Source of the DNA: an uncultured Candidatus Binatia bacterium
Lineage (GTDB): Bacteria > Desulfobacterota > Binatia > UBA9968 > CAXXLF01
Assembly (NCBI GenBank): GCA_965218425.1
Contig: OZ244621.1
Span: 640,001 to 704,000 of the forward strand
Direction: 5' to 3'
Length of the DNA stretch: 64,000 nucleotides
In this document: piece by piece, positions 1 to 64,000 of the stretch
Layout: the number at the start of each line of letters is the position of its first letter
Position numbering within the stretch: position 1 is the first letter of the stretch
Notes under the pieces: generated by a model
What the model was told of the DNA's origin: nothing
Databases searched by the model: none
The model's input: the letters and a program-made list of their open reading frames with translations, nothing else
Made by a program: the position numbers and the translations under genes

Positions 1-65
1 AATTATATGAGGGATGCGTTTGGCCTTCGCACCGGTTCCCGCTCGGGAACTGCCGACAATCCATT

Positions 66-1175
66 ATGGCGGGGAGAAGCAAGCATCTAGCAGGCAAAAA
101 GATCGATCCAAAGCCGATCAATCCGTCGACTTCCATCATCGAGCTCGTGGATAACAACCTCATCTCTTATAATGGGGGTCGTCTAAGGGAAGCATGCCAG
201 CTATTTAGTGAGAAGATCCTTCAGGACGACGTGACCGTTGGATTGAGTCTGAGCGGCGCTCTCACCCCAGCCGGGCTCGGCATTTCAGCCCTCATCCCCC
301 TGATCGAAAATGGCTTCGTGGACTGGATGGTGAGCACGGGAGCCAACCTTTATCACGACACGCACTTTGCCATAGGGCTTGCGTTACACCGCGGCAGATT
401 CGATGCCGACGACGTGGCGTTGAGAGAGGACGGTATCGTTCGGATCTACGACATCTTTTTCGACTACGACATCCTGATTTCCACGGATGAGTTCTTCCGC
501 AAGATCGTGGCGGCCCCGGAATTTCAAAAAGAGATGAGCACCTCGGAATTTCACCATCTCGTGGGCAAGTATCTCACGGAGCGGGAGAAAGTCCTGGGAA
601 CGGAAAAAAGGTCCCTTCTGGCTACGGCCTACCAATACGGGGTGCCCATCTACACTTCCTCCCCTGGAGACAGCTCCATCGGAATGAACGTTGCCGCCCT
701 GGCCTTGAAAGGCAACAAGATGAAGTTCGACGTGTCCATGGACGTGAACGAGTCTGCGGCCATCGTGCTGGAGGCAAAGAGGGCCGGTGGCAAGAGTGCC
801 GCAATGATACTAGGCGGAGGGTCACCGAAGAACTTTCTCCTGCAAACCGAGCCCCACATCCAAGAGGTCCTTGGTTTGGAAGAGCGAGGTTACGATTATT
901 TTATTCAGCTAACGGACGCCCGTGCGGACACCGGAGGACTCTCGGGCGCCACACCCGGGGAAGCTGTGAGTTGGGGGAAGATCGACCCGGAGCAGTTGCC
1001 GGATTCCGTGGTCTGCTACACCGACTCAACCATTGGACTTCCCATTATGGCCGCCTACGCCCTGGCCAAGCACCCCCCGCGAAAGCCCAAACGGCTGTTC
1101 GAACAGAGAGCCGACATGCTCACAAGCATCGGCAAGGAGTTCAAAGAAAAGTTTGGAAAGATCAAGCTGAGATAG
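66..1175 (+). CDS. Deoxyhypusine synthase-like protein (homospermidine synthase, DHS family)
   Basis: Motifs [48 protein letters not shown] typical of the DHS family. Confidence 0.9.
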
Positions 1176-1209
1176 CCGGTTTGCAAACTGATTCCTAATA
1201 TTGTCCGGC

Positions 1210-1809
1210 TCAAGTCTCTTTTGCCATCACTTTTTTTATCCGATTATAGTCCTCTTGCGTGTTCACGTTCGCAAACTCATCCCGAAAGCGATCCGGCGTG
1301 TCCACAAAGCGAACTCTGGCCTCTTCCAGTAAAAAATGCAGCGCGTAACGGCCCGCCTGTATGGACTCCTCCATGATGGGAAGGAAGCTCTTCTCATAAA
1401 TTCCAAGGAGAGGCTCCATCCCTCCTTGATGCCGCGCAATGACCGCGTCCACATGGGTGTCGTGGTTATCCAAAAGCCATTGGATCAGCGCCTCGGAGAC
1501 AAGAGGCATATCACAGGCGGTGACGAGAACTCCGCCCGGGAGGCGCCTCAAAGCCGTGGCGATGCCTCCGATGGGTCCGAGGCCCTCCTGGTCATCGTTA
1601 AGAATCATCATGGACCCGGGCCAGTCTCCCCGCTGTCCTTGTGCACGCACCGCTGCGAGCTTCTGGAAAGGAAAATTTCGCAGGGTTTTCACCAGACGGT
1701 CCAGGACCCTTTGACCTGAGAACGCCATCTCCGCCTTGTCCCTGCCAAAGCGAGAGCTCTTCCCCCCTGCCAGAATCACGGCGCTAAGACGAGCTGCCGA
1801 ATCTTTCAC
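1210..1809 (-). CDS. mobA: Molybdenum cofactor guanylyltransferase
   Basis: AVILAGGKSSRFGRDKA, GPIGGI, ACDMP, FANVNT motifs; start moved to GTG at 1809, preceded by GGAGGAG. Confidence 0.88.
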   Translation of the reverse strand: MKDSAARLSAVILAGGKSSRFGRDKAEMAFSGQRVLDRLVKTLRNFPFQKLAAVRAQGQRGDWPGSMMILNDDQEGLGPIGGIATALRRLPGGVLVTACDMPLVSEALIQWLLDNHDTHVDAVIARHQGGMEPLLGIYEKSFLPIMEESIQAGRYALHFLLEEARVRFVDTPDRFRDEFANVNTQEDYNRIKKVMAKET

Positions 1810-2254
1810 GAAACTCCTCCAATGCCTCACGGAAACGCTCGGGTTCGTTTCTTGATACCGACAATTTATAAAGGGCATAACGTTGGAAGGCGTCACACCG
1901 GGCCCATTCTTCAGATGACACGGACTTACCCAAACCTTTGCTGCGATCGAGAACCGTTGCGGGAGGTTGACCGGTATCCTCCCAGGGCGGATTGGACGGC
2001 GGCGAAAACAGCTCCGGTTCCTCGCCTTTGTATTTGCGCACGAGAACGAGAAGATAGGCAATAAAGTTCCCTCCCCCTTCCTCCGCCTCCACCGGCAAGT
2101 TGCACAGGGCCCACCGCTCTTCCAGGGTAAAAGCTCCCCAGTCTTTGAGCGAGATCTTGGCCCCGGTTAAATCCAGCTTCATACGCACTTCTAGAGGCAT
2201 ACGGTCCAGCGACTCGTAAACCTCCGATTCAAAGCCATAGCGGTTAAACATCAC
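1784..2254 (-). CDS. Nitrate reductase-associated protein (NarM-like)
   Basis: FESEVYESLDRMPLEVRMKLDLTGAKISLKDW and W...FQRYALYKL resemble the Nitr_red_assoc family; overlaps mobA. Confidence 0.7.
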   Translation of the reverse strand: MMFNRYGFESEVYESLDRMPLEVRMKLDLTGAKISLKDWGAFTLEERWALCNLPVEAEEGGGNFIAYLLVLVRKYKGEEPELFSPPSNPPWEDTGQPPATVLDRSKGLGKSVSSEEWARCDAFQRYALYKLSVSRNEPERFREALEEFRERFGSSS

Positions 2255-2322
2255 GCCGCCGTATGGATCGAATCGATTTCAAGGAACTCATACTTAAGCA
2301 ACCGCAAAGCATGCGAGCCCTC

Positions 2323-3558
2323 TCAATTTCCCTCCTGTGAGTTGGGGGACCTCCTGACCTGCCAGACATTAGCCGTAGATGCGACAAAACATAACATGGC
2401 CACGAGAAAGGCCATAAAATAACTATTGGTGGCATCATGAATGAACCCGCCAAGCCAGGCCCCGAACGCCCCGCCAACCCCTATGCTCATGGTAAAGTAC
2501 CCATAAATGGCCCCGAAGCTCTTTCCCAGGAAGAGGTCGGCGGAAATGGTTGAGAGGACCAGGGCGCGGGAGCCCTGCCCTAGACCGTAAAAAACGGCAT
2601 AGGCATAGAGAAGCGCCGGGAACGATTGATCATGGACAGACATAAGGGACGCGATACCCAGTGTCGATACGACCTGCACCATGGTAAAGACACTCTCACC
2701 TCTCATGCGGTCGGCGAGGGAGCCGAATAAAACCCTGCCGAAGACGCTGATCACTCCCATGAGCCCGAAGATGGACGCCGCGAAAAGCTTTGAGAATCCT
2801 GCGTCCACGGCATGTGCAATTTGATGGGTTATGACGATTTGATTGCCCATGCTCGCTAACACGCGGGAACTGAACAGAAGCCAGAAAGGGAGCGACGTGA
2901 GAGCCTGCTTGACGGTCCAATCGGCTTCTCTTCCGTCTGCTTTCGCCGACTGAACCGACTGACCCGACTTCGGAGCAAGAATAAACCATGCAGGGGGAAC
3001 CACCGACAAAGCGGTGACGCACCCCAATACCGCGTAAGCGGTGGGCCACCCCCAACCGTCGATCATGATCTGCGCGAGGGGCACCAGCAGCAACATCCCC
3101 AGCCCACCCCCCGCATAGGCCAAACCCAGCACCGCGCCGCGATGCCTGGTAAATTCGCGGGCCAGCATGGCCACATGGGGCACCATGCCGATCAACCCCA
3201 AGCCCAGGGAGACCACCAGGCCTAACCAAAGGTAGAGTTGCCAAAGGGAGGAAATGGTTGCGCTGAAACCGAGACCGAGGGCAAGTATGGATCCACCGAC
3301 CACCAGGGTCCTGCGCGGTCCGAGACGATCCGTCAGGGATCCGACGAAGGGGAACGAGATCCCCTCAAAAACGATGGAGAGGGATATGGCGCCGGCCGTA
3401 GCGGCGCGGGACCAACCAAAAGCCTCCAGCAGAGCAACGTAAAAGACGCCATAGGTGCCGCGGATACCCCTGGCAACACCGAGATGTACAAAGGAGGCGC
3501 CGATGAGGGCGAGCCTTTTAATACGAGCGGAGAAATCCGTGCTGTTCACTTCCTGCAC
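2323..3558 (-). CDS. MFS transporter (OFA/MCT-like)
   Basis: About 12 hydrophobic segments; GSLTDRLGPR and GSLADRMRG MFS loop motifs. Confidence 0.88.
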   Translation of the reverse strand: MQEVNSTDFSARIKRLALIGASFVHLGVARGIRGTYGVFYVALLEAFGWSRAATAGAISLSIVFEGISFPFVGSLTDRLGPRRTLVVGGSILALGLGFSATISSLWQLYLWLGLVVSLGLGLIGMVPHVAMLAREFTRHRGAVLGLAYAGGGLGMLLLVPLAQIMIDGWGWPTAYAVLGCVTALSVVPPAWFILAPKSGQSVQSAKADGREADWTVKQALTSLPFWLLFSSRVLASMGNQIVITHQIAHAVDAGFSKLFAASIFGLMGVISVFGRVLFGSLADRMRGESVFTMVQVVSTLGIASLMSVHDQSFPALLYAYAVFYGLGQGSRALVLSTISADLFLGKSFGAIYGYFTMSIGVGGAFGAWLGGFIHDATNSYFMAFLVAMLCFVASTANVWQVRRSPNSQEGN

Positions 3559-3755
3559 ACTATTATTTCATGGGGCGGAGTCATTCAAGGGATGAATCCT
3601 GATCCCATTCTATCCCTGGGCGCGGCTGAAGTGGATCGGATGAAAGATTTATGCCGCCGGCTCAATAAAGAACGGAAATCGGGAGCGGAGGTCAGATCGT
3701 CGCAGGAGTCCGCCCTTAATCAATGATAGAGCGGTTTTATTTTCAAGCAACCCTA

Positions 3756-4793
3756 TTAGAACCTTCGCTTCATGCGGAGGTATTTGTAGCGATCGGAGCT
3801 ACGAACGGGAATACTTCGAATCCGGGCTCCCCTGAGCACATTGAGCGACACCTCTACACCGGCATAACCTTTGGACCATACCTTGCGATAGAAATCGGCC
3901 AGACTTTCCACCGCCTCCCCGGCTACTCCCACAATCATGTCACCGCGCCTGATCCCCGCTTGATGGGCCGGACCGTTCGGGGTGATTCTCAAAACCACGA
4001 TCCGGCCGCCCAGCTCCTGCGTATACATTCCCAGCCAGGGCCTGGAAGGCTCGGAAGAACGTCCTTGGGCAATCAGGTCCGCGAGTATCGGCTTGAGTTG
4101 ATCAATGGGGATGAACATGTTTCCCGCAATGGGACCGTGAGCGGGCAACACATCCTGGAGGAAGAGAGAGCCGATGCCGAGCAGTCTTCCTCTTCGTCCG
4201 ATGAGAGCGGCGCCGCCGAAGTTAGGATGGGGCGGGGTGGTGTAGATGGCATCTTCCAGGAGGTACTCCCAGGAGCCGGCAAACTCTCGTCGCGCCGCCA
4301 CGAACGCCCCTTGTACGGAGCCGGCCCCCCCATGGCTGGCCACCAACACCCCGTCACGCAACTTCAATTTGGAAGATTCTCCGAATTGCATGGGTTTCGC
4401 TTTCAGGGCCTTTTGCGCCCTTAAAAGACCGAAGCCGGTATTGTGATCGTATCCGACCACTCGAGCGTCCTTGGGTTTACCGTCCGGACCGAGTACCTCG
4501 GCCTTGGCCGCTTCAAGGATCAAGTAGCCAACCGTCAGCACCAACCCCCCCGAATCGATTACGACTCCGCTCCCTTCGCGCCGTGTTCCCAGCGATCGCG
4601 CGGTAAGGGCGTCCGCGGGGACCTCCGAGCTGACCTTTACAACGGCTCTGAGAATCTCATCCGGCGTCGGAGCGGCTTGGACAGGCGCCGACAGGAAGAA
4701 CAGACCGGCCCATACAACTGTCAATCGTCCATAAATCACAACGTGCCCCGCAAAATCAGCGAACCGTAATCCCCGTGGGAGATCTCCATTCAC
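3756..4793 (-). CDS. S1C (HtrA-like) serine protease family protein with C-terminal PDZ domain
   Basis: GSGVVID, FGGAAL, RPWLG, GPAHQAGIRRGD PDZ motif; catalytic His/Ser positions look substituted; true start probably downstream of 4793. Confidence 0.8.
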   Translation of the reverse strand: MNGDLPRGLRFADFAGHVVIYGRLTVVWAGLFFLSAPVQAAPTPDEILRAVVKVSSEVPADALTARSLGTRREGSGVVIDSGGLVLTVGYLILEAAKAEVLGPDGKPKDARVVGYDHNTGFGLLRAQKALKAKPMQFGESSKLKLRDGVLVASHGGAGSVQGAFVAARREFAGSWEYLLEDAIYTTPPHPNFGGAALIGRRGRLLGIGSLFLQDVLPAHGPIAGNMFIPIDQLKPILADLIAQGRSSEPSRPWLGMYTQELGGRIVVLRITPNGPAHQAGIRRGDMIVGVAGEAVESLADFYRKVWSKGYAGVEVSLNVLRGARIRSIPVRSSDRYKYLRMKRRF

Positions 4794-5188
4794 GGGCCGT
4801 ACTTTTCTTTCAGCGCGTTGAAACCATCCACCCGCTCCGGAACAAGCTCGCCGCCCCGGTCGTACATCCCGAAAAACACCATGAGAAGCGGTTCGCTTCC
4901 CTTCCCCAACAGCCTCAGACTAAAAGCGTCCCGCTCCTTATCGTGAACGTCCGGCTCCCGCACAAACCGGAGCTCTTCCACCTCAGCAACGTTCAAATGA
5001 CAATGCCAGGCGCCGCTTTCCACCGCCAGCCAATCGCCTTTGAGATAAACTTGGAGCTCCTTGGCCTGCACCCACCCCTCCATCACGGCCTGCGGCCCCT
5101 TCCCCATGACCAACAGCGCTCCGGGAAGCTTTGTCGCCTCATCCACCACCGCCGCGATTTTTTGATTTTCTTCTTGATCCCTTGACAC
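4790..5188 (-). CDS. Small HemS/ChuX(HutX)-like domain protein
   Basis: WHCHLN..V..LRFV and FSLRLLG...PLLMVFF pattern; GTG start at 5188 chosen because the longer ORF overlaps the next gene. Confidence 0.5.
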   Translation of the reverse strand: MSRDQEENQKIAAVVDEATKLPGALLVMGKGPQAVMEGWVQAKELQVYLKGDWLAVESGAWHCHLNVAEVEELRFVREPDVHDKERDAFSLRLLGKGSEPLLMVFFGMYDRGGELVPERVDGFNALKEKYGP

Positions 5189-5479
5189 GGAACCGGCCTC
5201 TTGGCTCAAGCGTAGTCCCGCCAACATAGCGCTGTCAATCCCGGTGTGAACAGCCTTCCCATTCGAAGAATCCCAACTTGCGACAATGGGCAAGGAAAAA
5301 AACAGGGGCGGCGGACTGAGGGGGCCATGCGACCTGGGAACCGAACACACCGCAGAGCTGACCCGCCCCTTCCCCCTCACCGACTCTTTGATTGACCGAC
5401 GGATTTTGCTACAAGCAATTACCGCCCCGGGCATCCATTTTGAGGCCGGCATATTGATGAGCCGGCGCGGGGAACATTC

Positions 5480-6568
5480 ATGAACGGAACCATGAAGGCA
5501 GGCCGGTTCCACGGCAGCGGACAACCCATTCGGATTGAGGAGATCCCTATTCCCGACATCCGGCGCAACGAAGTGCTCCTGCGCGTGCGACGCGCCGGGA
5601 CAAACGGCGGAGACGTTCACCTGAGGCGGGGTCTCTACGACAAGTACATACCCGTCGTGCCCCTGACCATCGGACATGAGGGCCTTGGGGAAGTGGTGGA
5701 AGCAGGCCCCGAAGCCACCGGGGTGAAGGTCGGCGACCGGGTGATCGTCAGACCGAACCTGACCTGCGGGTTCTGCAAGTTTTGCCGTTCAGAGCGCGAG
5801 CATCGGTGTATCCGTCGCCAGGTCATCGGCTGGCTCAGCCGCCCGGAGCCTCTCAACCCCCGCTGTGTCGACGGCATGTGGGCCGAATACTGCCGCATCC
5901 CCGACACCAACGTGCACCGTCTCGAGCCCGAGGACGACATCGAGAGGTATTCCTTTGTCTCGGTCATCGCGGTTGGATATCGGGCCTTGAAACGGGCCGG
6001 GATGAGTCCCGGCGATACCGTGGTGATTAACGGCGCCACCGGGGTAACGGGCGTCCCCGCCGTGCTGGCGGCCATGACGCTGGGCGCGGCGCATGTCATC
6101 GCCGTCGCGCGAAACGAGTCGCGGCTACGAAAGCTTAGAGAATTGGACCCGGACAGGATCTCTATCGTTTCGACCGGCGATGGGTACGTCGCCGAAAGCA
6201 TCTTGGAGCTTACCGGGAATCAGGGCGCGAGCGTGGTGGTGGATCTGGTGCCCGACACGAACGAGAGCTTGATGGAATGTATCCGCGCCCTCGAACCCTG
6301 CGGGCGAGTCGCCTTGCTTGCCGCAAAGAACGAGCCCGTCCAGCTGACCTACCACGACTTTTTGCTGCGAAGCGTGGAGATCGTCAGCTCCAATGGACGA
6401 AACTACCAGGACATCGCTGAATTGGTGGAATTGACAAGGCACGGGGTCATCGACCCGACGGTCATCACGCCGTTATTTTTCTCGCTGGAACAAGTCAACG
6501 AAGCGATCGACGCGGTGGACCGCCGCATCACGCCCGAGCCGTGCTGGCCGATGCTGCGGATTGACTGA
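5480..6568 (+). CDS. Zinc-binding (MDR family) alcohol dehydrogenase
   Basis: GHEGLGEV, CGFCKFC...C structural zinc site, GATGVTG nucleotide-binding motif. Confidence 0.9.
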   Translation: MNGTMKAGRFHGSGQPIRIEEIPIPDIRRNEVLLRVRRAGTNGGDVHLRRGLYDKYIPVVPLTIGHEGLGEVVEAGPEATGVKVGDRVIVRPNLTCGFCKFCRSEREHRCIRRQVIGWLSRPEPLNPRCVDGMWAEYCRIPDTNVHRLEPEDDIERYSFVSVIAVGYRALKRAGMSPGDTVVINGATGVTGVPAVLAAMTLGAAHVIAVARNESRLRKLRELDPDRISIVSTGDGYVAESILELTGNQGASVVVDLVPDTNESLMECIRALEPCGRVALLAAKNEPVQLTYHDFLLRSVEIVSSNGRNYQDIAELVELTRHGVIDPTVITPLFFSLEQVNEAIDAVDRRITPEPCWPMLRID

Positions 6569-6591
6569 AGAGGAAGACGAGCCGCGGCATG

Positions 6592-6669
6592 ATCAAGCGG
6601 CTACGGGGTTTAATCTGACCGCTATATCGGCTTCGCACGGGAGAGGTCAGAGTTTTCTACGATGTATCA
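6592..6669 (+). pseudogene. RelE/ParE toxin fragment
   Basis: Reads IKRLRGLI*PLYRLRTGEVRVFYDVS, matching the RelE YRLRVG.RVFYDV signature, with an in-frame stop. Confidence 0.55.
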
Positions 6670-6794
6670 GCGCCCGCTCGGGACCGTCCACGATAGACCG
6701 CCATGCGGCGCCGCGTGCCGGTACCTATCGCGGTGAACGGCGCCGGCTCGTCTCCGGCCGCCGGAAGGCCGGTTATTCACAGTTTAAAGCGGCC

Positions 6795-7045
6795 TAAAAG
6801 GGCCTTTAAAGGCCGGTTATCGAGCCCTGAACGCCCCGTAAAATCCGGCCGGTTTCCGGCCCATTTCCAATTATTTCCGTCCGCCTACACCGATATTTAA
6901 GCCGTGATGCCGGAGTCATGAGCCGTGGGTTGCGACAATTAGAAGACCGTCTTCTAAAGGACAGAGATTTACACAAGAGAACTGGTACGATACAAGCTGA
7001 AATCCGAAAGGGAACGAAACCCAGAATAGCAAAAAGGCATGCCTG
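6795..7045 (+). repeat. Dispersed repeat: shared upstream segment plus IS110-type right-end non-coding module (copy A)
   Basis: Homologous in inverted orientation to about 39508-39775; the 3' part (AACTGGTACGATACAAGCTGAAATCCGAAAGGGAACGAAACCCAGAATAGC) recurs at five other sites. Confidence 0.75.
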
Positions 7046-7111
7046 CCCTCAATTATTATTGAATGATTTTAAACAGTTTGATAGATACTTACTTTTTTAG
7101 ATAATTTATTC

Positions 7112-7140
7112 TTGACAAGTCTCGAAATATAGACTATGCA
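7112..7140 (+). promoter_or_regulatory. Possible sigma70 promoter of the defence operon
   Basis: Perfect TTGACA at 7112, 17-bp spacer, weak -10 TATGCA, AT-rich upstream tract; ATG at 7147. Confidence 0.35.
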
Positions 7141-7146
7141 TGAAAT

Positions 7147-9744
7147 ATGCTTAATAAGCGACACTCGTCGGCTAACCAAATTGTTAGCGTCATAGATACC
7201 GAGCGCCTGCGCGCCGGTCCTGCCTCCGCCTTCGAGCGGGATCCCTCTCGGTTTCTGCCTCAGACGTACCCGACCGAGGACATTCACCGGATGCTGCGTT
7301 GTTTGAGCGGGAGATTCGACCGGTACCTTTCGCTCGGTAACGAGTATCCGGGTCTTATCTTGGCGGAAGGCGTTAAAGGTCAAGGCAAGTCGCACGCGCT
7401 GGTTTTGGCGTATCATCTCTTTGGGAATGCCGAGCCCGCAAGTGGCTGGATGGAATCACATGGATATTCGTGGTCTCCCCCCGCCGATGGAATTGTGATC
7501 GTTGAAAAGTTTACTGACCAGTACCTGCCGTTCGATTCGCTTTGGACATACATCGGCCAAAAGATTGGCGCAAAGTGGTCTCAGGATCACGCTCCGTCCC
7601 TCGTCGAGTTTCGAACCGCGCTAGCGAACCGACACATCGTGCTTATCTTCGACGAGCTTGAACGGGGCATCACAAACATCAGTGATTCCGCCAGGCGCAG
7701 CCAAAATCTCAGCTTTCTCCAGATGCTCTCGGAAGAGGCCAATCGGGGCCGCAGTGTTACCCTGATTGCAGCGATTTATAACGGGGCCGTTGAACCGGGT
7801 CTCACGTTGAAGCGAATCCCTCGGCTGGAGCTTCGGTTTCAAAAAACAGAGGACCGCGCGGCAATAGTTCGGCACCGACTTTTTTCCAACGCTGATTCCT
7901 ATGATCGTAAGGCCGCTGAAAATCTTATTCAATCCTACGTAAACACGTGGCGCCGGATGGGAGTGCAGATGAGCGACGATTATCTCGCCCGTCTGAGATC
8001 CTCTTTTCCATTTTTACCGGAGCTCATCGACCTCATTTTTGAGCGAATGGGAGGAGGAGAGGCCTTCCAAGGGACGCGAGGCGCGTTAGGGCTACTCGGA
8101 GCGATGGTGGACGCGTCGGTCAAAGAACCGGGACTGCTTACGGCCGCCCATTGTAAGCTGACCAATGTCACCTGCGCCAACCGGCTGCAAGATTTGGATC
8201 CGCCGGGTACAACCATCGCCTGTGCAAGCGGTAATCTTCGCGAATTGGCAAATCAGCCTTATGCCGAGGCGATCGCCTCGGCCACGTTGCTCGCGAGCCT
8301 TGTCCCGGGAGGGGTCCGGGGGCTTTCTAAAGAGGAGCTGATTCGCCACGTGGCAGAGCCGGGATACGATCCCAACCAGTTTGAAGCCACACTTGAAACG
8401 TTTCGCCGGTATGGCTCGTATTTTCATAGAGAAGAGAACCGATTCTATTTCGATATCGAGGAAAACGAGGAAGCAAAGGTCGAGCTTGAGGCATACCGAT
8501 CCGGCAACGACGAAGCCGCGCGCCGGCAGATCGCCGACCTTTGGCTCAGAGACATGTTCAAGGAGTCGCAGCAGGCTGTAATCCTTGCCGACCTTGAGAC
8601 AACCCGGGGAGCTTTGAGCGGCATGTCGAAGAGAGGACCCCGATTTGTGCTCGCCCCTCGCCGCTTGTCGAACCCCGAACGAAATGAGTTGTATCAAGGC
8701 GCAGACTACCGGAATCAGATCCTTTTGCTTGAACCGCGGGATGACCAGGCGGGCCACATGAACAATCCCGACCTGTTGTCTGCCGCAAAACGATTTGCTG
8801 CGGCCACGAGTCTTGCCGGTACGGCCCGAACCGCTGAACGCCGGGACCGGTACGAGAAAATCACGGTCCGCGAGCGAAAGCTTATCCTGGATGCCCTCAA
8901 GCAGGCAGGACTCGTTTATATCCGGGTCGAGCGTCGGGAGGAGAACATCGAGGAAACCGTGTTCGAGGTCGAGCCCCTCGGCCAATCCTCTACCCGTGAA
9001 GACGTAGTTAATTTTCTCCGTACGCAGGTGTACACCCGGACTTATTTCGCCGAGCACATGCGCGAGCGGCTGACGAACCTTATGGGGCAATCGGTTGAGC
9101 AGGTTGACCGCCTCTATCGCACCACGCTCGGATATCCGGCCCCGCTTAAAGAGGACATGGTAGCCGCAGCGCTACGGTCTCTGGTCGAAGACGGAGAAAC
9201 CCGCCCCCTCGGCTTGATCGGACCCAGGGGGCGTAGCTATTGCGGGCAGTTTGTGGACTTGACGCCCCCCGAATTGGACGAGGCCATACTCAGCGAGCCC
9301 TGGCATGAGACCAAGACTACTCCTCCGACATCGCAACCAATTCCGCAGCCGGGCCCTACTCCCCCTCAAACCCCGTCGCCGACACCGCCGATCACACCAC
9401 CTGGCTTTGAGGGCGAGGAAGTTGGCACGCCCTCTTATCGTTCTCCGGGTGAATTACGGCAACAAATAGCCGGGCGACTCGCTGACATGTCCGACGGTCA
9501 AGTGCAGAAAGTAAGTTTCCGTATCCTGGCAAACGCCCAGGACGTGGAATTATCCGGGTACAGTTCGGGTGTACGGGGTGCCCTCAGCGGAAAGGGCACG
9601 GTCGACGTTCAAATTGAGCTGACATTTCCCGGTCCTATTACAAAGGCTGAGGTTGAGGCAAAGTGCGAGCAACTACCTCAGGTCCCGTCCGGGTCGTATT
9701 CTGGGCGGCTTCGCGTGTTGCGTAAACGAGGCGAGCAAAGATGA
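7147..9744 (+). CDS. DUF499/BrxC-like P-loop ATPase
   Basis: Walker A GVKGQGKSH, Walker B LIFDELE, FPFLPELID, FQGTRGALGLL; Pro-rich linker before a small C-terminal domain. Confidence 0.75.
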   Translation: MLNKRHSSANQIVSVIDTERLRAGPASAFERDPSRFLPQTYPTEDIHRMLRCLSGRFDRYLSLGNEYPGLILAEGVKGQGKSHALVLAYHLFGNAEPASGWMESHGYSWSPPADGIVIVEKFTDQYLPFDSLWTYIGQKIGAKWSQDHAPSLVEFRTALANRHIVLIFDELERGITNISDSARRSQNLSFLQMLSEEANRGRSVTLIAAIYNGAVEPGLTLKRIPRLELRFQKTEDRAAIVRHRLFSNADSYDRKAAENLIQSYVNTWRRMGVQMSDDYLARLRSSFPFLPELIDLIFERMGGGEAFQGTRGALGLLGAMVDASVKEPGLLTAAHCKLTNVTCANRLQDLDPPGTTIACASGNLRELANQPYAEAIASATLLASLVPGGVRGLSKEELIRHVAEPGYDPNQFEATLETFRRYGSYFHREENRFYFDIEENEEAKVELEAYRSGNDEAARRQIADLWLRDMFKESQQAVILADLETTRGALSGMSKRGPRFVLAPRRLSNPERNELYQGADYRNQILLLEPRDDQAGHMNNPDLLSAAKRFAAATSLAGTARTAERRDRYEKITVRERKLILDALKQAGLVYIRVERREENIEETVFEVEPLGQSSTREDVVNFLRTQVYTRTYFAEHMRERLTNLMGQSVEQVDRLYRTTLGYPAPLKEDMVAAALRSLVEDGETRPLGLIGPRGRSYCGQFVDLTPPELDEAILSEPWHETKTTPPTSQPIPQPGPTPPQTPSPTPPITPPGFEGEEVGTPSYRSPGELRQQIAGRLADMSDGQVQKVSFRILANAQDVELSGYSSGVRGALSGKGTVDVQIELTFPGPITKAEVEAKCEQLPQVPSGSYSGRLRVLRKRGEQR

Positions 9745-10742
9745 ACCGGGCAAACTACGGATTGGACCGAACTCTGTTAAACGAGCTGACTCAGCCGGGA
9801 TTCCGGTTGCCGCCGCTTACTAACTGGCTGATGACCGACGTGTGGACGATGGATCGGTACCGGGGAGTGGGTGAAAAGCCGGCCGATTACTTGATAGAGG
9901 GAGAACGTCTGGTCCATCACCGGGAGACGCTTCTCACCCTGGCCGGAGATTCCCTCTACGATGAGCTTGCATCACCGCCGATCATGAACCGGTCCGTCAA
10001 AGCGTTTTTAGATCAATATCCGGGAGGGTCCGTAGTCATTCTTGACGGATGCTCGATTCGGGAGCTGCCTCGACTCGTTCAATTGGCGGCATCCTCCGGC
10101 CGACCTGTCCTGGAACGAAGTTATGGCTTTGCCGCCGTCCCGAGCGAGACGGAGATGTTCATTGGTCAAAGAATGGGGCTTGGCCTTCCGGCAATTTCTC
10201 CTTCCACTCTCCCTGGCCGGCGAGAGCTGCGGGAACAGGGTATCAAAGCGATTTGGCAGAGGCAGCCGACTCAACGGCTGAGAGTCGAGGACGGTCAAGA
10301 AGCTTTATTGCTATGGGCCCGATTCCCGGACATGCGGTTCATGGATGCGGCGGCGTCCACGGCCGCATTGTTCGATTCTATCTGGGATATGCTGGAGACT
10401 GTCTGGATGCGAACCGTTCAAGTAATGCCGGCGTCACGGCCGGTATTGGTAACAAGCGATCACGGATACATATTTCTCGGCGCCGCCCTGAGCGACCCCA
10501 GGCTAAAGGGAGTCGATAGACCCCTTGAAGGTAAGCGCTACCGTGAGTTTCCCCCTCAAGAAGAGCTGCCTCAGAGAAAACCGGGCCTGTGGGTTGATCC
10601 GGGGCGGCGATTGGCAGTGGTGGCCGGTCGGGCCCACAATCGCCCGCAAGCGCCTTCGCCGAGCAACTCCGTTTACAGGCATGGGGGACTCAGCCTTATG
10701 GAAATGGTGACCCCTTGGTTGGTACTTGGTCCAAAGGAGTAA
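9741..10742 (+). CDS. PglZ-like alkaline phosphatase superfamily protein
   Basis: VVILDGCS, VPSET, VTSDHGY, HGGLSLMEMVTP motifs; ATGA overlap with the ATPase gene. Confidence 0.8.
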   Translation: MNRANYGLDRTLLNELTQPGFRLPPLTNWLMTDVWTMDRYRGVGEKPADYLIEGERLVHHRETLLTLAGDSLYDELASPPIMNRSVKAFLDQYPGGSVVILDGCSIRELPRLVQLAASSGRPVLERSYGFAAVPSETEMFIGQRMGLGLPAISPSTLPGRRELREQGIKAIWQRQPTQRLRVEDGQEALLLWARFPDMRFMDAAASTAALFDSIWDMLETVWMRTVQVMPASRPVLVTSDHGYIFLGAALSDPRLKGVDRPLEGKRYREFPPQEELPQRKPGLWVDPGRRLAVVAGRAHNRPQAPSPSNSVYRHGGLSLMEMVTPWLVLGPKE

Positions 10743-10747
10743 GGGCT

Positions 10748-11068
10748 ATGAAGCAAAAAATCGGCACGCTTATCGAAGAGGACATTATGAGACAAGCCAA
10801 GCGGCGGGCGGCCGGGGAGGGGCGGTCTCTGAGCGACCTCATCCAGGACGCTCTCTTGCAATACCTCCATAAAGAGGCGGCGGCCCCAAAGGAACGGAAG
10901 ATGGCCTATCATCTCTTTTGCGAGCGCCCGATGAAGATACCTCAGGAAGAGCTCCAACACGTGCTGGAAGAAGATACGTGGGACTTAGGCCCGAAGCAGC
11001 TTGAGCAAAGAGACGTCCCGATCCAAGATCCGTTCGGGAAAACGAGAAGGATCACTCTGAAAGACTGA
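10748..11068 (+). CDS. Ribbon-helix-helix antitoxin (VapB-like)
   Basis: KIGTLIEEDIMRQAKRRAAGEGRSLSDLIQDAL RHH pattern directly upstream of a PIN gene. Confidence 0.7.
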   Translation: MKQKIGTLIEEDIMRQAKRRAAGEGRSLSDLIQDALLQYLHKEAAAPKERKMAYHLFCERPMKIPQEELQHVLEEDTWDLGPKQLEQRDVPIQDPFGKTRRITLKD

Positions 11069-11077
11069 AATGACGCT

Positions 11078-11596
11078 ATGAACCTCGACGACATCCCTAG
11101 CGGGAGCCTTTGCGTGCTCGACAGTAATATCCTGATCTACGCGGAACAAGGCGCCTCCATGCAGGCGCAGCGTCTCCTGCGCCGCATTGAAGAACGCGAC
11201 CTGAACGGAGTATTGCCGCAGCCGGTTTGGCAGGAAACCATGCACAGACTGATGGTAACCGAAGCTATCATGGTTGGGCAAATCCGTGGCCCCAATCCCG
11301 CTCGACAGCTTTCTCGGAAGCCGGATGCGGTGAAACAACTGACGCTCTACAAGGAAAAGATAAGGGCATTGATAACTCTAGGCCTTGGCTTTGAGCCGTG
11401 TCAGGAGAGCGATCTTTTAACCGAAGCGCTTGAGATCCAGGATCGGTACGGGCTGCTCACGAACGACTCCTTGATCGCGGCAATGGCGCTGCGACTGGAG
11501 GCGGACGCGTTGGCCTCCACGGACGCGGGGTTCGGAGGTATCAGGGAAATTATGGTCTATGTGCCCACGGATGTGAAGCTTCCTTCAAGATCATGA
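11078..11596 (+). CDS. PIN-domain toxin (VapC family)
   Basis: LDSNILIY, YGLLTNDSLIAAMA, ASTDAGF PIN acidic motifs. Confidence 0.88.
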   Translation: MNLDDIPSGSLCVLDSNILIYAEQGASMQAQRLLRRIEERDLNGVLPQPVWQETMHRLMVTEAIMVGQIRGPNPARQLSRKPDAVKQLTLYKEKIRALITLGLGFEPCQESDLLTEALEIQDRYGLLTNDSLIAAMALRLEADALASTDAGFGGIREIMVYVPTDVKLPSRS

Positions 11597-14500
11597 AATC
11601 AGAGTTTCAACAGACTACTAAGGAATCAAGGTCCGCAATGGCTCCGGCGGAATCCGAAGGCGACGGGACGCTGATGAAGCGTGCGATTGAGGTCGGGTTC
11701 CCTATCGTCGAGATCAACCGGCTTGCCGTTCCGGAGCGGAACTCCTTCAAACCCATTTATCAAATGCACAAGTGGTTCGCCCGTCGCGCCTCCTGCGTCT
11801 TCCGGGCCATTCTTCTGGGAACGCTTAAACCGGCGCACCAGCCGGATGGCGCCCCCACCGACCTCATGGCGGAGTTCTATAAAGACCACTCCGATGATCC
11901 CGATACTAAAGACAAAGTCATTCTTGATCCGTTCATGGGCGGCGGCACGACGGTCGTCGAGGCGCTCAGGCTTGGCTGCCGCGTCATCGGCATCGACCTG
12001 AACCCCGTTGCCTGGTTCATCGTCAAAACCGAGATCGAGCCCGTAGATCCGGATGCGTTACAGGCCGCCTTTGAGCGCCTGGGGGCGCGCCCTGTGGCAT
12101 GGAACGGCGGGTGGCCGCTCAAGGAAACGCTGCTGGGGCTATACCGGACCGAGGTTGCCGGCGGCATTGAAGCCGATGTGATCTACACCTTCTGGGTCAA
12201 GTCCGCCATCTGCACCGATGCTAACTGCCGCCGTGAGGTGCCTCTATTCAAAGACTATATTATCGCTCAAAAAGCCCCGAAGATCCGCTATCATCGGGAC
12301 GCCATCTGTCCCGCATGCAAGAAAACGTTCGATTGGGAAATCCAAGTTGCCTCCCTCATCGCCGAACCGGCACTCATGGTCAATGCACCGCGGGGAAGCG
12401 GGGGAGAGGGAAGGCCGGCGTCTCTGTGGAGCTACGCACACGAACCGCCGAAGCCCCCCAAACGCGGCAACCCATGGCAAACCGATGTGCCTTGCCCTCA
12501 CTGCCAACAATCCGTCCGCATGCAGGTGCCGAGCGCGCGGAAGGAAAGAAAATCAGTTTCCCTGACCGTCCTGCTTTGCCCTGCGTGCGAAGCCGTCTGG
12601 CAATGGCGCGGCTCATTGCCGGACGGTCCAATGGACTGCCCGGCTTGCCACCATTCCTATGATCCCCGCAAGGGTAACGTCCCCGAAAAAGGAAAATTCA
12701 AGTGTAGTTGCGGCCAGAAGGACGACATCATAGCGAGTATTCGCACGTTGCCCCAGGATCAGCGCCTGCCGGTCCGGCCATACGCGGTCCAGGCGTACCT
12801 AAAGCCTAGTGGACAGCAGGACTATGATGATGGCCAGTCAACATTTTTTGAAACTAATGAGCAGGAGCCGCCGAATCATACGGACGACGGGGTGCGCAGG
12901 GTAGAAACCGATGGCCTCTTGTTTCCTGACAACGGCAAGTTCTTCAAGCGTTTCACCGTTGCGGACACGCGGCAGCTACAACAAGTAGAAGCTCTATGGG
13001 AGGAACATAAGGAAAAGTTGCCGTACCCGAAGAGCGCAATCCCTGAAGGGTACAACACCAATCAAATGTTAAAGCATAACTACCGGAATTGGGCTGAGAT
13101 GTTTTCTCCTCGCCAGCTACTTGCCCTGAGCACGCTGCTCCAGGGGATAATGGAGGAAGAGGATGAAAAGCTAAAGGAAAAGTTACTTTGTTCCTTTTCG
13201 GGGTGTCTCGAACTAAACAACGTATTCACTCGATATATGGTCTCCCGTGAAACGGCAGGTGGCCAAACCGCCCAGGGCGTTTTTTCCCGCCATGATTTCC
13301 AACCTAAGACTACGATCACAGAAAACAACGCATTTGGCATAGTAAATATTGGGATGGGCTCCTTCACATCCAAATATTTTCTCGCGATTGATGGACTGAA
13401 ATATCACAATTCTTGCTGGGATTTCTACGATGACACTGATGCGAAAAAGAGAAAGAAGATTGTGGTAGATCAAATCAGTACACAGGAATTGCAGCTGGCC
13501 TGTCGGAGTATTCTCCAGACTGGCGATATGAGTGAGCGTGTGTCACATGTGATCACAGACCCACCCTACGTTGGAAACGTGAACTATTCCGAGCTGGCTG
13601 ACTTCTTTTATGTATGGCTACGTCTGGCTTTGAAGGACCGATATTTCCATTTTGCCCCTGAATATACTCCTAAAAACGGGGAGATAGTTGAAAACAAAAC
13701 TAGAGGAAAAACGAGAAAGGATTTCTTCGACGGGCTTATCGAAGCGTTCAAGCAAATCGGTAGCCAGATGCGTGACGAGGGAGTTTTGGTCTTTACTTTC
13801 CATCATACCGACCAGAAAGGCCTTGTTTGGCAAGGGTTGCTCGAATCTCTTTGCGAAGCTGGCTTTGAGATAGCCGCGGTCTACCCCATTCATGGAGAAT
13901 CGGAATCGTCTTTGCATCTTCAAAACAAAGCAAATGTCTCGTACGACCTGATCCACGTTTGCCGGAAACGAAGTGAGGATATCCCCGCGCGGTCATGGGC
14001 GGGTATCCGGATGGACATGCGGCGTCAGGCGCGGGAGGAATTACAGGCGATAGAGAAGGGCCGCTACGGCAATGAACCTCTGTCAGAGCCCGATGTCCGG
14101 CTTATCTGTATTGGCAAATGCCTGGAGCTCTACAGCACTCATTTCGGCAAGGTCCTTGACCACGAAGGCAAACCCCTCCCGCTTCACAAGGCCTTGCAAG
14201 ACATCTCGGCGACCGTGGACCAGTTGGTGACAAAGGATCGTCCATTGCCCTCTGAGTTGGAAGCCGTGGATGCCTTATCATACGTGTGGCTCAAGGTTCT
14301 AGCGCCGATTCGCAACGAGATCACCGTCGACGCGGTAAGCAAGGCCGCCCGCGTCATGCAGGTATCCGTAGAGGATCTCAAAGGCGCCGACCTGATTGTG
14401 CGCGGGCGTACGGGTCGCGGGCGGACCTATGAAGTGAAACAACCCGGTCAACGCCTGCCGGACTTGCTGCGGCAGTACCAGCCGGGGCAGAGAGTTCGAA

Positions 14501-14766
14501 CTACCCAGGGAGAGTTGTTCACTTCCGAAGGCGAAACGATCTTTTATGACATCAAATTGGTGGACCTACTCCATTTGGTTCTGGGGCTGGCGACCGCGGG
14601 AGAATCCGTCGTGCCTTGGCTGGATCGTTTCGGGGTATTGCGGCCCCAGCTCCGGGCCGCGCTTCGCTTTGCGCGAGACATACGATCGGACTGGAGGGAG
14701 CCGATTGATCGTGTGTTGGCGCTGATCGAAGGCGCGCCGCTTCTCCGGGCCATGGAGGACACCTGA
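11593..14766 (+). CDS. DUF1156-type amino-DNA (adenine) methyltransferase with zinc ribbons
   Basis: HKWFARR, DPFMGGGTT (SAM binding), TDPPY (catalytic), multiple CxxC pairs; alternative start at 11674. Confidence 0.85.
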   Translation: MKSEFQQTTKESRSAMAPAESEGDGTLMKRAIEVGFPIVEINRLAVPERNSFKPIYQMHKWFARRASCVFRAILLGTLKPAHQPDGAPTDLMAEFYKDHSDDPDTKDKVILDPFMGGGTTVVEALRLGCRVIGIDLNPVAWFIVKTEIEPVDPDALQAAFERLGARPVAWNGGWPLKETLLGLYRTEVAGGIEADVIYTFWVKSAICTDANCRREVPLFKDYIIAQKAPKIRYHRDAICPACKKTFDWEIQVASLIAEPALMVNAPRGSGGEGRPASLWSYAHEPPKPPKRGNPWQTDVPCPHCQQSVRMQVPSARKERKSVSLTVLLCPACEAVWQWRGSLPDGPMDCPACHHSYDPRKGNVPEKGKFKCSCGQKDDIIASIRTLPQDQRLPVRPYAVQAYLKPSGQQDYDDGQSTFFETNEQEPPNHTDDGVRRVETDGLLFPDNGKFFKRFTVADTRQLQQVEALWEEHKEKLPYPKSAIPEGYNTNQMLKHNYRNWAEMFSPRQLLALSTLLQGIMEEEDEKLKEKLLCSFSGCLELNNVFTRYMVSRETAGGQTAQGVFSRHDFQPKTTITENNAFGIVNIGMGSFTSKYFLAIDGLKYHNSCWDFYDDTDAKKRKKIVVDQISTQELQLACRSILQTGDMSERVSHVITDPPYVGNVNYSELADFFYVWLRLALKDRYFHFAPEYTPKNGEIVENKTRGKTRKDFFDGLIEAFKQIGSQMRDEGVLVFTFHHTDQKGLVWQGLLESLCEAGFEIAAVYPIHGESESSLHLQNKANVSYDLIHVCRKRSEDIPARSWAGIRMDMRRQAREELQAIEKGRYGNEPLSEPDVRLICIGKCLELYSTHFGKVLDHEGKPLPLHKALQDISATVDQLVTKDRPLPSELEAVDALSYVWLKVLAPIRNEITVDAVSKAARVMQVSVEDLKGADLIVRGRTGRGRTYEVKQPGQRLPDLLRQYQPGQRVRTTQGELFTSEGETIFYDIKLVDLLHLVLGLATAGESVVPWLDRFGVLRPQLRAALRFARDIRSDWREPIDRVLALIEGAPLLRAMEDT

Positions 14767-15197
14767 TGCCCGGGTATCGTCTGATCGAGGAGCGTATGCT
14801 GAAGCCTTCCAATCGCGACGGCATCGAGCAAAATCCTTATCGCATGGGCTTTCTTGATTACATGAGGGAGCTTCGCCAGGACCCTTTCCCGTTTCCTCCC
14901 GGTCACAAGGTTCGGGTCGAGGGGCTTGAGCACGCACTTCTTGCGGCAGGTGACAAGCTTGAAGAAGTAGAGCGTTTTATCCACGACGTCTTGGCCAGTC
15001 GAGCAAACGAGCTTTACTCTGTCGTGGGAAGTGATGTCCAGGTCATATTTCAGGATAAGCTTCAGAGGTCCGATGATTTTTGGGTCGAGGCCGGGCCCCG
15101 GCGGCATTTGAGCCTGCGCCCGATCTTCGGCACGCCCATCCGGCAAGAAGGACCAGGCGGGACGGAATTCTTTTTTGTGGGGTTTAATCTGACATGA
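14766..15197 (+). CDS. Hypothetical protein coupled within the defence operon
   Basis: 143 aa; overlaps both neighbouring genes; no motif recognised. Confidence 0.7.
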   Translation: MPGYRLIEERMLKPSNRDGIEQNPYRMGFLDYMRELRQDPFPFPPGHKVRVEGLEHALLAAGDKLEEVERFIHDVLASRANELYSVVGSDVQVIFQDKLQRSDDFWVEAGPRRHLSLRPIFGTPIRQEGPGGTEFFFVGFNLT

Positions 15198-17992
15198 GTG
15201 AGCAGACGGCTAGATACGAGCAGGTGCAAACGCCGATTGCGCCTAACGATAAGGTCCGAGTTCTCTCTCATCCCGAGTTGGGAATCGGCGAGGTACTGCG
15301 AGTGGCGGAGCAGGCCGGGTTCTATCAGGCGGACGTTGTTTTTGATACTCCTACCGGCCGGCGACTTGAAGCCTTCCCTATTGAACTGCTGGAGCGAACG
15401 GGTGATCTGTGGCAGAGGCTGAAGGAGGGCGCTTTCGACGACTCTACAGCCTACCGGATAAGACAGATCGCCGTAGATCTCGCCCACTCCAATTCGGGTG
15501 GGGAGCTTTCGGCCAGCCGCGTAAACCTTCTCCCTCACCAAATTCTGCTGGTCCATGACTTGGTCGCCATGGCCGAGCGGCGTCTTCTGGTTGCGGATGA
15601 GGTCGGACTGGGAAAAACCATCGAAACCGGCATGCTCCTTCGCGAGTTGAATGCCAGGGGCGAAGTCGACAGGGTTCTCATTGTGACTCCTGCGGGTTTG
15701 GTTAAAAACTGGCAAAACGAACTCCGCGAGTGTTTCCGTCTTCATTGCTCTATCCTCAGTCACGATTTCTATGATTACGGAACGGCTTCCTGGGAAAGCC
15801 ACCCCTGGGTTATTGCCTCTATTGATACCCTTAAGCAGCCGCGTAGAATGCAGCGGCTCCTCGGAGGGCCAAGGTGGGATGTGATCATTTTCGATGAGGC
15901 CCATCATTTGTCTCGAACGCGCACCGGAAAAAAGACCGTCACGACCCAGAACTACAAACTCGCCGAAACTCTGCGAAGCCACACGCGGGATCTGCTCTTT
16001 CTGTCAGCCACTCCCCATCAGGGCAATCCGTTCCAGTTCTGGTCATTGATCCAACTGCTCAACGACCAGCTCTTTAGCAATCCGGATGAGCTGAGTGAGC
16101 ACCGGGGCCTGCTGGCGCGCGTTATGATTCGACGGACCAAGCGGGAGGTGACTGACGCCGGAGGCAATCCGATCTTTCGGCGCCGCCAAGTTAATACGGA
16201 ACGCTTCCCTTTGGCCCCGCGCGAGCGTGAGTTCTACGACAGCCTAAGTGAATATTTGCGGGAAGGCTACGACGTCGCCGGTATAAATCAGTCGAGGACG
16301 ACTCGGCAGCAGCGGGCCATTGGTTTTGTCATGGCCACCTTCCAAAAGATCATGTCTTCGAGCCCGCGTGCGATTCGCCAAGCGCTCAGGCGCCGCCTCC
16401 TTGTCCTGCTGGTCCGAAAGCAGCTTGCGCTGGAAGCCAAACGCCGGTCTGGCGCGTCCAACAGTGATGCGATCCTCAAGATTCAAGACGAGATGCTCCA
16501 GGTGGCCCGGGCTATTCTCGGCGAACAGACCGCCGATAACTTGGACGGCGAAGCTTATGTTTTGCGTGTTCGACGCCGACTGCTAAAGCGGATGGACGAA
16601 AACTACGAGACGACTTCGTGGTCGCTCGACGGCGACGAAGAAGCGGAGGAAGGAGTATACGCTGACGCCGATATCCCCCAGGAGATCGAGAAGGTTCGGG
16701 AGTTGATCCAATTGGTTCCCAAAGGGACTGATCGTCGTTTCGATACGCTGGTGCAAGCAGTCAGCGAACTCTCCGAGAACAATTCTGACGAACGGTTCGT
16801 GATTTTTACTCAGTATCGCGACACGCTCGAATTCCTTTCTGAGGAATTGGGTAAAATCTATGGCTCGAATCGCATGGCACGAATTATCGGAGGCCCATTG
16901 GAAGACAAGGTCGCGGCTATGGAGTCATTTTGGGACCCGGATGGAGCCCGTTTTCTCATTAGCACCTCAGCCGGCGGCGAGGGGATAAATCTTCAAATCG
17001 GGCATATTGTTTTTAATTACGACCTTCCGTGGAATCCGATGGCCGTCGAGCAGCGTATCGGCCGAATTCACCGCTATGGACAGGAGGAGACGGTGCAGGT
17101 CTACAACTTGCTGGCACAGGACACCGTGGAAGAACATATCTACGGCCTGTTGGACCAAAAGCTTTTAGAGATTGCACGCTCCATCGGTAATACCGATTCA
17201 CAGGGGCGACCCCTCGAAGACTTTCGGAGCGATGTTCTGGGTTATCTTGGAAGCCGTCCGGACTATCAGGACTTGTACAAGCGTGCTCTGGTCAACCGCG
17301 ACTACAGGCACACGGATGCTGAACTTCAACGCATGATTCAAGAAGCGCTGCGCGCTCGCGAAGCGCTGGACCGATTGGCCCAGGATTTAGGGCATTTTAA
17401 TCTCGAGCACTATCGAACGTTGGAGGGACGGTATTCTCTGGGGGAGCTTGGCGAGTGGGTCCGGGCGGCCATCCTAAACCTCGGCGGCGGCGCCGTTCCA
17501 ACGGGCGAATTCTGGACCTTAATTTGTCCCGACTCGTTGCAGCGTAACTACCGTCTGCTTCCAAGATACGAGAGAGTTTGTTTTGACCGGGACATCGCGC
17601 TCCGCAATCGCGGCTGCGAACTCGGAGGGATCGGACACCCGTTAGTGGACGCTCTCCTCGCGGAAACTCGATCCCCAACCTTGGCGGGTGAAGTCGGGGA
17701 CCTAGGGACGGGAGCTCTGTGTGCTCGTTATCTCGTGCGCCGCCGTGATGAACGAGGTCTCATCCAGAGTCGTGTGATTACCTTGACGTACCAACCCACC
17801 ACCGGGGAGGTCCAAACGCTCCCGCACTTCCCAACAGATGAGGGGTCTAGCTCTGACAATAATGGAGATGGGGATCTTGCCCAGGCTCGCTCAGCAATTG
17901 AAAGCGCATTGGAAACCGAAATCAATAGCTGGCTCCCCAGTCGGCAGTCCCGGATTGGTTTGAATATCTCCCTGGTCGGTCTGCACTGGTGA
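15194..17992 (+). CDS. SNF2/RapA-like helicase
   Basis: LVADEVGLGKT, DEAHH, SATPHQG, GGEGINLQ, YDLPWNPMAVEQRIGRIHRYGQ. Confidence 0.92.
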   Translation: MSEQTARYEQVQTPIAPNDKVRVLSHPELGIGEVLRVAEQAGFYQADVVFDTPTGRRLEAFPIELLERTGDLWQRLKEGAFDDSTAYRIRQIAVDLAHSNSGGELSASRVNLLPHQILLVHDLVAMAERRLLVADEVGLGKTIETGMLLRELNARGEVDRVLIVTPAGLVKNWQNELRECFRLHCSILSHDFYDYGTASWESHPWVIASIDTLKQPRRMQRLLGGPRWDVIIFDEAHHLSRTRTGKKTVTTQNYKLAETLRSHTRDLLFLSATPHQGNPFQFWSLIQLLNDQLFSNPDELSEHRGLLARVMIRRTKREVTDAGGNPIFRRRQVNTERFPLAPREREFYDSLSEYLREGYDVAGINQSRTTRQQRAIGFVMATFQKIMSSSPRAIRQALRRRLLVLLVRKQLALEAKRRSGASNSDAILKIQDEMLQVARAILGEQTADNLDGEAYVLRVRRRLLKRMDENYETTSWSLDGDEEAEEGVYADADIPQEIEKVRELIQLVPKGTDRRFDTLVQAVSELSENNSDERFVIFTQYRDTLEFLSEELGKIYGSNRMARIIGGPLEDKVAAMESFWDPDGARFLISTSAGGEGINLQIGHIVFNYDLPWNPMAVEQRIGRIHRYGQEETVQVYNLLAQDTVEEHIYGLLDQKLLEIARSIGNTDSQGRPLEDFRSDVLGYLGSRPDYQDLYKRALVNRDYRHTDAELQRMIQEALRAREALDRLAQDLGHFNLEHYRTLEGRYSLGELGEWVRAAILNLGGGAVPTGEFWTLICPDSLQRNYRLLPRYERVCFDRDIALRNRGCELGGIGHPLVDALLAETRSPTLAGEVGDLGTGALCARYLVRRRDERGLIQSRVITLTYQPTTGEVQTLPHFPTDEGSSSDNNGDGDLAQARSAIESALETEINSWLPSRQSRIGLNISLVGLHW

Positions 17993-18054
17993 AGACGTTA
18001 CGAGGCCAAGCTGGGGGAACGACAATAACGGACAGTAACCGATGTCAGGTAACA

Positions 18055-18248
18055 TGAAAAAGGGGTCAAGCTCCAGTAGGACGGTGGTTGTAACGGCCAT
18101 CAAACCTGAAAGGAGAAAACCCCATGCTTTGGTGGACCGCGTCCAAGTGGACAGGATATTCCAAGAGCGAATTGGTACAATACAGGCTGGAATCCGAAAG
18201 GGAAGGAAACCCGGAACAGCAAAAAGGCAAGTATGGCTCCAATTATGA
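18055..18248 (+). mobile_element. Internally deleted IS110/IS1111-type mini-element (copy B)
   Basis: Left end TGAAAAAGGGGTCAAGC, RBS AAAGGAG and ATGCTTT joined directly to the shared right-end module; right IR degenerate. Confidence 0.65.
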
Positions 18249-18333
18249 AAGACCCAAGAAAATATTGCATCCACGCAACGGGGCTCGGAGACTTTTTGCC
18301 TTGCTTTACAATCCAGCAGAATAGGCGACCAGG

Positions 18334-20169
18334 ATGAAGTTCCAAACTAGCGACAACCTAATCTCCTTACTTGTTGGCCAAAACCTCTACTCAAGCGGGG
18401 ATGCCGCTCTCCGCGAGTTGCTTCAGAACTCTGAAGACGCGTGCAATCTTATGGCACTAACTGATCCGACCTTTGAGCCCCAAATCAATATTCGATACTC
18501 GGCCGGTAAGAATTATTTTGAAATCGACGACAATGGTTTGGGAATGGATGAAGAAATATTTAAAGAAAGTTTTGTGACTATAGGAGCCTCCAAAACCAAT
18601 TCAACCAAACTAAAAGCGTTGCTAGAACGGGCAGGTGGAACTGTACGTCCGATCGGCCAGTACGGCATAGGTATCTTAAGTTGCTTTGGGGTGTCAGAGA
18701 CCGTTCAAATCCTCACGCTAGCTGAAGGAGCCGACCCTCTATCGTATAACATTCCAGACTTACGTGGCGACTTCAGTACGCTAGATGAATACAGGAATCA
18801 GCGAGGGACAACAGTACGACTGTATTTGAAGCCAAATGGACCGATGTCGGCGCGCGATATTCCCGGAGCTGTATCCCGCTACGTTCGACATGCAACTAAC
18901 ATCTGGATAGAAGACCTAGACAACCGTCAGCGAACGCCTGTTTCGGAACAATGGTTGGTAGATTCAACGGATGAACCAACCGTATTGACAACTGATACGA
19001 TTCTGAAGGGTCGCCTCGAGCTAAGCGCTGGCTGGGAAAATATAAACCAAGGATTAGACGACCAGATCACTCTTTGCAACGGTGGCTTCTTAGTCACGGA
19101 GAATGCTCGCGACATGTTGCCCGATTACTCTGTTGGATTTCGTGGAGAAATTGACATCCGTCCTGGCAGCATGACGATACTATTGAATCGCGAAGGATTT
19201 CAAAAAGATCAATTCTGGCAACAATTTTGCGTATCAGTGAAGCTACACTATCAGTGTCTTGTCGAGCGAAAACTTGACTCTTGGCTGAACGACCCATCAG
19301 CGACTGATTTTTCCTTAGACAAGAAGCGTGCAATTCAACGAATTATATTGTTGATACTGTTTTCTCCATTGGGAGAAGTTGTGGGCGAAGCGAATATGGA
19401 AAAGGCGCGCCTGCTATTACCACTAGCTTTACACAACATTGAAAAGGACTACCGTAGTGTTAAACAAGTGATTGCTGCCGCGCAGCATAAGCCGCCTCTA
19501 TACGTTTATCGAACCGATGATGATCAAGTCCTGAACAAATCGCTCAATGACGGGAGTCAAAATATTCAGCTCTCAGCTCCAATTCGAAGTTTGGATTTGC
19601 GCACCACGTTGCTACGCTTGAACGGCTTTGTTGTTGTTGAGGCGGAAAATCACAGCTATTCAGTTTTTCATAATGGGAGAAATAGAAATGTAGATATCAA
19701 CGACATTCAAGCGTTAGAGCTGTTTGCTTCCGCTCGCGGACTTCTAATTGGTTTGGTTAGGGATGCCCCGGTTGACCATACGCGAATTGGTACATCATTT
19801 GATGCACAGGAGATAACCAGAATATTTGAATTAACGTCAGATCTCAAATTCCAGTCAGTTGACGCTATAGCAGACGCCGTAATTGCGGACTTCAACGGAT
19901 ATATTCTAAACTCAAGGAACGAGGAAATTCGACGTATTTTGTCAGTCATCCCGGACGCAATTGGTAATCCTATTCGAAAGAATTTAATCAGCGCATACCT
20001 TTCGCTTTCTGTGTACGACGTAGCGCGGTCACGACAAACACTTTACGAGTTGATTGTTGATGAAGAATTTCAATTGAAGGCTCGCCAAGAGACGGGCAAA
20101 TATTTTCGACTGTATTTAGCGGATAAGATAAGGAATCTGTTGGAAGCCGAAGGAGGGAAAAATGTCTAA
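18334..20169 (+). CDS. Hsp90-like (GHKL) ATPase domain protein
   Basis: LYS...ALRELLQNSEDA, DDNGLGMD, IGQYGIGILS, RGTTVRL N-terminal ATPase motifs; C-terminal half not recognised. Confidence 0.82.
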   Translation: MKFQTSDNLISLLVGQNLYSSGDAALRELLQNSEDACNLMALTDPTFEPQINIRYSAGKNYFEIDDNGLGMDEEIFKESFVTIGASKTNSTKLKALLERAGGTVRPIGQYGIGILSCFGVSETVQILTLAEGADPLSYNIPDLRGDFSTLDEYRNQRGTTVRLYLKPNGPMSARDIPGAVSRYVRHATNIWIEDLDNRQRTPVSEQWLVDSTDEPTVLTTDTILKGRLELSAGWENINQGLDDQITLCNGGFLVTENARDMLPDYSVGFRGEIDIRPGSMTILLNREGFQKDQFWQQFCVSVKLHYQCLVERKLDSWLNDPSATDFSLDKKRAIQRIILLILFSPLGEVVGEANMEKARLLLPLALHNIEKDYRSVKQVIAAAQHKPPLYVYRTDDDQVLNKSLNDGSQNIQLSAPIRSLDLRTTLLRLNGFVVVEAENHSYSVFHNGRNRNVDINDIQALELFASARGLLIGLVRDAPVDHTRIGTSFDAQEITRIFELTSDLKFQSVDAIADAVIADFNGYILNSRNEEIRRILSVIPDAIGNPIRKNLISAYLSLSVYDVARSRQTLYELIVDEEFQLKARQETGKYFRLYLADKIRNLLEAEGGKNV

Positions 20170-21610
20170 TGTTGGTTTTTTGTTGGGTGCAGGAGCATCC
20201 TACCCATTCGGCATTCCGATGATGCGGGAGTTCTATAGCAATTTCGTCAACTACGTCCGGAACAAGAGATCGCATTGCCATGGACTGATGATTAAGCTTG
20301 AGAGTGAGGCAGCGGACTACATGGATTTGGAGACCTTGATTTCGCAACTAGATAAAATTCGTGGCATACGCGATGGTCTCAGCGCTTTGGGGAGGAAGGA
20401 CGATGGGGCATTGGCCGCTGAGCTAGATGTTGCTGAAGAGTTGCGAGGCTATTTGGACGCTTACTTAATTGAGGTATGTGAACAATTCGACAGAAACAAG
20501 GTCAAGAATACGCTAACGCCTTTTGTCCAATATTGCTATGACAGCAATACTCACATTTTCTCAACAAACTACGATAGACTCATAGAGACAGCTGCCGACG
20601 GATTGGGTGTAGCTTGTAGTGACGGATTTGAACAGCAATCGGGTCGTCCAGAAGCGGCGTGGATTGGCGATGTTGAAGCGTCACAGGGGATTAGACTTGT
20701 AAAACTGCATGGTTCAGTTAATTGGTATAAGGAAGAGGGCTCGGGAACTATATTTCGGCTGGAAAGAGGGTACTCTTTACCGTCACATGAGTATCGATTG
20801 ACTCATGGAGAAAGAGCGCTTCGTCCACTGATGATTATTCCAACTTTGGAGAAGACGGTGTTGCAGATTCCCTATGCAACTTTGCTTACGACATTTAGCG
20901 ATGCGCTGTTGTCTATGGATTTATTGATTGTGATCGGTAACAGCATGAGAGACGAACACATAAGGAATACCATTGCGGCGAGATTGAGAGGTCTTTATGT
21001 CGTGCTTGTCAATCCCCAAGCCGATGGTCAGGTAAGCTTGTTCGGCGACGGGGAAAAGGTACAGGCGATGCCGATTGGGATGGAGGATTTCATTAGAATC
21101 GGTATTCCAAAGTTGCGACAAATGTCTAGTGAGGGATTGCGTTCAAGTGTGTGGGGCAATAGCGGTGACGACGTGAGAGCATTTGTGCAGGAGGTGCTGA
21201 GTGGCGTGGATAGCGTGGACGGGATGAGTATAGAGGATCGCCAGGTACTGGAACGGCTTAGGAGTGGGTCCTCATCAGAGCGGATTGAAGTTATGAACGG
21301 TATTGGTGGGGAGGCTCACAAGGAAGTAATATTGCAGTTGCGGAATATTGCAAAGGAGGGAAGCACGGAATCAGAACAGATTGGGGCCGTGGATGCTTTA
21401 GCGGAGGTGGGCGATATGGGGTCGATTGACTTGTTGTTGGAAGTGGTGGATGAGAGTCCAACACTGGCTGTAAAGGCTGAGGCAATATTGGCGCTAAAGC
21501 AGATTCTAAGGCAAAATGGAGTGGACGACTCTCCCTATGTGCAAAGATTTGCTTCGCGGAACCAATTGGAACGGTCATTAATGTCAGCAACGGTTAAAGT
21601 TCTGCACTGA
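20162..21610 (+). CDS. SIR2-like NADase domain protein with C-terminal HEAT-like repeats
   Basis: FLLGAGAS, STNYDRLIE, KLHGSVNW, IGNSMRDEHI; helical C-terminus (AVDALAEVGD, VKAEAILAL). Confidence 0.85.
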   Translation: MSNVGFLLGAGASYPFGIPMMREFYSNFVNYVRNKRSHCHGLMIKLESEAADYMDLETLISQLDKIRGIRDGLSALGRKDDGALAAELDVAEELRGYLDAYLIEVCEQFDRNKVKNTLTPFVQYCYDSNTHIFSTNYDRLIETAADGLGVACSDGFEQQSGRPEAAWIGDVEASQGIRLVKLHGSVNWYKEEGSGTIFRLERGYSLPSHEYRLTHGERALRPLMIIPTLEKTVLQIPYATLLTTFSDALLSMDLLIVIGNSMRDEHIRNTIAARLRGLYVVLVNPQADGQVSLFGDGEKVQAMPIGMEDFIRIGIPKLRQMSSEGLRSSVWGNSGDDVRAFVQEVLSGVDSVDGMSIEDRQVLERLRSGSSSERIEVMNGIGGEAHKEVILQLRNIAKEGSTESEQIGAVDALAEVGDMGSIDLLLEVVDESPTLAVKAEAILALKQILRQNGVDDSPYVQRFASRNQLERSLMSATVKVLH

Positions 21611-21677
21611 CCGTTGGAAATGCCGCCCGCCGTGTTGGGGGTGGTAGAAGGGTTAGGACAAAGGGGTCAAACCTTGT

Positions 21678-21960
21678 CGGGTTGTTTCCCTAACATCGGT
21701 TAAATAGCGCAATAGATCGAACAGAATTATTATGCGCCGTGTTTGTTTCCTCAAACCGCCACGGCTTGCTGCAAGGCCATGGAACGGCGGTCGCAAAGCG
21801 AATGGCCCCGTTCGTTGCCGTAGCCATAACCGCTCTGAGTTTGGCCGTGCATGATAAATCGATGGCCCGATGTTCTGCATTGTCGCCATCAAGTAATCCT
21901 GAATCTACACCCGCCGACGACCGCCCCACCGCGCTCGTTTCAGTCCGTATCGACTCCCTG
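21678..21960 (-). pseudogene. IS1182-family remnant (3' end and degenerate terminal repeat)
   Basis: Colinear nucleotide similarity to about 55029-55300 of the intact IS1182 copy. Confidence 0.7.
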
Positions 21961-21964
21961 CATG

Positions 21965-22269
21965 CATGACGCTTTTCTGTTTCCGCGTTATGCCAAGGGC
22001 AATACAGTCTTTGGATGTGCTGGCGCAGGGTCTGTAGCGAGGCTGAGCTTGGCAGACTGCGACTTCCTGACCTCTGCCACACCACGGCTAGTCATGCGAT
22101 CATGTCGGGAGAGAACCTGACCCTGGTCGGCACGCTGCTCGGGCACCTGCGGCATCGAACCACGGCGGACTACGCGCACCTCGCCGATGGGCACCTTATC
22201 GAAGCGGCGGAGCGCATCGGCGCGATCATTACGGAAGCGATGGTGTGTGCCAACAACAACCGACTCTGA
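21965..22269 (+). pseudogene. Tyrosine recombinase/integrase C-terminal remnant
   Basis: RLRLPDLCHTTAS...VGTLLGH...TTADYAHL (degenerate HxLRH, LGH, Y motifs). Confidence 0.75.
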
Positions 22270-22290
22270 TATGTTCGGTACGTCAAATAA

Positions 22291-22878
22291 CTACCCTGGA
22301 TTTCTCGAAGTCCATATCTCGTGCACAAACTCACGAGCGCTTTTAAGATCAAGATCTGTCGAAAGTTCGCGTGTTTCGATCACCTGTTGCACCCACCCTG
22401 GTCCATGCCCACCGACGGATTTGCAGAAGCCTTCCAACTCGCCAACAGGTACGATCCAGAGGCCCTTCTTCTTGAAAAGCGCTTTTAGTTTTTGGAACTG
22501 TTGCGTGGCCTGCCCCTTGGGAATGGCGGCTTCTCCCGCTTCCTTGACAGCATCCCAAGGGGACGCCTTTCTAAATATCTTCTCAATTTCCTTCTGCGTT
22601 TCTTTTGGAAACTCACCCTTCGTCTGTATGGTTTCCAATTTCCCCAAAATCGCCTTTTTAATTTCACCCGTATTCGACCACGGTTTGTGTTCCTCGATAG
22701 ATTTACGAATAGTTCGGACAATGGGCTCTATTTTATTCCAACTTATCCCAAGAATTCCGACAATATTTTCAAGAACATCATCACTCTTCAAAATGTCTAA
22801 ATCTGATATAACGTCCACCCGCACGTCGAGTTCCGTCAACGCCCTTGCCAGCGCAGCCATTCGATGCTTACCGTGTGT
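22291..22878 (-). pseudogene. 5'-truncated OLD-family ATP-dependent nuclease (TOPRIM C-terminal part)
   Basis: HGKHRM..LARAL..LDVRVDVISDLD, WIVPVGELE; frame runs into the 50-bp repeat core at 22879. Confidence 0.6.
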
Positions 22879-23095
22879 GGGGTCAGACCTTGACATTTGA
22901 CATGATTCATCTCGCCTTCTCAAAAGTTGCGAAATGGCCCGTAAACCGCCCATGCAAAGCCCCTGAAAGGGCCGTGCAACGACCGCGCTCGATGCCGCCC
23001 ATGCCCGGGCAGCTTGCCGAGCCTTGCATCGCCGTAGACCGCCTGCGCCTCCGTAGATTGCCCTCGCCCCTGCCTTGGGCATAGCGCGGAAACAG
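22879..23095 (+). repeat. GGGGTCAG core repeat, subtype 2 (core 22879-22928)
   Basis: GGGGTCAGACCTTGACATTTGACATGATTCATCTCGCCTTCTCAAAAGTT plus about 165 bp shared with 32352-32573 (inverted). Confidence 0.9.
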
Positions 23096-23170
23096 AAATG
23101 TATTCCCGCTTCGCTCACCGGTCGATGCATCGATGTGCGCCATCCGCTGCGCCTCCCCTCACCCATGTCA

Positions 23171-23884
23171 CTATTCGCAGACCACCCCGTCGCCATCGCC
23201 GTCGCGCATGAAGGGGTAAGCCGGATGGCCGCGCCGTACCGGTGCGATGCCGTGCCGCCGCGCCTCGCGGCAGGTGATCCGTCCGTTGCGGTTGTCGTCC
23301 CAAAGACGCAGGGCGTCACCAGACCCCAGAGCCGTGGCACTATGCGAAGCGGGCGGATCGGAAGACGCTGGCGAGCCGTCGGCGCAGGCATGGACGACGA
23401 GCTCGGTCGAGGAGCAAGACGACAGCACCTGTTCCAGCGCGTCGGCCTCGCGCCGGTCGATGGTGAGACCGTACTTGCGGCGTACCTCGATGATACGGGC
23501 AGCGAACCAACACTGATTCTTATCCGACATCCATTCGGCGGCGTCCTTGGCACACTTACCGGATTTGCTGCAGCGGTTCACCTTTGGGCTCGCCAGGGTC
23601 AGGTTCAGCAGGTCGGATGCGAACCGGCGTCTCATGGAGCGATCAGCCCCACAGAGCCCGCTGTCATGGGCCTCGGACCGAGCGACGATGTGTTCAATGT
23701 CCGTCTGCCGGATGCCAGCGAAGCAACGCCCCGTGTAGGGTCCGTAAACCTTGCCGATCGCGGAGACAATCCGGGGCTCAACCGACTGCGGATAGTGGTA
23801 GTCGCGGGAGCTGTAGGGGGAGCAACGGTGCTCTGGCGCGACGACAAGACCGTTCCAGGTCTGGCCATCTTCCGCATGGACCAC
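23171..23884 (-). CDS. HNH/DUF1524-like nuclease with C-terminal Excalibur Ca-binding domain, probably exported
   Basis: DIEHIVARSEAHDSG, FASDLLNLTLA..VNR, KDAAEW; C-terminal TC.EAR...YPFMRDGDGDGVVCE; hydrophobic in-frame segment upstream lacks a start codon. Confidence 0.75.
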   Translation of the reverse strand: MVHAEDGQTWNGLVVAPEHRCSPYSSRDYHYPQSVEPRIVSAIGKVYGPYTGRCFAGIRQTDIEHIVARSEAHDSGLCGADRSMRRRFASDLLNLTLASPKVNRCSKSGKCAKDAAEWMSDKNQCWFAARIIEVRRKYGLTIDRREADALEQVLSSCSSTELVVHACADGSPASSDPPASHSATALGSGDALRLWDDNRNGRITCREARRHGIAPVRRGHPAYPFMRDGDGDGVVCE

Positions 23885-24169
23885 TCCTGCGATCAGAACC
23901 GCGAAAATAGCCGTGATGATAAGGTGGTTGAAGATCCGTCTCTGGACTTTGACGACACTTGATTCGGATTACGATAGTGACGCTGGAATTAAACCGCCAA
24001 GACCTAAAACCAGGCAATCGAGCATTGAACAATCTTGCGCTGCCAGATAGGTGTAAAAGACAGTTCTGGCCTTAAATTATTGTGCATCGCCCCAACGACG
24101 TTATTGCCGGCCATAAAGTTCTGTGCTCAACTCTTGCAGCCATCCCGCAACGAACCTGTTGTTTTAGCG

Positions 24170-25036
24170 CTATTTGTGTAACTCATATGCACGCTTCAAC
24201 AATATTCCCAGGGTTTCATGCTTTTGCGTTATGTCACTTTCGTTGAGTTTGAGTTTGTAACTACCCCGACGCTTGTTATAGTCAAGAAGATCCAGCTCCG
24301 CATTGGTTATGAGCTCTGTATTTTCTGTGGTTTCCGGAAGTCTTATTGAGATGCGAAAGGCGTTTTTCTGAGGTTGACACAATGCAAAATTACATGCGCG
24401 GCTCTCAACCAAGAAACCGATGTAGTACTTGTTATAGTTGAACTCCACAGACGGAAGAAACAATTTCGTGATGTCCAGCACTTTATCCGCGAGCGCAACA
24501 GTCTGTTTAGTGCCACGTTGTTTTTCCCAATAATTACGATCTGTTGGTTCTGACGTTTCTTCGTCTTCGTCTGGATAACCAAGCTCCACGGCAGATAGAA
24601 TTTTCGTAAACTGGAGGCCTACTCCCTCAGGGGTTTCAATCGCCGTGACTTGGATAGCAATAAGTGGAATAAACCCGTTGAATAGCCCAACTACATTGAG
24701 AAACCGGCTTGTAATGTCTTCTGCAACAATTACAGCGGTATGGTTGTATTGGGGGTATCTTTTTCTTTCTAAATCCCAATATTCAATCGTTCTGATGATG
24801 TGTGATTCATCAGTCGCGCCGAGTTGAATCTCTACTTCGTACCGCTCGGAACCGTCCACATCCTGTAGCAATAGATCTAACCGACCTGCCCTGCTATGAA
24901 TGCGTTCTTTGTCTTTGAGAATGACGTCACCAATACCCAATATTGAGGGGTCCTCGGCAACGATTTTCTGAAGCCACTTTTCGTCTAGTTGTGGGTGATC
25001 CTTAATACTCAACGTTTGCAGTTTGATGTGCTTCAT
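24170..25036 (-). CDS. PD-(D/E)xK nuclease-like protein (NucS/DUF5655-like)
   Basis: GRLDLLL, YEVEIQLGATDESHIIRTIEYWD; AT-rich. Confidence 0.7.
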   Translation of the reverse strand: MKHIKLQTLSIKDHPQLDEKWLQKIVAEDPSILGIGDVILKDKERIHSRAGRLDLLLQDVDGSERYEVEIQLGATDESHIIRTIEYWDLERKRYPQYNHTAVIVAEDITSRFLNVVGLFNGFIPLIAIQVTAIETPEGVGLQFTKILSAVELGYPDEDEETSEPTDRNYWEKQRGTKQTVALADKVLDITKLFLPSVEFNYNKYYIGFLVESRACNFALCQPQKNAFRISIRLPETTENTELITNAELDLLDYNKRRGSYKLKLNESDITQKHETLGILLKRAYELHK

Positions 25037-25109
25037 TCACCCAATATACAACACGATCGAATGTCGGCCAAGGGTCTGTATCAGGCTAGTACAGATTGCG
25101 CTTTAGGGC

Positions 25110-25352
25110 TGCAAAAGAAAGGTGAATTTGATGGTGCGCTCTACCATGGAACTTCTCGCGACAATGCCCGAGAGGATATCTTCGATGACGATCAGGCAAG
25201 CTCGGTAAGGCCGAGCGGGACAGTTTGATTGGCCGTGCGGCGCATGGTGATGGATACAGCCGGAGAGAGGTAGCCGATTATCCAGGCCTGCACTACGCTA
25301 CGGTCAGCCGGTCGGCAAAAAAGGAGTGAAATAAGATATAAGACGTGAGCCC
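25110..25352 (+). pseudogene. Internally deleted REP-associated tyrosine (Y1 HUH) transposase remnant
   Basis: N-terminal EFDGALYHGTSRDNAREDIFDDD joined to C-terminal HTH GYSRREVADYPGLHYATVSR; ends in GACGTGAGCCC. Confidence 0.7.
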
Positions 25353-25504
25353 AGTGTCGGCTATCGACAAGAGATCCTCAACGGAGGCTTACGTTGCACT
25401 GATTCGCGGCTTTTGATACCACTGATCTAAACAGACTATTCACCAACCTTCAATAGCGCGGTGCTGAAGTGAAAGTTATTATCGGTTCTTTATAGAGAAA
25501 TGCT

Positions 25505-26641
25505 GTGGCCCGTATTCCTTACATTCCGAGTAACCCATCCTGTCATCAAATAGAAGTATTGAATGCCACCCTACAGCGTATTCCAAAAGATGACCCCATC
25601 GTTCTCTCGCTTGCCCGGAAAACCGGTGCAAAATTTTTCTCTGAGAGTTCAATAGCTCAGCTAATTGCTCATCTCTCCCGGCGTTCCGGAAAGCTTGTGA
25701 TTCGTGATACACACAATAGCTGGTTGCCAGCTCATTATTATCGATTCACATCAAAAATTGATGGCGTAGCTGCCTTAGTATATTCGAACCTCATTAGCAC
25801 AGGACGCTTAGAGAACGTAAAGAAACTTGCTGCACCTGACTCACTATTTACAGCTCTGAAATCTCGTCTTTTGGTGTCTGGATGTCTTGAGGATGCAGGT
25901 CCGACTCGCACATTCACTGCAATTGATCCTGATTACCCAACACCTGCTGAACTGGGCAGGCCTCAAGTCCGTAAAAGTGATTTTCACAACATAGTGCGAA
26001 GTACGCTAAGTCAATACGAAAATCGCTTAAAAGGGAAATCCTACGAGAGGCGCCGGGCAGAAGATCGACTTATCAGCTTTGTCTATGAAACCTTCCAAAA
26101 CACGATTGAGCACGGACGCTTCACCAAAAATAATGATTTAATCGATGGCATTCGCTATTTGCGTCTGCATGTTTACGTTGATAATAGTATTTCAGATTTG
26201 TTACGTCGAGCAGTTGGGTTTCCAGAGCTTCAACAGTTCATAGAACGAACACAACGGCAACGGAGCACCGTAAGATTTGTTGAATTAGCCGTCGCTGATG
26301 CTGGGCAAGGAATTACATCTCATTACCTAAATTCGCGATCCCCAACAGCGCCGGCTCCGGATGATCGAGCACAGGTTCTTCAAGAACTGATTGATGGAAG
26401 GCTTTCAAGCAAAAGGTCGATGTCGGGTGTTGGACTGGGTTTACCCAACGCAATGTCAGCGCTCAGGGAACTCAAGGCCTTTTTTAGCCTCCGTACTGAG
26501 GAATTTTGGCTATATCGTGATTACAGTGACCAAGACAGCGCCGCGAATGTTAGGCCGCCCCTTCATCCCGTTAGTAAAATTAAATCAATAGCACCACTCG
26601 CTGGAACCCAGTTCAACGTATTGATTGATTTCCCGAGGTAA
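25505..26641 (+). CDS. Histidine-kinase-like (GHKL) ATPase domain protein
   Basis: YETFQNTIEHG, VELAVADAGQGI, GVGLGL, GTQF boxes; no sensor or membrane segments. Confidence 0.7.
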   Translation: MARIPYIPSNPSCHQIEVLNATLQRIPKDDPIVLSLARKTGAKFFSESSIAQLIAHLSRRSGKLVIRDTHNSWLPAHYYRFTSKIDGVAALVYSNLISTGRLENVKKLAAPDSLFTALKSRLLVSGCLEDAGPTRTFTAIDPDYPTPAELGRPQVRKSDFHNIVRSTLSQYENRLKGKSYERRRAEDRLISFVYETFQNTIEHGRFTKNNDLIDGIRYLRLHVYVDNSISDLLRRAVGFPELQQFIERTQRQRSTVRFVELAVADAGQGITSHYLNSRSPTAPAPDDRAQVLQELIDGRLSSKRSMSGVGLGLPNAMSALRELKAFFSLRTEEFWLYRDYSDQDSAANVRPPLHPVSKIKSIAPLAGTQFNVLIDFPR

Positions 26642-26646
26642 GGAGG

Positions 26647-28938
26647 GTGGCCGTATTGCTCCATGTCCTCCCTTTTAAATTCGTTGATGGTAACGTGGTC
26701 CGAATTGGCATTTTGCTGGATATCCCGGAAAATGTAGACCTCACCACAATTGAAACCGAGTTGCACACGCAGCATCGGCCTCATTTCCTTGCGGCAGACC
26801 TAATCCTGCTCCGCTTTCCCCCGTGGAAAATGCGGCAACCGGAGCCGCTAGCAGTCGAGAGGCAAGGTGTTTCTAGAATTGCTGATCGATTTCCCAATGC
26901 CCAGGTGCGAATTTTATCATCGCACAAATACCAACACCTGATCGGAGACAATTTATCAGCAATCTATACTGGGAAATTCGACTTTGAAAACAACAAAGGA
27001 TCGTTCTTAAATGAATTACGAGCACAAGAACTTCAATATTTAATTGAACGGTCAGACGCAATTCTTAGTGCCGATTCAAAATATACATTTCGTCTTCCAT
27101 CTGGAGTATTCTCCTCTCACTTTCTTCGAGTCGGCAACATCCAAACCAACAGTCACAATCTTGATATATTTTTTTTCTGGATGCTTCCTTATCTGGTTGA
27201 TGTTGGAGGTATTCTGGTAGATACGTGGTCGATTGGTTCGATCGCGCTAAACTGCAGTCGGCTCACCGATAGATATGACCCCAACAATAAGAGTCTCATG
27301 AGAGTCGAGATGCGGGACAGTTATTTAGACGGTAGAGCCGAAACCCGATCTGAGCTAATCGAGCTGATAAAACGAGTATCGGACGATTTCAATTCTCCAT
27401 TCCTTTCCGTATTTAGTGCTATGATGACTAGCCGTTCCTTGAAGAACTTTTGGTCGGCTCTCGATATAGAAAACTGTCCTTCCGAACTGATTCGACTTTT
27501 AGTGTTATACCGGATGGGAGATTCCGAGATCAATCTAGATGGAAAAGATGTTCCGATATTGTGTAACTTCAAAACATCGCAATCGAGCGACGTTTCCAAC
27601 GAGAACCACGCTCAGAAGGCTGTTATCGAGATTGATCGCGGTACATATTTTCCGGTATTTATTAAGGAAAAGGAAGTTCGCCTTACCACAGACATTGCTT
27701 CTAAGAATCAAGAATTTTTTAGAAACTACGGATCATCGAATGGAATACGTATTCACGCTGATAGTATGGTAGATAGACAATTTTATCGGCATCACGGAAT
27801 TTACATTGATATTCAGAAATTGCTCCGGGAGGATTGCTTTCAGAGGCGACTGCGCGCAATTCTTACGAAGTTTCATCGATCACCCAAAATGGTGATTGTA
27901 CCGCCGCATGATAGTGGTAAAGCTCTAGCGAAGGCGGTAGCAGATCATTTTCAGCAAGAGAATGGATACAGACCGCGTATCGTCATTCATCTCGATCTAG
28001 GTTTCCCTCCTGGTGATGGTGTCGAGAACCATGACCGACAGAAAATGGCGGGGATTCATAAAGAATTAAAATCTTACGCAAATGAGGACACAATAACGGT
28101 GCTTGACGACGTTCTAACAACCGGATCTCGACTATTGTCATATCAGAAACGACTCCGAGATATAGAGTACGTTGGGCAAATTCAATATCTCGTAGGCGTT
28201 CAGAGAATGCCGTCGGCGCGGGCTTGGGCCGATCTAGCTTCTACGTTGCGTCAGAATAACCTTGGTCAGAAACACACTGCCGAATTCGTAGAATCTGTCG
28301 TATTGCCGAACTGGGATCACGACAGTTGTCCCTTATGTGTAGAGGGAAGGCTTCTGAGTGAGCTCAAAAAGGATGAATCAGTGAAAGTTTCTGATTGGAG
28401 CCTCAAACGACTGCAATTGTTGCAAAGGTCGACAAATGATGGTCTAACCAAAGATGTATTTTTTCAACCCCCGAACACACCCTCACTACGACTTTCTATA
28501 AATTCTTTCTTCGGTGACGCAGATGCGCCCCAGTCAGTGGTGTTAAGCTCTGTCGCTGCTGCAATACAAGAAATGAGAGAGCACGAAGACCCAATGAAAC
28601 GATTGGAATCGCGGGGCTTTCCTGTACGGACGGTGTTTGCGTTTGAAGACATATTCAGCAGGTATACGGACGGCATTCTTCGTGCGTCTATCCTGCGCAG
28701 CTTGACCTCAGAGGAACTTCAGCCGAGTGCTCACGGAAAAAGGACCTTGCTAATCGAGCGGGCAAAGATGTTGTTTAACACAAAGGAAGAAGACGAGTGG
28801 AATATCCAACCGGAAGTAGCGTTGGCTATCGGACTAAGAAAAGTTCCTATCGAATCTGCTGATGAAGGCACCATACAACGATTCAAAGAACTCGGTCTCA
28901 ACGATTTGGTCCCGATTGTAGAAGCAGGAAAATCGTAA
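26647..28938 (+). CDS. Large phosphoribosyltransferase-domain protein (tandem PRTase folds)
   Basis: C-terminal PRPP loop VLDDVLTTGS; N-terminal FRLPSG..SSHFLRVGN and degenerate SVFSAMMTSRS loop suggest a second, inactive PRTase fold. Confidence 0.65.
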   Translation: MAVLLHVLPFKFVDGNVVRIGILLDIPENVDLTTIETELHTQHRPHFLAADLILLRFPPWKMRQPEPLAVERQGVSRIADRFPNAQVRILSSHKYQHLIGDNLSAIYTGKFDFENNKGSFLNELRAQELQYLIERSDAILSADSKYTFRLPSGVFSSHFLRVGNIQTNSHNLDIFFFWMLPYLVDVGGILVDTWSIGSIALNCSRLTDRYDPNNKSLMRVEMRDSYLDGRAETRSELIELIKRVSDDFNSPFLSVFSAMMTSRSLKNFWSALDIENCPSELIRLLVLYRMGDSEINLDGKDVPILCNFKTSQSSDVSNENHAQKAVIEIDRGTYFPVFIKEKEVRLTTDIASKNQEFFRNYGSSNGIRIHADSMVDRQFYRHHGIYIDIQKLLREDCFQRRLRAILTKFHRSPKMVIVPPHDSGKALAKAVADHFQQENGYRPRIVIHLDLGFPPGDGVENHDRQKMAGIHKELKSYANEDTITVLDDVLTTGSRLLSYQKRLRDIEYVGQIQYLVGVQRMPSARAWADLASTLRQNNLGQKHTAEFVESVVLPNWDHDSCPLCVEGRLLSELKKDESVKVSDWSLKRLQLLQRSTNDGLTKDVFFQPPNTPSLRLSINSFFGDADAPQSVVLSSVAAAIQEMREHEDPMKRLESRGFPVRTVFAFEDIFSRYTDGILRASILRSLTSEELQPSAHGKRTLLIERAKMLFNTKEEDEWNIQPEVALAIGLRKVPIESADEGTIQRFKELGLNDLVPIVEAGKS

Positions 28939-29015
28939 TATTGCTTAACCTGCTGGCAGGATCTGTTATCGCTAGACGGTGGAAATCCGCGCCCGCTTCC
29001 CGGCCGCACGTTGTG

Positions 29016-29443
29016 GGGGTCAGACCTTGACATTTGACATGATTCATCTCGCCTTCTCAAAAGTTATTGAGGGAGCACTAAAGCTCTCCCGCCACCGTCG
29101 CCCCCCGGGTTGCACTGTCCCGACACCACGGGGCGGCGGCTGCTGCAATATGCGTCAAGACGCCGTCGCATGACGTGGAGCGGCACGGCCATGTCGTCTT
29201 TTGAAACCGCTGTCAGGCTTGCCCCTTTTCTATTCCGGGTTTCCTTCCCTTTCGGATTCCAGCTTGTTCGTGCCAATTCTATTGTGGAATGTCCTGTCCA
29301 TTTGGACCCGGTGCTTTCCTGTCAATGGCATTTACCTGGGCGTGTCTTTTGTGAAAGCATGGGGTCTTCTCCTTTCAGGTTTGTTGGCTGCCATAACCAC
29401 TATCCTACTGGAGCTTGACCCCTTTTTCATGTTACCTGACCCC
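29016..29443. mobile_element. Composite miniature element: GGGGTCAG core (subtype 1) plus mini-IS110 copy C, bounded by GGGGTCAG...CTGACCCC
   Basis: Core 29016-29065; mini-IS110 IRs at 29202-29218 and 29413-29429; terminal CTGACCCC at 29436-29443. Confidence 0.8.
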
Positions 29444-29663
29444 CGGTCCAATGGAGCCGTTGCTGGCAACTTCTATGGGAGTGGCCATGAAGGGGTTGCA
29501 GGCTCGCTGGAGCGCAACGACCTGACAGCAGCAGCATTTGGGGCCAGCCGATATGCAGACGATGAGCCAAGACTACCGCTTGAGAACCCACTCACTAGTA
29601 AAATAATCAATGGTATGGCTAAATTCCAAAAAGGCCAAGTGTTGGTATAGAAAAGGAGAAAGC

Positions 29664-29870
29664 ATGAAAAACGATGGAGGATCGGCATTTCCGAGTCCGG
29701 GAGTGGGACAATACGGCATGTCCCTCCGTGACTGGTTCGCGGGACAGGCGTTGACTGATCTAGTGGGATCAACGGTGGGTGTACAGGTACCGGTCGTGGT
29801 AAAGGCCGCCTACGAAATAGCCGACGCCATGATCGCGGAGCGAGAGAAGCAAGCCGAGCAGGGAAAATAA
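29664..29870 (+). CDS. Small phage-type protein
   Basis: GGSAFP...GMSLRDWFAGQAL...AYEIADAMIAER, a widespread phage ORF motif; RBS AGGAG. Confidence 0.7.
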   Translation: MKNDGGSAFPSPGVGQYGMSLRDWFAGQALTDLVGSTVGVQVPVVVKAAYEIADAMIAEREKQAEQGK

Positions 29871-29889
29871 CCAACGGGAAACTAACGCG

Positions 29890-30100
29890 ATGGCACTAGG
29901 CACGAAAACAGGTGGGAAACCGTTTGAACAGGGCAATAAGCTGGCAAAGGGCGGCCGCAGGAACCCGCCTGGAGGCAGACCCAGCAATGCCCAACTGGCA
30001 GCGAAGACGGCCATGATCGAGATTTGGGAGAAGGAACTCGCCAAGAAGGAAAGAAAAGTGGCGGCGCGCTATGCAGAGCAAGCTCTAAAAGATAACAGAG
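29890..30100 (+). pseudogene. Phage DUF5681/terminase-small-subunit-like gene, truncated
   Basis: FEQGNKLAKGGRRNPPGGRP N-terminal motif; interrupted by repeat copy D. Confidence 0.45.
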
Positions 30101-30232
30101 AAACCGGTGTCATGCCTGCCTTTTTGCTATTTTGGGTTTCCTTCCCTTTCGGATTCCAACTTGTATTGCACCAGTTCTCTCTTGGAACGTCCTGTCCATT
30201 TAGAGGCGGTGCTCTAATTGGCCCAACCCACT
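30100..30232 (-). repeat. IS110-type right-end non-coding module (copy D)
   Basis: Homologous to copies A, B, C, E, F. Confidence 0.75.
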
Positions 30233-30243
30233 GCTCGGACTAT

Positions 30244-30675
30244 GGGGTCAGACTTTGACATTTGACATGATTCATCTCGCCTTCTCAAAAGTTATTGAGG
30301 GAGCACTAAAACTCTCCCGCCACGGTCGCCCCCCAGGTTGCACTGTCCCGACACCACGGGGCGGCGGCTGCCGCAATATGCGTCAAGACGCCGTCGCATG
30401 ACGTGGAGCGGCTCGGCCATGTCGTTCTTTGAAACCGCCGTCAGGCTTGCCCCTTTTCTATTCCGGGTTCCCTTCCCTTTCGGATTCCCGCTTGTATTGT
30501 GCCAATTCTCTTTTGGAACGTCCTGTCCATTTCCCGTCGATTGAATTTACCTGAGCGTATCGTTTGTGATAGTCTATCCCGACATAAAGCATGGGGTCTT
30601 GTCCTTTCAGGTTTGATGGCCGTTACAACCACCATCCTGCTGGAGCTTGACCCCTTTTTCATGTTACCCGATTCC
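30244..30675. mobile_element. Composite miniature element: GGGGTCAG core plus mini-IS110 copy E
   Basis: Core 30244-30293; IRs 30430-30446 and 30645-30661; minus strand encodes MLYVGIDYHKRYAQVNSIDGK fused to the right-end module. Confidence 0.8.
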
Positions 30676-30720
30676 GATTACGAAGCGATTGGCGGCCCTT
30701 CGAGGAGGCGGAACAGCCGG

Positions 30721-30972
30721 TCAGATCATCCCGCCCACGAATCCTTGCTTGCGAATCCTGGCCACCGGCTCGAGGCGCGCCTTCCTGGATCGGCACTCCC
30801 GGCAGCGAAGGAGAGGCTCCAGGTCCTCCAGGCGCATTCCGCGATGCACTTTTCCCGTCTCCGCCCGGGCCAGGAGATCGGCGGGCTCCAGGGCCGTCTC
30901 CCGGCCGCACGTCCCACACGCCGCGATGAAATACCAACCTCCCCCGGCGTAATCGCCCAGGCAAAGCGCCAC
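30721..30972 (-). CDS. Small zinc-finger protein coupled to the Y-family polymerase
   Basis: CGTC and CREC pairs; GTG start overlaps the polymerase TAG stop (TAGTG). Confidence 0.6.
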   Translation of the reverse strand: MALCLGDYAGGGWYFIAACGTCGRETALEPADLLARAETGKVHRGMRLEDLEPLLRCRECRSRKARLEPVARIRKQGFVGGMI

Positions 30973-32210
30973 TACTGGAAATCCTCCAACGCGGGAATGC
31001 GGCCGTACGCGATCTTGGCCCCGGCGTAGCCGCCCGCAGGAGCGCACCCGCCGTAGCCGATGACGGTGCGCGCATAGCGGCCGTTGATCGAATCGACGGC
31101 CGCGCTCACCCTCGCCCTGACCGACCCGGCATCCGGCTCTCCGAAAGGCAGCTCGGGCTGCACGCCGGCCGCCGGCATGAACCGGTCGAACGACACGGCG
31201 ATGCGGAACAGGGAGGCCCGGCCCCGCGCCTCGGCGAGCGCGGCCCAGAGCGCCGACAGGGCGCCGAGGCAAGTCAGGTCGTCGTTCGCTCCTGGGACGG
31301 CCGCCGCGGCCTTCCACGACGGCGCATCGAGGCAGTCGGCCGACAGGGTGAGCCTCCGGGCGAGGAACCCCTCCCGGCGCAAGCGCCGGGCCGCCTTCAC
31401 CACCAGTTGCCTGGCCATCGGCCGGGCTGACTGCGCGCCGCGCTCCCCCGGAGGCAGGACCCGGCCGTGGCCGATGGCGCCGCGTTGCGTCTGCGGCGCT
31501 TGCACCGCGTAGCCGTGCAGCGCGTACCAGCAGCGCGCCCCGCTCACATTGCCCCAGACCGCTCTCAGCCGTCCGGGTTCGCTTTTCCAAAGGTCTTCGA
31601 CCGTCGTTATCCCGGCCCGCCCCAGACGCGCGCGCATGCGCCCGCCGACTCCGGGCAATTCCTCCAGCCCGAGGTCGAGCAGCGGACCTGGCAGGTCGCC
31701 GGAAAGCAGCACCGTCAGGCCATCGGGCTTTTTCATGTCCGCGGCGATCTTGGCCAGCCACCTGTTGGGCGCACAGCCGATGGAGCAGGTGACGCGTTCC
31801 CCCACGGCTTCCCGCACGCCGGCCTTGATCCTTCCCGCGATCTCTTCGGGACGGTCCCGATCCTCCAGAACCATGGCGAGCTCGTCGATCGAGCAGATCA
31901 CATCGATCGGCAACACGGAGAGCACCGCCGCCACGATCCGCCGGTGGACGCGCACGTACAGGTCCGGCCGCTGCGCCACGAGAGCTATCCGGGAACACAG
32001 CCGGCGCGCATCGGCGATCGAAGTCCCGGTCTTGACGCCGAATCTCTTGGCCGCCGCGTTGGCGGCGATCACGCAACTGTTTTTCGCCCCCGCAAACGGT
32101 ATGACCCCGACGGGAAGGCCGTGCAGGCCGGGGTCCGCCTGCTCCTCGCAGGACGCAAAAAAGCCGTCAAAATCGATGTAGAGCCGCTCCGGCGCAGGTG
32201 GCTGGCGCAT
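30972..32210 (-). CDS. Y-family DNA polymerase (DinB/UmuC-like)
   Basis: LYIDFDGFFASCE, SIDE, AKIAADMKKPDG, LPGVG motifs. Confidence 0.9.
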   Translation of the reverse strand: MRQPPAPERLYIDFDGFFASCEEQADPGLHGLPVGVIPFAGAKNSCVIAANAAAKRFGVKTGTSIADARRLCSRIALVAQRPDLYVRVHRRIVAAVLSVLPIDVICSIDELAMVLEDRDRPEEIAGRIKAGVREAVGERVTCSIGCAPNRWLAKIAADMKKPDGLTVLLSGDLPGPLLDLGLEELPGVGGRMRARLGRAGITTVEDLWKSEPGRLRAVWGNVSGARCWYALHGYAVQAPQTQRGAIGHGRVLPPGERGAQSARPMARQLVVKAARRLRREGFLARRLTLSADCLDAPSWKAAAAVPGANDDLTCLGALSALWAALAEARGRASLFRIAVSFDRFMPAAGVQPELPFGEPDAGSVRARVSAAVDSINGRYARTVIGYGGCAPAGGYAGAKIAYGRIPALEDFQ

Positions 32211-32351
32211 AGTTCCCCCCAAGCGAAAAGAAAGCGAATATACGCATCATGAGCGGAAGATGCAAGTGGGGCGGTTTCGAACAGGATCGCTCAGGGGGAG
32301 GCCGTGGCGCCGGGACAAATTACGTGGATGGGGAGACGGAGGGATCACCTG

Positions 32352-32573
32352 CCGCGCTATGCCCAAGGCAAGGACGAGGGCAGTCCTCAAAGGCGCCGGC
32401 GGTCTACGGCGATGCAGGGCTCGGCACGCTGCTCGGACACCGGCGGCATCGAGCACGGTCGTTGCACGGCCCTTTAACGGGCATTTAAGGGGCTTTGCAT
32501 GGGCGGTTTACGGGTCGTTCCGCAACTTTTGAGAAGGCGAGATGAATCATGTCAAATGTCAAGGTCTGACCCC
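32352..32573 (-). repeat. GGGGTCAG core repeat, subtype 2 (core 32524-32573)
   Basis: Inverted homologue of 22879-23095. Confidence 0.9.
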
Positions 32574-32694
32574 ACAATTCGATCGTTTCAAGGCTTCTCC
32601 CTTCTCTCCGAGGACTCTGAAACGCCACTCTATTCCAGCTCTGAATGGATGTCGATTTCGCGGGAACGTCACTTGCGTGATATACTTAAGAACT

Positions 32695-33411
32695 GTGTCT
32701 ATCCATTCCTTAGTTCCTGACGCGAAGGCCCTGCTCGAACTTGAGCCCGAGGAGCTTGCAGGCGTCCTGATGGAATACCTCAACTCTCTTTCTCCCTCCG
32801 ACCAGCAAAACCTAAACCGGTACAACTTCAGTCTCAATTCCACGGTTCAAGAGTATCCACAGGACCAGCAGGAAGATCTGAGTCAGGCCCTGATGGAGGC
32901 GTGGGTCTGGCTTGAGCGTGAAGAGCTTCTAGTGCCTAAGCCTGGGTCAAAAGATGAGTGGGTGATCATCTCTCGCCGCGGTCGACAACTGAGAACACGC
33001 GATCAGGTGTACCATTACCGTCAAGTGAACCTGCTTCCCCATCACCAACTTCATCCTAGAATCGTACAAAAGGTGTGGGCATCGTTTCTGAGAGGCGACT
33101 ACGATACGGCGGTGTTTCAGGCATTCAAAGAGGTCGAAGTTCGGGTTCGGGAGGCCGCATAATGTGCAGACACGGACATCGGAGTCGCCTTGATGCGGAA
33201 AGCGTTCGGGAAACGCGGTCCTCTGGCAGACGTTTCGGCGCCAATGGCGGAACAGCAGGCGCTCTCTGATCTCTTTGCGGGAGCAATCGGATCTTACAAG
33301 AACCCCCACAGCCATCGCAGCGTGACCATCGACTCAAGCGAGGCTGCCGAGATGATCATGCTGTTCAGTCACCTGCTTTGCATTGTGGACAAGCGTTTGT
33401 CCAACGATTAG
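32695..33411 (+). pseudogene. TIGR02391-family (Ymh/AbiJ-like) protein with a premature stop
   Basis: LHPRI...FLRGDYDTAVFQAFKEVEVRVR, LMRKAF, LFAGAIGSYKNPHSH; in-frame TAA at 33160-33162. Confidence 0.7.
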
Positions 33412-33478
33412 TAGTGTATCAGTTTGGTCGGTCGGTACCCCTTGACAACCCTGACTCTGTCTGTTTTATGGTACTATC

Positions 33479-33769
33479 ATGCTGTTTGCGGCGATGAAGG
33501 TAGTTCTCCATACTCAACGCCTGATCGGGGCCGCCCTTTTGCTGGCGGTTTTTCTCCTCCCCCTCCACCTCCATCCCGTTAACCCGCTGCTACTGATCAA
33601 CAAGGATTGTACCTGTTACTCGAGTGCGAGGACACAACTCGGCCTGCCTCATGCCAAAATCACAGTCGCACCCGTCATTCAATCCTTACCGCTTGTATTT
33701 CCAGAGTCTTTTTTTCTCGTTCCGCTTTTTGCCCAACCACACCCGAGCCGCGCCCCCCCTACCCTGTAA
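33479..33769 (+). CDS. DUF2946-like leader protein ending in RAPP
   Basis: Hydrophobic N-terminus, HLH, CTC, C-terminal HPSRAPP; directly upstream of a metal uptake operon. Confidence 0.6.
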   Translation: MLFAAMKVVLHTQRLIGAALLLAVFLLPLHLHPVNPLLLINKDCTCYSSARTQLGLPHAKITVAPVIQSLPLVFPESFFLVPLFAQPHPSRAPPTL

Positions 33770-33858
33770 CCGTTTCGTTTTTTCTTAAATCGATAGGGTA
33801 TTTTCTCCTTTCCTCATGAGCGAAGGGAGCGAACCGTTTGCATTTAGGGGGGAAATTC

Positions 33859-35169
33859 ATGATTTCTTTAAAAGAACGATCGTTTATGTCAGTGTGCGTA
33901 GTGTCGTGTTGCGTAACGTTGTTTGCCGGGGCGGGTTTGACCAAGGAGGACGAAGTTGCTTCTTTGAAAAAGCAGCTCAAGGCGATGCAGCAACAAACGC
34001 AGAAGTTACTCCTGCGGATCGAACGGATAGAACGAAAGTCGGAGAGATCAAGATCAGGGAACTCAGGGCAAGAGCCTGCTCAGAACCAGGCAAAACGGGA
34101 GAACGCCAGTGCGCCAAAGGGAGCGCAATCTAGCTCAACCACGTCTGATAGAGCACGCTCCATTTCCAGAGCCTTTAACCCCGCCGTCAGTGTGAATGGG
34201 TTGTTTCTCGGTGGCTGGGCTTCCTCGGTTGATGCCGATAACGAGCTGACGGGTCTGGACTTCCAGAATGGGTTCAACCTGCAGGAGGCAGAGTTTCGTT
34301 TCACTTCGGATGTGGATCCGTATTTCAATGCGGATATGACTGTGGCCGTCGCTCCAGAAGGAGATGTGGAGCTGGAGGAGGGATTCGTTACCTCGAATCA
34401 GCTTCCCGGAGACATCATGCCGCGTGGGTTAAGTCTTAAGATCGGAAAGTTTTTTACCGACTTCGGTAAACACAATTTGCTTCATAGTCATCAGTTTCCT
34501 TTCATTGACCGTCCCCTGGTGAGTGAATCCGTGTTTGGCGATGAAGGGCTCAATGAACCGGCAGTTGGTCTGAGCTATCTCTTCCCCGTCCCCTGGTTTT
34601 CCGAGTTCACCTTTCAAGGAATGCAGGGGGATAATTCCAACCTCTTTGTCCTTTCAGATGACGCTTCTCCTCAAGGGGCCTTCCTCGGCCACTGGAAGAA
34701 CTTCTTCGATCTCAGCGACGAAAGCACTCTTGAGTTTGGTAACTCCTATGTCGGCGGACGTAACTCCGGTTCGGGCTATTCGCAAGCTATCGGTGTCGAC
34801 CTAACTCTCAAGTGGATTCCTTTGAAACGCGCTCAGGATCGGGCCCTCATCTGGCAGAACGAATACATTTATTCTTCCGTCGATCGAGACGATAGCGCAC
34901 GGCGCGAGACGGGAGGACTGTATACTTCACTCCAGTATCGTCTCTCTCGTCTATGGTGGTTGCAGGGTCGCTACGATCTGCTTGGAGCCCCCAACTCCAG
35001 AGAGGGAATGGATCATAAATGGACGTTGCTCGCAGCTCTGGTGCCGAGCGAGTTTTCGGCCTTGAGATTGCAGTATAGCCGGACGCAACGGGAGTTTGGG
35101 GATGACATCGATCAGATTCTTTTTCAGCTGAACTACACCCTAGGCTCTCATCCGGCACACAAATATTAG
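33859..35169 (+). CDS. Outer-membrane beta-barrel protein of a metal uptake operon
   Basis: Signal peptide, coiled coil, FNPAVSVNG, GFNLQEAE...DPYF, C-terminal LGSHPAHKY. Confidence 0.7.
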   Translation: MISLKERSFMSVCVVSCCVTLFAGAGLTKEDEVASLKKQLKAMQQQTQKLLLRIERIERKSERSRSGNSGQEPAQNQAKRENASAPKGAQSSSTTSDRARSISRAFNPAVSVNGLFLGGWASSVDADNELTGLDFQNGFNLQEAEFRFTSDVDPYFNADMTVAVAPEGDVELEEGFVTSNQLPGDIMPRGLSLKIGKFFTDFGKHNLLHSHQFPFIDRPLVSESVFGDEGLNEPAVGLSYLFPVPWFSEFTFQGMQGDNSNLFVLSDDASPQGAFLGHWKNFFDLSDESTLEFGNSYVGGRNSGSGYSQAIGVDLTLKWIPLKRAQDRALIWQNEYIYSSVDRDDSARRETGGLYTSLQYRLSRLWWLQGRYDLLGAPNSREGMDHKWTLLAALVPSEFSALRLQYSRTQREFGDDIDQILFQLNYTLGSHPAHKY

Positions 35170-35178
35170 GAGAAACCT

Positions 35179-36087
35179 ATGAAATGGTTTAGCGTATGGG
35201 TCTTCTCGGTTGTTTTCTTAACTTCTCCGCCGGCCCCTCTTGCGGGGAAGACTTTGTCTGTGGTCGCCACCACCACTGATCTTGCTGCCATCGCCGAGGC
35301 GTTGGGAGGTAAAAGGGTGAAAGTAAGAAGCGTCGCAAAGGGGGCCCAGGATCCCCATTACGTTGCCGCAAAGCCCAGCTACATGCGCTTGCTCAATCGA
35401 GCCGACCTGCTTCTTTATGTGGGACTACAGTTGGAAATTGGTTGGCTGTCCCTGTTGGTGGAAGGGGCTAGGAATCCGGGACTCGTCTCCCTTGATCTCT
35501 CCCGGGAAATCTCAGTCCTTGAAGTGCCTGGGGGGGAGGTGACCCGCGCGCAAGGTGACATTCACCCTGAGGGCAATCCCCATTACTGGCTTGACCCCAG
35601 GAACGGTTTCGTGATGGCGAGACGTATTGCCTTGCAGTTCAAGGCCCTGGCGCCCGATGATGGGCCTTATTTTGAACAGAGACTGAACCTTTTCGAGAAA
35701 AAGCTGCGGGATCGTATCCAAAAGTGGGAACAGCAGATGACGCCTTACCGTGGTCAGGAGATCGTTGCGTATCACAAGCAATGGGAGTACCTGGCGAATT
35801 GGTTGGGATTGTCCATTATTGGCTATGTGGAAGATAAACCGGGAATTCCACCGGCGCCAAAACATGTGGTCAGACTCACGCGCTCGATTCGGGAGCGTAA
35901 GGTCAAAGCACTGCTGGTTTCCAGCTTTATCAATCCGCGTATCCCGCAATCCGTGGCCCATAAGGCTGGGACAACCATGGTCATTCTTCCTGCATCCGTG
36001 GGAGGTGATAAGGGAGTGAAAACCTATAGCGATCTATTTGAATCTATTGTAGGAAGCCTGCTCTCAGTCCTAAAGCAAGGTCGGTGA
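35179..36087 (+). CDS. Zn/Mn ABC transporter substrate-binding protein (ZnuA/TroA family)
   Basis: QDPHY, GNPHYWLDP, YHKQWEYL motifs. Confidence 0.9.
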   Translation: MKWFSVWVFSVVFLTSPPAPLAGKTLSVVATTTDLAAIAEALGGKRVKVRSVAKGAQDPHYVAAKPSYMRLLNRADLLLYVGLQLEIGWLSLLVEGARNPGLVSLDLSREISVLEVPGGEVTRAQGDIHPEGNPHYWLDPRNGFVMARRIALQFKALAPDDGPYFEQRLNLFEKKLRDRIQKWEQQMTPYRGQEIVAYHKQWEYLANWLGLSIIGYVEDKPGIPPAPKHVVRLTRSIRERKVKALLVSSFINPRIPQSVAHKAGTTMVILPASVGGDKGVKTYSDLFESIVGSLLSVLKQGR

Positions 36088-36093
36088 TCGTCC

Positions 36094-36924
36094 ATGATTG
36101 AGTTTATAAACATCATGGGCCCGGCCATAGCGGCGTGTTTCGTTCTAGTGGCCATTTATGTCTATTTCGGCATTCACATCGTTCGTCGCGGGGCGATTTT
36201 TGTTGATTTGGCCCTGGCGCAAGTAGCGGCCATGGGCGCTACTGTGGCATTTCTCGCGGGTTATCCGCTTGAAGGCGGCGTTGCTTATATTTTTTCCCTG
36301 GTTTTTGCCTTTTTAGGTTCGCTGGTTTTCACTTGGACCCGTGCCCAAGAGGGCAGGGTTCCAGAGGAAGCGATTATAGGCATTGTTTATGCTTTCTGCG
36401 CCGCCGCCGTGGTCCTCCTCGTAGATAAGGCCCCCCACGGCGCTGAGCATATAAAGTACTTACTTGTCGGAAACATCCTCTGGGTAAAATGGAATACCAT
36501 CGGGCAGATTTTCGCCGTGGCCGTAGTGGTTGGACTTTTCCATGTCGTATTTCGGCAAAAGTTCCTGCTGGTTTCGTTTGATCCGGAGCGGGGTCGCCGA
36601 CAAGGGATATCCGTTCCTCTCTGGGATCTCCTTTTTTATCTATCCTTGGCCTGGGTGGTGACTACTTCCGTCCAAATAGCGGGGGTGCTTCTCATCTTTT
36701 CATTCCTGATTGTACCGGCGGTCTGTGGGATCTTGTTTAGCGGCAGTTTTCGGCTGAGCCTCTTGGCGGGTTGGTTGGTGGGTGGCAGTGTGAGCCTGGC
36801 TGGGAGCTATCTCTCTTATGGTTGGGACCTCCCCACTGGAGCGTCCGTAATCTGCACCTTTGGGTTTGTCCTCTTTTGCCTCGTTGCACTGAAGAGACTC
36901 ATCTTGACCTGGCGACGGCCTTAA
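36094..36924 (+). CDS. Metal ABC transporter permease (ZnuB/MntB family)
   Basis: IFVDLALAQVAAMG, GVLLIFSFLIVPA, DLPTG. Confidence 0.88.
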   Translation: MIEFINIMGPAIAACFVLVAIYVYFGIHIVRRGAIFVDLALAQVAAMGATVAFLAGYPLEGGVAYIFSLVFAFLGSLVFTWTRAQEGRVPEEAIIGIVYAFCAAAVVLLVDKAPHGAEHIKYLLVGNILWVKWNTIGQIFAVAVVVGLFHVVFRQKFLLVSFDPERGRRQGISVPLWDLLFYLSLAWVVTTSVQIAGVLLIFSFLIVPAVCGILFSGSFRLSLLAGWLVGGSVSLAGSYLSYGWDLPTGASVICTFGFVLFCLVALKRLILTWRRP

Positions 36925-36951
36925 CTTATAAAAGGAGGAGGAGACTAGGCC

Positions 36952-37295
36952 ATGGGTGAAAACATATCCGCGAAAGAACTCCCGGAAATCCTACCTGTTT
37001 TTCCTCTGACGGGATCTTTGCTCTTGCCGGGAACCACCCTTCCTCTACATATTTTTGAGCCACGTTACCGCAACCTGGTGGAGGATGCACTGGGAAGCGA
37101 CAAGGTTTTCGGCATGATCCAGCCGTTTGCTCCTCAGGAAGACAATCGCCCCTTGCCCGGCGCTGAAAAGGAAATACCGCAACTCTACCATGTGGGATGT
37201 GCCGGCTTCATTGAAAAATGGGAAAAGACACCTGACGGGCGTTACGGAATCTATCTGCGTGGAGTTAATCGCTTTCGCATGGAAGAGGAATTGTG
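36952..37295 (+). pseudogene. LON peptidase substrate-binding domain protein, 3'-truncated by the repeat core
   Basis: LPVFPL..LLPG..LPLHIFEPRY, DGRY..L.GV.RF; frame runs into GGGGTCAG at 37296. Confidence 0.8.
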
Positions 37296-37483
37296 GGGGT
37301 CAGACCTTGACATTTGACATGATTCATCTCGCCTTCTCAAAAGTTATTGAGGGAGCACAAAAGCTCTCCCGCCGCTGTCGCCCCCCAGGTTGCACTGTCC
37401 CGACACCACGGGGTGGCGGCTGCTGCAATATGCGTCAAGACGCCGTCGCATGACGTGGAGCGGCACGGCCATGTCGTCTTTTG
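37296..37483 (+). repeat. GGGGTCAG core repeat, subtype 1, without mini-IS110
   Basis: Near-identical to 29016-29203; similarity stops where the IS110 IR begins in the other copies. Confidence 0.9.
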
Positions 37484-38218
37484 CGCCTCTCGCCGGACCC
37501 TCAGTCGCCCTCGGCGCATGCCGCCGCCGTAAGATCATCTCGAACCGTTCGGATGCCGTCACGACCCTTTGCGGTATTGCCGACTCAAGCTGTCTGGTCC
37601 CGATCCCGGTCCGCTTTACACACTCCGATTCATTGATTCCCGGTCTCGGCTCCCGCACACTCCCGCCGCAAGACGGGTGGATTCCCGTTAACTTGACGAT
37701 ACTGACGGAACACGGCGGGGCCGTGTCGCTGACGGGATCCGATACATTCGAGGCGTTTCTCAAAGCGGCATAAAGACCTGAGTTGATAGTGCCGGGAGCT
37801 TGCTCGGCTGGACGGATTCGACGATCACACTGAGATGGCGCTCCGGTTTCAAGCGAACCGTGGTCTGCCGTTCAATGGGGGTACCCAATCGATTTCAGCG
37901 ATAATGATTGATGGTCCGCGCACCGGTTTTGCCATGTGGAAGCAATCGTATGGACCCCGACCGGCTCCACCGACTTTCCCGCCGAAATACGACCCCGGAA
38001 ACAGCCGGGAAACGGCCCTTAAAAGCCGGTTATCCACAGCCTGTGAACAAATTTCCAACTATCTGATTCACCCAAAATTCGAGACCGGGCCAGCGTTCAA
38101 ATCCTGAAAAACAAGGGTTCCATCCCGCATCAGCCCACTTCCGGTCTTTTTCGTCGCCCTACATCAATCAGGGCAACCAGAAAACATTGAATCGTCAAAC
38201 GAGAAGATACCAGCCGAT

Positions 38219-38635
38219 CTAGGCTTTCTTGTGAAGGGCTTGGGGTTCTCCTGACTTCAGCGAAATGACTTGAGGCTCCTTGCCCTTCACGTTGCAGCGG
38301 CCCTCAAAAAACACGCCCTCCTCCATGATCAGGACGGGTGTTACTATATCGCCGACTACTCGGGCTGATTTTCGTAATTCGACACGTTCCTGCACAGTGA
38401 TATGGCCGGAGAATTGACCTGCCAGGATCGCCGTACCCGCTCGTACGTCGGCCTCTAGCCTTCCCGATTCGCTGACTATCAGGGTGTTGGAAGAGATCAG
38501 CTCTCCGCTGAATTTTCCGTTCACGATGAGGGTTCCAACAAACGTCAGGCGGCCTTCCATTTCACAGCCGTGATCGATAACCGACATCGCGGCGTGTTCG
38601 GGATTTGATTTGTGTTTGGACTTCCGAAACCTCAT
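38219..38635 (-). CDS. Bactofilin (polymer-forming cytoskeletal protein)
   Basis: SVIDHGCEMEGRL...VNGKFSG...GDIVTPVLIMEEGVFFEG beta-helix repeats. Confidence 0.88.
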   Translation of the reverse strand: MRFRKSKHKSNPEHAAMSVIDHGCEMEGRLTFVGTLIVNGKFSGELISSNTLIVSESGRLEADVRAGTAILAGQFSGHITVQERVELRKSARVVGDIVTPVLIMEEGVFFEGRCNVKGKEPQVISLKSGEPQALHKKA

Positions 38636-38661
38636 GGTTGAACCATCTCAATTATGCTCGG

Positions 38662-39105
38662 TTATGAATTGGGTTGATTGTTAGCGAGCTTCGTTTGTTC
38701 TCTTGGCTTCAGCAGGGTAGGATCTGCGGAGTGGCGTTCGGGAACGGCTTCAGAGCCCCGTTGCACCTTCACCACGTTGCCATTGAAGAAGCCGCCTTTG
38801 GATATTACGAGAGAATCCGTTTCGACGTTACCGCTTACGCGTCCCGTGGCCGTGATCTCGACAGTGCCGGTGGCGACCATATTACCCTCGTACTGCCCCA
38901 TAATGAGGGCGTCGGTCGTGCGGACGTCGGCGCGGACAATCCCCTTCTCGCCGATCACGAATCTGCCGCCTACATTGATTTCACCCGTGACTTCGCCCTT
39001 GATCTGGATCGATTCGGTAATATTAAATTTACCTTCCAGCCGGGCGCCTTCGCCGATAACGGTGAGGGGTGGAACTGAAGGATCGCGGCGTTTGTTTTTG
39101 AACAT
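38662..39105 (-). CDS. Bactofilin (polymer-forming cytoskeletal protein)
   Basis: TVIGEGARLEG...GNVETDSLVISKGGFFNG. Confidence 0.88.
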   Translation of the reverse strand: MFKNKRRDPSVPPLTVIGEGARLEGKFNITESIQIKGEVTGEINVGGRFVIGEKGIVRADVRTTDALIMGQYEGNMVATGTVEITATGRVSGNVETDSLVISKGGFFNGNVVKVQRGSEAVPERHSADPTLLKPREQTKLANNQPNS

Positions 39106-39320
39106 AAATGGATCTCCTCGGGCCTGGAATCAAGCACGGATCGTGCCAAAAGAATCCCGTTCACCTCTACATGATCACCATCTGACGGTCAAGTCCCATT
39201 TTTCCCGTAAAAGGCTGAGGCGTTGGATATCCTCTTTCCCACATCAGGCAACGGCCAGTTGAGCGGGAGAAGCCGTCATAGTCTCCATCGAGGTTGTTCG
39301 AGCTGCTTGATCACGTTGTG

Positions 39321-39775
39321 GGGGTCAGACCTTGACATTTGACATGATTCATCTTGCCTTCTCAAAAGTTATTGAGGGAGCACGAAAACTCTCCCGCCGC
39401 TGTCGCCCCCCCAGGTTGCACTGTCCCGACACCACGAGGTGGCGGCTGCTGCAATATGCGTCAAGACGCCGTCGCATGACGTGGAGCGGCTCGGCCATGT
39501 CGTCTTTTGAAACCGCCGTCAGCCTTGCCCCTTTGCTATTCCGGGTTCCCTTCCCTTTCGGATTCCCGCTTGTATCGTGCCAATTCTCTCTTGGAATGTC
39601 CTGTCCTTTTGGACGCGGTGTTCTAATCGGCCCAACCCACGGCTCATCACCCCGGCATCACGGCTTGAATACCGGTGTGGGCGAACGGAAATAATTGGAA
39701 ATGGACCGGAAACCTGCCGGATTTTCCGGCCCGTTTAGGGCTCGAAAAACGGGCCTTAAATGGCCGTTAAATCGG
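39321..39775. repeat. GGGGTCAG core (subtype 1), IS110 right-end module (copy F) and shared upstream segment
   Basis: Core 39321-39370; IR TGAAACCGCCGTCAGCC at 39508-39524; 39508-39775 is an inverted homologue of 6795-7045. Confidence 0.85.
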
Positions 39776-39809
39776 GGCTGGCGTTCAAACCCCTGAAAAA
39801 CAAGGGTCT

Positions 39810-39865
39810 CATCCCGCATCATCCCGGTTCATCCCGCATCATCCCGGTTCATCCCGCATCATCCC
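39810..39865 (+). repeat. Tandem repeat with 20-bp period (CATCCCGCATCATCCCGGTT)
   Basis: Alternating ATCCCGCATC/ATCCCGGTTC decamers; a shorter related copy lies near 38120. Confidence 0.85.
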
Positions 39866-39875
39866 ACTTAAAATC

Positions 39876-40030
39876 GGGGTCAGGTAACATGAAAAAGGGG
39901 TCAAGCTCCAGTAGGATGGTGGTTGTAACAGCCATCAAACCTGAAAGGAGAAGACCCCATGCTTTACGTCGGGATAGACTATCACAAACGATACGCTCAG
40001 CTAAATGCCATCGACGGGAAAGGGAGAGCC
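39876..40030 (+). mobile_element. IS110-family left end with transposase N-terminus
   Basis: GGGGTCAGGTAACA then IR at 39890; RBS and ATG at 39959 give MLYVGIDYHKRYAQLNAIDGKG (RuvC-like GID motif). Confidence 0.75.
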
Positions 40031-40066
40031 CGGGTCGATTCAGCCCGCCCCCGGTTTAAAAATTAC

Positions 40067-40378
40067 CTATGGCAGCGTGCGATTCCGCCCCGCGACAATG
40101 GACTTTACCCTTAGCTCCTTCCTATGCTGCTCGGCGTGCCACAGGTCATAGCTGGATTGCATATTCATCCATAGGTCCGAACTTGTGCCCAAGGCAAGGG
40201 AAAGCCTCACAGCCATCTCGGGACTGATCCCGCTGTGCTCGTTGACAAGCTCGGAAAGCGCCTTGCGGGAAACAGCCAGACGCCTGGCCGTCTCGGTAAT
40301 GGAGATACCCAAAGGCTCAATCCACTGTCTTAGCAAAACACCGCCGGGATGAGGGGGATTATGCATTCTCATGACCAC
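40067..40378 (-). CDS. higA: HigA family antitoxin
   Basis: [27 protein letters not shown]. Confidence 0.92.
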
Positions 40379-40381
40379 CTC

Positions 40382-40660
40382 CTAATGATGATCCACGTAA
40401 TCAACTACTTCGGCGTGTCCGCCAATGAAACGAAAGTCCACGCTCCAGTCTTTAGCAACATGCACAGACCAAACATTCGCACCACGAGGCTCCAATAGAT
40501 GCAAACGGAAACCAGGCGCCCCCATATCCTTGGCGGACGCGGCTGGGTCCAAAGTGGCTAAAATATCCCTGAGCTTGTCGGCATGCTTGGGCTGAATGCC
40601 TTTCTTGTTGCCGGTCTCGAAAAACCTCTCTGGCCCCTTGTGCTTGAAGCCCTTAATCAC
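40382..40660 (-). CDS. higB: HigB (RelE-like) toxin
   Basis: IKGFKHKG...FFETG, GFRLHLL, WSVHV...W...FRF; upstream of higA. Confidence 0.88.
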   Translation of the reverse strand: MIKGFKHKGPERFFETGNKKGIQPKHADKLRDILATLDPAASAKDMGAPGFRLHLLEPRGANVWSVHVAKDWSVDFRFIGGHAEVVDYVDHH

Positions 40661-40773
40661 CTGACGGGTTATAACTTGTCACGTAACAGGTTACAAGTCA
40701 TTGGGACCGGGGTCGCGTTCGACGATAGCACGCCGGGAACGGCGTTTTTTGCCGGACCCGAAGGTCCGGCCTA

Positions 40774-41272
40774 TCAGCCTTTGCCGTCCGCCAGGAACCA
40801 CTGGTACGGCCGGTAGGGATAGGTCCGGTAGTACTCGTAGGACCAGGTCTTGAACTCCGGGAAGTTCTTCAGCGCGTTGTGGTGGTAGACCGGGTTCGGC
40901 GCTTGAACCGTGCCGATGAACAGCAGGTTCCCGGTCATGTTCTTTACCAGGCGGGCGCCGAGCTTGGACGATTCCGCGCTTCCGACCGGCGTCGACTGGA
41001 AGGCGTCGATGTCCTCGCTGAGCTGTATCACATAGGCCGGTGGCTTCACGCCCTTGGTCCCGCCGCTTTCGATATATTCCGCCCACAGCATGCCGGTGCG
41101 GTGCCCGAAGTAGTTCTCGAAGGGAGCGACGAACAGTTCCTTGTTGCCAAGCACGATTGCCGGCGGCGATACCCTTCATGTCCTTGAGGGTGACCGGCGG
41201 GCAGGCGGCGACCGCTACGGCGCTCGTGAGTGCGCACGCGGCGCCGGCCGCGATGGAGACGAGCTTGTTCAT
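40774..41272 (-). pseudogene. Internally deleted peptide ABC substrate-binding protein
   Basis: Signal peptide MNKLVSIAAG...AACP joined out of frame to a typical SBP C-terminus (NLLFIGTV...PYRPYQWF). Confidence 0.6.
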
Positions 41273-41520
41273 GAAACCTCCCGGGGTTGGATTGTCACGC
41301 CGGGTCGGAGGGCGCCCCCCCGGCCGGCGCGCGCCACATTGCCTTCTACCGTAACCCCCATCTCACGGGCAGCTTCGATAATCGCCGCTATCGACCTTGA
41401 TCCCGCCCGCCAACAACGGACATCCGATTTTGGGCGACAGCCCGTTGCATCTTGTATTTAACGCGCGTTCCCAAGCCGACTCACGGTAGTAACAATGGGG
41501 TTAGGTTCACTCTAAACTCA

Positions 41521-42486
41521 TCACTTGGGACCGGACACCAGCAGATCTGAAATCAATTCTTTCAGTTGTGACGAGGGCGCCTCTGCGGAAGCAAGCATGT
41601 CTCGAAGGCGTTCTCCCCTTTCGGTCTGTTCGCCTGCGATCTGAATCAGCGCTTCGAAATTACATTCTTTTTCGGACCATTCCTTGGCGCAATAAAGCTG
41701 TTCCAGCAGCTTTGAGCGAAAGTCATACGCTCGACGATAGACGCCGCTGGCCGCAACAAATTCATCAACCACATCCGGCAGTTGGTACTGCGCCGACTCA
41801 CCGTTTGCAATCCTGGTTCTCAATTCGGTCGAAGTGAGTTTCCTCAATCCCTCGGGCAAGGTGAGGGGATAAACTCGGTCCTCGTAGACCTGGTTATCCT
41901 TTTTTGCGAGCAGCTCCTTGAGTTCTTTTTCACCCAGAGGGCCGCGGTTGGCGGCAATGAGCTCTACTTCAGCGAAGAGTCCCTTCAGGGCTCTATCTCT
42001 GTCCTGGTAATAGCGATGGTCAAGGATCTGTATCACCTTATCCATTCCGACTATGCAGAATAGCCTGGCCTTGTTTCCTAAAAGTGAGCGAAACGCCCTG
42101 GCCTGCTCGAAATAGAGACCTTTGTTGACCGCAGCCACTGACGCCCAGCCAAGTTCCCCGGCGATCAGCGACAGCAGGAGCAGCCGGTCCTCTAGCGAGA
42201 GACCTTCAACCTTTTCCTTGTCAATGGTGATCCGGCTCAAGGTGAAAAAGACGTGATCCAGTTGAAAACGATCTTTAGCGCAACGGGCCAGTTCAACATG
42301 GGCCAGGGTCGGAGGATTGAACGCGCCGCAAAGGATGCCGACACGGCCGGGAGCGGAATCTTTTGAAGGCTCGACAATGACTGCCTTGGGAGCAGCCTGG
42401 GGATTGAGTCCGTCGAGAATGTCTCGAAGTTGAAAGAGACGGCTCAGGTTATAAAATTCACCGGTTTCCAAGGAAACTCGCGCCAA
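41521..42486 (-). CDS. Nucleotidyltransferase (NadD/NMNAT-like cytidylyltransferase family)
   Basis: GAFNPPTLAH, IVGMDK, LTSTELR. Confidence 0.8.
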   Translation of the reverse strand: MARVSLETGEFYNLSRLFQLRDILDGLNPQAAPKAVIVEPSKDSAPGRVGILCGAFNPPTLAHVELARCAKDRFQLDHVFFTLSRITIDKEKVEGLSLEDRLLLLSLIAGELGWASVAAVNKGLYFEQARAFRSLLGNKARLFCIVGMDKVIQILDHRYYQDRDRALKGLFAEVELIAANRGPLGEKELKELLAKKDNQVYEDRVYPLTLPEGLRKLTSTELRTRIANGESAQYQLPDVVDEFVAASGVYRRAYDFRSKLLEQLYCAKEWSEKECNFEALIQIAGEQTERGERLRDMLASAEAPSSQLKELISDLLVSGPK

Positions 42487-42494
42487 ACGGTTGG

Positions 42495-44828
42495 TTAGTT
42501 TCCTTTGGCTTTCGTCGCCTTGCCCTGGGCTTTTTCTTTTTCCTGCAAGGCACGCCAGATCTTTGGAGGAGAAAGGGGAAGATCGTGTATCCGTACGCCG
42601 ACGGCGTCCGCCACCGCGCTTGCCACCGCCGCGGCAACCGGAAGAACCCCCCCCTCTCCCATGCCCTTGGCGCCAAAGGGTCCCGGGCCATTGCCGTTCT
42701 CTATTAGATGAGAAGAGAAGCTCTCCGGAAGGTCGCCAAAGGTAGGCACGCGGTAATCGATCAGGTTGGGGTTCAGCAACTGTCCATCCTCATTATACTT
42801 CATCTCTTCAAAGATCGTATGACCAAGGGCCATGATGACGCCGCCCTCGTCCTGCCCCTCACACTGAAGCGGGTTGATGGCTTTTCCCACGTCGGATGCG
42901 GAAACGTACTTGAGTATCCGAATGACCCCCGTATCAGGATCCACTTCCACTTCGGCGCCGCCCCAACCGACTTCCCAAAAGGTGGTAGGGGAACCCAGGA
43001 TCGATTTCTTGCTTTTCTTATCCCGGTAGATCCCTCTCCCCACGATCCCTCCCCCACCGCTGCCGTAATATTCGAGAATCGCCTGGCTATATGGCAGCGC
43101 GCGACCCTTGGGGGCATAGACCTTGCCGTCCTTGAGGGTGAGTCGATCCGCCTTCACCCCCAAAACCTTCGCCCCGGCGCGGAGGAGTTGTTTCTTCACA
43201 TCCTGCGCGGCGCGCTGCACGGCCAGTCCCATAACCGTCATGGAACTGCTGGCGCTGGTGGAAACGTCATAGGGAGTGACGTTGGTATCCAACTCCGCCA
43301 CCGATACCCGGTCCAAGCTCACGGCTAACTCCTCGGCCGCCACCTGGCTCAGTGCCGTGCGGGAGCCCTGCCCCATCTCCACCGTAGCCGTCTCCACCAC
43401 GACGCTGCCGTCTGCAAACATTCTTACGGCCGCCTCTGCAACCTTATAGGTCCCGCCGCCGTCTTTGATGCAGCAGCTCAATCCTTTGCCGGTATTCGGC
43501 CTCGACGGTTTCCGCTTCCAGTCCAGGGCCTCCGCGATCTTCAGCAGACCTTCCTCGAGATCGCAGTCCACGGGCGAATCACCGGGGGTATAGGCCTCGC
43601 CTTTTTTAAGAAGGTTTTTGACGCGAAGCTCAAGGCGATCGATACCCAGCCGTTCGGCAATCAGATCCATTTGCGATTCGTAGGCCCAGGTGACCTGAAC
43701 CGCGCCAAATCCCCTGAAGGCGCCGGCCGGCACGGTGTTGGTATATACCCCGTGGGCATCCACCTTTGTGCGAGGAACACGATAGGGACCCAGGGAGCGA
43801 TAGCCGGCCTTTTGCGTAACCCTCGGACCGGCGTCCGCGTAGGCGCCGGTATCCATGTAAATCTCGCACTCCCTGGCGGTAAGACGCCCGTCTTTGTTCA
43901 CTCCGGTCTTGATCCGGACACGGGCCGGATGGCGTGTGACCGTCTTGAAGCTCTCCCCAACCGAGAGTGCGATTTTCACCGGGCGTCCGGTTTTCCACGA
44001 CAACGCCGCGGCGATGGGCTCCGTCTTGACATAGAGCTTGCCGCCGTAGGCCCCGCCCACCAGGGGAACCACGACCCGGACCCGGCTAAGGGGAAGCTTG
44101 AAGATTCCCGCAAGATGCTCGCGCAGCGTAAAGGGATCCTGACAGGAGGTCCATACGGTCAGTTGGCCCGCATCGAAATGGGCAAGGGTGGAGTGAGTTT
44201 CCATAGAAAAGTGCTGGACCTTGGCAAAGCGGAAGGTGTCTTCATAGACATAGTCGGAATTTTTGAAGCCATCCTCGACGTCCCCGCGACTGTAGCCGAA
44301 ATGGTAACAGACGTTGGTGCCTTTGAACCTTGGGGGCGCGCCGTACTTTGACCCTCGGAGTTCGGCTTTGACCGACTCGGTCTCGTGGACCAGCGGCGCG
44401 CCGGGAGCAAGCGCTTCATCGATAGTGGTTATATTAGGAAGGTCTTCATACTCCACATCGATCTGCGCCAAAGCTTCCTCCGCCACCGCCTCATCCGTTG
44501 CGAGCACGGCAGCCAGGGGATCCCCCACGAACCTCACCTTGTCCACCGCCACGACGGACTGATCCTTGTAGGTAGCCCCGTAGCGGTGATTCAGATCGGC
44601 AAGGTCGTCCCGGGTCAGCACCGTGATCACCCCGGGAAGGCTCTCCGCCTTGCTGGTGTCGATCCGGACCAACCTTGCATGGGGCACAGGGCTGCGTAAT
44701 ACCTTCCCGTAGGCCATGCCGGGCAGATCCAAATCCCCCGTGTATCGGGCCAATCCGTTCACCTTATCCACTCCATCCAGACGTGGGACATCATGGCCAG
44801 CAATCTTGAGGGTTTGCTTTGTTCTCAT
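42495..44828 (-). CDS. Xanthine dehydrogenase family molybdopterin-binding subunit
   Basis: LRSPVPHA, VGGAYGGK, AFRGFG, EMGQG, GAKGMGEG. Confidence 0.92.
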   Translation of the reverse strand: MRTKQTLKIAGHDVPRLDGVDKVNGLARYTGDLDLPGMAYGKVLRSPVPHARLVRIDTSKAESLPGVITVLTRDDLADLNHRYGATYKDQSVVAVDKVRFVGDPLAAVLATDEAVAEEALAQIDVEYEDLPNITTIDEALAPGAPLVHETESVKAELRGSKYGAPPRFKGTNVCYHFGYSRGDVEDGFKNSDYVYEDTFRFAKVQHFSMETHSTLAHFDAGQLTVWTSCQDPFTLREHLAGIFKLPLSRVRVVVPLVGGAYGGKLYVKTEPIAAALSWKTGRPVKIALSVGESFKTVTRHPARVRIKTGVNKDGRLTARECEIYMDTGAYADAGPRVTQKAGYRSLGPYRVPRTKVDAHGVYTNTVPAGAFRGFGAVQVTWAYESQMDLIAERLGIDRLELRVKNLLKKGEAYTPGDSPVDCDLEEGLLKIAEALDWKRKPSRPNTGKGLSCCIKDGGGTYKVAEAAVRMFADGSVVVETATVEMGQGSRTALSQVAAEELAVSLDRVSVAELDTNVTPYDVSTSASSSMTVMGLAVQRAAQDVKKQLLRAGAKVLGVKADRLTLKDGKVYAPKGRALPYSQAILEYYGSGGGGIVGRGIYRDKKSKKSILGSPTTFWEVGWGGAEVEVDPDTGVIRILKYVSASDVGKAINPLQCEGQDEGGVIMALGHTIFEEMKYNEDGQLLNPNLIDYRVPTFGDLPESFSSHLIENGNGPGPFGAKGMGEGGVLPVAAAVASAVADAVGVRIHDLPLSPPKIWRALQEKEKAQGKATKAKGN

Positions 44829-44860
44829 GGCTTGTTGCTAAAAGAATTCAATTAGATTTG

Positions 44861-44943
44861 TCGCGCCAGGACGCTAAGCTCGCAAAAGATAATATGATCC
44901 TAAATTCTCCGAACTTGGCGTCCTTTGCGTTTTTGCGTGAGAC
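44861..44943. repeat. REP-like imperfect palindrome
   Basis: CGCGCCAGGACGCTAAG ... CTTGGCGTCCTTTGCG ... TTGCGTGAGA inverted arms in an intergenic position. Confidence 0.5.
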
Positions 44944-44950
44944 ATTTTCT

Positions 44951-45097
44951 TTATCGGCGAATTTTCGGGCTGTCCTTCTCGGGAAAGTACCTGTCACAGA
45001 ACGGGCAGTGAAATTCCATGCCCGAGCCCAGCATATGGGGATGAGCAACAAATAATTTAGCGCACTTTGGACATGTGACTTCTATGGCCTGTCCCAT
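44951..45097 (-). CDS. 48-aa zinc-ribbon microprotein
   Basis: MGQAIEVTCPKCAKLFVAHPHMLGSGMEFHCPFCDRYFPEKDSPKIRR; RBS GAGGTG; too short for the ORF track. Confidence 0.7.
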   Translation of the reverse strand: MGQAIEVTCPKCAKLFVAHPHMLGSGMEFHCPFCDRYFPEKDSPKIRR

Positions 45098-45212
45098 GGT
45101 TCACCTCGTTATTCCTGTACCCGCAATTCGCATGATCGTCAACTGCTGACAGCCTCCCGACCTATGCCTTCGTCATTCGAACATACTATTCAACAGATAA
45201 CCGATATCCAAA

Positions 45213-46658
45213 CTATCCCCAGTAAGTTGTCCTGTCGAGGGGAATATGCCGCAACACCTCCCCGGGAATAAAATCCTCCAGCTTAACCCGTTCCATGGCG
45301 TCCTCAGGACACTTCGATACCTGGGAATAGGGATGATCCAGGGGACGGGTGGCGTCGATAATCATGCCGGATGTCTTGATCTCATCGACTAACGACGGAT
45401 CGAGGAAGTTGCCGCGAAACAGGGGTTGCAGGATGGAGACCTGCAGATGGGGTTGAACCCGGGTGGCCAGGGCCCACAGGATCTCCGTTGGATTGAAGAT
45501 GTCGATGTCGTCGTCAAACACGAATACGTTTTTTGCGTGGTCGAAAGTCATAGCCGCCGCGGCGGCACGGCCGGGGTCCCCCTCGGACATTTTTTTCATG
45601 GCAATAAAAATATTGTACCCGGCATGACGACCCATCTTGCAAACGGCCGTAACCCCCGGGACCGCCTCACGACAGCGGCGGAGATAGGCTCCTTCCCGGG
45701 GCAGATCCATCCACGGCTTGTCGCCTTCCGGTGTAATGACGGATTGATACATGGCCCCCTTGCGGTAATTAATCGCTCGCACCTCATAGTGGACGCAGGT
45801 GGTGTATCGTTGGGGCCCGAGGTATCCCGTCCACTCCCCAAAGGGCCCTTCCACCACGCGTTTGCCCGGGACAAGGGCGCCTTCAATTACAATTTCGGCA
45901 TCGGCGGGAATAAGCAGGTCCTCGCCAAAAGTCTCCGATGGCGTTAGACGCAGGGGTTCTTGAAAATAGCCGCCGATCACGTCGAACTCGCTCACCTCGA
46001 AAGGCCCGGTGTAACAGGCCCCCATATGATAGGCGGGGTGGTGGCCGAGAACCGTAGCCACCGGACATTCGAGTTTATTGTCCTCGTAATCCCGAAAGAT
46101 CCTCCACATGTGCCGGGGGGAAGCGTACAACGCGGTGGTGTTCTTCGACTTCACCTCGATTCGATGATAGGAGCAGTTATAGATGCCTGATCCTCGGTCC
46201 TTGGTGATGCTGGACAAAGTGATATAGGGCCCGCCGTCCATATAGTGGTGGCGCATAATCGGCAACTGGAACAAGTCCACCTCTTTGCCCGCCTTCACCA
46301 CTTCCTTGACCGGCGCTTCTTTTTTATCCACCACTACCGGCGGAATACGCTTTTCTTCTCGCTCCAAACAGATCCGGGCCATCTCCGCCCTGCTCTTTTC
46401 TTTGGAGAGACCCAGGGCGACCTGGGTCTTGCGCTGGGAGATCTCGCAGTTCATGACCAATTTAAACTCGCTTGCCTTTCCGTCCAGACCCAGAGCATGA
46501 TCGAACACCAGAATGGGAAACTTCTTCATCTCATCGAGGTGTTTGATGATGGCGGTCACATCGTAATGGGCCGGGTCCACCTTTTTATCGATCTGGACGA
46601 TCTCGTTGGGGATCTCCCTACGGCAGTCATCCAGGAAGGTCTGTAAACTCTTGGCCAT
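45213..46658 (-). CDS. UbiD family (prFMN-dependent) decarboxylase
   Basis: DGGPY, YNCSYHR, PADAEIVIEG, EGPFGEWTGY, DDDIDIFN..ILWALATR. Confidence 0.9.
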   Translation of the reverse strand: MAKSLQTFLDDCRREIPNEIVQIDKKVDPAHYDVTAIIKHLDEMKKFPILVFDHALGLDGKASEFKLVMNCEISQRKTQVALGLSKEKSRAEMARICLEREEKRIPPVVVDKKEAPVKEVVKAGKEVDLFQLPIMRHHYMDGGPYITLSSITKDRGSGIYNCSYHRIEVKSKNTTALYASPRHMWRIFRDYEDNKLECPVATVLGHHPAYHMGACYTGPFEVSEFDVIGGYFQEPLRLTPSETFGEDLLIPADAEIVIEGALVPGKRVVEGPFGEWTGYLGPQRYTTCVHYEVRAINYRKGAMYQSVITPEGDKPWMDLPREGAYLRRCREAVPGVTAVCKMGRHAGYNIFIAMKKMSEGDPGRAAAAAMTFDHAKNVFVFDDDIDIFNPTEILWALATRVQPHLQVSILQPLFRGNFLDPSLVDEIKTSGMIIDATRPLDHPYSQVSKCPEDAMERVKLEDFIPGEVLRHIPLDRTTYWG

Positions 46659-46984
46659 GAATCCTCCTCACTTGAATCATCTCCGTAAGTTAGGAGATGA
46701 GGAGCATGCAAAGTACTTATCGGGAACCCCTTTCCTTGTCAACGAACGCGCGAACACATTCAACCTTGAAAGCACTGACCGACCTGGGGAGCGGCCGTCC
46801 TCGGCAAGCGGGTGTTGAGGACCGAGTGGGAAAAACTCTGTCCTCGGTCCTGATTTGCCGATGGCTGAGAGCTGATGGCCATCTGTTGAGCTTCCCGCCG
46901 AGGGGCCGGTGAAGCGAGGGGATGGGAGGTTCCACTCATGGTTCGCCTTGAACAAGAAGGTGAGCGGGATTAAAATAACGAATC

Positions 46985-48583
46985 TTGCGACTCTCATTCA
47001 AATCGTACGGAGCAACCACCCTTGCCCTTTGCGCGCTCTTGATCCTTGGGTCTTGCACCTCTCCCCCGGAACAGGCTCGCGAAACCGTTTTTCGAGTCAA
47101 TCTAGGCACTGAACCCCCCAGCCTGGACTGGTCTCGGGCCACGGATCACGTCTCTTTCAACGTCGTGGTCAACTTGATGGTGGGCCTTACGGAGTTCGAC
47201 ATTGATTTGAGGCCTTCTCCCATGGTGGCATTGTCCTGGGAGGTTCTCGACGACGGGAAAAGACTTCTCTTTCATCTGCGGGACGACGTCCGCTGGAGCG
47301 ACGGCGAGCCCGTTCGCGCCCGGGATTTCGTCTATTCGTGGCGGCGGCTGCTGAATCCCGAAACCGCCTCCGAATACGCCTACATCCTTTTCGACATCGT
47401 AAACGCGGAGGAGTTCAACCAGGGCGAGGTCAAAAACCCGACCCGGGTGGGCGTGCGAGCCCTTGACGAGCGGACCCTGGAGGTTCGGCTCAAGAACCCG
47501 GCGCCCTACTTTCTTGCCATCACAACCTTCGAGGTTACCTTCCCACAACGTCAGGACGTGGTGGAAAAATTCGGCGACCGCTGGACAGATCCGGCCAACA
47601 TCGTCACCAACGGTCCCTTTCTGCTGGAATCCTGGAAGCATGAAAACGAGATCGAGCTCAGGGCCAACCCGGATTTTTACCTGGGCAAGCCCGCCATCGA
47701 TCGAGTCCGGATGGCCATGGTCAATGAGAAAACCACCGGCCTGGCCATGTACGAGAGAGACCAACTGGACTTTATCGACAACAAGAGTATCCCCATCTTC
47801 GAAAAACGACGCATCGCTCGACGCCCCGGCTACAAGGTCGTACCCCAGCTGAGGGGTTACTATTACGGCTTCGCCACTAACCGAAAACCCTTCGACGACG
47901 TGCGGGTCCGACAGGCCTTTGCCCTGGCCATCGACGCGCGGGTCTTTCCCAAAGTTCTCCACGGGGGAGAGCAGCCGACTAAATCCTGGATTCCACCCGG
48001 TATGCTCGCGTACAACAAGGAAATCGGCCTCTCGTTCAACCCCTCGGAAGCGAAACGCCTGTTAGCGGAAGCCGGTTACCCCAACGGTCGGGGTTTTCCG
48101 GAGACCACCCTGGGATACAACACCGATGAGACCCACAAGACGGTGGCTGAAGCGATCCAGGGCATGTGGAAGAAAAACCTCGGCGTGCTGGTTCGACTGG
48201 ACAATCAGGAATGGAAGGTCTATCTCAGCAGGCTCCTCCGAGACCCGCCCCATATATTTCGTCTGGGTTGGGGCGCCGATTATCCCGATCCCAACAACTT
48301 CATGAACCTCTTTACCTCCAATAGCGGGAACAACAACACCCGGTGGAAAAGCAAGCGCTACGACGAGCTGGTGGAGCGAGCGGCGCGGGAATTGGATGAC
48401 AAAAAACGGCTTGAGCTTTACAACGAGGCACAGCGCATTCTCTGCGAAACCGAGGTTCCCATCGTCCCCCTGTTCGTCACCACGGAAGCAACCATATTAA
48501 ACCCGCGCTTCACGGGTCTAGAATTTAATTCCATGGCGCGTCTCATGCTTCGTGACGTGCGCCTCAAGGAACCGTCGACCTGA
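46985..48583 (+). CDS. oppA: Oligopeptide ABC transporter substrate-binding lipoprotein
   Basis: Lipobox LGSC, EPPSLD, WSDGEPV.ARDF, GWGADYPDP. Confidence 0.88.
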   Translation: MRLSFKSYGATTLALCALLILGSCTSPPEQARETVFRVNLGTEPPSLDWSRATDHVSFNVVVNLMVGLTEFDIDLRPSPMVALSWEVLDDGKRLLFHLRDDVRWSDGEPVRARDFVYSWRRLLNPETASEYAYILFDIVNAEEFNQGEVKNPTRVGVRALDERTLEVRLKNPAPYFLAITTFEVTFPQRQDVVEKFGDRWTDPANIVTNGPFLLESWKHENEIELRANPDFYLGKPAIDRVRMAMVNEKTTGLAMYERDQLDFIDNKSIPIFEKRRIARRPGYKVVPQLRGYYYGFATNRKPFDDVRVRQAFALAIDARVFPKVLHGGEQPTKSWIPPGMLAYNKEIGLSFNPSEAKRLLAEAGYPNGRGFPETTLGYNTDETHKTVAEAIQGMWKKNLGVLVRLDNQEWKVYLSRLLRDPPHIFRLGWGADYPDPNNFMNLFTSNSGNNNTRWKSKRYDELVERAARELDDKKRLELYNEAQRILCETEVPIVPLFVTTEATILNPRFTGLEFNSMARLMLRDVRLKEPST

Positions 48584-48587
48584 CCCC

Positions 48588-49505
48588 ATGGGTCGCTTTA
48601 TCCTCAAGCGCGTTTCCCACGGTCTCGCCGTTCTGTGGGCGGTGGCGACCCTGACCTTCATCCTCATGCACGTCACGCCCGGCGGGCCCTTTGATCGCGA
48701 GCAACGCCTTCCGCCCCAGGTGATGGCCAATCTGCATGCCAAGTACCACCTGGACCAGCCCCTGTGGAACCAGTACCTGCTCTACTTGAAAGGGCTCATT
48801 CGAGGTGATCTGGGCCCCTCCTACAAGTACCTTCATCGAACCGTGGCAGACATCGTGAGCTCCACCCTCCCCGTCTCCGCTCTGCTGGGATTTTTGGCCC
48901 TGGTCTTCGCCATCATGGTTTCATTGCCCACCGGCCTGCTGGCGGCCTGCTACCACAACTCTTGGGCGGACCGGTGGTGTTTGTTGCTGGCGACCCTCGG
49001 CATTTCGCTACCCAACTTCATCTTAGGGGCCCTTCTCATCTGGTTTTTTTCTCTGCAAATGGGCTGGTTTCAGGCGGGGCGGTGGGGTTCAGCGGATAGT
49101 ATGGTGCTACCGACCATAACCCTTGGCGCGGCCCCCGCGGCGTATCTATCCTATCTCCTTCGTTCTACCTTGATCGAGACCCTTGGCGAGGATTTCATCC
49201 GAACCGCCCGGGCCAAGGGCCTCAAGGAGACGGTGGTCCTCTTCAAGCATGCCCTGCGCAATTCCATCAATCCCGTGCTGACTGTCATGGGTCCTCTCCT
49301 CGCGGTCCTGGTCACGGGCTCCTTTGTGGTTGAGTTCGTTTTTGCCATTCCGGGAATGGGCCGGTTTTTTATTTCCGCGGTAACTGACCGCGATTATCCC
49401 ATGATCATGGGCGTCACCCTGGTTTATAGCGCGCTTCTGGTAGGCGCTAATTTAGCCGTTGACCTGCTCTACTCGGCCACTGATCCCAGGATCAAGTACC
49501 GTTGA
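48588..49505 (+). CDS. oppB: Oligopeptide ABC transporter permease
   Basis: PGGPFD, GDLGPSY, DFIRTARAKGL, FAIPGMG. Confidence 0.9.
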   Translation: MGRFILKRVSHGLAVLWAVATLTFILMHVTPGGPFDREQRLPPQVMANLHAKYHLDQPLWNQYLLYLKGLIRGDLGPSYKYLHRTVADIVSSTLPVSALLGFLALVFAIMVSLPTGLLAACYHNSWADRWCLLLATLGISLPNFILGALLIWFFSLQMGWFQAGRWGSADSMVLPTITLGAAPAAYLSYLLRSTLIETLGEDFIRTARAKGLKETVVLFKHALRNSINPVLTVMGPLLAVLVTGSFVVEFVFAIPGMGRFFISAVTDRDYPMIMGVTLVYSALLVGANLAVDLLYSATDPRIKYR

Positions 49506-49515
49506 AGTGCCTCTT

Positions 49516-50379
49516 ATGGAATCGGCTAAAGGGTTATTGGCTATATGGAAGAGGCTCTGCCGGAATCAAACAGCCATGTGGAGCCTCGCCTTCATTGTGC
49601 TGGTGGTAATGGGGAGCTCCCTGGTTTCTCTGCTCTCTCCCTATAGTCCCGGAGGGCTGGATGAGGCCCACATTTTGGAGCGACCCAGCCTGAGCCATTG
49701 GATGGGAACAGACGGGTTGGGAAGGGACCTTTTGACCCGTATCCTGTACGGTGCGCGAGTCTCCCTCGCCGTCGGAGTGGGCACAACACTGCTGGCCCTC
49801 ATCATTGGAACGGCTTACGGCCTGGTTTCCGGCTACTCCGGGCCGCGTGTGGACAGCTTTCTCATGCGGATAGTCGATATCTTCTATAGTCTGCCCGATC
49901 TGCTGGTTTTCATTCTCTTATCGCTGGTTCTGGGGCGGAACGTCATCGGTCTCCTGGTCTCCCTGGGACTCGTGACCTGGGTGAGGTTTGCCCGAATTAC
50001 CAGGGGAGAGGTCCTACAGGTTAAGGAGTCCGTTTATGTCGAAGGGGCCAGAGCCATTGGCGCAAGCCACCCCAGAATCGTCCTGCGGCATATTCTACCC
50101 AACATCATGGGTCCCATTCTGGTGACCCTGACCTTTATGATCCCGGGGGTAATCCTCGCGGAATCCACTCTCAGCTTTATCGGTTTAGGGATTAACGACC
50201 CCTATGGGAACTGGGGAACTAGTTGGGGAACTCTGGCTCAGGACGGCTGGCGCGCCATGCGAACCTATCCTCATGTTATCTTCTTTCCGGCAATGGCAAT
50301 CTTCCTGACCATCCTGTCCTTCAACTTCCTGGGAAACACCCTCAGGGATGCCATGGACCCGAAGGATAGGATGAGGTAA
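49516..50379 (+). CDS. oppC: Oligopeptide ABC transporter permease
   Basis: HWMGTDGLGRD, GARVSL, RHILPN, LRDAMDP. Confidence 0.9.
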   Translation: MESAKGLLAIWKRLCRNQTAMWSLAFIVLVVMGSSLVSLLSPYSPGGLDEAHILERPSLSHWMGTDGLGRDLLTRILYGARVSLAVGVGTTLLALIIGTAYGLVSGYSGPRVDSFLMRIVDIFYSLPDLLVFILLSLVLGRNVIGLLVSLGLVTWVRFARITRGEVLQVKESVYVEGARAIGASHPRIVLRHILPNIMGPILVTLTFMIPGVILAESTLSFIGLGINDPYGNWGTSWGTLAQDGWRAMRTYPHVIFFPAMAIFLTILSFNFLGNTLRDAMDPKDRMR

Positions 50380-50391
50380 TGGCCCTCACTT

Positions 50392-51282
50392 TTACTTTGA
50401 GGACGATTCCCCGGTGAAAGACGGCGCCTTACCCTGGAGCAAGGCGCCCATTTCGGCAGCAGGTAGGCGCAGGCCGACATAGAAGGGGCCGAAAAGCGCG
50501 TATATGGCGCTGGCTTCGTCGAAGCGCATCTCGTAGACGATCTTCTTGAACTCCAGGGGATCATCGGCAAAGAGGTCCACGCCCCACTCCCAGTCGTCAA
50601 ATCCCATGGACCCTGAGATGATCTGGTTGATCTTGCCGGCGTATCTCCGGCCCACCATGCCATGATCGTGGAGCATCCGCTGGCGATCCTTCATGGGAAC
50701 CTGAAACCAGTTTTGGCTTTCTCCCCGCTTCCTTCCCATGGGGTAGAAACAGAGATGCCGCCGGGGTGGAATCTTTGGCCACAGCCTGGGCGCCATGGCT
50801 TTGCGCTGCACAGCTAATTCCGCCTCCACCGCCTCGGCCCACTCAGGGGAACCGGGCAGGGTCCCTTTTTCCTTGAGCTCGCGGTAAAAACGGCCGGTCA
50901 TCTGGTACAGACCCAACTCCACCACCGAGAGATACGAAGTAGTGGGTTCCAGGAACCGGGCCAGGGGGAGATTGGCCAACCGCAGCTCTGCGCCGTTCAG
51001 CTCCTCAAGGGTCCGACGGAAGTGGAAGATCATGAGATCCCCTTTGTGTCCCAACAACGAAAAGAAAGCCGATTGCCCATCCTCACCCTGTTCCATTTTT
51101 TCCAGCGCGGAGGTGGTTTCTTTGATGACACGCTCCTGGTCGTGTGAAGTGAGATCCCTCCAATCAGACCAACGGATACGAAACATCTGGTGAAGGATAC
51201 TCCATCCATCCAAGGTCAGCGGAACCCCGGGCAAACCATCGTCTTGTGATTTTACTTTTTTGTTCACTTTTTCCCTTTCCAT
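50392..51282 (-). CDS. Chlorite dismutase family heme protein (coproheme decarboxylase ChdC/HemQ-like)
   Basis: TLDGWSILH, GHKGDLM, SYLSVVEL, CFYPM.RKR, HGMVGRRY, GFDDWEWGV, YEMRFDE. Confidence 0.85.
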   Translation of the reverse strand: MEREKVNKKVKSQDDGLPGVPLTLDGWSILHQMFRIRWSDWRDLTSHDQERVIKETTSALEKMEQGEDGQSAFFSLLGHKGDLMIFHFRRTLEELNGAELRLANLPLARFLEPTTSYLSVVELGLYQMTGRFYRELKEKGTLPGSPEWAEAVEAELAVQRKAMAPRLWPKIPPRRHLCFYPMGRKRGESQNWFQVPMKDRQRMLHDHGMVGRRYAGKINQIISGSMGFDDWEWGVDLFADDPLEFKKIVYEMRFDEASAIYALFGPFYVGLRLPAAEMGALLQGKAPSFTGESSSK

Positions 51283-51353
51283 CGCCAACGCCTCATTTTA
51301 TCTTCATTCACTTGCCGGCTTCAACCCTGTTTGTTCTTGTCTCTCTTGGTAAA

Positions 51354-51740
51354 GGGGTCAAATCTTTTATTGACAAATAACATCTTCCGGATTTTCCAGC
51401 CGCCTCCGAAATCTTCTATCCACTTCATGCTTTAAGTGAATCCCATGGCACGCCCGGCCCACCGCACCGCAACTCTTCACTCCAGACTCCCTGGCTGCTT
51501 CCACCAACGTCATGTCGCTTAGCCTCTCATTAGGCACATCCCAACTTTCCTCCCCTCGTTCTCCCCTCCTCTGCGGCTCCTCACCAGATCTTCTACCCCC
51601 CATAGATCGTGTGCCTGTGAAACCGTCTTCAGAAATTCCCCATAGTCGCCCCTGCTTAGGAACACCTTTCGGCGGGCGGATCCTCGGTTCATCAAATGAT
51701 AGACCGCACCCCGATATTCAATGCGTAAGGGCCGTGACAT
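51354..51740 (-). pseudogene. Internally deleted REP-associated tyrosine (Y1 HUH) transposase remnant
   Basis: MSRPLRIEYRGAVYHLMNRG N-terminus, C-terminal HTH remnant, ending TAAAAGATTTGACCCC. Confidence 0.8.
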
Positions 51741-52050
51741 TGATAGCCTTAATTGCGGATTTGCTCCAACGTCTGAAGCCGTTCCGTCTGCAATGTCACC
51801 ATCATCCTCCCATCTTCCCTGATTTGTAGACTTCAGGCTCATCTCTCGTTGGATTCCCTACCTCCCCTCAGGCTCACTTCTCATTGGACAAGACCCCCCC
51901 TTGACTAGAACTCCGCGAGGCTCTACCATGGCTTCGCGGCGAATGGGATGCGGGAACCGGCGGAGACATAACCGCTCCGGTTCACGACTTGGGGAAGCAG
52001 GTTCAAGTCTGCCCCCGTACAAGTTTACCCTACTAGATGGGAGGTCTCGG

Positions 52051-52932
52051 ATGGACAGGAATTCGATAGATCCAAAGGTTTACGATCTCTACGACGAGTA
52101 CTGCCATAGCCCGATGGACCGTCGTGAGTTTCTTCGCCGTGCCAGCGTCCTGGCCGTTGTCGGAGGGTCGGGGCTGTTGATGGCGCGGGCGCTGCTGCCC
52201 AACTACGCCAGGGCGCAGATGATCTCCTTCACCGACAAGCGCATCAAGGCGCGCTATGTCGGGTACGACTCGCCTGGCGGCAACTCCGGCAAGATGCGGG
52301 GGTATCTGGTCCAGCCGGCCGGTCCGGGTCCGTTTCCCGCCGTTGTGGTCATTCACGAGAACCGCGGCCTCAATCCGCACATCGAAGATGTCGCGCGGCG
52401 TGCCGCGGTCGCAGGGTTCCTCGCCCTGGCGCCCGACGGCCTTGCGCCGATCGGTGGCTATCCCGGCAATGACGACGAGGGCAAGACGATGCAGCGGAGC
52501 CTCGACAGAGGCAAACTGCGCACCGATCTTCTCAACAGCGCCAAGTATCTCAAAGCCCACGCGCTATCGAACGGGAAACTGGGGGCTACCGGCTTCTGCT
52601 TTGGCGGAGGCATAGTCAATTTTCTCGCGGTCCAGATGGGAAGCGATCTGAACGCCGGCGTGCCGTTCTATGGCTCCGCCCCAAAGGCGGCTGACGTCGC
52701 CAAGATCAAGGCGCCGCTCCTGATCCATTACGCGGAAAACGACCCGCGTATCAACAAGAAGGCCCCCGGCTTCATCGAGGCGCTGAAGGCCAACAGCGTA
52801 ACGCACGAGGCGCATACCTATCCCGGAACGCGCCACGGCTTTCACAACAATTCGACGCCGCGCTACGACGAAACCGCCGCAAAGCTTGCGTGGGAGCGGA
52901 CGGTCGCCTTCTTCAGGAAGCATCTGTCGTAG
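52051..52932 (+). CDS. Dienelactone hydrolase family protein (YghX-like)
   Basis: DRREFL Tat-like motif, HENRGLN, GFCFGG, HGFHN. Confidence 0.9.
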   Translation: MDRNSIDPKVYDLYDEYCHSPMDRREFLRRASVLAVVGGSGLLMARALLPNYARAQMISFTDKRIKARYVGYDSPGGNSGKMRGYLVQPAGPGPFPAVVVIHENRGLNPHIEDVARRAAVAGFLALAPDGLAPIGGYPGNDDEGKTMQRSLDRGKLRTDLLNSAKYLKAHALSNGKLGATGFCFGGGIVNFLAVQMGSDLNAGVPFYGSAPKAADVAKIKAPLLIHYAENDPRINKKAPGFIEALKANSVTHEAHTYPGTRHGFHNNSTPRYDETAAKLAWERTVAFFRKHLS

Positions 52933-53007
52933 TCATCGTCGTCCATAGACTGAGGTGGGGTCGCTGACTGCCTGGACACAATGGCGTCCTTCATTCCGCT
53001 TTCCGTT

Positions 53008-53140
53008 AAAGGGATCAAATCTTTAGTTGACAATAACATCTTCCGGATTTTCCAGCCGCCTCCGAAATCTTCTATCCGCCTCACGCTTTAAGTGAATCCC
53101 ATGGCACGCCCAGCCCACCACACCGCAACTCTTCACTCCC
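53008..53140 (-). repeat. Second copy of the Y1-transposase 3' end
   Basis: Near-identical to 51352-51483. Confidence 0.8.
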
Positions 53141-53154
53141 AATTACCTGAAATT

Positions 53155-53220
53155 GGTGTCAGGTAACATGAAAAAGGGGTCAGCTCCAGCAGGATGGCGG
53201 TTGTAGCGGCCGTCAAATTC
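53155..53220 (+). mobile_element. IS110-type left end (orphan)
   Basis: GGTGTCAGGTAACATGAAAAAGGGGTCAGCTCCAGCAGGATGG. Confidence 0.65.
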
Positions 53221-53799
53221 AACTCCGAAATGATCAAAACACGTTATCCCAAGACATGCCCCCTTCTACTCGGGATGGCGGCGTTCCAATGAGGGGGGAT
53301 TCGTGAGGCGCCGCCCGGCCCGATTCAACGGCCCTTTAAGGCCCGTTTTTCGAGCCCTGAATGCCCTTTAAAATCCAGCCGGTTTCCGGCCCGTTTCTAT
53401 CTAATTCTGCCGGAATTTCCAATTATTTCCATCCGCCCACAACGCCGCAGCCCAAGTCGCGGGGGTCATCAAAAAAGTCGTGGGATTCAAGGCCGAGCCG
53501 CTGCCGTTGCAGGCTGAGGCCGAAGCGTTCCATGGGACAGAAAGACGGGGCGGCGCCGAGGGTGAGTACGCGCGGACCGCGCCCCCAGATCCATGGGACA
53601 CTCCCCCGGATGGAGACCGAAGAAACTCCAAGCCGTCACCTGGCGATCTGCGAAAAAACAGGATGACACGCGGTACCTTCGCCCCGGACAATCTGAATCG
53701 GCGCTGATTCCCGAACCACCTTGGGCCTGCTTGGTCCGATTGCGCCGGCTGGCCCACTCGATCTCGGCCGGGGTGGGCCAAGGTATTGCGTAATGGCCG

Positions 53800-53946
53800 C
53801 CGGGGACATGATGGATGCGCGTACCGTCGCAGGCGCCAACGCCGTCATCGCCCTGCGATGTTGCAAACTCAGCGGACGCTTCGAGAACTTCCGGGAACGA
53901 CGGGCCACCGCCGGAAAACGCACGATCACAAAACTGACCTGCTCCC
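53800..53946 (+). pseudogene. ISKra4-family transposase C-terminal remnant and end
   Basis: TVAGANAVIALRCCKLSGRFENFRERR followed by TCACAAAACTGACCTGCTCCC. Confidence 0.55.
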
Positions 53947-53982
53947 GCAAGCCGGACAGAAAGGGATAAGCCGCGTATGGGT

Positions 53983-54942
53983 TTACCGCAGTACGAACTG
54001 AACCGGGACAACCAGCACAACCTGTGTCCGATCCAAGCTGTCAGGAATCCGTGGTAGCGGCTGAGCGCGTTTGATCATTGCAATGGCCGCCCGGTCCAAT
54101 AAATCATAGCCGCTGCTCCTCTTGATCCGGTAATCCCGCAAGCGCCCGTCTCGATCTATCACGAAATAGAGATAAACCGTGCCTTCTTGACGGCGAGATC
54201 GGGCTCTTCTGGGATATTCTTTGTATTTCTCCAACCATGCTTGCAGCCGCGCCATGTAATCCGCCCGTGCGCCGGCCATGCCGCCGTCGCCGATGGAGCT
54301 GGGACCGGCCCCGGCACCCGATCGGCCAAGCGCACCCGGTACCGCAACCGATTCGATTTCCACGGCAGTCGCAACGGTCTCGGCCCGCGCGGCCTCGACA
54401 AGGGTCGCGGCGGCCGGGGTCACCGCCTCCACCTCCAGGGGATCCCGTGGCGGCGCACCGGCCTCCTCAGCCAGGCGCGGCGCCAAAGTCGGCTCGGGCG
54501 ACGTCGCTTCGACCAACTCCGCAGGCGACGCCTGTTCTACCGGCTGTGACGCAACCGATCCGATCTCCACGGCAGTCCCGGCGGTCTCGGCCCGCGCGGC
54601 CTCGACCTCGGCGGGCTTCACCATCTCCGGCACGACGGGTTCTATGGCCAGTGCCGGAACCGGCGCCGGTGACATTGTGACCGTCTTTTCACTAGGTCCT
54701 TGCAGGGCGGTTTCGGTGGCGACCACCCGCTCCGCCTCAAGTATCCTCGTGATCGTTCCGGCAACGCTGCCTGGTTGAGCGACGGCAGAGCCAAGCGATA
54801 TCTCGATCCCAGCCGGTTCGGTGCTCTCGGTACTTTCGGTCCAGCGGATATTCGGCTGCCACAACAGTCCCGCCATCACGATGACATGCATCAGCACGGC
54901 CGATGAAAACGCCATCATCCAATGGTACCGGCCGATTCGCAT
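53983..54942 (-). CDS. TonB family energy transducer
   Basis: N-terminal TM with H, Pro/Glu/Ala-rich linker, YPRRARSRRQEGTV...SSGYDLLDRAA. Confidence 0.85.
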   Translation of the reverse strand: MRIGRYHWMMAFSSAVLMHVIVMAGLLWQPNIRWTESTESTEPAGIEISLGSAVAQPGSVAGTITRILEAERVVATETALQGPSEKTVTMSPAPVPALAIEPVVPEMVKPAEVEAARAETAGTAVEIGSVASQPVEQASPAELVEATSPEPTLAPRLAEEAGAPPRDPLEVEAVTPAAATLVEAARAETVATAVEIESVAVPGALGRSGAGAGPSSIGDGGMAGARADYMARLQAWLEKYKEYPRRARSRRQEGTVYLYFVIDRDGRLRDYRIKRSSGYDLLDRAAIAMIKRAQPLPRIPDSLDRTQVVLVVPVQFVLR

Positions 54943-55012
54943 CAGCGTTTTCCGGGCAAGGTGAGAAGGTGGAGTTTCTCAACTCCGGCATCGCGCAACA
55001 ACTCCATCACAA
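54942..55012 (-). pseudogene. ExbD C-terminal fragment
   Basis: VMELLRDAGVEKLHLLT; cut at a TGACCCC motif next to the IS. Confidence 0.6.
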
Positions 55013-55028
55013 AGGGGTCAAATCTTTT

Positions 55029-56652
55029 CGGTCTGTTGCCCAAACGTCGGTTCAATAGCGCAATAGATCCAATCGAGCTATAACGTGTTTGTTTGCTCAA
55101 GCTATGACGGCTTGCTGCAAGACCATTGGATGGGGGGCCGCAAAGCGAATGGCCGCCCTCGTTGCTGCAGCCAATACGGCTCTGGGTTTTGGCCGTGTAT
55201 GAACAATCATCAGCTGGATGTTGTGCACAACGGCAATCAAGTAATCCTGAATCTGAACCCGCCAACGACCACGCCACCGCGCTCGTTTCAGTCCGTATCG
55301 TTTCCCTTGAGCAAACGATCGTTCCATGAAATGCTGACGAACCTTGATATCTCTTCTTGCTGCTTGACTCCGTGCCCGGCTACGCACGCTATCCAATATC
55401 TCCTGGCGCTCATGGCGTTTGATGGTTCGCCCCGCACTTTGACAGTGAGTGCATTGGAGCCGCAAGGCACACTGCTGACACACCCCGCGGCTCGTCACGT
55501 ACTCAAACGCTTTGCGCTCCACCCAGTGCTTACGCCGCCTAAGCGGTTGCCCTGCCGGACATGTATAAGTGTCGGTTTCTGGGTCATAAACAAACATACT
55601 TTCAGGAAATATCTTGCTCCGACGCTCCTGCTTATCCTGAGTCTGTTTCAATACCGCAATGTGAGCCATTACCCCACGGTCATAGCACTCCAGAAAATTA
55701 GCTGTAGTCCCGTACTTGCTGTCGGCTACCACCACCTGGGCACTGCGTTGGGTATGGGCCTGATGATCCTTAAGGAGATCTGTCATGCGATGTGCTTCAT
55801 TCTCATCCCCAGGGCCAACCATCGTCGCGGTAATCACCCCATACGCACCGTCAATCCCTCGGTGGGTCTGATAACGCAAATTAGAGTTCCCTTTCTTTCC
55901 CTTGCGTAGCACCGAGGCATCTGGATCGGTCGCCGACACGTAGCGCTGGTTGACAACGTTTTGCCGGGCAGGGTTCTGCGGTGGATCCTCATGCTTGTCC
56001 TCTCTTGCCTGTTCCCGCTCCTCCAATCGCCCCTCCAACTCCTTGTATGCTGGCCTCAGGTAACGTTTAAGCCCCTGGGTGTCTATGATCGAGTGGCTCG
56101 ATGCATCCGCAGCAATCAAACTGGAGTCGCAAAATAGCTTACTCCCGTCTACTAACCCGCTCTCCACACACTGCCACACTACTGGTTCGAAAAAGGAGCG
56201 AAACCACTCTACCCCCCAACGCCTCCTCGCCTTGCTCAGAACGCTGTGCTCGGGTATCTCCGAATCCAACTCCAATCCCAGAAACCACAACCAGTCCAGC
56301 CGCTCCGGTAATGTCGCCATCAACTCCCGCTCGCTACCAACGTTGTACAGCACCAAAAGCATCATCAGCTTTAATATCATTGGCGGTGCAATCGATACGT
56401 TGCCGTTGTATCCATATCGATCCTTGACTTCTTGGTACACAAAATCAAAATCCACCATCCGTGCTACTTTGCGTAACACGTGGTCCGCTCGTATTCGTTT
56501 CTCCAGATTGATCCCTGTGTAGAACAGTGAAGGCTGAGGGGGGGGTTGATGACCCATCATAGCTTTGCTCCCTAAGTACCGAAATAACTGAGAGCATTAT
56601 AACCAGAGGGCTCTCTTAACGCATTAAAAATATCGATTTAGGCAACAGACCG
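55029..56652 (-). mobile_element. IS1182-family insertion sequence
   Basis: 16-bp terminal inverted repeats CGGTCTGTTGCC(C/T)AAA at 55029-55044 and 56637-56652 flanking the transposase. Confidence 0.88.
55097..56560 (-). CDS. IS1182-family DDE transposase
   Basis: DUF772-like N-terminus (PEHSVLS), DSSLI, TDPDAS, ADSKY, YTCPAGQ, ERSFA..K. Confidence 0.9.
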   Translation of the reverse strand: MMGHQPPPQPSLFYTGINLEKRIRADHVLRKVARMVDFDFVYQEVKDRYGYNGNVSIAPPMILKLMMLLVLYNVGSERELMATLPERLDWLWFLGLELDSEIPEHSVLSKARRRWGVEWFRSFFEPVVWQCVESGLVDGSKLFCDSSLIAADASSHSIIDTQGLKRYLRPAYKELEGRLEEREQAREDKHEDPPQNPARQNVVNQRYVSATDPDASVLRKGKKGNSNLRYQTHRGIDGAYGVITATMVGPGDENEAHRMTDLLKDHQAHTQRSAQVVVADSKYGTTANFLECYDRGVMAHIAVLKQTQDKQERRSKIFPESMFVYDPETDTYTCPAGQPLRRRKHWVERKAFEYVTSRGVCQQCALRLQCTHCQSAGRTIKRHERQEILDSVRSRARSQAARRDIKVRQHFMERSFAQGKRYGLKRARWRGRWRVQIQDYLIAVVHNIQLMIVHTRPKPRAVLAAATRAAIRFAAPHPMVLQQAVIA

Positions 56653-56793
56653 CTTCGACTGCCCTTTTATCACCCGGTGGTGGAAGAGGGGCTACGCACG
56701 GCGCTCCGAAACCTGGCAATCAAGGTTAAAGCACCCCCTCCCAGTATCGAGTTGGCGTTATGTGGGGAAAGTGGAATTGAATGCTTAAGCTAG
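56653..56793 (+). pseudogene. Dihydrolipoamide dehydrogenase-like C-terminal fragment
   Basis: LPFYHPVVEEGLRTALR (HPxxxE motif) begins right at the IS end. Confidence 0.6.
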
Positions 56794-56811
56794 TTTGGGA
56801 GCCCCTTGTAC

Positions 56812-58164
56812 TCACAGAAGTTTTTCTTTCCAACGGCCTCGATAAAACCACAAGGCCATGGAACCTCCCCACACCGTAAATCCGCAGGACATGGCCATCC
56901 ACAAGCCGTTCTCCTGTAGATTAAATACATGGGGGAGTAGAAGGGCCGCACCAATCTGCACACCGGCCAAGGAGACTGCCGTGATCACCATTGGCGGAAC
57001 CGTGTCGCCGGATCCGCCTAGAGCCGCACCAAGAACCATGGCCGCGGCTAGAAACAAATAGAAGGGAGAGGTGATCTGAAGGAGTCTCGTGCCCTGGCGG
57101 ATCACTTCCGGATCTCGATTGAAAAGCCCTATGACACGGTCTCCGAAAAGCAAAAACACGATTGTGAAGCCCAACAGGATTGCGCCGTAGACAAAAAATG
57201 CGGCCCAGGCGGACTTTTCGGCTCGCTCGGGTTTGCGAGCTCCCAGGTTTTGACCCACCAAGGTTGAGGCGACACTTGCCATGCCCCAACCCGGTGACAG
57301 AACGATAATGAGCAAGCGGATGACGATTCCATAGGCGGCCAGAGTGTGGGTGCCGAAACTGGCAACGATCCTGATCATTGCTACAGCTGATACTGCACGG
57401 AACGAACGTTGGAAGGAGCGGGGAATTCCAATCCTAAGAATCTTCCAAAGCATGGTCCGATCCACGCGCATGGAGCGAAGCGAGACTTGAACGCCCCTGC
57501 ATCCGCGAAATAGAACGAAGACGAGGTACGAAGTGGCGCCCACATAGCATAAGACCAGACTGATGGCGGCCCCGTTCACACCCAGCGCAGGCACTGGACC
57601 CCAGCCAAACACAAGAATCGGTTCCAGGGTGACGGTAAGAAATGTCACCAGCAACATGGCCCGGGCGGGGATCCTAGCCTCGCCTGCACCTTGAAGGATC
57701 GCCATGATAGAATGGGCGAGCAAATATAGAGAAGCGCTCATGATGATGATGCGGAAGTAAGTAGAGGCCAATGGAACAACGGCGGGCGCGGCACCCAGCA
57801 TTATGGTTATGGGTCTTGCCAAGATCCCCCCCACGATAACGATGGGGAGAGAAATAAACAGCGCGAGGAATATCCCCTGTTGGGCCACATGAGACGCTTC
57901 CCCAAAATTCTTTGCCCCAACAGCGCGCGAGATGAGGGCCCGGAATCCCATGCTAGTCCCCGAGATAAAGGTCCAGAGAACGTCGAGTACGATCCCTCCA
58001 ATGGAGACAGCCGCAACGGCTTCTGGACCTAACTGGCCGACAAAATAGATGTCCGCAACACTCGAAAAGTTTTGCAGGAGACTGCCGACCACCATCGGAA
58101 CTGCCAGGAACCAAACCGCTCGGAAAATCGGCCCTTCGGTCAGATTGCGACTCTGTTCGTTCAC
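56812..58164 (-). CDS. MATE family efflux transporter
   Basis: NLTEGPI, FVGQLGPEAVAA, LVGQNLGA. Confidence 0.9.
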   Translation of the reverse strand: MNEQSRNLTEGPIFRAVWFLAVPMVVGSLLQNFSSVADIYFVGQLGPEAVAAVSIGGIVLDVLWTFISGTSMGFRALISRAVGAKNFGEASHVAQQGIFLALFISLPIVIVGGILARPITIMLGAAPAVVPLASTYFRIIIMSASLYLLAHSIMAILQGAGEARIPARAMLLVTFLTVTLEPILVFGWGPVPALGVNGAAISLVLCYVGATSYLVFVLFRGCRGVQVSLRSMRVDRTMLWKILRIGIPRSFQRSFRAVSAVAMIRIVASFGTHTLAAYGIVIRLLIIVLSPGWGMASVASTLVGQNLGARKPERAEKSAWAAFFVYGAILLGFTIVFLLFGDRVIGLFNRDPEVIRQGTRLLQITSPFYLFLAAAMVLGAALGGSGDTVPPMVITAVSLAGVQIGAALLLPHVFNLQENGLWMAMSCGFTVWGGSMALWFYRGRWKEKLL

Positions 58165-58346
58165 GTTGAGCTAACCAAAATTTCCAGCATCTATTCTTAG
58201 CAAGGGAGCGCTGATCCTCCGGCCTCGCACCACCACCCACTCAGCGTAGTTAAAAGGAAGGTGAAGCGGTCCTTGCCAGCCTGCACCTGACCCCGGGTTC
58301 GTGCCCCCGCTCAACTGCGATCATCCCATGGGCAAGATGGTTGGTG

Positions 58347-59048
58347 TCAGGACAGGCTCTTCTCGATTCCAGCCTCGGCGATTCCATCAAGGTAGATCTT
58401 CCAAGCGATCATGGAATCCTCGGCAGCCTGCAGGGCCGCCTCTTTCTCATTATCCGCAGTCATATACTTTTCCAGTAACCGGACGGTGCCATCACTGTGG
58501 ACCCGGTCCACGGAATCGTGGAGGGTCCAGAATTCCATATCTTCCAGGGTAAGGCCGAGGTGACTTGTCCAATTCTCAGACTCCGCGGCGGAGAAATTTC
58601 CGCATTCCGGCTTATTGGTCCTCTCAAGCATCACCTTCGCCGCGGCACCTTCATACCAGGTACGATTCTTTGTCAGCGTCTCCCATGTGTGCAGCGCCAC
58701 AACGGTGGTGGGTAGCGGCTTAGCCTGCCAAATTTCATCGGCCGTGAGACCGATGGCGGCGCCTAATTGAAGTAGCAGATCGTAGTGGGAACGTCCTTCG
58801 ATTGCTTCCTCTTCGTAGAGGTTCTCGCCAACGATGAACTTCCGCAGCTCCATGTGAGGACAGTTCCCCACCACATAGGCCCAACAGCGCCGGCTGTGAC
58901 GGTTGAAAATCCCCCATTGCTGAACCAACACCCTGGCCCCCTCGACTCTCAGGCGGTCTTTCGAGTAAGCAAACCACTTCGATTTGGGATGATAGTTAGC
59001 AACGATTTTATCCAGCGCTTCAGCGAAAGGAGACTGTTGTCCACTCAT
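58347..59048 (-). CDS. PqqC/TenA-like (heme-oxygenase-like diiron) redox protein
   Basis: NLYEEE...SHYDL and FWTLHDSVDRVH metal ligand motifs. Confidence 0.75.
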   Translation of the reverse strand: MSGQQSPFAEALDKIVANYHPKSKWFAYSKDRLRVEGARVLVQQWGIFNRHSRRCWAYVVGNCPHMELRKFIVGENLYEEEAIEGRSHYDLLLQLGAAIGLTADEIWQAKPLPTTVVALHTWETLTKNRTWYEGAAAKVMLERTNKPECGNFSAAESENWTSHLGLTLEDMEFWTLHDSVDRVHSDGTVRLLEKYMTADNEKEAALQAAEDSMIAWKIYLDGIAEAGIEKSLS

Positions 59049-59695
59049 GGGTACCCCGCAATGCGATTGAATACGAACTCAACCTTCTGAAAATTAACCT
59101 ACGTTAGGCAACATGAGGTTGTCAACATCGCGTAGGCGTCCATTCCTGGCACTTTGCGCTTCGGGGACTTGCTTCGCTCCACGGGACTCCCGCAACGACC
59201 CATCGGGCCTGCACTCGTATGAACCTCCAGAGCTTCAAGGCTCCTCGTGGAGCGAGCTTCCGGCCGCAAGCAATAAGCCGTGAATATCCGAAGCTGAACG
59301 TTCGATACCCATGGCCTTACGTCTCGCTCCCCAGCGTCGCCTTGCGGTTTTGGGCGCAGGGGGCGTGGACCGAAGAGAGGGAGAGGTCCGGTACTGGAGG
59401 TTCAAGCCGTATTGGCACGTCGGATAAAATTAAGGGGCCTCGTGGCCGAGGTCCATCGGCTCCCGCTGAGGGGCACGTCCCCAATCCCTACCTCGCACGG
59501 GTAAATGAGCGTTCTCGCCGAGGAACCACTGAAGTGAAGGGACGCCAGCTCCTGTAAATGCAAGCTGAATCCGTTGCCAGGACTCAGGTTCTTAACTCAC
59601 GGAACCACACTTTTCGCGCTACAATTCTAGCAAGGTCAATCCTTGTTTGACTAAACGGAGGTTTCAATGTACGTAGGCCGCAAGGGAAAGAGGCA

Positions 59696-60682
59696 ATGGC
59701 GCAAACAGGAATTCTGGTGACCGGTGGAACAGGACTTGTAGGGGTCTATGCGGTAGCTATGCTCTTGGATCAAGGAGAACGGCCCGTTGTTTATGATGTG
59801 AAGCTGAACGAAAAGCTGCTCCACGCTGTGGGCGTGGACCCCAAAGCGGTCAGTTTGGTTCAGGGTGATATACTGGACTTGCCGGGGCTTAGATCCCTGA
59901 TCAAAAAAAACCATATCGACCGCGTAATCCACCTCGCGGCATCGCTGGGTGAGGAAGTGCAAAGACAACCCCACGTGGGCGCCCGGCTTAACGTCTTGGG
60001 AACGTTGAATGTCCTCGAAGCCGCACGGTTAGAGGGCATATCACGGGTGGTATACGGCAGTTCCGGGTCCGTCTACCTTGGTTCTCTTACCAAGGCAACC
60101 AAAAAGATTGACGAAACCATTCCCATCAATCCGCCGTCAATCTACGCCGCAACGAAAGCAAGTTCGGAATTGCTGGGTCATAGTTACGCACAGGGCTTCG
60201 GATTTGAGTTTATTATTGTCCGTTACGTCGGCGGTCTCTACGGACCATCCCCCGTATCTTTAAAGTCAACCCGGGAACAGGCCATTGGAGCCATGGTAAG
60301 GGCGGCCATCAAGGGCCAGCCCGCCTGCATCCAATGGCCCTATGGCCCATCGGAACTCGTGTATGGTAAGGACGCGGCAAAAGGGACTGTTCTGGCTTGC
60401 CTCAAGAGTAACCTTAAGGACCGTCTCTTTCACATCGGTAGTGGAGAATTGATAAGCGGAGATGACGTTGTTCAGGCACTGAAAAAACATTTTAACAACC
60501 TGAAAATCACGCTCAAAAAGAAAGGAAAGCCCCCCCTGCTCCACCCAGAATTGCAAACCTTAAACGATCATTCCCGCTCACGAGAGCGGCTTGGCTATGA
60601 GCCTGACTATCCGTTGGAAACCGCACTGAGTGACTACGCAGCCACCTTAAGAAAAATTGAAGCACCCTCGAGTCACCAGTAA
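59696..60682 (+). CDS. NAD-dependent epimerase/dehydratase
   Basis: LVTGGTGLVG, IHLAA, YAATK. Confidence 0.9.
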   Translation: MAQTGILVTGGTGLVGVYAVAMLLDQGERPVVYDVKLNEKLLHAVGVDPKAVSLVQGDILDLPGLRSLIKKNHIDRVIHLAASLGEEVQRQPHVGARLNVLGTLNVLEAARLEGISRVVYGSSGSVYLGSLTKATKKIDETIPINPPSIYAATKASSELLGHSYAQGFGFEFIIVRYVGGLYGPSPVSLKSTREQAIGAMVRAAIKGQPACIQWPYGPSELVYGKDAAKGTVLACLKSNLKDRLFHIGSGELISGDDVVQALKKHFNNLKITLKKKGKPPLLHPELQTLNDHSRSRERLGYEPDYPLETALSDYAATLRKIEAPSSHQ

Positions 60683-60705
60683 CTAAAAATGTTTCTGGAT
60701 TTTCC

Positions 60706-61896
60706 CTAGGAATTATCCAGATGGAAGAATTCCACGGCGTTACCCACCGTCATTTTGTACTGCTCGTCCTCGGGGACACCCACAAAGCTTTCCTCCAACA
60801 CGCGATTAGAGTTAGGCCAATCCGACTCGAGATGTGGAAAGTCGTTGGCCCACATGACCCGGTCCACTCCCATTTCTTGACGCGCAATGCGGACACCCGC
60901 CGGATTGCGATTGAATCCCCAATAGGCATGTTCCCTTGCGTACTCGCTTGGGAACTTGGCCAGTTGAGGCAGACCATAAACCCGCTCGACCCAGAAGCGC
61001 TGGCGGCCGTACTCGTTGTCCAGCTGATCCAACCAATTGGGAATCCAACCGATCTGGACCTCGGCGACATAGACGCTTAACTTCGGAAACCGGTCAAATA
61101 CTCCAGCCCAGATAAGCTGTGTGATTTGAATGGCCCCGCGAAAGCCGTACTTGTTGAACCGGTCCACCATATCCGGAACTGCAGCCTCGGGGTCCGGTTT
61201 CCGTACATAATTGAACGACGGTACAGGCGGAGGAGGCGCACCACGTTGCGGGAATCCAAACGCAACATGAATTGTCAGAGGCATCTGCATTTCAACCGTA
61301 GCCGTCCAAAACTGGTCGTCTTCCGGCGTGGGGAACCGCTTTCCTGAAGGGAAGGAGTTTAGGGCGATGGCCTTCAAGCCCAGTTTCTTGCAATGCTCCA
61401 GCTCAGCTATAGCGTCGCTCAAATTTGTCATGGGAATAACGCCCAACCCAATAAGACGATCCGGATTGCACGAGCAGTATTCCTCGGCCAACCAGTCATT
61501 GTAAGCGCGAATTACCGCTTTAAACGCATCGTCGTTCCTGATGCCGCGCCAAAAGGCGGGGCCCACATTGCCGGGAAACAACACCTCTGCGTCAACACCA
61601 TCCATGTCCTGCTCTTTCAGGCGTTGTTCGGGTGAGCCTGTTCCAGGCGAGTTTTCATAGTTCTCTCCTGGAAGGGGATCAAAGGGTCTTCGCTCCTCGT
61701 AGGGCCGGCCACAGGCGATGTTGGAAATTAGCCGCTCCAGAGGCTTGCCCTCCTGCAAGACCGCAAGTGTGCCGTCCTGGAGGGTAATCACCTGGGGGGC
61801 ATGATCCCGGTACTTCGCAGGGATTCGGTTCGTGTACCGATCGGGCCTGATCTCCAGGTGCGAATCCGCCGATATGCAATGATACTTCATTGTCAT
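60706..61896 (-). CDS. Amidohydrolase_2 family protein
   Basis: ISADSH, DGVDAEVLFP, YNDWLAE, MWANDFPH. Confidence 0.9.
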   Translation of the reverse strand: MTMKYHCISADSHLEIRPDRYTNRIPAKYRDHAPQVITLQDGTLAVLQEGKPLERLISNIACGRPYEERRPFDPLPGENYENSPGTGSPEQRLKEQDMDGVDAEVLFPGNVGPAFWRGIRNDDAFKAVIRAYNDWLAEEYCSCNPDRLIGLGVIPMTNLSDAIAELEHCKKLGLKAIALNSFPSGKRFPTPEDDQFWTATVEMQMPLTIHVAFGFPQRGAPPPPVPSFNYVRKPDPEAAVPDMVDRFNKYGFRGAIQITQLIWAGVFDRFPKLSVYVAEVQIGWIPNWLDQLDNEYGRQRFWVERVYGLPQLAKFPSEYAREHAYWGFNRNPAGVRIARQEMGVDRVMWANDFPHLESDWPNSNRVLEESFVGVPEDEQYKMTVGNAVEFFHLDNS

Positions 61897-61907
61897 TCCT
61901 TTCCGTT

Positions 61908-62624
61908 CTATGGCCAGCGATTACGTAAATCCGGACGAACTTTCCAATAGTCTTCAAATGCCTTTGGACCGGCACGTTCGTAAACCCGGTGGTGGACCTG
62001 CTTCTCCGCATGGTGCATTACAACTCGCTCCGAGTATTGGGTGTGCAGCATTTCCCCTTCCGCCGCCAAACGATCGGCACCGGTAAGATCCTCCAAGTAC
62101 TGCTCCAGTTCCACGGAGTTCATGATATTACAACGGTAAACCAAACGTCCGTCCTTGTGGATCACGAACACGGCATTGGGCCAGATGCAGTAGTTCCGGT
62201 GGACCGTCCCTGCCAGGTCGTCCACCAGGATGGGTACCCGCACGTCTTCCAGCCGTTGGAGCTCCCGGGCATGGGAGGCCTTTTGCTCCCAAGAGGTATG
62301 GTGGGGGTAGTTTTCACCGGGGTGAGATTCCCGTGTATAGAGAAGGAAAAAAAAGACCCCCCGCTTCTCGCACTTTTCACTGAGGCGATTGAACGCTGGA
62401 ATTTCGTAGGCGCACATGGGGCTGGTAATCGCACCAGTCATAAAGACCACATGGCCCCGGGTTCGCAACTCGCTTAGCCGGAGGATTTTTCCATCAAGGT
62501 CCTTTACCTCAAATTCTGGGGCCGGAAAACCGACCTTGGAAGGCATTAAGGCCCCCGGATTTTCCGGTGCCGCCGCCCCAAAGACAAAGTCCGGTGTATT
62601 ATACGCACGTTCTTCTTCGGTCAT
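61908..62624 (-). CDS. Thioredoxin-fold peroxiredoxin/deiodinase-like protein
   Basis: APEF..KDLDG, GAITSPMC, YTRESHPGE, LVDDLAG..H..Y..WPN; ATG at 62624. Confidence 0.7.
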   Translation of the reverse strand: MTEEERAYNTPDFVFGAAAPENPGALMPSKVGFPAPEFEVKDLDGKILRLSELRTRGHVVFMTGAITSPMCAYEIPAFNRLSEKCEKRGVFFFLLYTRESHPGENYPHHTSWEQKASHARELQRLEDVRVPILVDDLAGTVHRNYCIWPNAVFVIHKDGRLVYRCNIMNSVELEQYLEDLTGADRLAAEGEMLHTQYSERVVMHHAEKQVHHRVYERAGPKAFEDYWKVRPDLRNRWP

Positions 62625-62634
62625 TGATCCGCTT

Positions 62635-63657
62635 CTATCCTTTCCCTTCCTCTCGGTAAACTCCCATGGCCTCCAGCATCGGTCGGTCGGTTGTGGAAAA
62701 GAGGATGGCGGGCTTGTCACCCGAGCCGTTCACATGCCGATGCCAACTCCAATTGGGAACTACGAAGAAGTCCCCTTCCTCCCACGAGACCTTTTCTCCC
62801 TCCACCTCCGTAACGCCGTTTCCCTGAAAGGCGTGGTACAGGTGATTGGCGGTGTGACGGTGCTCCACTGTTCCATCACCCTCCTCCAGCATCTGGATCC
62901 AGCAGGAAAAGGTGGGGAAGGTGGGCCCACCATTGGGGTTACGGTATTCTAAAACACGCCCATCGTACGGGCTCTTATCACCCGGGAGCATTTCACGGAG
63001 AGCCGGCAAGGTCTCTCCCCACTTGTACACCAGTTTTTTCACGCTTTTGCCTGGAGGGGCAAGTGTGGTTGGGTTACGCACCACGTTGTCCACCGGGCTG
63101 TTAAAGAGCCTCACGTCTTCAGCAGGATGGGGCTCTTGAAACATGGTCCGCAACATTCCCATCAGACCGACGTCGAGACAGTCAATCCATACTGCGTCCC
63201 GCTCCGTTTCATTGACGTGGTTATGCCATCCCCAATTGGGTTGGATCAGCATGTCGCCACGTTCCATTACACATTTCTCACCGTTGGTAATCGTGTAAAC
63301 GTCCTTGCCGCCTTCCAGGACAAAGCGAATGGCTGCAGCCGTGTGCCGATGGGAATAGACCGCTTCCCCCGCCTTCACCAATTGCACGGCCATCCCCAGC
63401 GTATGGCTGGCACCGTAGGTCATATTGGGGTGGACGAGTTGGAGAACCCGGCGGGCCCCCATGTAATTGGTGGGGATCAGCCTTGCTGCCGCGTCCAATC
63501 CCTCCCTGATCTTGGACCATTTCCAGAGTTTTGGCGGACCGAAGGGTTTTGGCGCACGAATGATGTCCTCTCCCGAAGCCCAAAGGCCTCTCATGGATTC
63601 CTTTTCTAGTTCCTCATTGAAATCATTCAGCTCCGTGATTTCTTGCCATGTTGTCAT
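62635..63657 (-). CDS. Bicupin dioxygenase (gentisate 1,2-dioxygenase family)
   Basis: HRHTAAAIRF, PNWGWHNH, HRHT, VPNWSWHRH. Confidence 0.85.
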   Translation of the reverse strand: MTTWQEITELNDFNEELEKESMRGLWASGEDIIRAPKPFGPPKLWKWSKIREGLDAAARLIPTNYMGARRVLQLVHPNMTYGASHTLGMAVQLVKAGEAVYSHRHTAAAIRFVLEGGKDVYTITNGEKCVMERGDMLIQPNWGWHNHVNETERDAVWIDCLDVGLMGMLRTMFQEPHPAEDVRLFNSPVDNVVRNPTTLAPPGKSVKKLVYKWGETLPALREMLPGDKSPYDGRVLEYRNPNGGPTFPTFSCWIQMLEEGDGTVEHRHTANHLYHAFQGNGVTEVEGEKVSWEEGDFFVVPNWSWHRHVNGSGDKPAILFSTTDRPMLEAMGVYREEGKG

Positions 63658-64000
63658 GGTAGCCCCTTTGCAAAATTACTTGCGCCTGGTTAAAGCAACC
63701 CAACTATTCAAATTGATGTAATTTTTATATCGCCAGGAAAAGGCCATTGTCAACCTGCAGTCCCAAACAACGAGACAACTAGGTCACAGGAATGAAACTG
63801 TCTTTTCTTATTCAGACTCGGGCGCATTGACGAATCTTGGCCGTCCGGCTACACTCCATTTCTTTTTGGATGAAAGTACAGGATTGGAAGAGCTCGGCGA
63901 AACAAATCAAGAAGATAAAGTCGTTACCGTCCACCCCTGGTCGTCTCTCCTCATACGTGACTTCGTTTTGATTTGGACCTCAGGACTGTTTGCGGCCACC

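Follow-up and report, generated by a model that had tools for sequence, protein, structure and literature searches.

Why would a bacterial genome keep a conserved, apparently structured non-coding module from the right ends of IS110-like elements when no transposase accompanies it? The question is raised by a 64,000-nucleotide stretch of an uncultured Candidatus Binatia genome (hereafter the window), in which a first-pass annotation described six such copies and took them for bridge-RNA candidates, retained by non-autonomous elements that could be mobilised in trans or act as guide donors.

Module copies and the anatomy of the minis

A 26-nt core of the module, allowed up to 3 mismatches, recovered all six proposed copies (matches at 6999 and 18189 on the + strand and at 29235, 30132, 30463 and 39541 on the − strand), while 0/100 shuffles gave a match; a 30-nt 5′ part of the module matched in 4/6 of these copies. 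The module is far commoner than the window suggests, with 49 copies in the whole genome (51 motif hits, 2 of which were judged unrelated by eye); left-end hits number 44. Beyond the source genome (G000), it was found only in two related genomes, G001 and G002, among 61 searched (3/61 with the source included), and a phylum-wide search found it in 2/401 genomes, one of these being a marginal 31-nt match.

At 20 places in the genome, the module lies at most 400 nt downstream of an IS110-family left end with a ribosome-binding site (RBS) and the first transposase codons. We call these shortened units minis. When complete, a mini opens with a left end (LE; ~75 nt of 5′ UTR including the RBS) and between 2 and ~22 initial codons of the transposase; the ~95-nt module comes next, and a short right end (RE) bearing a subterminal inverted repeat (GCCTGAC..GGTTTCA) closes it. 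In these repeats, TGAAAAAGGGGTCAAGC faces the reverse complement of GCCTGACAGCGGTTTCA with an imperfect match, and the 17-nt imperfect inverted repeat previously described was indeed present in copies C and E. Minis are 72-96% identical to one another, and identity drops to 0.25 immediately beyond their right end. A ~252-nt architecture is common to 10 of the 20 listed LE-module pairs, and the outer flanks of these 10 differ. The right terminus itself has diverged, and its exact end is ambiguous: it could be at ..GCAAGAAGG, with a hairpin arm CAAGCCTGACNCCGG coming after it, or at ..GGTTTCAAAAGACG, ~27 nt beyond that point. By hand count, 16 copies have a different repeat, upAF, upstream in place of the left end, a spread that the mini model does not explain.

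Within the window, copy A (6945..7056, +) comprises the module core to 7037 and a degenerate right end, lacks a left end, and is preceded by upAF (6797..6920, +), a 150-nt repeat family of its own that occurs 21 times in the genome. Copy B (18037..18257, +) is a complete mini of a ~177-nt class, with flank AACCGATGTCAGG at 18037-18049, LE at 18050-18123, ATG at 18124, module at 18136-18227 and right end at 18228-18257; similar units in G001 and G002 are 89-90% identical to it and have different flanks. The mini of copy C (29195..29447, −) has flank GGGGTCAGG, LE from 29434, ATG at 29360, module at 29312-29222 and right end CAAGCCTGACAGCGGTTTCAAAAGACG at 29221-29195. It abuts a repeat termed R2 (29016..29204, −), whose terminus, ..AACTTTTGAGAAGG plus CGAGATG..GGTCTGACCCC, is RE-like. 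The mini of copy E (30424..30679, −; LE from 30666, ATG at 30592, module from 30530, right end at 30449-30424) abuts another R2 (30244..30432, −), directly after which comes copy D (30100..30236, −), a module with 5′ part GTGGGTTGGGCCAATTAG and no left end. Copy F (39501..39660, −; module core 39620-39528, right end 39527-39501) lies between upAF (39650-39800), on its upstream side, and R2 (39322-39510), on its downstream side.

Some parts of these units also occur alone. A solo left end, G (39872..40042, +), has flank AATCGGGGTCAGG, LE from 39885 and ATG at 39959, and its transposase likeness stops at residue 28. A diverged left-end remnant, H (53151..53407, +; LE 53164-53217), is followed by a upAF copy in the same orientation (53312-53407), and a solo R2 without a module lies at 37296..37483 (−). 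A 50-nt RE-like tail (AACTTTTGAGAAGG...GGTCTGACCCC) at 22876..22928 (−) has inner sequence different from that of module units; together with a second such tail at 32524-32573 (+), it bounds a 9.7-kb segment.

The annotated fusion of the module to a left end was borne out, as copies B, C and E each have an RBS and ATG, and the left ends of E and at 39959 read MLYVGIDYHKRY. So was the missing transposase: the window has no IS110-family transposase gene, the genome has none of this lineage, and the cognate transposase was not found in G000, G001 or G002. N-terminal transposase fragments reach at most 28 aa in the window and 60 aa in the genome, and likeness to residues 61-355 was found nowhere in the genome. 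The module might instead code for a peptide, be it the C-terminus of a transposase or a small protein, as the ATG of copy E reads in frame from the transposase start across the module to a stop (44 aa). However, fusion ORFs of different copies enter the module in all three frames, and a TAG lies immediately upstream of it in copies A, D and F. On the mixed frames, the upstream TAG and the missing transposase likeness, we rejected a coding module, to which we give next to no probability.

Full-length relatives and their insertion sites

Full-length relatives of the left end come from metagenomes. They share their left ends with the minis at 90-96% identity (95.7% for L053, 93.9% for L083 and 89.6% for L052). 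The annotation had proposed to look for a full-length IS110 with these ends in the genome, which has none of this lineage. The encoded proteins (P0001-P0004; 331-355 aa) carry PF01548 and PF02371 and are 72-78% identical over the first 60 aa. We took a transposase to be of the IS1111 group when it was of the DEDD type, had both Pfam domains as well as a GL-P----S(T)G motif, and measured ~330-350 aa; the alignment of the relatives contains GLAPSTYASGG. Their subterminal repeats (LE ATGAAAAAGGGGTCAAGC versus RE GCTTGAC..CTTTTTCAG) sit a few bases inside each end, and 140-265 nt of non-coding sequence separate the stop codon from the RE terminus, compared with only ~75 nt from LE to ATG. By these sequence features, we assign the relatives to the IS1111-type members of the IS110 family.

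The 3′ non-coding region of the relatives includes GGGCTC[TGGGTCAGG ATAG]GGAGCC, a hairpin whose loop copies the 8 nt left of the insertion, TGGGTCAGG or GCTAGCAGG. Of 12 distinct combinations of loop and flank, 8 have a loop identical to the final 8 nt of the left flank and 3 have one close to it; in the remaining one, the flank is lost at a contig end. The left flanks fall into two target classes, GGGTCAGG and CTAGCAGG, with no mixing of loop and flank across the 12 combinations. In addition, 10/12 combinations have a GT(T/A)AC complementary to G followed by the four opening bases of the LE. The RE ends in CAGAGAAGG, a sequence that recurs inside the 3′ RNA. Judged from these matches, the 3′ non-coding region is predicted to be the seekRNA of the lineage.

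The minis sit at the same kind of site. Their left flank is GGGTCAGG in 17/37 copies and within one mismatch of it in 31/37 (hand count), a motif identical to the guide loop in the 3′ RNA of the relatives. The flanks of minis and relatives fit site-specific insertion that leaves no long target duplication; both left flank and RE terminate in GG, which would be the shared core. An empty target site was not found in the source genome, G001, G002 or the contigs of four DNA runs, a comparison limited by the fact that the regions flanking the minis differ among the three genomes. One ~177-nt copy and one 252-nt copy have the same left flank. The ~177-nt class could have arisen repeatedly, by deletion between two CCATGCTTT repeats, and so says little in favour of minis spreading once the deletion had occurred.

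These sites also bring in palindromes. The minis could be passengers in REPIN-like hairpins (arms RRCCGGGGTCAGG / CCTGACNCCGGYY, with longer outer arms in some units), multiplied along with these hairpins by another mechanism, for example a RAYT-type Y1 transposase or recombination, and without an IS110-type transposase. A mini lies inside every arm pair found, and the genome has no empty hairpin of this type; the full-length relatives likewise lie within long palindromes (outer arms GGGGTCAGG...CCTGACCCC), one Binatia contig has an intact hairpin next to a truncated copy, and a further repeat, GGGATTCACTTAAAGCG, occurs on both sides of some minis. The genome also has 4 Y1_Tnp matches, one of them ~500 nt from a module copy. 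However, the outer two arm bases agree between left and right in 13/20 units where ~10 are expected, a weak correlation by hand count; the right arm doubles as the subterminal inverted repeat of the family; and the units of G001 and G002 stay alike through ..GGTTACAAAGACG, past the arm. Amplification as hairpin passengers is rather unlikely.

The module is unlike the lineage's predicted seekRNA

On the annotation's reading, the module is a bridge or seek RNA preferentially kept in transposase-less copies, which could be guide donors for a transposase supplied in trans. It does occupy the place of an IS1111-type 3′ non-coding region, with the transposase remnant on one side and the right-end inverted repeat on the other. 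Moreover, TGGACAGGA, ACGAT and CGAAAGGGAAGG of the module follow the same order as TGGGTCAGGA, ACGAT and CGAAGAGAAGG of the authentic RNA, at a similar distance from a TAG, a likeness spotted by eye and post hoc. Direct comparisons went against this reading. By blastn, none of 86 loci encoding related transposases has the module (0/86). As far as our searches reached, no genome shows it downstream of an IS110 transposase, an outcome that the annotation had named as a refutation of its reading. Comparison of module and authentic RNA by nhmmer gave a single match, with E = 2. A covariance model of the authentic 3′ RNA, R1, built on 21 sequences, made 12 weak matches in the window (E ≥ 0.47), none on any module copy, and its best match genome-wide (E 0.67) lay away from the module copies. 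The authentic 3′ RNA was not found in the source genome by covariance model, nhmmer or blastn.

The annotation had also suggested that loops of the module might pair with the flanking target, and here we saw no guide-like pairing beyond that of shuffles. Exact matches between the module and the adjoining left flank or LE start extend over 4-5 nt at most, a length that more than 80% of shuffles reach; in the positive control, L053, the authentic RNA matches 8 nt, equalled by 1% of shuffles. Nearly all copies have GGACAGG as their candidate guide, whereas the flank reads GGTCAGG.

The structure offers little more. The consensus fold has 8 pairs at −4.3 kcal/mol, and covariation was no better than in shuffled controls in a test on 63 copies that, at 78% mean column identity, are too alike for a strong test. 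In four proposed helices, 86.2% of cells are paired, against 85.3% in shuffles, with 15 double changes against 8.4. The CC-GAAA-GG hairpin, described as invariant, is nearly so, but 2/63 copies read GUGAAAGG and are unpaired, and its pairs never covary. Likewise, the change from CTGG/CCGG to TTGG/CCAA, put forward as compensatory, is present in the sequence, yet 13/63 copies are unpaired at each of the two outer pairs. Going by sequence, the module and the authentic 3′ RNA are different, and we take the module not to be a seekRNA; its guide-RNA reading is largely refuted and its role as a guide donor very unlikely.

A conserved module could still act in another way. A CTGGAATCCGAAAGGGAAGG stretch has a conservation of 0.93, compared with 0.78-0.86 in its neighbours, which could mean constraint on the module. 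One candidate is cargo: a small-RNA or regulatory gene that hitchhikes by means of the IS ends, perhaps acting on transposase mRNA or neighbouring genes. There is precedent in ISPpu9/ssr9 (PMC12288879). The central 20 nt of the module are slightly better conserved, and the minis sit among genes of the defence-island type. Against a cargo gene, the module scored 15 in local comparison with the left end and 5′ UTR (shuffle mean 15.7) and thus shows neither similarity nor antisense complementarity to them, no promoter- or terminator-like sites were found inside copies C, D and E, Rfam gives no family even at E ≤ 1, and the fold is weak. We regard an ssr9-like cargo gene as quite unlikely.

Proposed origin and known systems

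We consider it probable, though by no means certain, that an IS1111-type (IS110-family) element gave rise by deletion to MITE-like derivatives, and that the module is their non-coding interior. We build here on what was observed directly, namely anatomy, copy number, distribution, the absence of both transposase and authentic RNA, and the way in which guide and target match in the relatives. The annotation's view of the units as non-autonomous IS110-family derivatives agrees with the IS left end, the subterminal repeats, the GGGTCAGG flanks and the repeated ~252-nt architecture. No full-length parent bearing the module was found anywhere searched, and so we infer the deletion history, as we do mobilisation in trans, the disappearance of the autonomous element and where the module came from. 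An autonomous full-length relative, now gone from the genome, would have supplied a DEDD transposase and a seekRNA with a GGGTCAGG guide loop, and the minis would have been mobilised in trans to GGGTCAGG sites. Such a loop would explain why minis lie directly right of GGGTCAGG. Mobilisation of this kind has precedents: MITEPpu9, in which ssr9 is flanked by IS-end copies, is reported to form circles with the ISPpu9 transposase (PMC12288879), and cargo between IS ends is reported to move once transposase and seekRNA are supplied (PMC11187229). With the autonomous element lost, the minis would be stranded and decaying. The module may be captured filler, or else a stretch, specific to this lineage, of the long 3′ non-coding region of the ancestor that came through the internal deletion. 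As enzyme gene and guide RNA would both be lost, the module would be an ordinary relic rather than an orphan store of guide RNA. That it is instead a lineage-specific functional RNA on IS1111-type minis, either a hitchhiking sRNA or a strongly diverged guide with other pairing rules, has a slim chance; if so, some fifty RNA-bearing, transposase-less units could be re-activated whenever incoming DNA brings a related transposase.

A 3′ module kept in shortened IS110/IS1111 copies thus need not be a guide RNA, and the authentic guide is better identified by covariation with insertion flanks. This approach gave a clean natural example, in which one IS1111-type lineage from uncultured bacteria has two target classes, GGGTCAGG and CTAGCAGG, with matching loops. 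Minis in a genome without the autonomous element could be used for dating and studying stranding. In annotation, the repeats ought to be masked as remnants of an IS, and small-ORF calls avoided.

Like REPINs and REP sequences with their RAYTs, the minis are short, dispersed and intergenic with inverted arms, and the genome has RAYT-like genes. Unlike REPINs, they have an IS110-family left end and transposase start, and REPINs do not explain a left flank equal to an IS1111-type guide loop. The relatives resemble IS1111 elements with a 3′ seekRNA (ISEc11, ISPa11 and ISKpn4; PMC11187229) in having a DEDD transposase that is 351-355 aa long and bears GLAPSTYASGG, subterminal repeats, a downstream non-coding region and short target-matching RNA segments, the order and strands of which are given here from DNA alone. 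The differences lie in the target, which here is GGGTCAGG in the outer arm of palindromic repeats, and in the window, which has only shortened copies without transposase and seekRNA.

The nearest kind already known is MITEPpu9 of P. putida KT2440; with 49 copies, the minis are an unusually numerous case of IS110-family MITE-like elements. As described in PMC12288879, MITEPpu9, like the minis, is a non-autonomous IS110-family unit bounded by IS-end copies, IS-linked or alone, and held to be mobilised in trans. By the same account, ISPpu9 belongs to the IS110 group, whereas the minis are of the IS1111 type, in which the repeats are subterminal and the non-coding region is 3′; MITEPpu9 has 8 copies alongside 7 resident transposase genes, whereas the 49 copies here have no cognate transposase or guide RNA; and the abundant sRNA Ssr9 is complementary to Asr9, whereas the module, read from DNA alone, showed no promoter or complementarity, and the RNA runs searched included none with this stretch. 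Finally, unlike MITEPpu9 as described there, the minis retain the transposase RBS and first codons.

The mini family and its insertion sites

The conserved core of the module is CTGGAATCCGAAAGGGAAGG. With up to three mismatches allowed, the 26-nt core matches at six places in the window, two on the plus strand and four on the minus strand, and none of 100 shuffled controls gave any match; the six copies first reported are thus real. The 30-nt 5' part of the module is present in four of them. Reading the copies confirmed that a left end carrying a ribosome-binding site and an ATG is fused to each of B, C and E, that copy E and the solo left end at window 39959 both read MLYVGIDYHKRY, and that an imperfect 17-nt inverted repeat bounds C and E.

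We then extended the search to the whole genome, a single contig of 4,459,497 bases (the window being G000:C1:640001-704000). Using blastn, we found 50 matches to the module, 44 to the left end, and 20 and 21 to two separate repeat families beside module copies, R2 (~190 nt) and upAF (~150 nt). A fuzzy motif scan gave 51 module matches, two of them unrelated by eye, which leaves 49 module copies, grouped into about ten regions. By our own count, a left end lies upstream of 25 copies and upAF, which has internal GGCCNTTTAAGGCCC-like motifs, upstream of 16, with the rest truncated or otherwise placed. Among 60 relatives the module occurs in two, one of the same genus (G001, 12 matches) and one of the same family (G002, three matches). 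A further 400 genomes of the phylum yielded one marginal 31-nt match, and the 479-nt F composite matched nothing in the plasmid and phage collections.

Twenty left end-module pairs lie at most 400 nt apart. Ten measure 251-253 nt, five 176-178 nt, and single pairs 217, 231 and 235 nt; these classes cover 18 of the 20, leaving out C and E. The ten ~252-nt copies have a common junction after codon 22 and differing outer flanks. Their identity per 20-nt window is 0.90-0.96 in the left end, 0.82-0.90 in the transposase remnant, 0.78-0.93 in the module and 0.72 in the right end, and 0.25 beyond it. A deletion between two CCATGCTTT repeats can turn a 252-nt copy into one of ~177 nt, and a ~177-nt copy and a 252-nt copy have one left flank in common, so the shorter class may have arisen more than once. 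The left flank of left-end copies is GGGTCAGG in 17 of 37 and within one mismatch of it in 31 of 37, again by our own count. A separate, loose regular expression for left ends gave many false matches and was used only for its 17 exact flanks.

The right boundary can be read in two ways. In one, the mini ends ..GCAAGAAGG (..AAGG), with AGAAGG as in the authentic terminus of full-length relatives, which would make CAAGCCTGACNCCGG the right-hand arm of a palindrome serving as target. Consistent with this, full-length relatives sit inside long palindromes with outer arms GGGGTCAGG...CCTGACCCC, and one Binatia contig has an intact hairpin beside a truncated copy. In the other, GCCTGACNCCGGTTTCA serves as the subterminal repeat of the right end and the mini extends to about ..CAAAAGACG, which fits the layout of the family and the likeness of the G001 and G002 copies through ..GGTTACAAAGACG. 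Such palindromes bring to mind another origin, in which the minis were co-amplified inside REPIN-like hairpins; the genome does hold four Y1_Tnp matches, and we regard this origin as unlikely. No empty site that would tell the two readings apart was found: two regular-expression scans of the genome returned chance matches only, sequences flanking B and two isolated copies are not collinear in G001 or G002, and contigs of four DNA runs on window 6000-20000 contain no joint that skips a mini. R2 has an authentic-looking terminus (CTCAATAACTTTTGAGAAGG) and adjoins minis at one same point in nine of its ten full copies, an arrangement that may reflect insertions nested in one another or a choice of right ends.

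Sequences beside the minis

Copies C, D and E lie in a 9.7-kb segment (window 22876-32576) that is bounded by inverted ~210-nt repeats with outer ends GGGGTCAGACCTTGACATTTGACATGA. Its GC content is low (0.45-0.46) at 24-28 kb, and it encodes a DUF5655 protein and two ORFs, 378 and 763 aa long, with no Pfam match. The whole segment may be a larger mobile unit. Mini B (neighbourhood at window 15194-21610) is flanked on one side by a SNF2-family helicase of 932 aa and on the other by a gene pair encoding an HATPase_c_3 protein (611 aa) and a SIR2_2 and HEAT protein (482 aa), in what looks like a defence-island context.

Copies of upAF are found at window 6797-6920, 39650-39800 and 53312-53407. 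Between upAF and the solo left end, a ~20-nt tandem repeat of about three units (GGGATGATGCGGGATGAACC) occupies window 39805-39870, and the same arrangement recurs at genome 2036230-2036282. Twice, at genome 236065 and 1941626, upAF stands inverted directly after transposase residue ~50. To the left of another solo left end, 1,249 nt (L196, genome 3535600-3536848) are 99% identical to G001:C4:703730-704978; as other regions common to the two genomes are 83-92% identical, this suggests a recently exchanged island.

A 107-aa ORF on the minus strand (window 51519-51842) lies beside 160-nt direct repeats at 51334-51493 and 52990-53149. Judged by its motif, its N-terminus may be that of a REP-associated Y1 transposase; the four Y1_Tnp matches of the genome fall elsewhere. 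A 487-aa ORF, also on the minus strand (window 55097-56560), resembles DDE transposases from a different IS family and is unrelated to the minis; a diverged second copy of the region upstream of it is present at window 21658-21959.

Full-length relatives and their 3' RNA

The ORFs that begin at the left-end ATG are short, and the module is read in three different frames. Using the longest transposase remnant (60 aa) as a query, we found four proteins of 331-355 aa that are 72-78% identical to it, all carrying PF01548 and PF02371. One-genome-per-species contigs contributed seven loci, all with truncated genes (residues up to 201), from MAGs labelled delta proteobacterium, Methylomirabilales, Binatia and Thermodesulfobacteriota, and metagenome contigs contributed 79 related transposase loci, many of full length. 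The left end is recognizable in 50 of these 86 loci, with identities of 95.7% in L053, 93.9% in L083 and 89.6% in L052.

No full-length IS110 element with the ends of the minis is present in the genome itself: tblastn with a full-length relative found nothing past residue ~60 except an unrelated IS110-family pair and one weak 57-residue match. PF01548 and PF02371 each match only this pair, which is AT-rich, 1.8 kb long and 428 aa in coding length, has different ends and is 22% identical to the relative. The two copies (genome 2784810-2786613 and 4378150-4379953) are 99.3% identical to each other and differ in their first ~45 nt; their start, AGGCT(C/G)CTGGAATCG(A/G)AATA, probably resembles the module's CTGGAATCCGAAA by chance. 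G001 and G002 gave N-terminus matches of 21-22 residues only, and the IS110-family genes of G001 (frames of 347 and 437 aa) are 26.5% identical to the relative and have neither left end nor module. The resident IS110-family genes of this genome and of G001, at 22-27% identity, with other ends and none with the module, were therefore set aside as unrelated.

Full-length loci have a conserved non-coding region 3' of the stop codon. The right terminus of the relatives is ..TTCAGAGAAGG, directly after which the likeness between loci ends, and their left end (TAAC-ATGAAAAAGGGGTCAAGC) and right end (GCTTGAC..CTTTTTCAG-AGAAGG) contain subterminal inverted repeats, described as a hallmark of IS1111 (PMC11187229). 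Within the first ~95 nt of the 3' region (for example L053:1361-1455 and L054:3564-3658), the loop of a GGGCTC[loop]GGAGCC hairpin tracks the flank of the insertion: insertions with the left flank GGGGTCAGG have the loop TGGGTCAGG, and those with the left flank (A/C)CTAGCAGG have GCTAGCAGG or ACTAGCAGGG. A GT(T/A)AC motif complements G plus the first four bases of the left end (TAAC or TTAC), a third motif, GAAGAGAAGG, is a copy of the right-end terminus, and a second hairpin, GUGUGGC..GGCCAC, has compensatory GUGCGGC/GGCCGC variants. Across 12 distinct combinations of flank, loop, left end and guide, the loop is identical to the final 8 nt of the flank in eight and deviates by one or two bases or by register in three, with the flank hidden by a contig end in the remaining one; the GT(T/A)AC second guide fits in 10. 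In two loci (L089 and L108) the RNA region seems inverted relative to the transposase gene. As short sequences of a seekRNA match target strands in the published account (PMC11187229), we take this RNA to be the seekRNA of the family, and the metagenome loci L052-L111 would show clearly, in a natural setting, how a seekRNA is programmed within one lineage of IS1111 type.

The module and the origin of the minis

Neither the module nor R2 nor upAF was found in any of the 86 related loci. We built a covariance model from 21 authentic 3' RNA sequences; run on the window with filters off, it gave 12 weak matches (E values of at least 0.47), none on a module or R2 copy, and its best match in the whole genome (E 0.67) lay elsewhere. 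A module profile searched with nhmmer against the 86 loci produced one match at E = 2, and a blastn search of the genome with the authentic RNA none below E 0.05. The absence of a model match on any R2 copy also led us to reject R2 as the missing seekRNA; its 49-aa ORF is disrupted from copy to copy by a G-run of varying length. We also rejected the idea that the module duplicates the left end or pairs with it in antisense, as the two have neither likeness nor antisense complementarity.

Pairing of the module's loops with the flanking target, a check suggested in the first-pass annotation, is not borne out: in both senses, exact matches of the module consensus to its own left flank or left-end start reach 4-5 nt at most, a length attained by more than 80% of shuffles. 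The L053 RNA in the same flank-match test gives the 8-nt GGGTCAGG, attained by 1% of shuffles. The module might still be a diverged guide RNA, and three short motifs do occur in the same order in module and authentic RNA, by eye, post hoc and with no statistical support; its closest approach to the flank, TGGACAGG, disagrees with it at two positions out of eight in almost every copy, and we rank this as the least likely of three rival explanations. From the sequence comparisons, we conclude that the module is not the seekRNA of its lineage. Of the original proposal, the non-autonomous mini-IS half thus stands and the retained bridge-RNA half falls.

Structure prediction used 63 module copies, 49 from this genome and 14 from G001 and G002. 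RNAalifold returned eight pairs at -4.3 kcal/mol. A hand-built structure, combining the CUGG/CCAG helix of the first-pass annotation, the UCC-GAAA-GGG hairpin and two further helices, had 86.2% of cells paired versus 85.3% in shuffles and both-side changes in 15 cells versus 8.4, on copies too alike for a strong test. The CUGG/CCAG helix has 13 unpaired cells at each of its two outer pairs, and the GAAA hairpin has no covariation at any pair, with the same limit on the test. No Rfam family matched at gathering scores in the whole window or at E up to 1 in 39250-40050, and copies C, D and E contain no promoter-like or terminator-like sites. That the module is a hitchhiking sRNA appears to us unlikely, a little more so than co-amplification inside hairpins.

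Collectively, we find it reasonably probable that the minis are MITE-like deletion derivatives, the most economical reading of the family. They would have kept the ends needed for recognition, a full-length relative with the seekRNA guide GGGTCAGG would have mobilised them in trans, and loss of that element would have left them stranded. On this view the module would most likely be either a piece of the ancestral 3' non-coding region, specific to this lineage, that outlasted the deletion, or filler picked up from elsewhere. A literature search on IS110-family MITEs brought up the MITEPpu9 paper together with general MITE papers. This MITE-like, trans-mobilised reading is supported by two precedents: ssr9/MITEPpu9 of ISPpu9, which has copies of the IS ends on either side, circularizes with the transposase and is dispensable for transposition (PMC12288879), and cargo placed between IS ends, for which movement has been demonstrated (PMC11187229).

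Follow-up and report, generated by a model that had tools for sequence, protein, structure and literature searches.

TIRtrons and their TIRYT genes were described by Di Nocera, De Gregorio and Rocco (2013, PMC3733652), and TIRYTs correspond to subclass 2.1, especially 2.1.2, of the TnpA-Y1 transposases (Quentin et al. 2018, PMC6006769). In the parts of these two papers available to us, the inverted-repeat consensus is given as GGGGWSAS, or GGGG[AT][CG]A[CG], subclass 2.1 proteins contain HTH domains, and the TIR families occur singly, as dimers or clustered. Insertion sequences (ISs) of the IS1111 group home into inverted repeats, according to the available portions of PMC11187229 and PMC12288879: IS4321 and IS5075 enter Tn21-family ends, and others enter attC sites or REPs. 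A downstream non-coding region and a junction promoter are IS1111 traits in the available portion of PMC11187229.

The stretch analyzed here (the window) comprises 64,000 nt of a Candidatus Binatia bacterium (GCA_965218425.1, contig OZ244621.1, positions 640,001–704,000, forward strand), whose genome is a single contig of 4.46 Mb. The GGGGTCA/TGACCCC motifs that recur in it are, with good confidence, the outer ends of TIRtrons (TIRYT genes) and of their broken or miniature copies. Each TIRtron would consist of a TIRYT gene, encoding a RAYT-like Y1/HUH enzyme with a C-terminal DnaA-C-like HTH, between inverted repeats starting with GGGGWSAS, a consensus that fits GGGGTCAG. The initial annotation had treated the motifs as a single network; they separate into at least four kinds of repeat that share only GGGGTCA, namely alpha, gamma and beta TIRYT ends (GGGGTCAGACCTTGAC, GGGGTCAGGCTTGCCTTCTTGC and AAGGGGTCAAATCTTTT, respectively), an IS1111-type left end, and the flanks of an IS1182-like IS. 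The end census gave 21 alpha 16-mers, 38 gamma 22-mers, 26 beta 17-mers and 35 IS1111-type left ends (reversed-pattern controls 0–1).

As in the available descriptions of TIRtrons, the enzymes combine a Y1/HUH domain and class-2 Y---NP motif with a C-terminal Bac_DnaA_C-like HTH, the terminal inverted repeats start with GGGGWSAS, the 3' repeat overlaps the gene and REP hairpins are lacking; the dispersed repeats are single, paired or clustered, and intact gene copies are few. In contrast, three subtypes coexist here, with about 20–40 end copies apiece, and most of these copies are 3' stumps with one end only rather than paired repeats. One kind of stump has been joined to an IS1111-type left end to give a miniature element, and the beta end GGGGTCAA departs from the consensus at its last position. 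Gene truncations and defence-island clustering, both seen here, are not reported in the available parts of PMC3733652 or PMC6006769. The locus also resembles REP/REPIN + RAYT systems (REPtrons) in its related Y1 enzyme (closest NCBIfam REP_Tyr_transpos), in a gene present once whose flanks have many short, non-autonomous relatives, and in being a target for IS110/IS1111-type elements. Unlike those systems, the ends carry no GTAG-tagged palindrome, and the enzyme has an extra HTH domain and scores below the NCBIfam cut-off of 80 (65.6 and 72 bits for the intact alpha and gamma proteins). The features of the window are as follows.

6797–7056, plus strand: gamma-type TIRYT 3' stump (D and B modules) ending in the gamma inverted repeat, about 90 nt upstream of the first defence gene; 155 nt are 80% identical to the 3' part of intact gamma; gamma 22-mer at 7050; repeat families I1, I5, I13.
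18037–18253, plus strand: miniature chimera of an IS1111-type left end (18037–18130; ribosome site, ATG) and a gamma TIRYT 3' stump (18136–18253); offset 146 class.
21658–22085, plus strand: beta-like 17-mer (21661), then a diverged IS1182-like IS end fragment, 78% identical to IS positions 5–278; repeats D6, D12, D13, D16.
22294–22878, minus strand: OLD-family (AAA + TOPRIM) nuclease gene of which only the C-terminal third remains, the 5' part being cut off at the core; 81% identical to residues 393–586 of protein P0125 (PF20469, PF13175, PF13304).
22879–22928, minus strand: alpha core, the putative 3' end and right inverted repeat of an alpha-type TIRYT gene, with module ii next to it (22929–23089).
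25103–25352, plus strand: decayed TIRYT gene, with an N-terminal piece (..GALYHGTSRDN..) and a C-terminal HTH piece, read by eye in six frames against the intact proteins and without a Pfam match.
29016–29443, minus strand: triple composite of an IS1111-type left end (29443–29314), a gamma 3' stump (29314–29204) and an alpha' stump A ending in the core (29203–29016).
30101–30679, minus strand: gamma 3' stump (30101–30236), then a second triple composite of A (30244–30431), gamma stump (30432–30532) and IS1111-type left end with N-terminal codons (30523–30679).
32352–32573, plus strand: alpha core (32524–32573) and module ii (32352–32523), inverted relative to 22876–23089; inverted repeats I3, I4; upstream of a Y-family polymerase gene.
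36952–37295, plus strand: Lon substrate-binding-domain (Lon-N) gene, truncated after about 114 codons at the core; Pfam LON_substr_bdg positions 2–96 of 200.
37296–37483, minus strand: alpha' 3' stump A with the core at its start, 97% identical to 29016–29203.
39321–39768, minus strand: A (39321–39509) and a longer gamma 3' stump with D module (39510–39768).
39872–40028, plus strand: IS1111-type left end after GGGGTCAGG, with the first ~28 DEDD transposase codons (MLYVGIDYHKRY..), then truncated; full-length homologues have PF01548 and PF02371.
51334–51745, minus strand: beta-type TIRYT pseudogene with ~50 N-terminal codons, an internal deletion, ~50 C-terminal codons and the end AAAGATTTGACCCC; tblastn residues 1–50, E 3e-4.
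52990–53444, mixed strands: beta 3' stump (52990–53149, minus), partial IS1111-type left end (53151–53217, plus) and D-module pieces (53327–53444, plus).
54943–55028, minus strand: last ~21 codons of an exbD paralogue (54943–55008; 19 of 22 residues identical to an intact paralogue), adjoining a beta-like 17-mer (55012–55028).
55030–56651, minus strand: intact IS1182/IS5-like IS with a DDE transposase (55100–56560; Pfam DDE_Tnp_1_6, DUF772, DDE_Tnp_1) and inverted repeats CGGTCTGTTGCC.

All six previously annotated positions of the 50-bp core were recovered (22879, 29016, 30244, 32524–32573 on the minus strand, 37296 and 39321), each with 0–1 mismatch; 100 shuffles gave no match. The variant AAGGGGTCAA(A)nCTT is present at 21661, 51352, 53009 (annotated as 53008) and 55012, and the further repeats at 29436 (minus) and 39876 are GGGGTCAGG. 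TGT(G) had been said usually to precede the core, which, by eye, holds for five of the six window copies and for about 12 of 19 genomic copies. With up to 3 mismatches allowed, 17 core copies are found in this genome, three in the same-genus genome G001 and one in G002, while the remaining 120 genomes of the order have no copy (3 of 123 with matches; reversed-pattern control 0). Genome-wide, the repeats gather in islands and group into about 12–15 clusters. Only the longer repeats carry a signal; the bare 7-mer GGGGTCA is unremarkable (847 copies versus 676 expected; rank 46 of 210 among same-letter permutations). No Rfam family was found. The ends are not REP hairpins and fold no better than shuffled sequence.

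The three Y1 transposase remnants noticed earlier are present at 51354–51745 (minus), 52990–53149 (minus) and 25103–25352 (plus), and are too decayed for a Pfam match. A genome scan for an intact RAYT/Y1 gene, as had been suggested, yielded one alpha element (991 bp, 1404076–1405066) with matching inverted 16-mers at its ends, and one gamma gene (325 aa) whose 22-nt inverted repeats agree by eye at 18 of 22 positions. Both proteins match Y1_Tnp (alpha, E 1e-13; gamma, E 3e-17) and, below curated cut-offs, Bac_DnaA_C (E 4e-4 and 1e-5). The last 22 nt of the alpha element agree with the core at all but one position, and reverse-complementing its 3' end (..SNVKV-stop plus CCCC) gives the start of the core, which bears out the proposed link between these ends and Y1 (RAYT-like) genes. 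The right repeat spans the last codons and stop of the TIRYT gene, such that TGACCCC represents a TGA stop followed by CCCC. Gamma homologues (>7,800 at E≤1e-10), mostly of 325 aa, have a common tail (..RKGRxPKxxxRxA-stop); the tail is therefore native, and module B, which encodes it, is a gene 3' end. Judged from sequence, the 50-bp core is the predicted 3' end of a shortened alpha-type TIRYT gene, and modules A, B and D are predicted to be longer TIRYT 3' stumps. Module A was not detected by tblastn with the intact alpha protein; its assignment draws on the identical last 22–25 nt and on a peptide that, by eye, weakly resembles the HTH helix. TTGTG, found 5' of most cores, is missing from the intact alpha element.

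Two TTGACA hexamers lie within the core, and inward-facing cores point towards genes at genome positions 2039739/2041079 and window positions 22879/32573, as might be expected if the core were a host regulatory element, a promoter or operator containing two TTGACAT repeats, of which copies had been placed upstream of genes. Such a role is highly improbable, given that a sigma-70 scan of 28950–30750, which includes two cores, gave no promoter at a core, that non-coding stumps come after most cores, and that the core reads as a gene 3' end, stop codon included.

The 35 IS1111-type left-end remnants start directly after GGGGTCAGG or a close variant, and relatives in two other phyla likewise sit after GGGGTCAG. 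The peptide encoded by the remnants is the N-terminal part of a DEDD transposase; over 60 aa it shares 78% identity with full-length proteins that carry PF01548 and PF02371. As in the homing IS1111 elements of the available literature, in the full-length relatives the gene is followed by a long non-coding region, and a junction promoter would be formed by TTGAC (−35) near the right end and TAACAT (−10) at the left end; the insertion point is also one fixed position in the repeat of another element. In contrast to those elements, only left ends with 2 to about 60 codons remain in this genome, from which the cognate guide RNA and right end are absent, and the left end has been reused, joined to a TIRYT 3' end, in a chimeric miniature element (left end plus gamma 3' stump, ~200–280 bp, 19 copies). 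Of the 35 left ends, 19 have a gamma stump after them, and an alpha core follows 8 of 43 gamma stumps. A single IS110-family element is intact (1,804 bp, 2 copies), and its ends are unrelated. An IS1111-type, seekRNA/bridge-RNA-guided IS, now extinct, would once have inserted directly after GGGGTCAGG; its left end would have fused to a gamma stump, and the resulting miniature element would then have multiplied.

The constant insertion point, here and in the other phyla, and the homing habit of IS1111 members could also mean that an RNA-guided IS1111/IS110-type recombinase, with a guide RNA targeting GGGGTCAG, made the junctions and that the Y1 genes were only landing pads. This is unlikely, since it would account for the left-end class alone and leave unexplained both the core and the 3' stumps of the alpha, beta and gamma types, the sole intact IS110-family element has unrelated ends, and a search of this genome and 40 relatives found no intact cognate transposase. 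The IS1182-like IS is present in four full-length copies, including 55030–56651, with at least 99.8% identity, and one more with an internal deletion. The beta 17-mer also borders its ends, which may reflect target choice or an old repeat sequence.

The OLD, Lon-N and exbD genes are indeed cut at the motifs, as first noticed, with Lon-N homology to the intact 227-aa gene of G001 ending at 37290–37293, 2–3 nt before the core. The OLD remnant corresponds to residues 393–586 of AAA_15/AAA_21/OLD-TOPRIM proteins 586 aa long; nothing encoding the first 392 residues is left in the genome, and the lost part of Lon-N is likewise absent from the genome or window. Where the core sits here, G001 and contigs of three public runs have an uninterrupted Lon-N gene, the run contigs diverging from the window after 37293. 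The short-read contigs of four public runs end at or close to the repeats in every case, and no contig spans a core, as would occur if the junctions were assembly chimeras at a dispersed repeat. That origin is barely credible for a genome in one contig, whose junction sequences differ between copies and have unique flanks; additionally, the same exbD/17-mer junction recurs at genome position 2758530, and G001 and G002 carry related composites in independent assemblies. The truncations look like insertion followed by deletion, not assembly.

At the same island site, G001 holds unrelated DNA and the intact Lon-N gene. The island borders relative to G001 (6569 and 41468) are both off the motif, synteny ends at ~51307–51345, near the beta pseudogene, and only one of three breakpoints lies at a motif, so that the synteny check goes against the initial annotation. 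Nine A copies are 94% alike, the core 97%, and island DNA is 93–99% alike between genomes, so that recent exchange, rather than function, may explain the identity of the core across genera. The single empty site recovered relative to G001 (genome ~2180300–2180880) holds a composite insert of ~580 bp here. No clean filled and empty site with both ends of one element was found, and mobility and target duplication are thus only inferred.

In the initial annotation, the motif was proposed to serve a Y1 enzyme as its site for cutting and joining DNA, whereby unrelated gene blocks would be actively assembled, deleted and shuffled, as in an integron without attC sites. Consistent with this, three genes are cut exactly at ends, different sequences join next to the core at the same points (+50, +55 and +68), one breakpoint of a rearrangement relative to G001/G002 coincides exactly with a GGGGTCAGG end, the genome encodes intact alpha and gamma enzymes, and the repeats cluster in variable islands. 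As in integron cassette arrays, a short sequence recurs between unrelated gene blocks in a variable region; here, however, it is the 3' end of transposase pseudogenes, the cores share no common orientation (five plus, one minus in the window), and neither an integron integrase (IntI) nor attC-like imperfect palindromes were found. Furthermore, the partners at the common junction points are other mobile-element ends, which fits nested insertion, lost gene parts are gone rather than relocated, the island borders lie away from the motif, and no block was found twice with the motif at both borders or moving as a cassette. Active, integron-like shuffling is therefore unlikely.

In the TIRtron reading, the intact alpha and gamma enzymes, or copies lost recently, would move the stumps in trans, and insertion, adjacent deletion and recombination between dispersed repeats would have truncated OLD, Lon-N and exbD and produced the mosaic island. 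The repeats are a known kind of mobile-element debris in a variable defence island, not a new cassette-building system, and the system is already named in print as TIRtron/TIRYT, a little-studied family of single-strand-DNA transposase genes.

The 50-base core was recovered at all six sites claimed for it by the initial annotation (22879, 29016, 30244, 32524–32573 on the minus strand, 37296 and 39321) with zero or one mismatch, and gave no matches in 100 shuffles. The short variants reported at 21661, 51352, 53009 and 55012 are also present, as is GGGGTCAGG at 29436 and 39876. The core forms the head of longer repeats. The composite unit at 29016–29443 recurs, whole or in part, 82 times in the 4.46-Mb genome, where its repeats are grouped in about 12–15 clusters. 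With ≤3 mismatches allowed, the full core has 17 copies in this genome, three in a genome of the same genus (G001) and one in a genome of the same family (G002), and was not found in the remaining 120 genomes of the order searched. Since GGGGTCA on its own is not an over-represented 7-mer (847 copies versus 676 expected), the "network" of motifs rests on the long repeats rather than on the 7-mer. A genome census covered the repeat ends of three subtypes (alpha, beta and gamma) of TIRYT, a RAYT-like Y1 transposase gene flanked by inverted repeats (TIRtron), and an IS1111-type left end; reversed-pattern controls gave 0–1 hits.

Census of repeat ends in this genome
Alpha 16-mer: 21 hits
Gamma 22-mer: 38 hits
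Beta 17-mer: 26 hits
IS1111-type left end: 35 hits

Rfam gave no match in the whole window (gathering threshold) or in 28950–30750 (E≤1), and a tRNA/tmRNA search of the window found none. The idea that the core acts as a promoter has no support, as no sigma-70-like site was found at any core scanned (28950–30750).

The genome contains four Y1_Tnp genes, two of them long and intact, and the scan for an intact Y1 gene gave one of the alpha and one of the gamma subtype. The alpha protein (gene at 1404083–1405018 of the genome) has 312 residues and the C-terminus ..DLSNVKV-stop. The last 22 bases of its gene plus CCCC are the reverse complement of the core start with one mismatch, and about 50 bases ahead of the start codon there is an inverted copy, GGGGTCAGACCTTGAC; the whole element measures 991 bp, with GGGGTCAG.. 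at both ends. The gamma protein (gene at 2583265–2584241) has 325 residues and the C-terminus ..IRAGIRKGRKPRTARRHA-stop, and its gene has an inverted 22-mer upstream. The intact gamma copy carries GGGGTCCG upstream and GGTGTCAG (reverse complement) downstream, and most gamma stumps have GGGGTCAG. PF01797 (Y1_Tnp) matches alpha with an E-value of 9.6e-14 and gamma with 2.7e-17, and HFH/HVH and YIHLNP are read in the intact sequences, a Y1 HUH domain with the tyrosine in a Y---NP motif. PF08299 (Bac_DnaA_C) matches at E-values of 3.6e-4 (alpha) and 1e-5 (gamma), both below the Pfam cut-off of 31.5 bits, and is precomputed on many among the 120 homologues listed. Both proteins pair Y1_Tnp with a DnaA-C-like helix-turn-helix (HTH).

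With the intact alpha and gamma genes, the shared ends and the native tail, the modules (A–D, parts of the longer repeats) other than C are resolved as TIRYT gene ends and stumps. TGACCCC reads as the stop codon TGA followed by CCCC, and the core as the 3′ end of a shortened alpha-type gene. Read in reverse complement, module B gives the gamma C-terminal tail. This tail is native: at E≤1e-10 one query has more than 7,800 matches among database proteins, most of them 325 residues long with a ..RKGRxPKxxxRxA end. Modules B and D are gamma-type 3′ stumps. Module A (188 bases) is probably a longer alpha-type 3′ stump, on weaker evidence than for B: a tblastn search of the genome with the alpha protein did not detect it, and the sole further support beyond the identical end is a resemblance by eye of ..SFSAPSITFEK.. 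to ..YSRVSQAAKRFEEK... Two other assignments were rejected. Modules B and A had been read as the right end of an IS110-type element, but B encodes the tail of the 325-residue TIRYT family; module A as a structured RNA was unconvincing (z −1.8, with 11 of 200 shuffles folding equally well).

The segment at 6891–7045 comprises 155 bases that are 80% identical to the intact gamma gene. The remnants at 51334–51745 and 52990–53149 are of a third type, beta, in which the reading frame runs through AAAGATTTGACCCC as ..KDLTP..; beta GGGGTCAA deviates from GGGGWSAS at the last position. The Y1 copies of the window are pseudogenes that keep only an N-terminal ..YH..RG.. piece, and Pfam gave no match on two short remnants.

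TIRtrons, in the part of the account by Di Nocera et al. 2013 (PMC3733652) used here, are RAYT-like genes flanked by terminal inverted repeats instead of REP hairpins; many share GGGGWSAS, some repeats overlap the 3′ end of the gene, and families occur singly, as dimers and in clusters. In the corresponding part of Quentin et al. 2018 (PMC6006769), 20 of 26 TIRYTs fall into TnpA-Y1 subclass 2.1, which has Bac_DnaA_C/HTH extensions, lacks REP-like structures and has the repeat consensus GGGG[AT][CG]A[CG]. The elements of this genome have the same make-up, with a Y1_Tnp domain, a C-terminal HTH and GGGGWSAS-type inverted repeats around the gene, and GGGGTCAG fits the consensus given in that part. 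On neither strand is the folding of the alpha, beta or gamma ends stronger than that of shuffled sequence (z +1.1 to −0.7). In contrast to REP/RAYT systems (REPtrons), the GTAG-tagged imperfect palindrome is absent, with no GTAG in the sequences read, and the two proteins score 65.6 and 72 bits against REP_Tyr_transpos, the nearest NCBIfam model, below its cut-off of 80. They also differ from IS200/IS605, where TnpA is short (~130–150 residues) and the ends have subterminal hairpins without inverted repeats; here the proteins have 312 and 325 residues, an extra domain and inverted repeats, and transpos_IS200 scores are 15 (alpha) and 23 (gamma) bits against a cut-off of 55. One classical IS200-type gene of 130 codons lies elsewhere in the genome, at 1071999. 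The system is thus of the published TIRtron/TIRYT kind, together with nested IS debris.

Part of that debris is module C, which occurs in the window at the following sites.

Module C copies (IS1111-type left ends)
18037–18130
29314–29443
30523–30679
39872–40028
53151–53217

The reverse complement of module C shows a 5′ leader and a ribosome site ahead of an ORF that begins MLYVGIDYHKRY. A 70-residue version of this ORF elsewhere in the genome is 72–78% identical to full-length DEDD transposases with PF01548 and PF02371. The transposase is represented in this genome by N-terminal remnants only, with at most ~60 matching residues, and no full-length cognate IS1111-type element was found here or in the 40 relatives searched. 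The left end has its first ~30 bases in common with full-length relatives from other phyla, in which a long non-coding region (170–190 nt) lies downstream of the gene. These relatives have TTGAC close to the right end and, at the left end, TAACAT; across the inferred junction this gives TTGAC-N17-TAACAT (by eye), which would make a promoter upon circularisation. Both features, a downstream non-coding region and a junction promoter, characterise the IS1111 branch of the RNA-guided IS110/IS1111 family, in the part of PMC11187229 consulted. The sole intact IS110-family element of this genome, 1,804 bp with an open frame of 434 codons, is present in two copies (2784810–2786613 and 4378150–4379953, 99.3% alike); its ends are unrelated to the window remnants, and one copy adjoins a TIRYT N-terminal remnant at 2784584–2784853.

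The left ends are always preceded by GGGGTCAGG or a near variant, which corresponds to the first nine bases of the gamma repeat, and the flanks beyond it are unique at each left end. Relatives of this IS in two other phyla likewise sit after GGGGTCAG. A gamma stump follows within 330 bases of 19 of the 35 left ends, forming miniature elements (~200–280 bp) of three size classes, three of which continue into an A module; the alpha core comes next at 8 of 43 gamma stumps. The cores of G001 and G002 meet left ends or beta ends at +55 and +68; the recurrent "junction points" are thus sites of contact between two element ends. On the simplest reading, an IS1111-type IS homed into TIRYT repeats, an internal deletion then joined its left end to the gamma 3′ end, and the resulting chimera multiplied. 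Such homing would resemble the habit of IS1111 members, which enter Tn21 ends, attC sites and REPs according to the portions of PMC11187229 and PMC12288879 consulted. That an RNA-guided IS1111-type recombinase made the junctions generally is a different proposal; it accounts for the left-end class only, and the recombinase is extinct in this genome. A 20-base unit, CATCCCGCATCATCCCGGTT, is repeated in tandem about four times at 39790–39865, between a gamma/D stump and an IS1111-type left end.

A second IS, of IS1182/IS5-like type, lies at 55030–56651 and has a DDE transposase (PF13751, PF05598, PF01609) and terminal inverted repeats. Four full-length copies, including that of the window, are at least 99.8% identical, and one more has an internal deletion. 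The AAGGGGTCAA-type 17-mer (21661, 55012) lies directly outside its inverted repeat. Older end fragments usually have GGGGTCAnGTCTT-like flanks on both sides, which may reflect either target choice or old repeat sequence.

The truncation of the OLD-family nuclease, Lon-N (Lon substrate-binding domain) and exbD genes at such motifs holds for all three. The OLD remnant (22294–22878, minus strand) covers residues 393–586 of a 586-residue OLD-type nuclease, and the rest of the gene is absent from the whole genome; PADLOC, PHROGs and NCBIfam gave no match to the fragment, and a PDB sequence search gave nothing meaningful. Lon-N is intact in G001 (227 residues); homology between the two genomes stops at 37290–37293 of the window, and the core begins at 37296. 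Contigs of three public runs also diverge from the window after 37293, and one loose contig end resembles, by eye, the intact continuation of G001. Of exbD, the last ~21 codons remain, at the 17-mer, a junction also found at a second genomic locus; the remnant (23 residues) has no Pfam match. Mis-assembly at a repeat is an alternative origin of the junctions. None of the contigs of four public runs on 21600–41500 bridges a core, so these contigs do not decide whether the assembly is correct, and parts without cover are uninformative; mis-assembly is unlikely because the cores have unique flanks and similar composites occur in two other assemblies (G001 and G002).

Compared with G001, the window is syntenic at 1–6569 and 41468–51307 (80–88% identity). 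Between these blocks, 34.9 kb here stand against 25.8 kb of unrelated DNA in G001, and 6570–41467 is a variable defence island.

Genes of the defence island
DUF499, PglZ-like, DUF1156 methylase and SNF2 helicase (Hma- or DISARM-like), with an embedded PIN pair
HSP90-like ATPase with SIR2
PDC-M65A/B
HigBA

Both island borders lie off the motif, one of them adjoining an IS1182-like repeat remnant, and a third breakpoint (~51307–51345) abuts a beta end. Island segments are 93–99% identical among three genomes (loci L048, L064 and L070) versus 80–88% in the syntenic core DNA, a difference that points to island DNA having been exchanged recently; such exchange may also explain why the core is perfectly conserved across genera. 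A 3.9-kb block at 33427–37290, encoding a 443-residue protein without assigned function, ZnuA, an ABC-3 permease and Lon-N, is 90% identical to a block on contig C6 of G001, not to the syntenic site, and its genomic context differs between the two genomes. A Hypoth_Ymh (TIGR02391-like) gene (32542–33408) is in two ORFs (32542–33159 and 33190–33408), probably through a frameshift or stop. Inverted 215-bp repeats (22876–23089 and 32352–32576), composed of the alpha core and an adjoining segment, module ii, face an ORF of 295 codons without assigned function (23075–23959) and a Y-family DNA polymerase gene (30975–32222, minus strand), which lies in DNA of 71% GC. In G001, module ii is also found after a left-end fragment. 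An inversion-like difference at 1543127/1579741 of the genome was set aside, with just one breakpoint at a repeat end.

The observations of the initial annotation are real, and its link to Y1 transposase ends is correct, the core reading as the alpha 3′ end; its proposal of an integron-like shuffling system is not supported. Integrons have attC sites between cassettes in one orientation, whereas here orientations are mixed, no repeats form hairpins and the repeats are gene stumps. No IntI integrase was found (best match to TIGR02249 93 bits against a cut-off of 265, none in the window), missing gene parts are lost and not relocated, and no block was observed twice between motifs.

HUH Y1 enzymes of the IS200/IS605 and RAYT kinds cut and rejoin single-stranded DNA via a 5′-phosphotyrosine link. 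TIRYT enzymes may recognise their own repeats, perhaps with binding of the HTH to duplex DNA, and may act in trans to mobilise stumps. Most cores are adjoined by TTGT(G), a bias that could be either a target preference or part of the alpha′ repeat. To judge from the break in Lon-N, GTG at least would be part of the inserted DNA. Deletions adjoining insertions, and recombination between repeats of 200–430 bases, could have produced the truncations and the mosaic. Mobility itself is inferred, since the empty-site search for miniature elements at three flanked loci against G001 and G002 gave no clean filled/empty pair: two of the loci had no conserved flanks, and the third has an empty site but a composite insert. 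This insert of ~580 bp (~2180300–2180880, locus L062), missing from contig C2 of G001 at ~234400, carries an alpha core and a ~250-bp repeat that is present more than 40 times in G001 and has an end similar to the IS1182-like inverted repeat. At 2039739–2041079 of this genome, two inward-facing 25-base alpha ends surround 1.34 kb with small ORFs without assigned function, which could be a paired-end, gene-carrying derivative.

A further possibility, which we regard as rather improbable, is that TIRYTs are one-ended: the 3′ repeat with ~50 nt would suffice in cis, and the Y1-HTH enzyme would cut and join by a TTGT-like target, leaving 3′-anchored stumps and adjacent deletions, while the ends would serve as homing sites for RNA-guided IS1111 elements. 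If so, TIRYTs would genuinely drive gene loss and the exchange of blocks in defence islands, and IS1111 homing into their ends would amount to three-layer parasitism.

TIRYTs are a very large family (>7,800 homologues of one query), and a literature search yielded no biochemical study of one. This genome offers material for biochemistry: intact genes of the alpha and gamma subtypes with defined repeats, dozens of stumps, and a Lon-N gene broken at a point located to the nucleotide, of which the sister genome has an intact copy. On the simplest reading, it also shows an RNA-guided IS1111-type element that selected TIRYT ends to land in. Annotators who recognise the stumps can account for several truncated defence and housekeeping genes and avoid mistaking the repeats for a new recombination system. 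The value of the locus is that of a well-documented natural case for the large TIRYT family.
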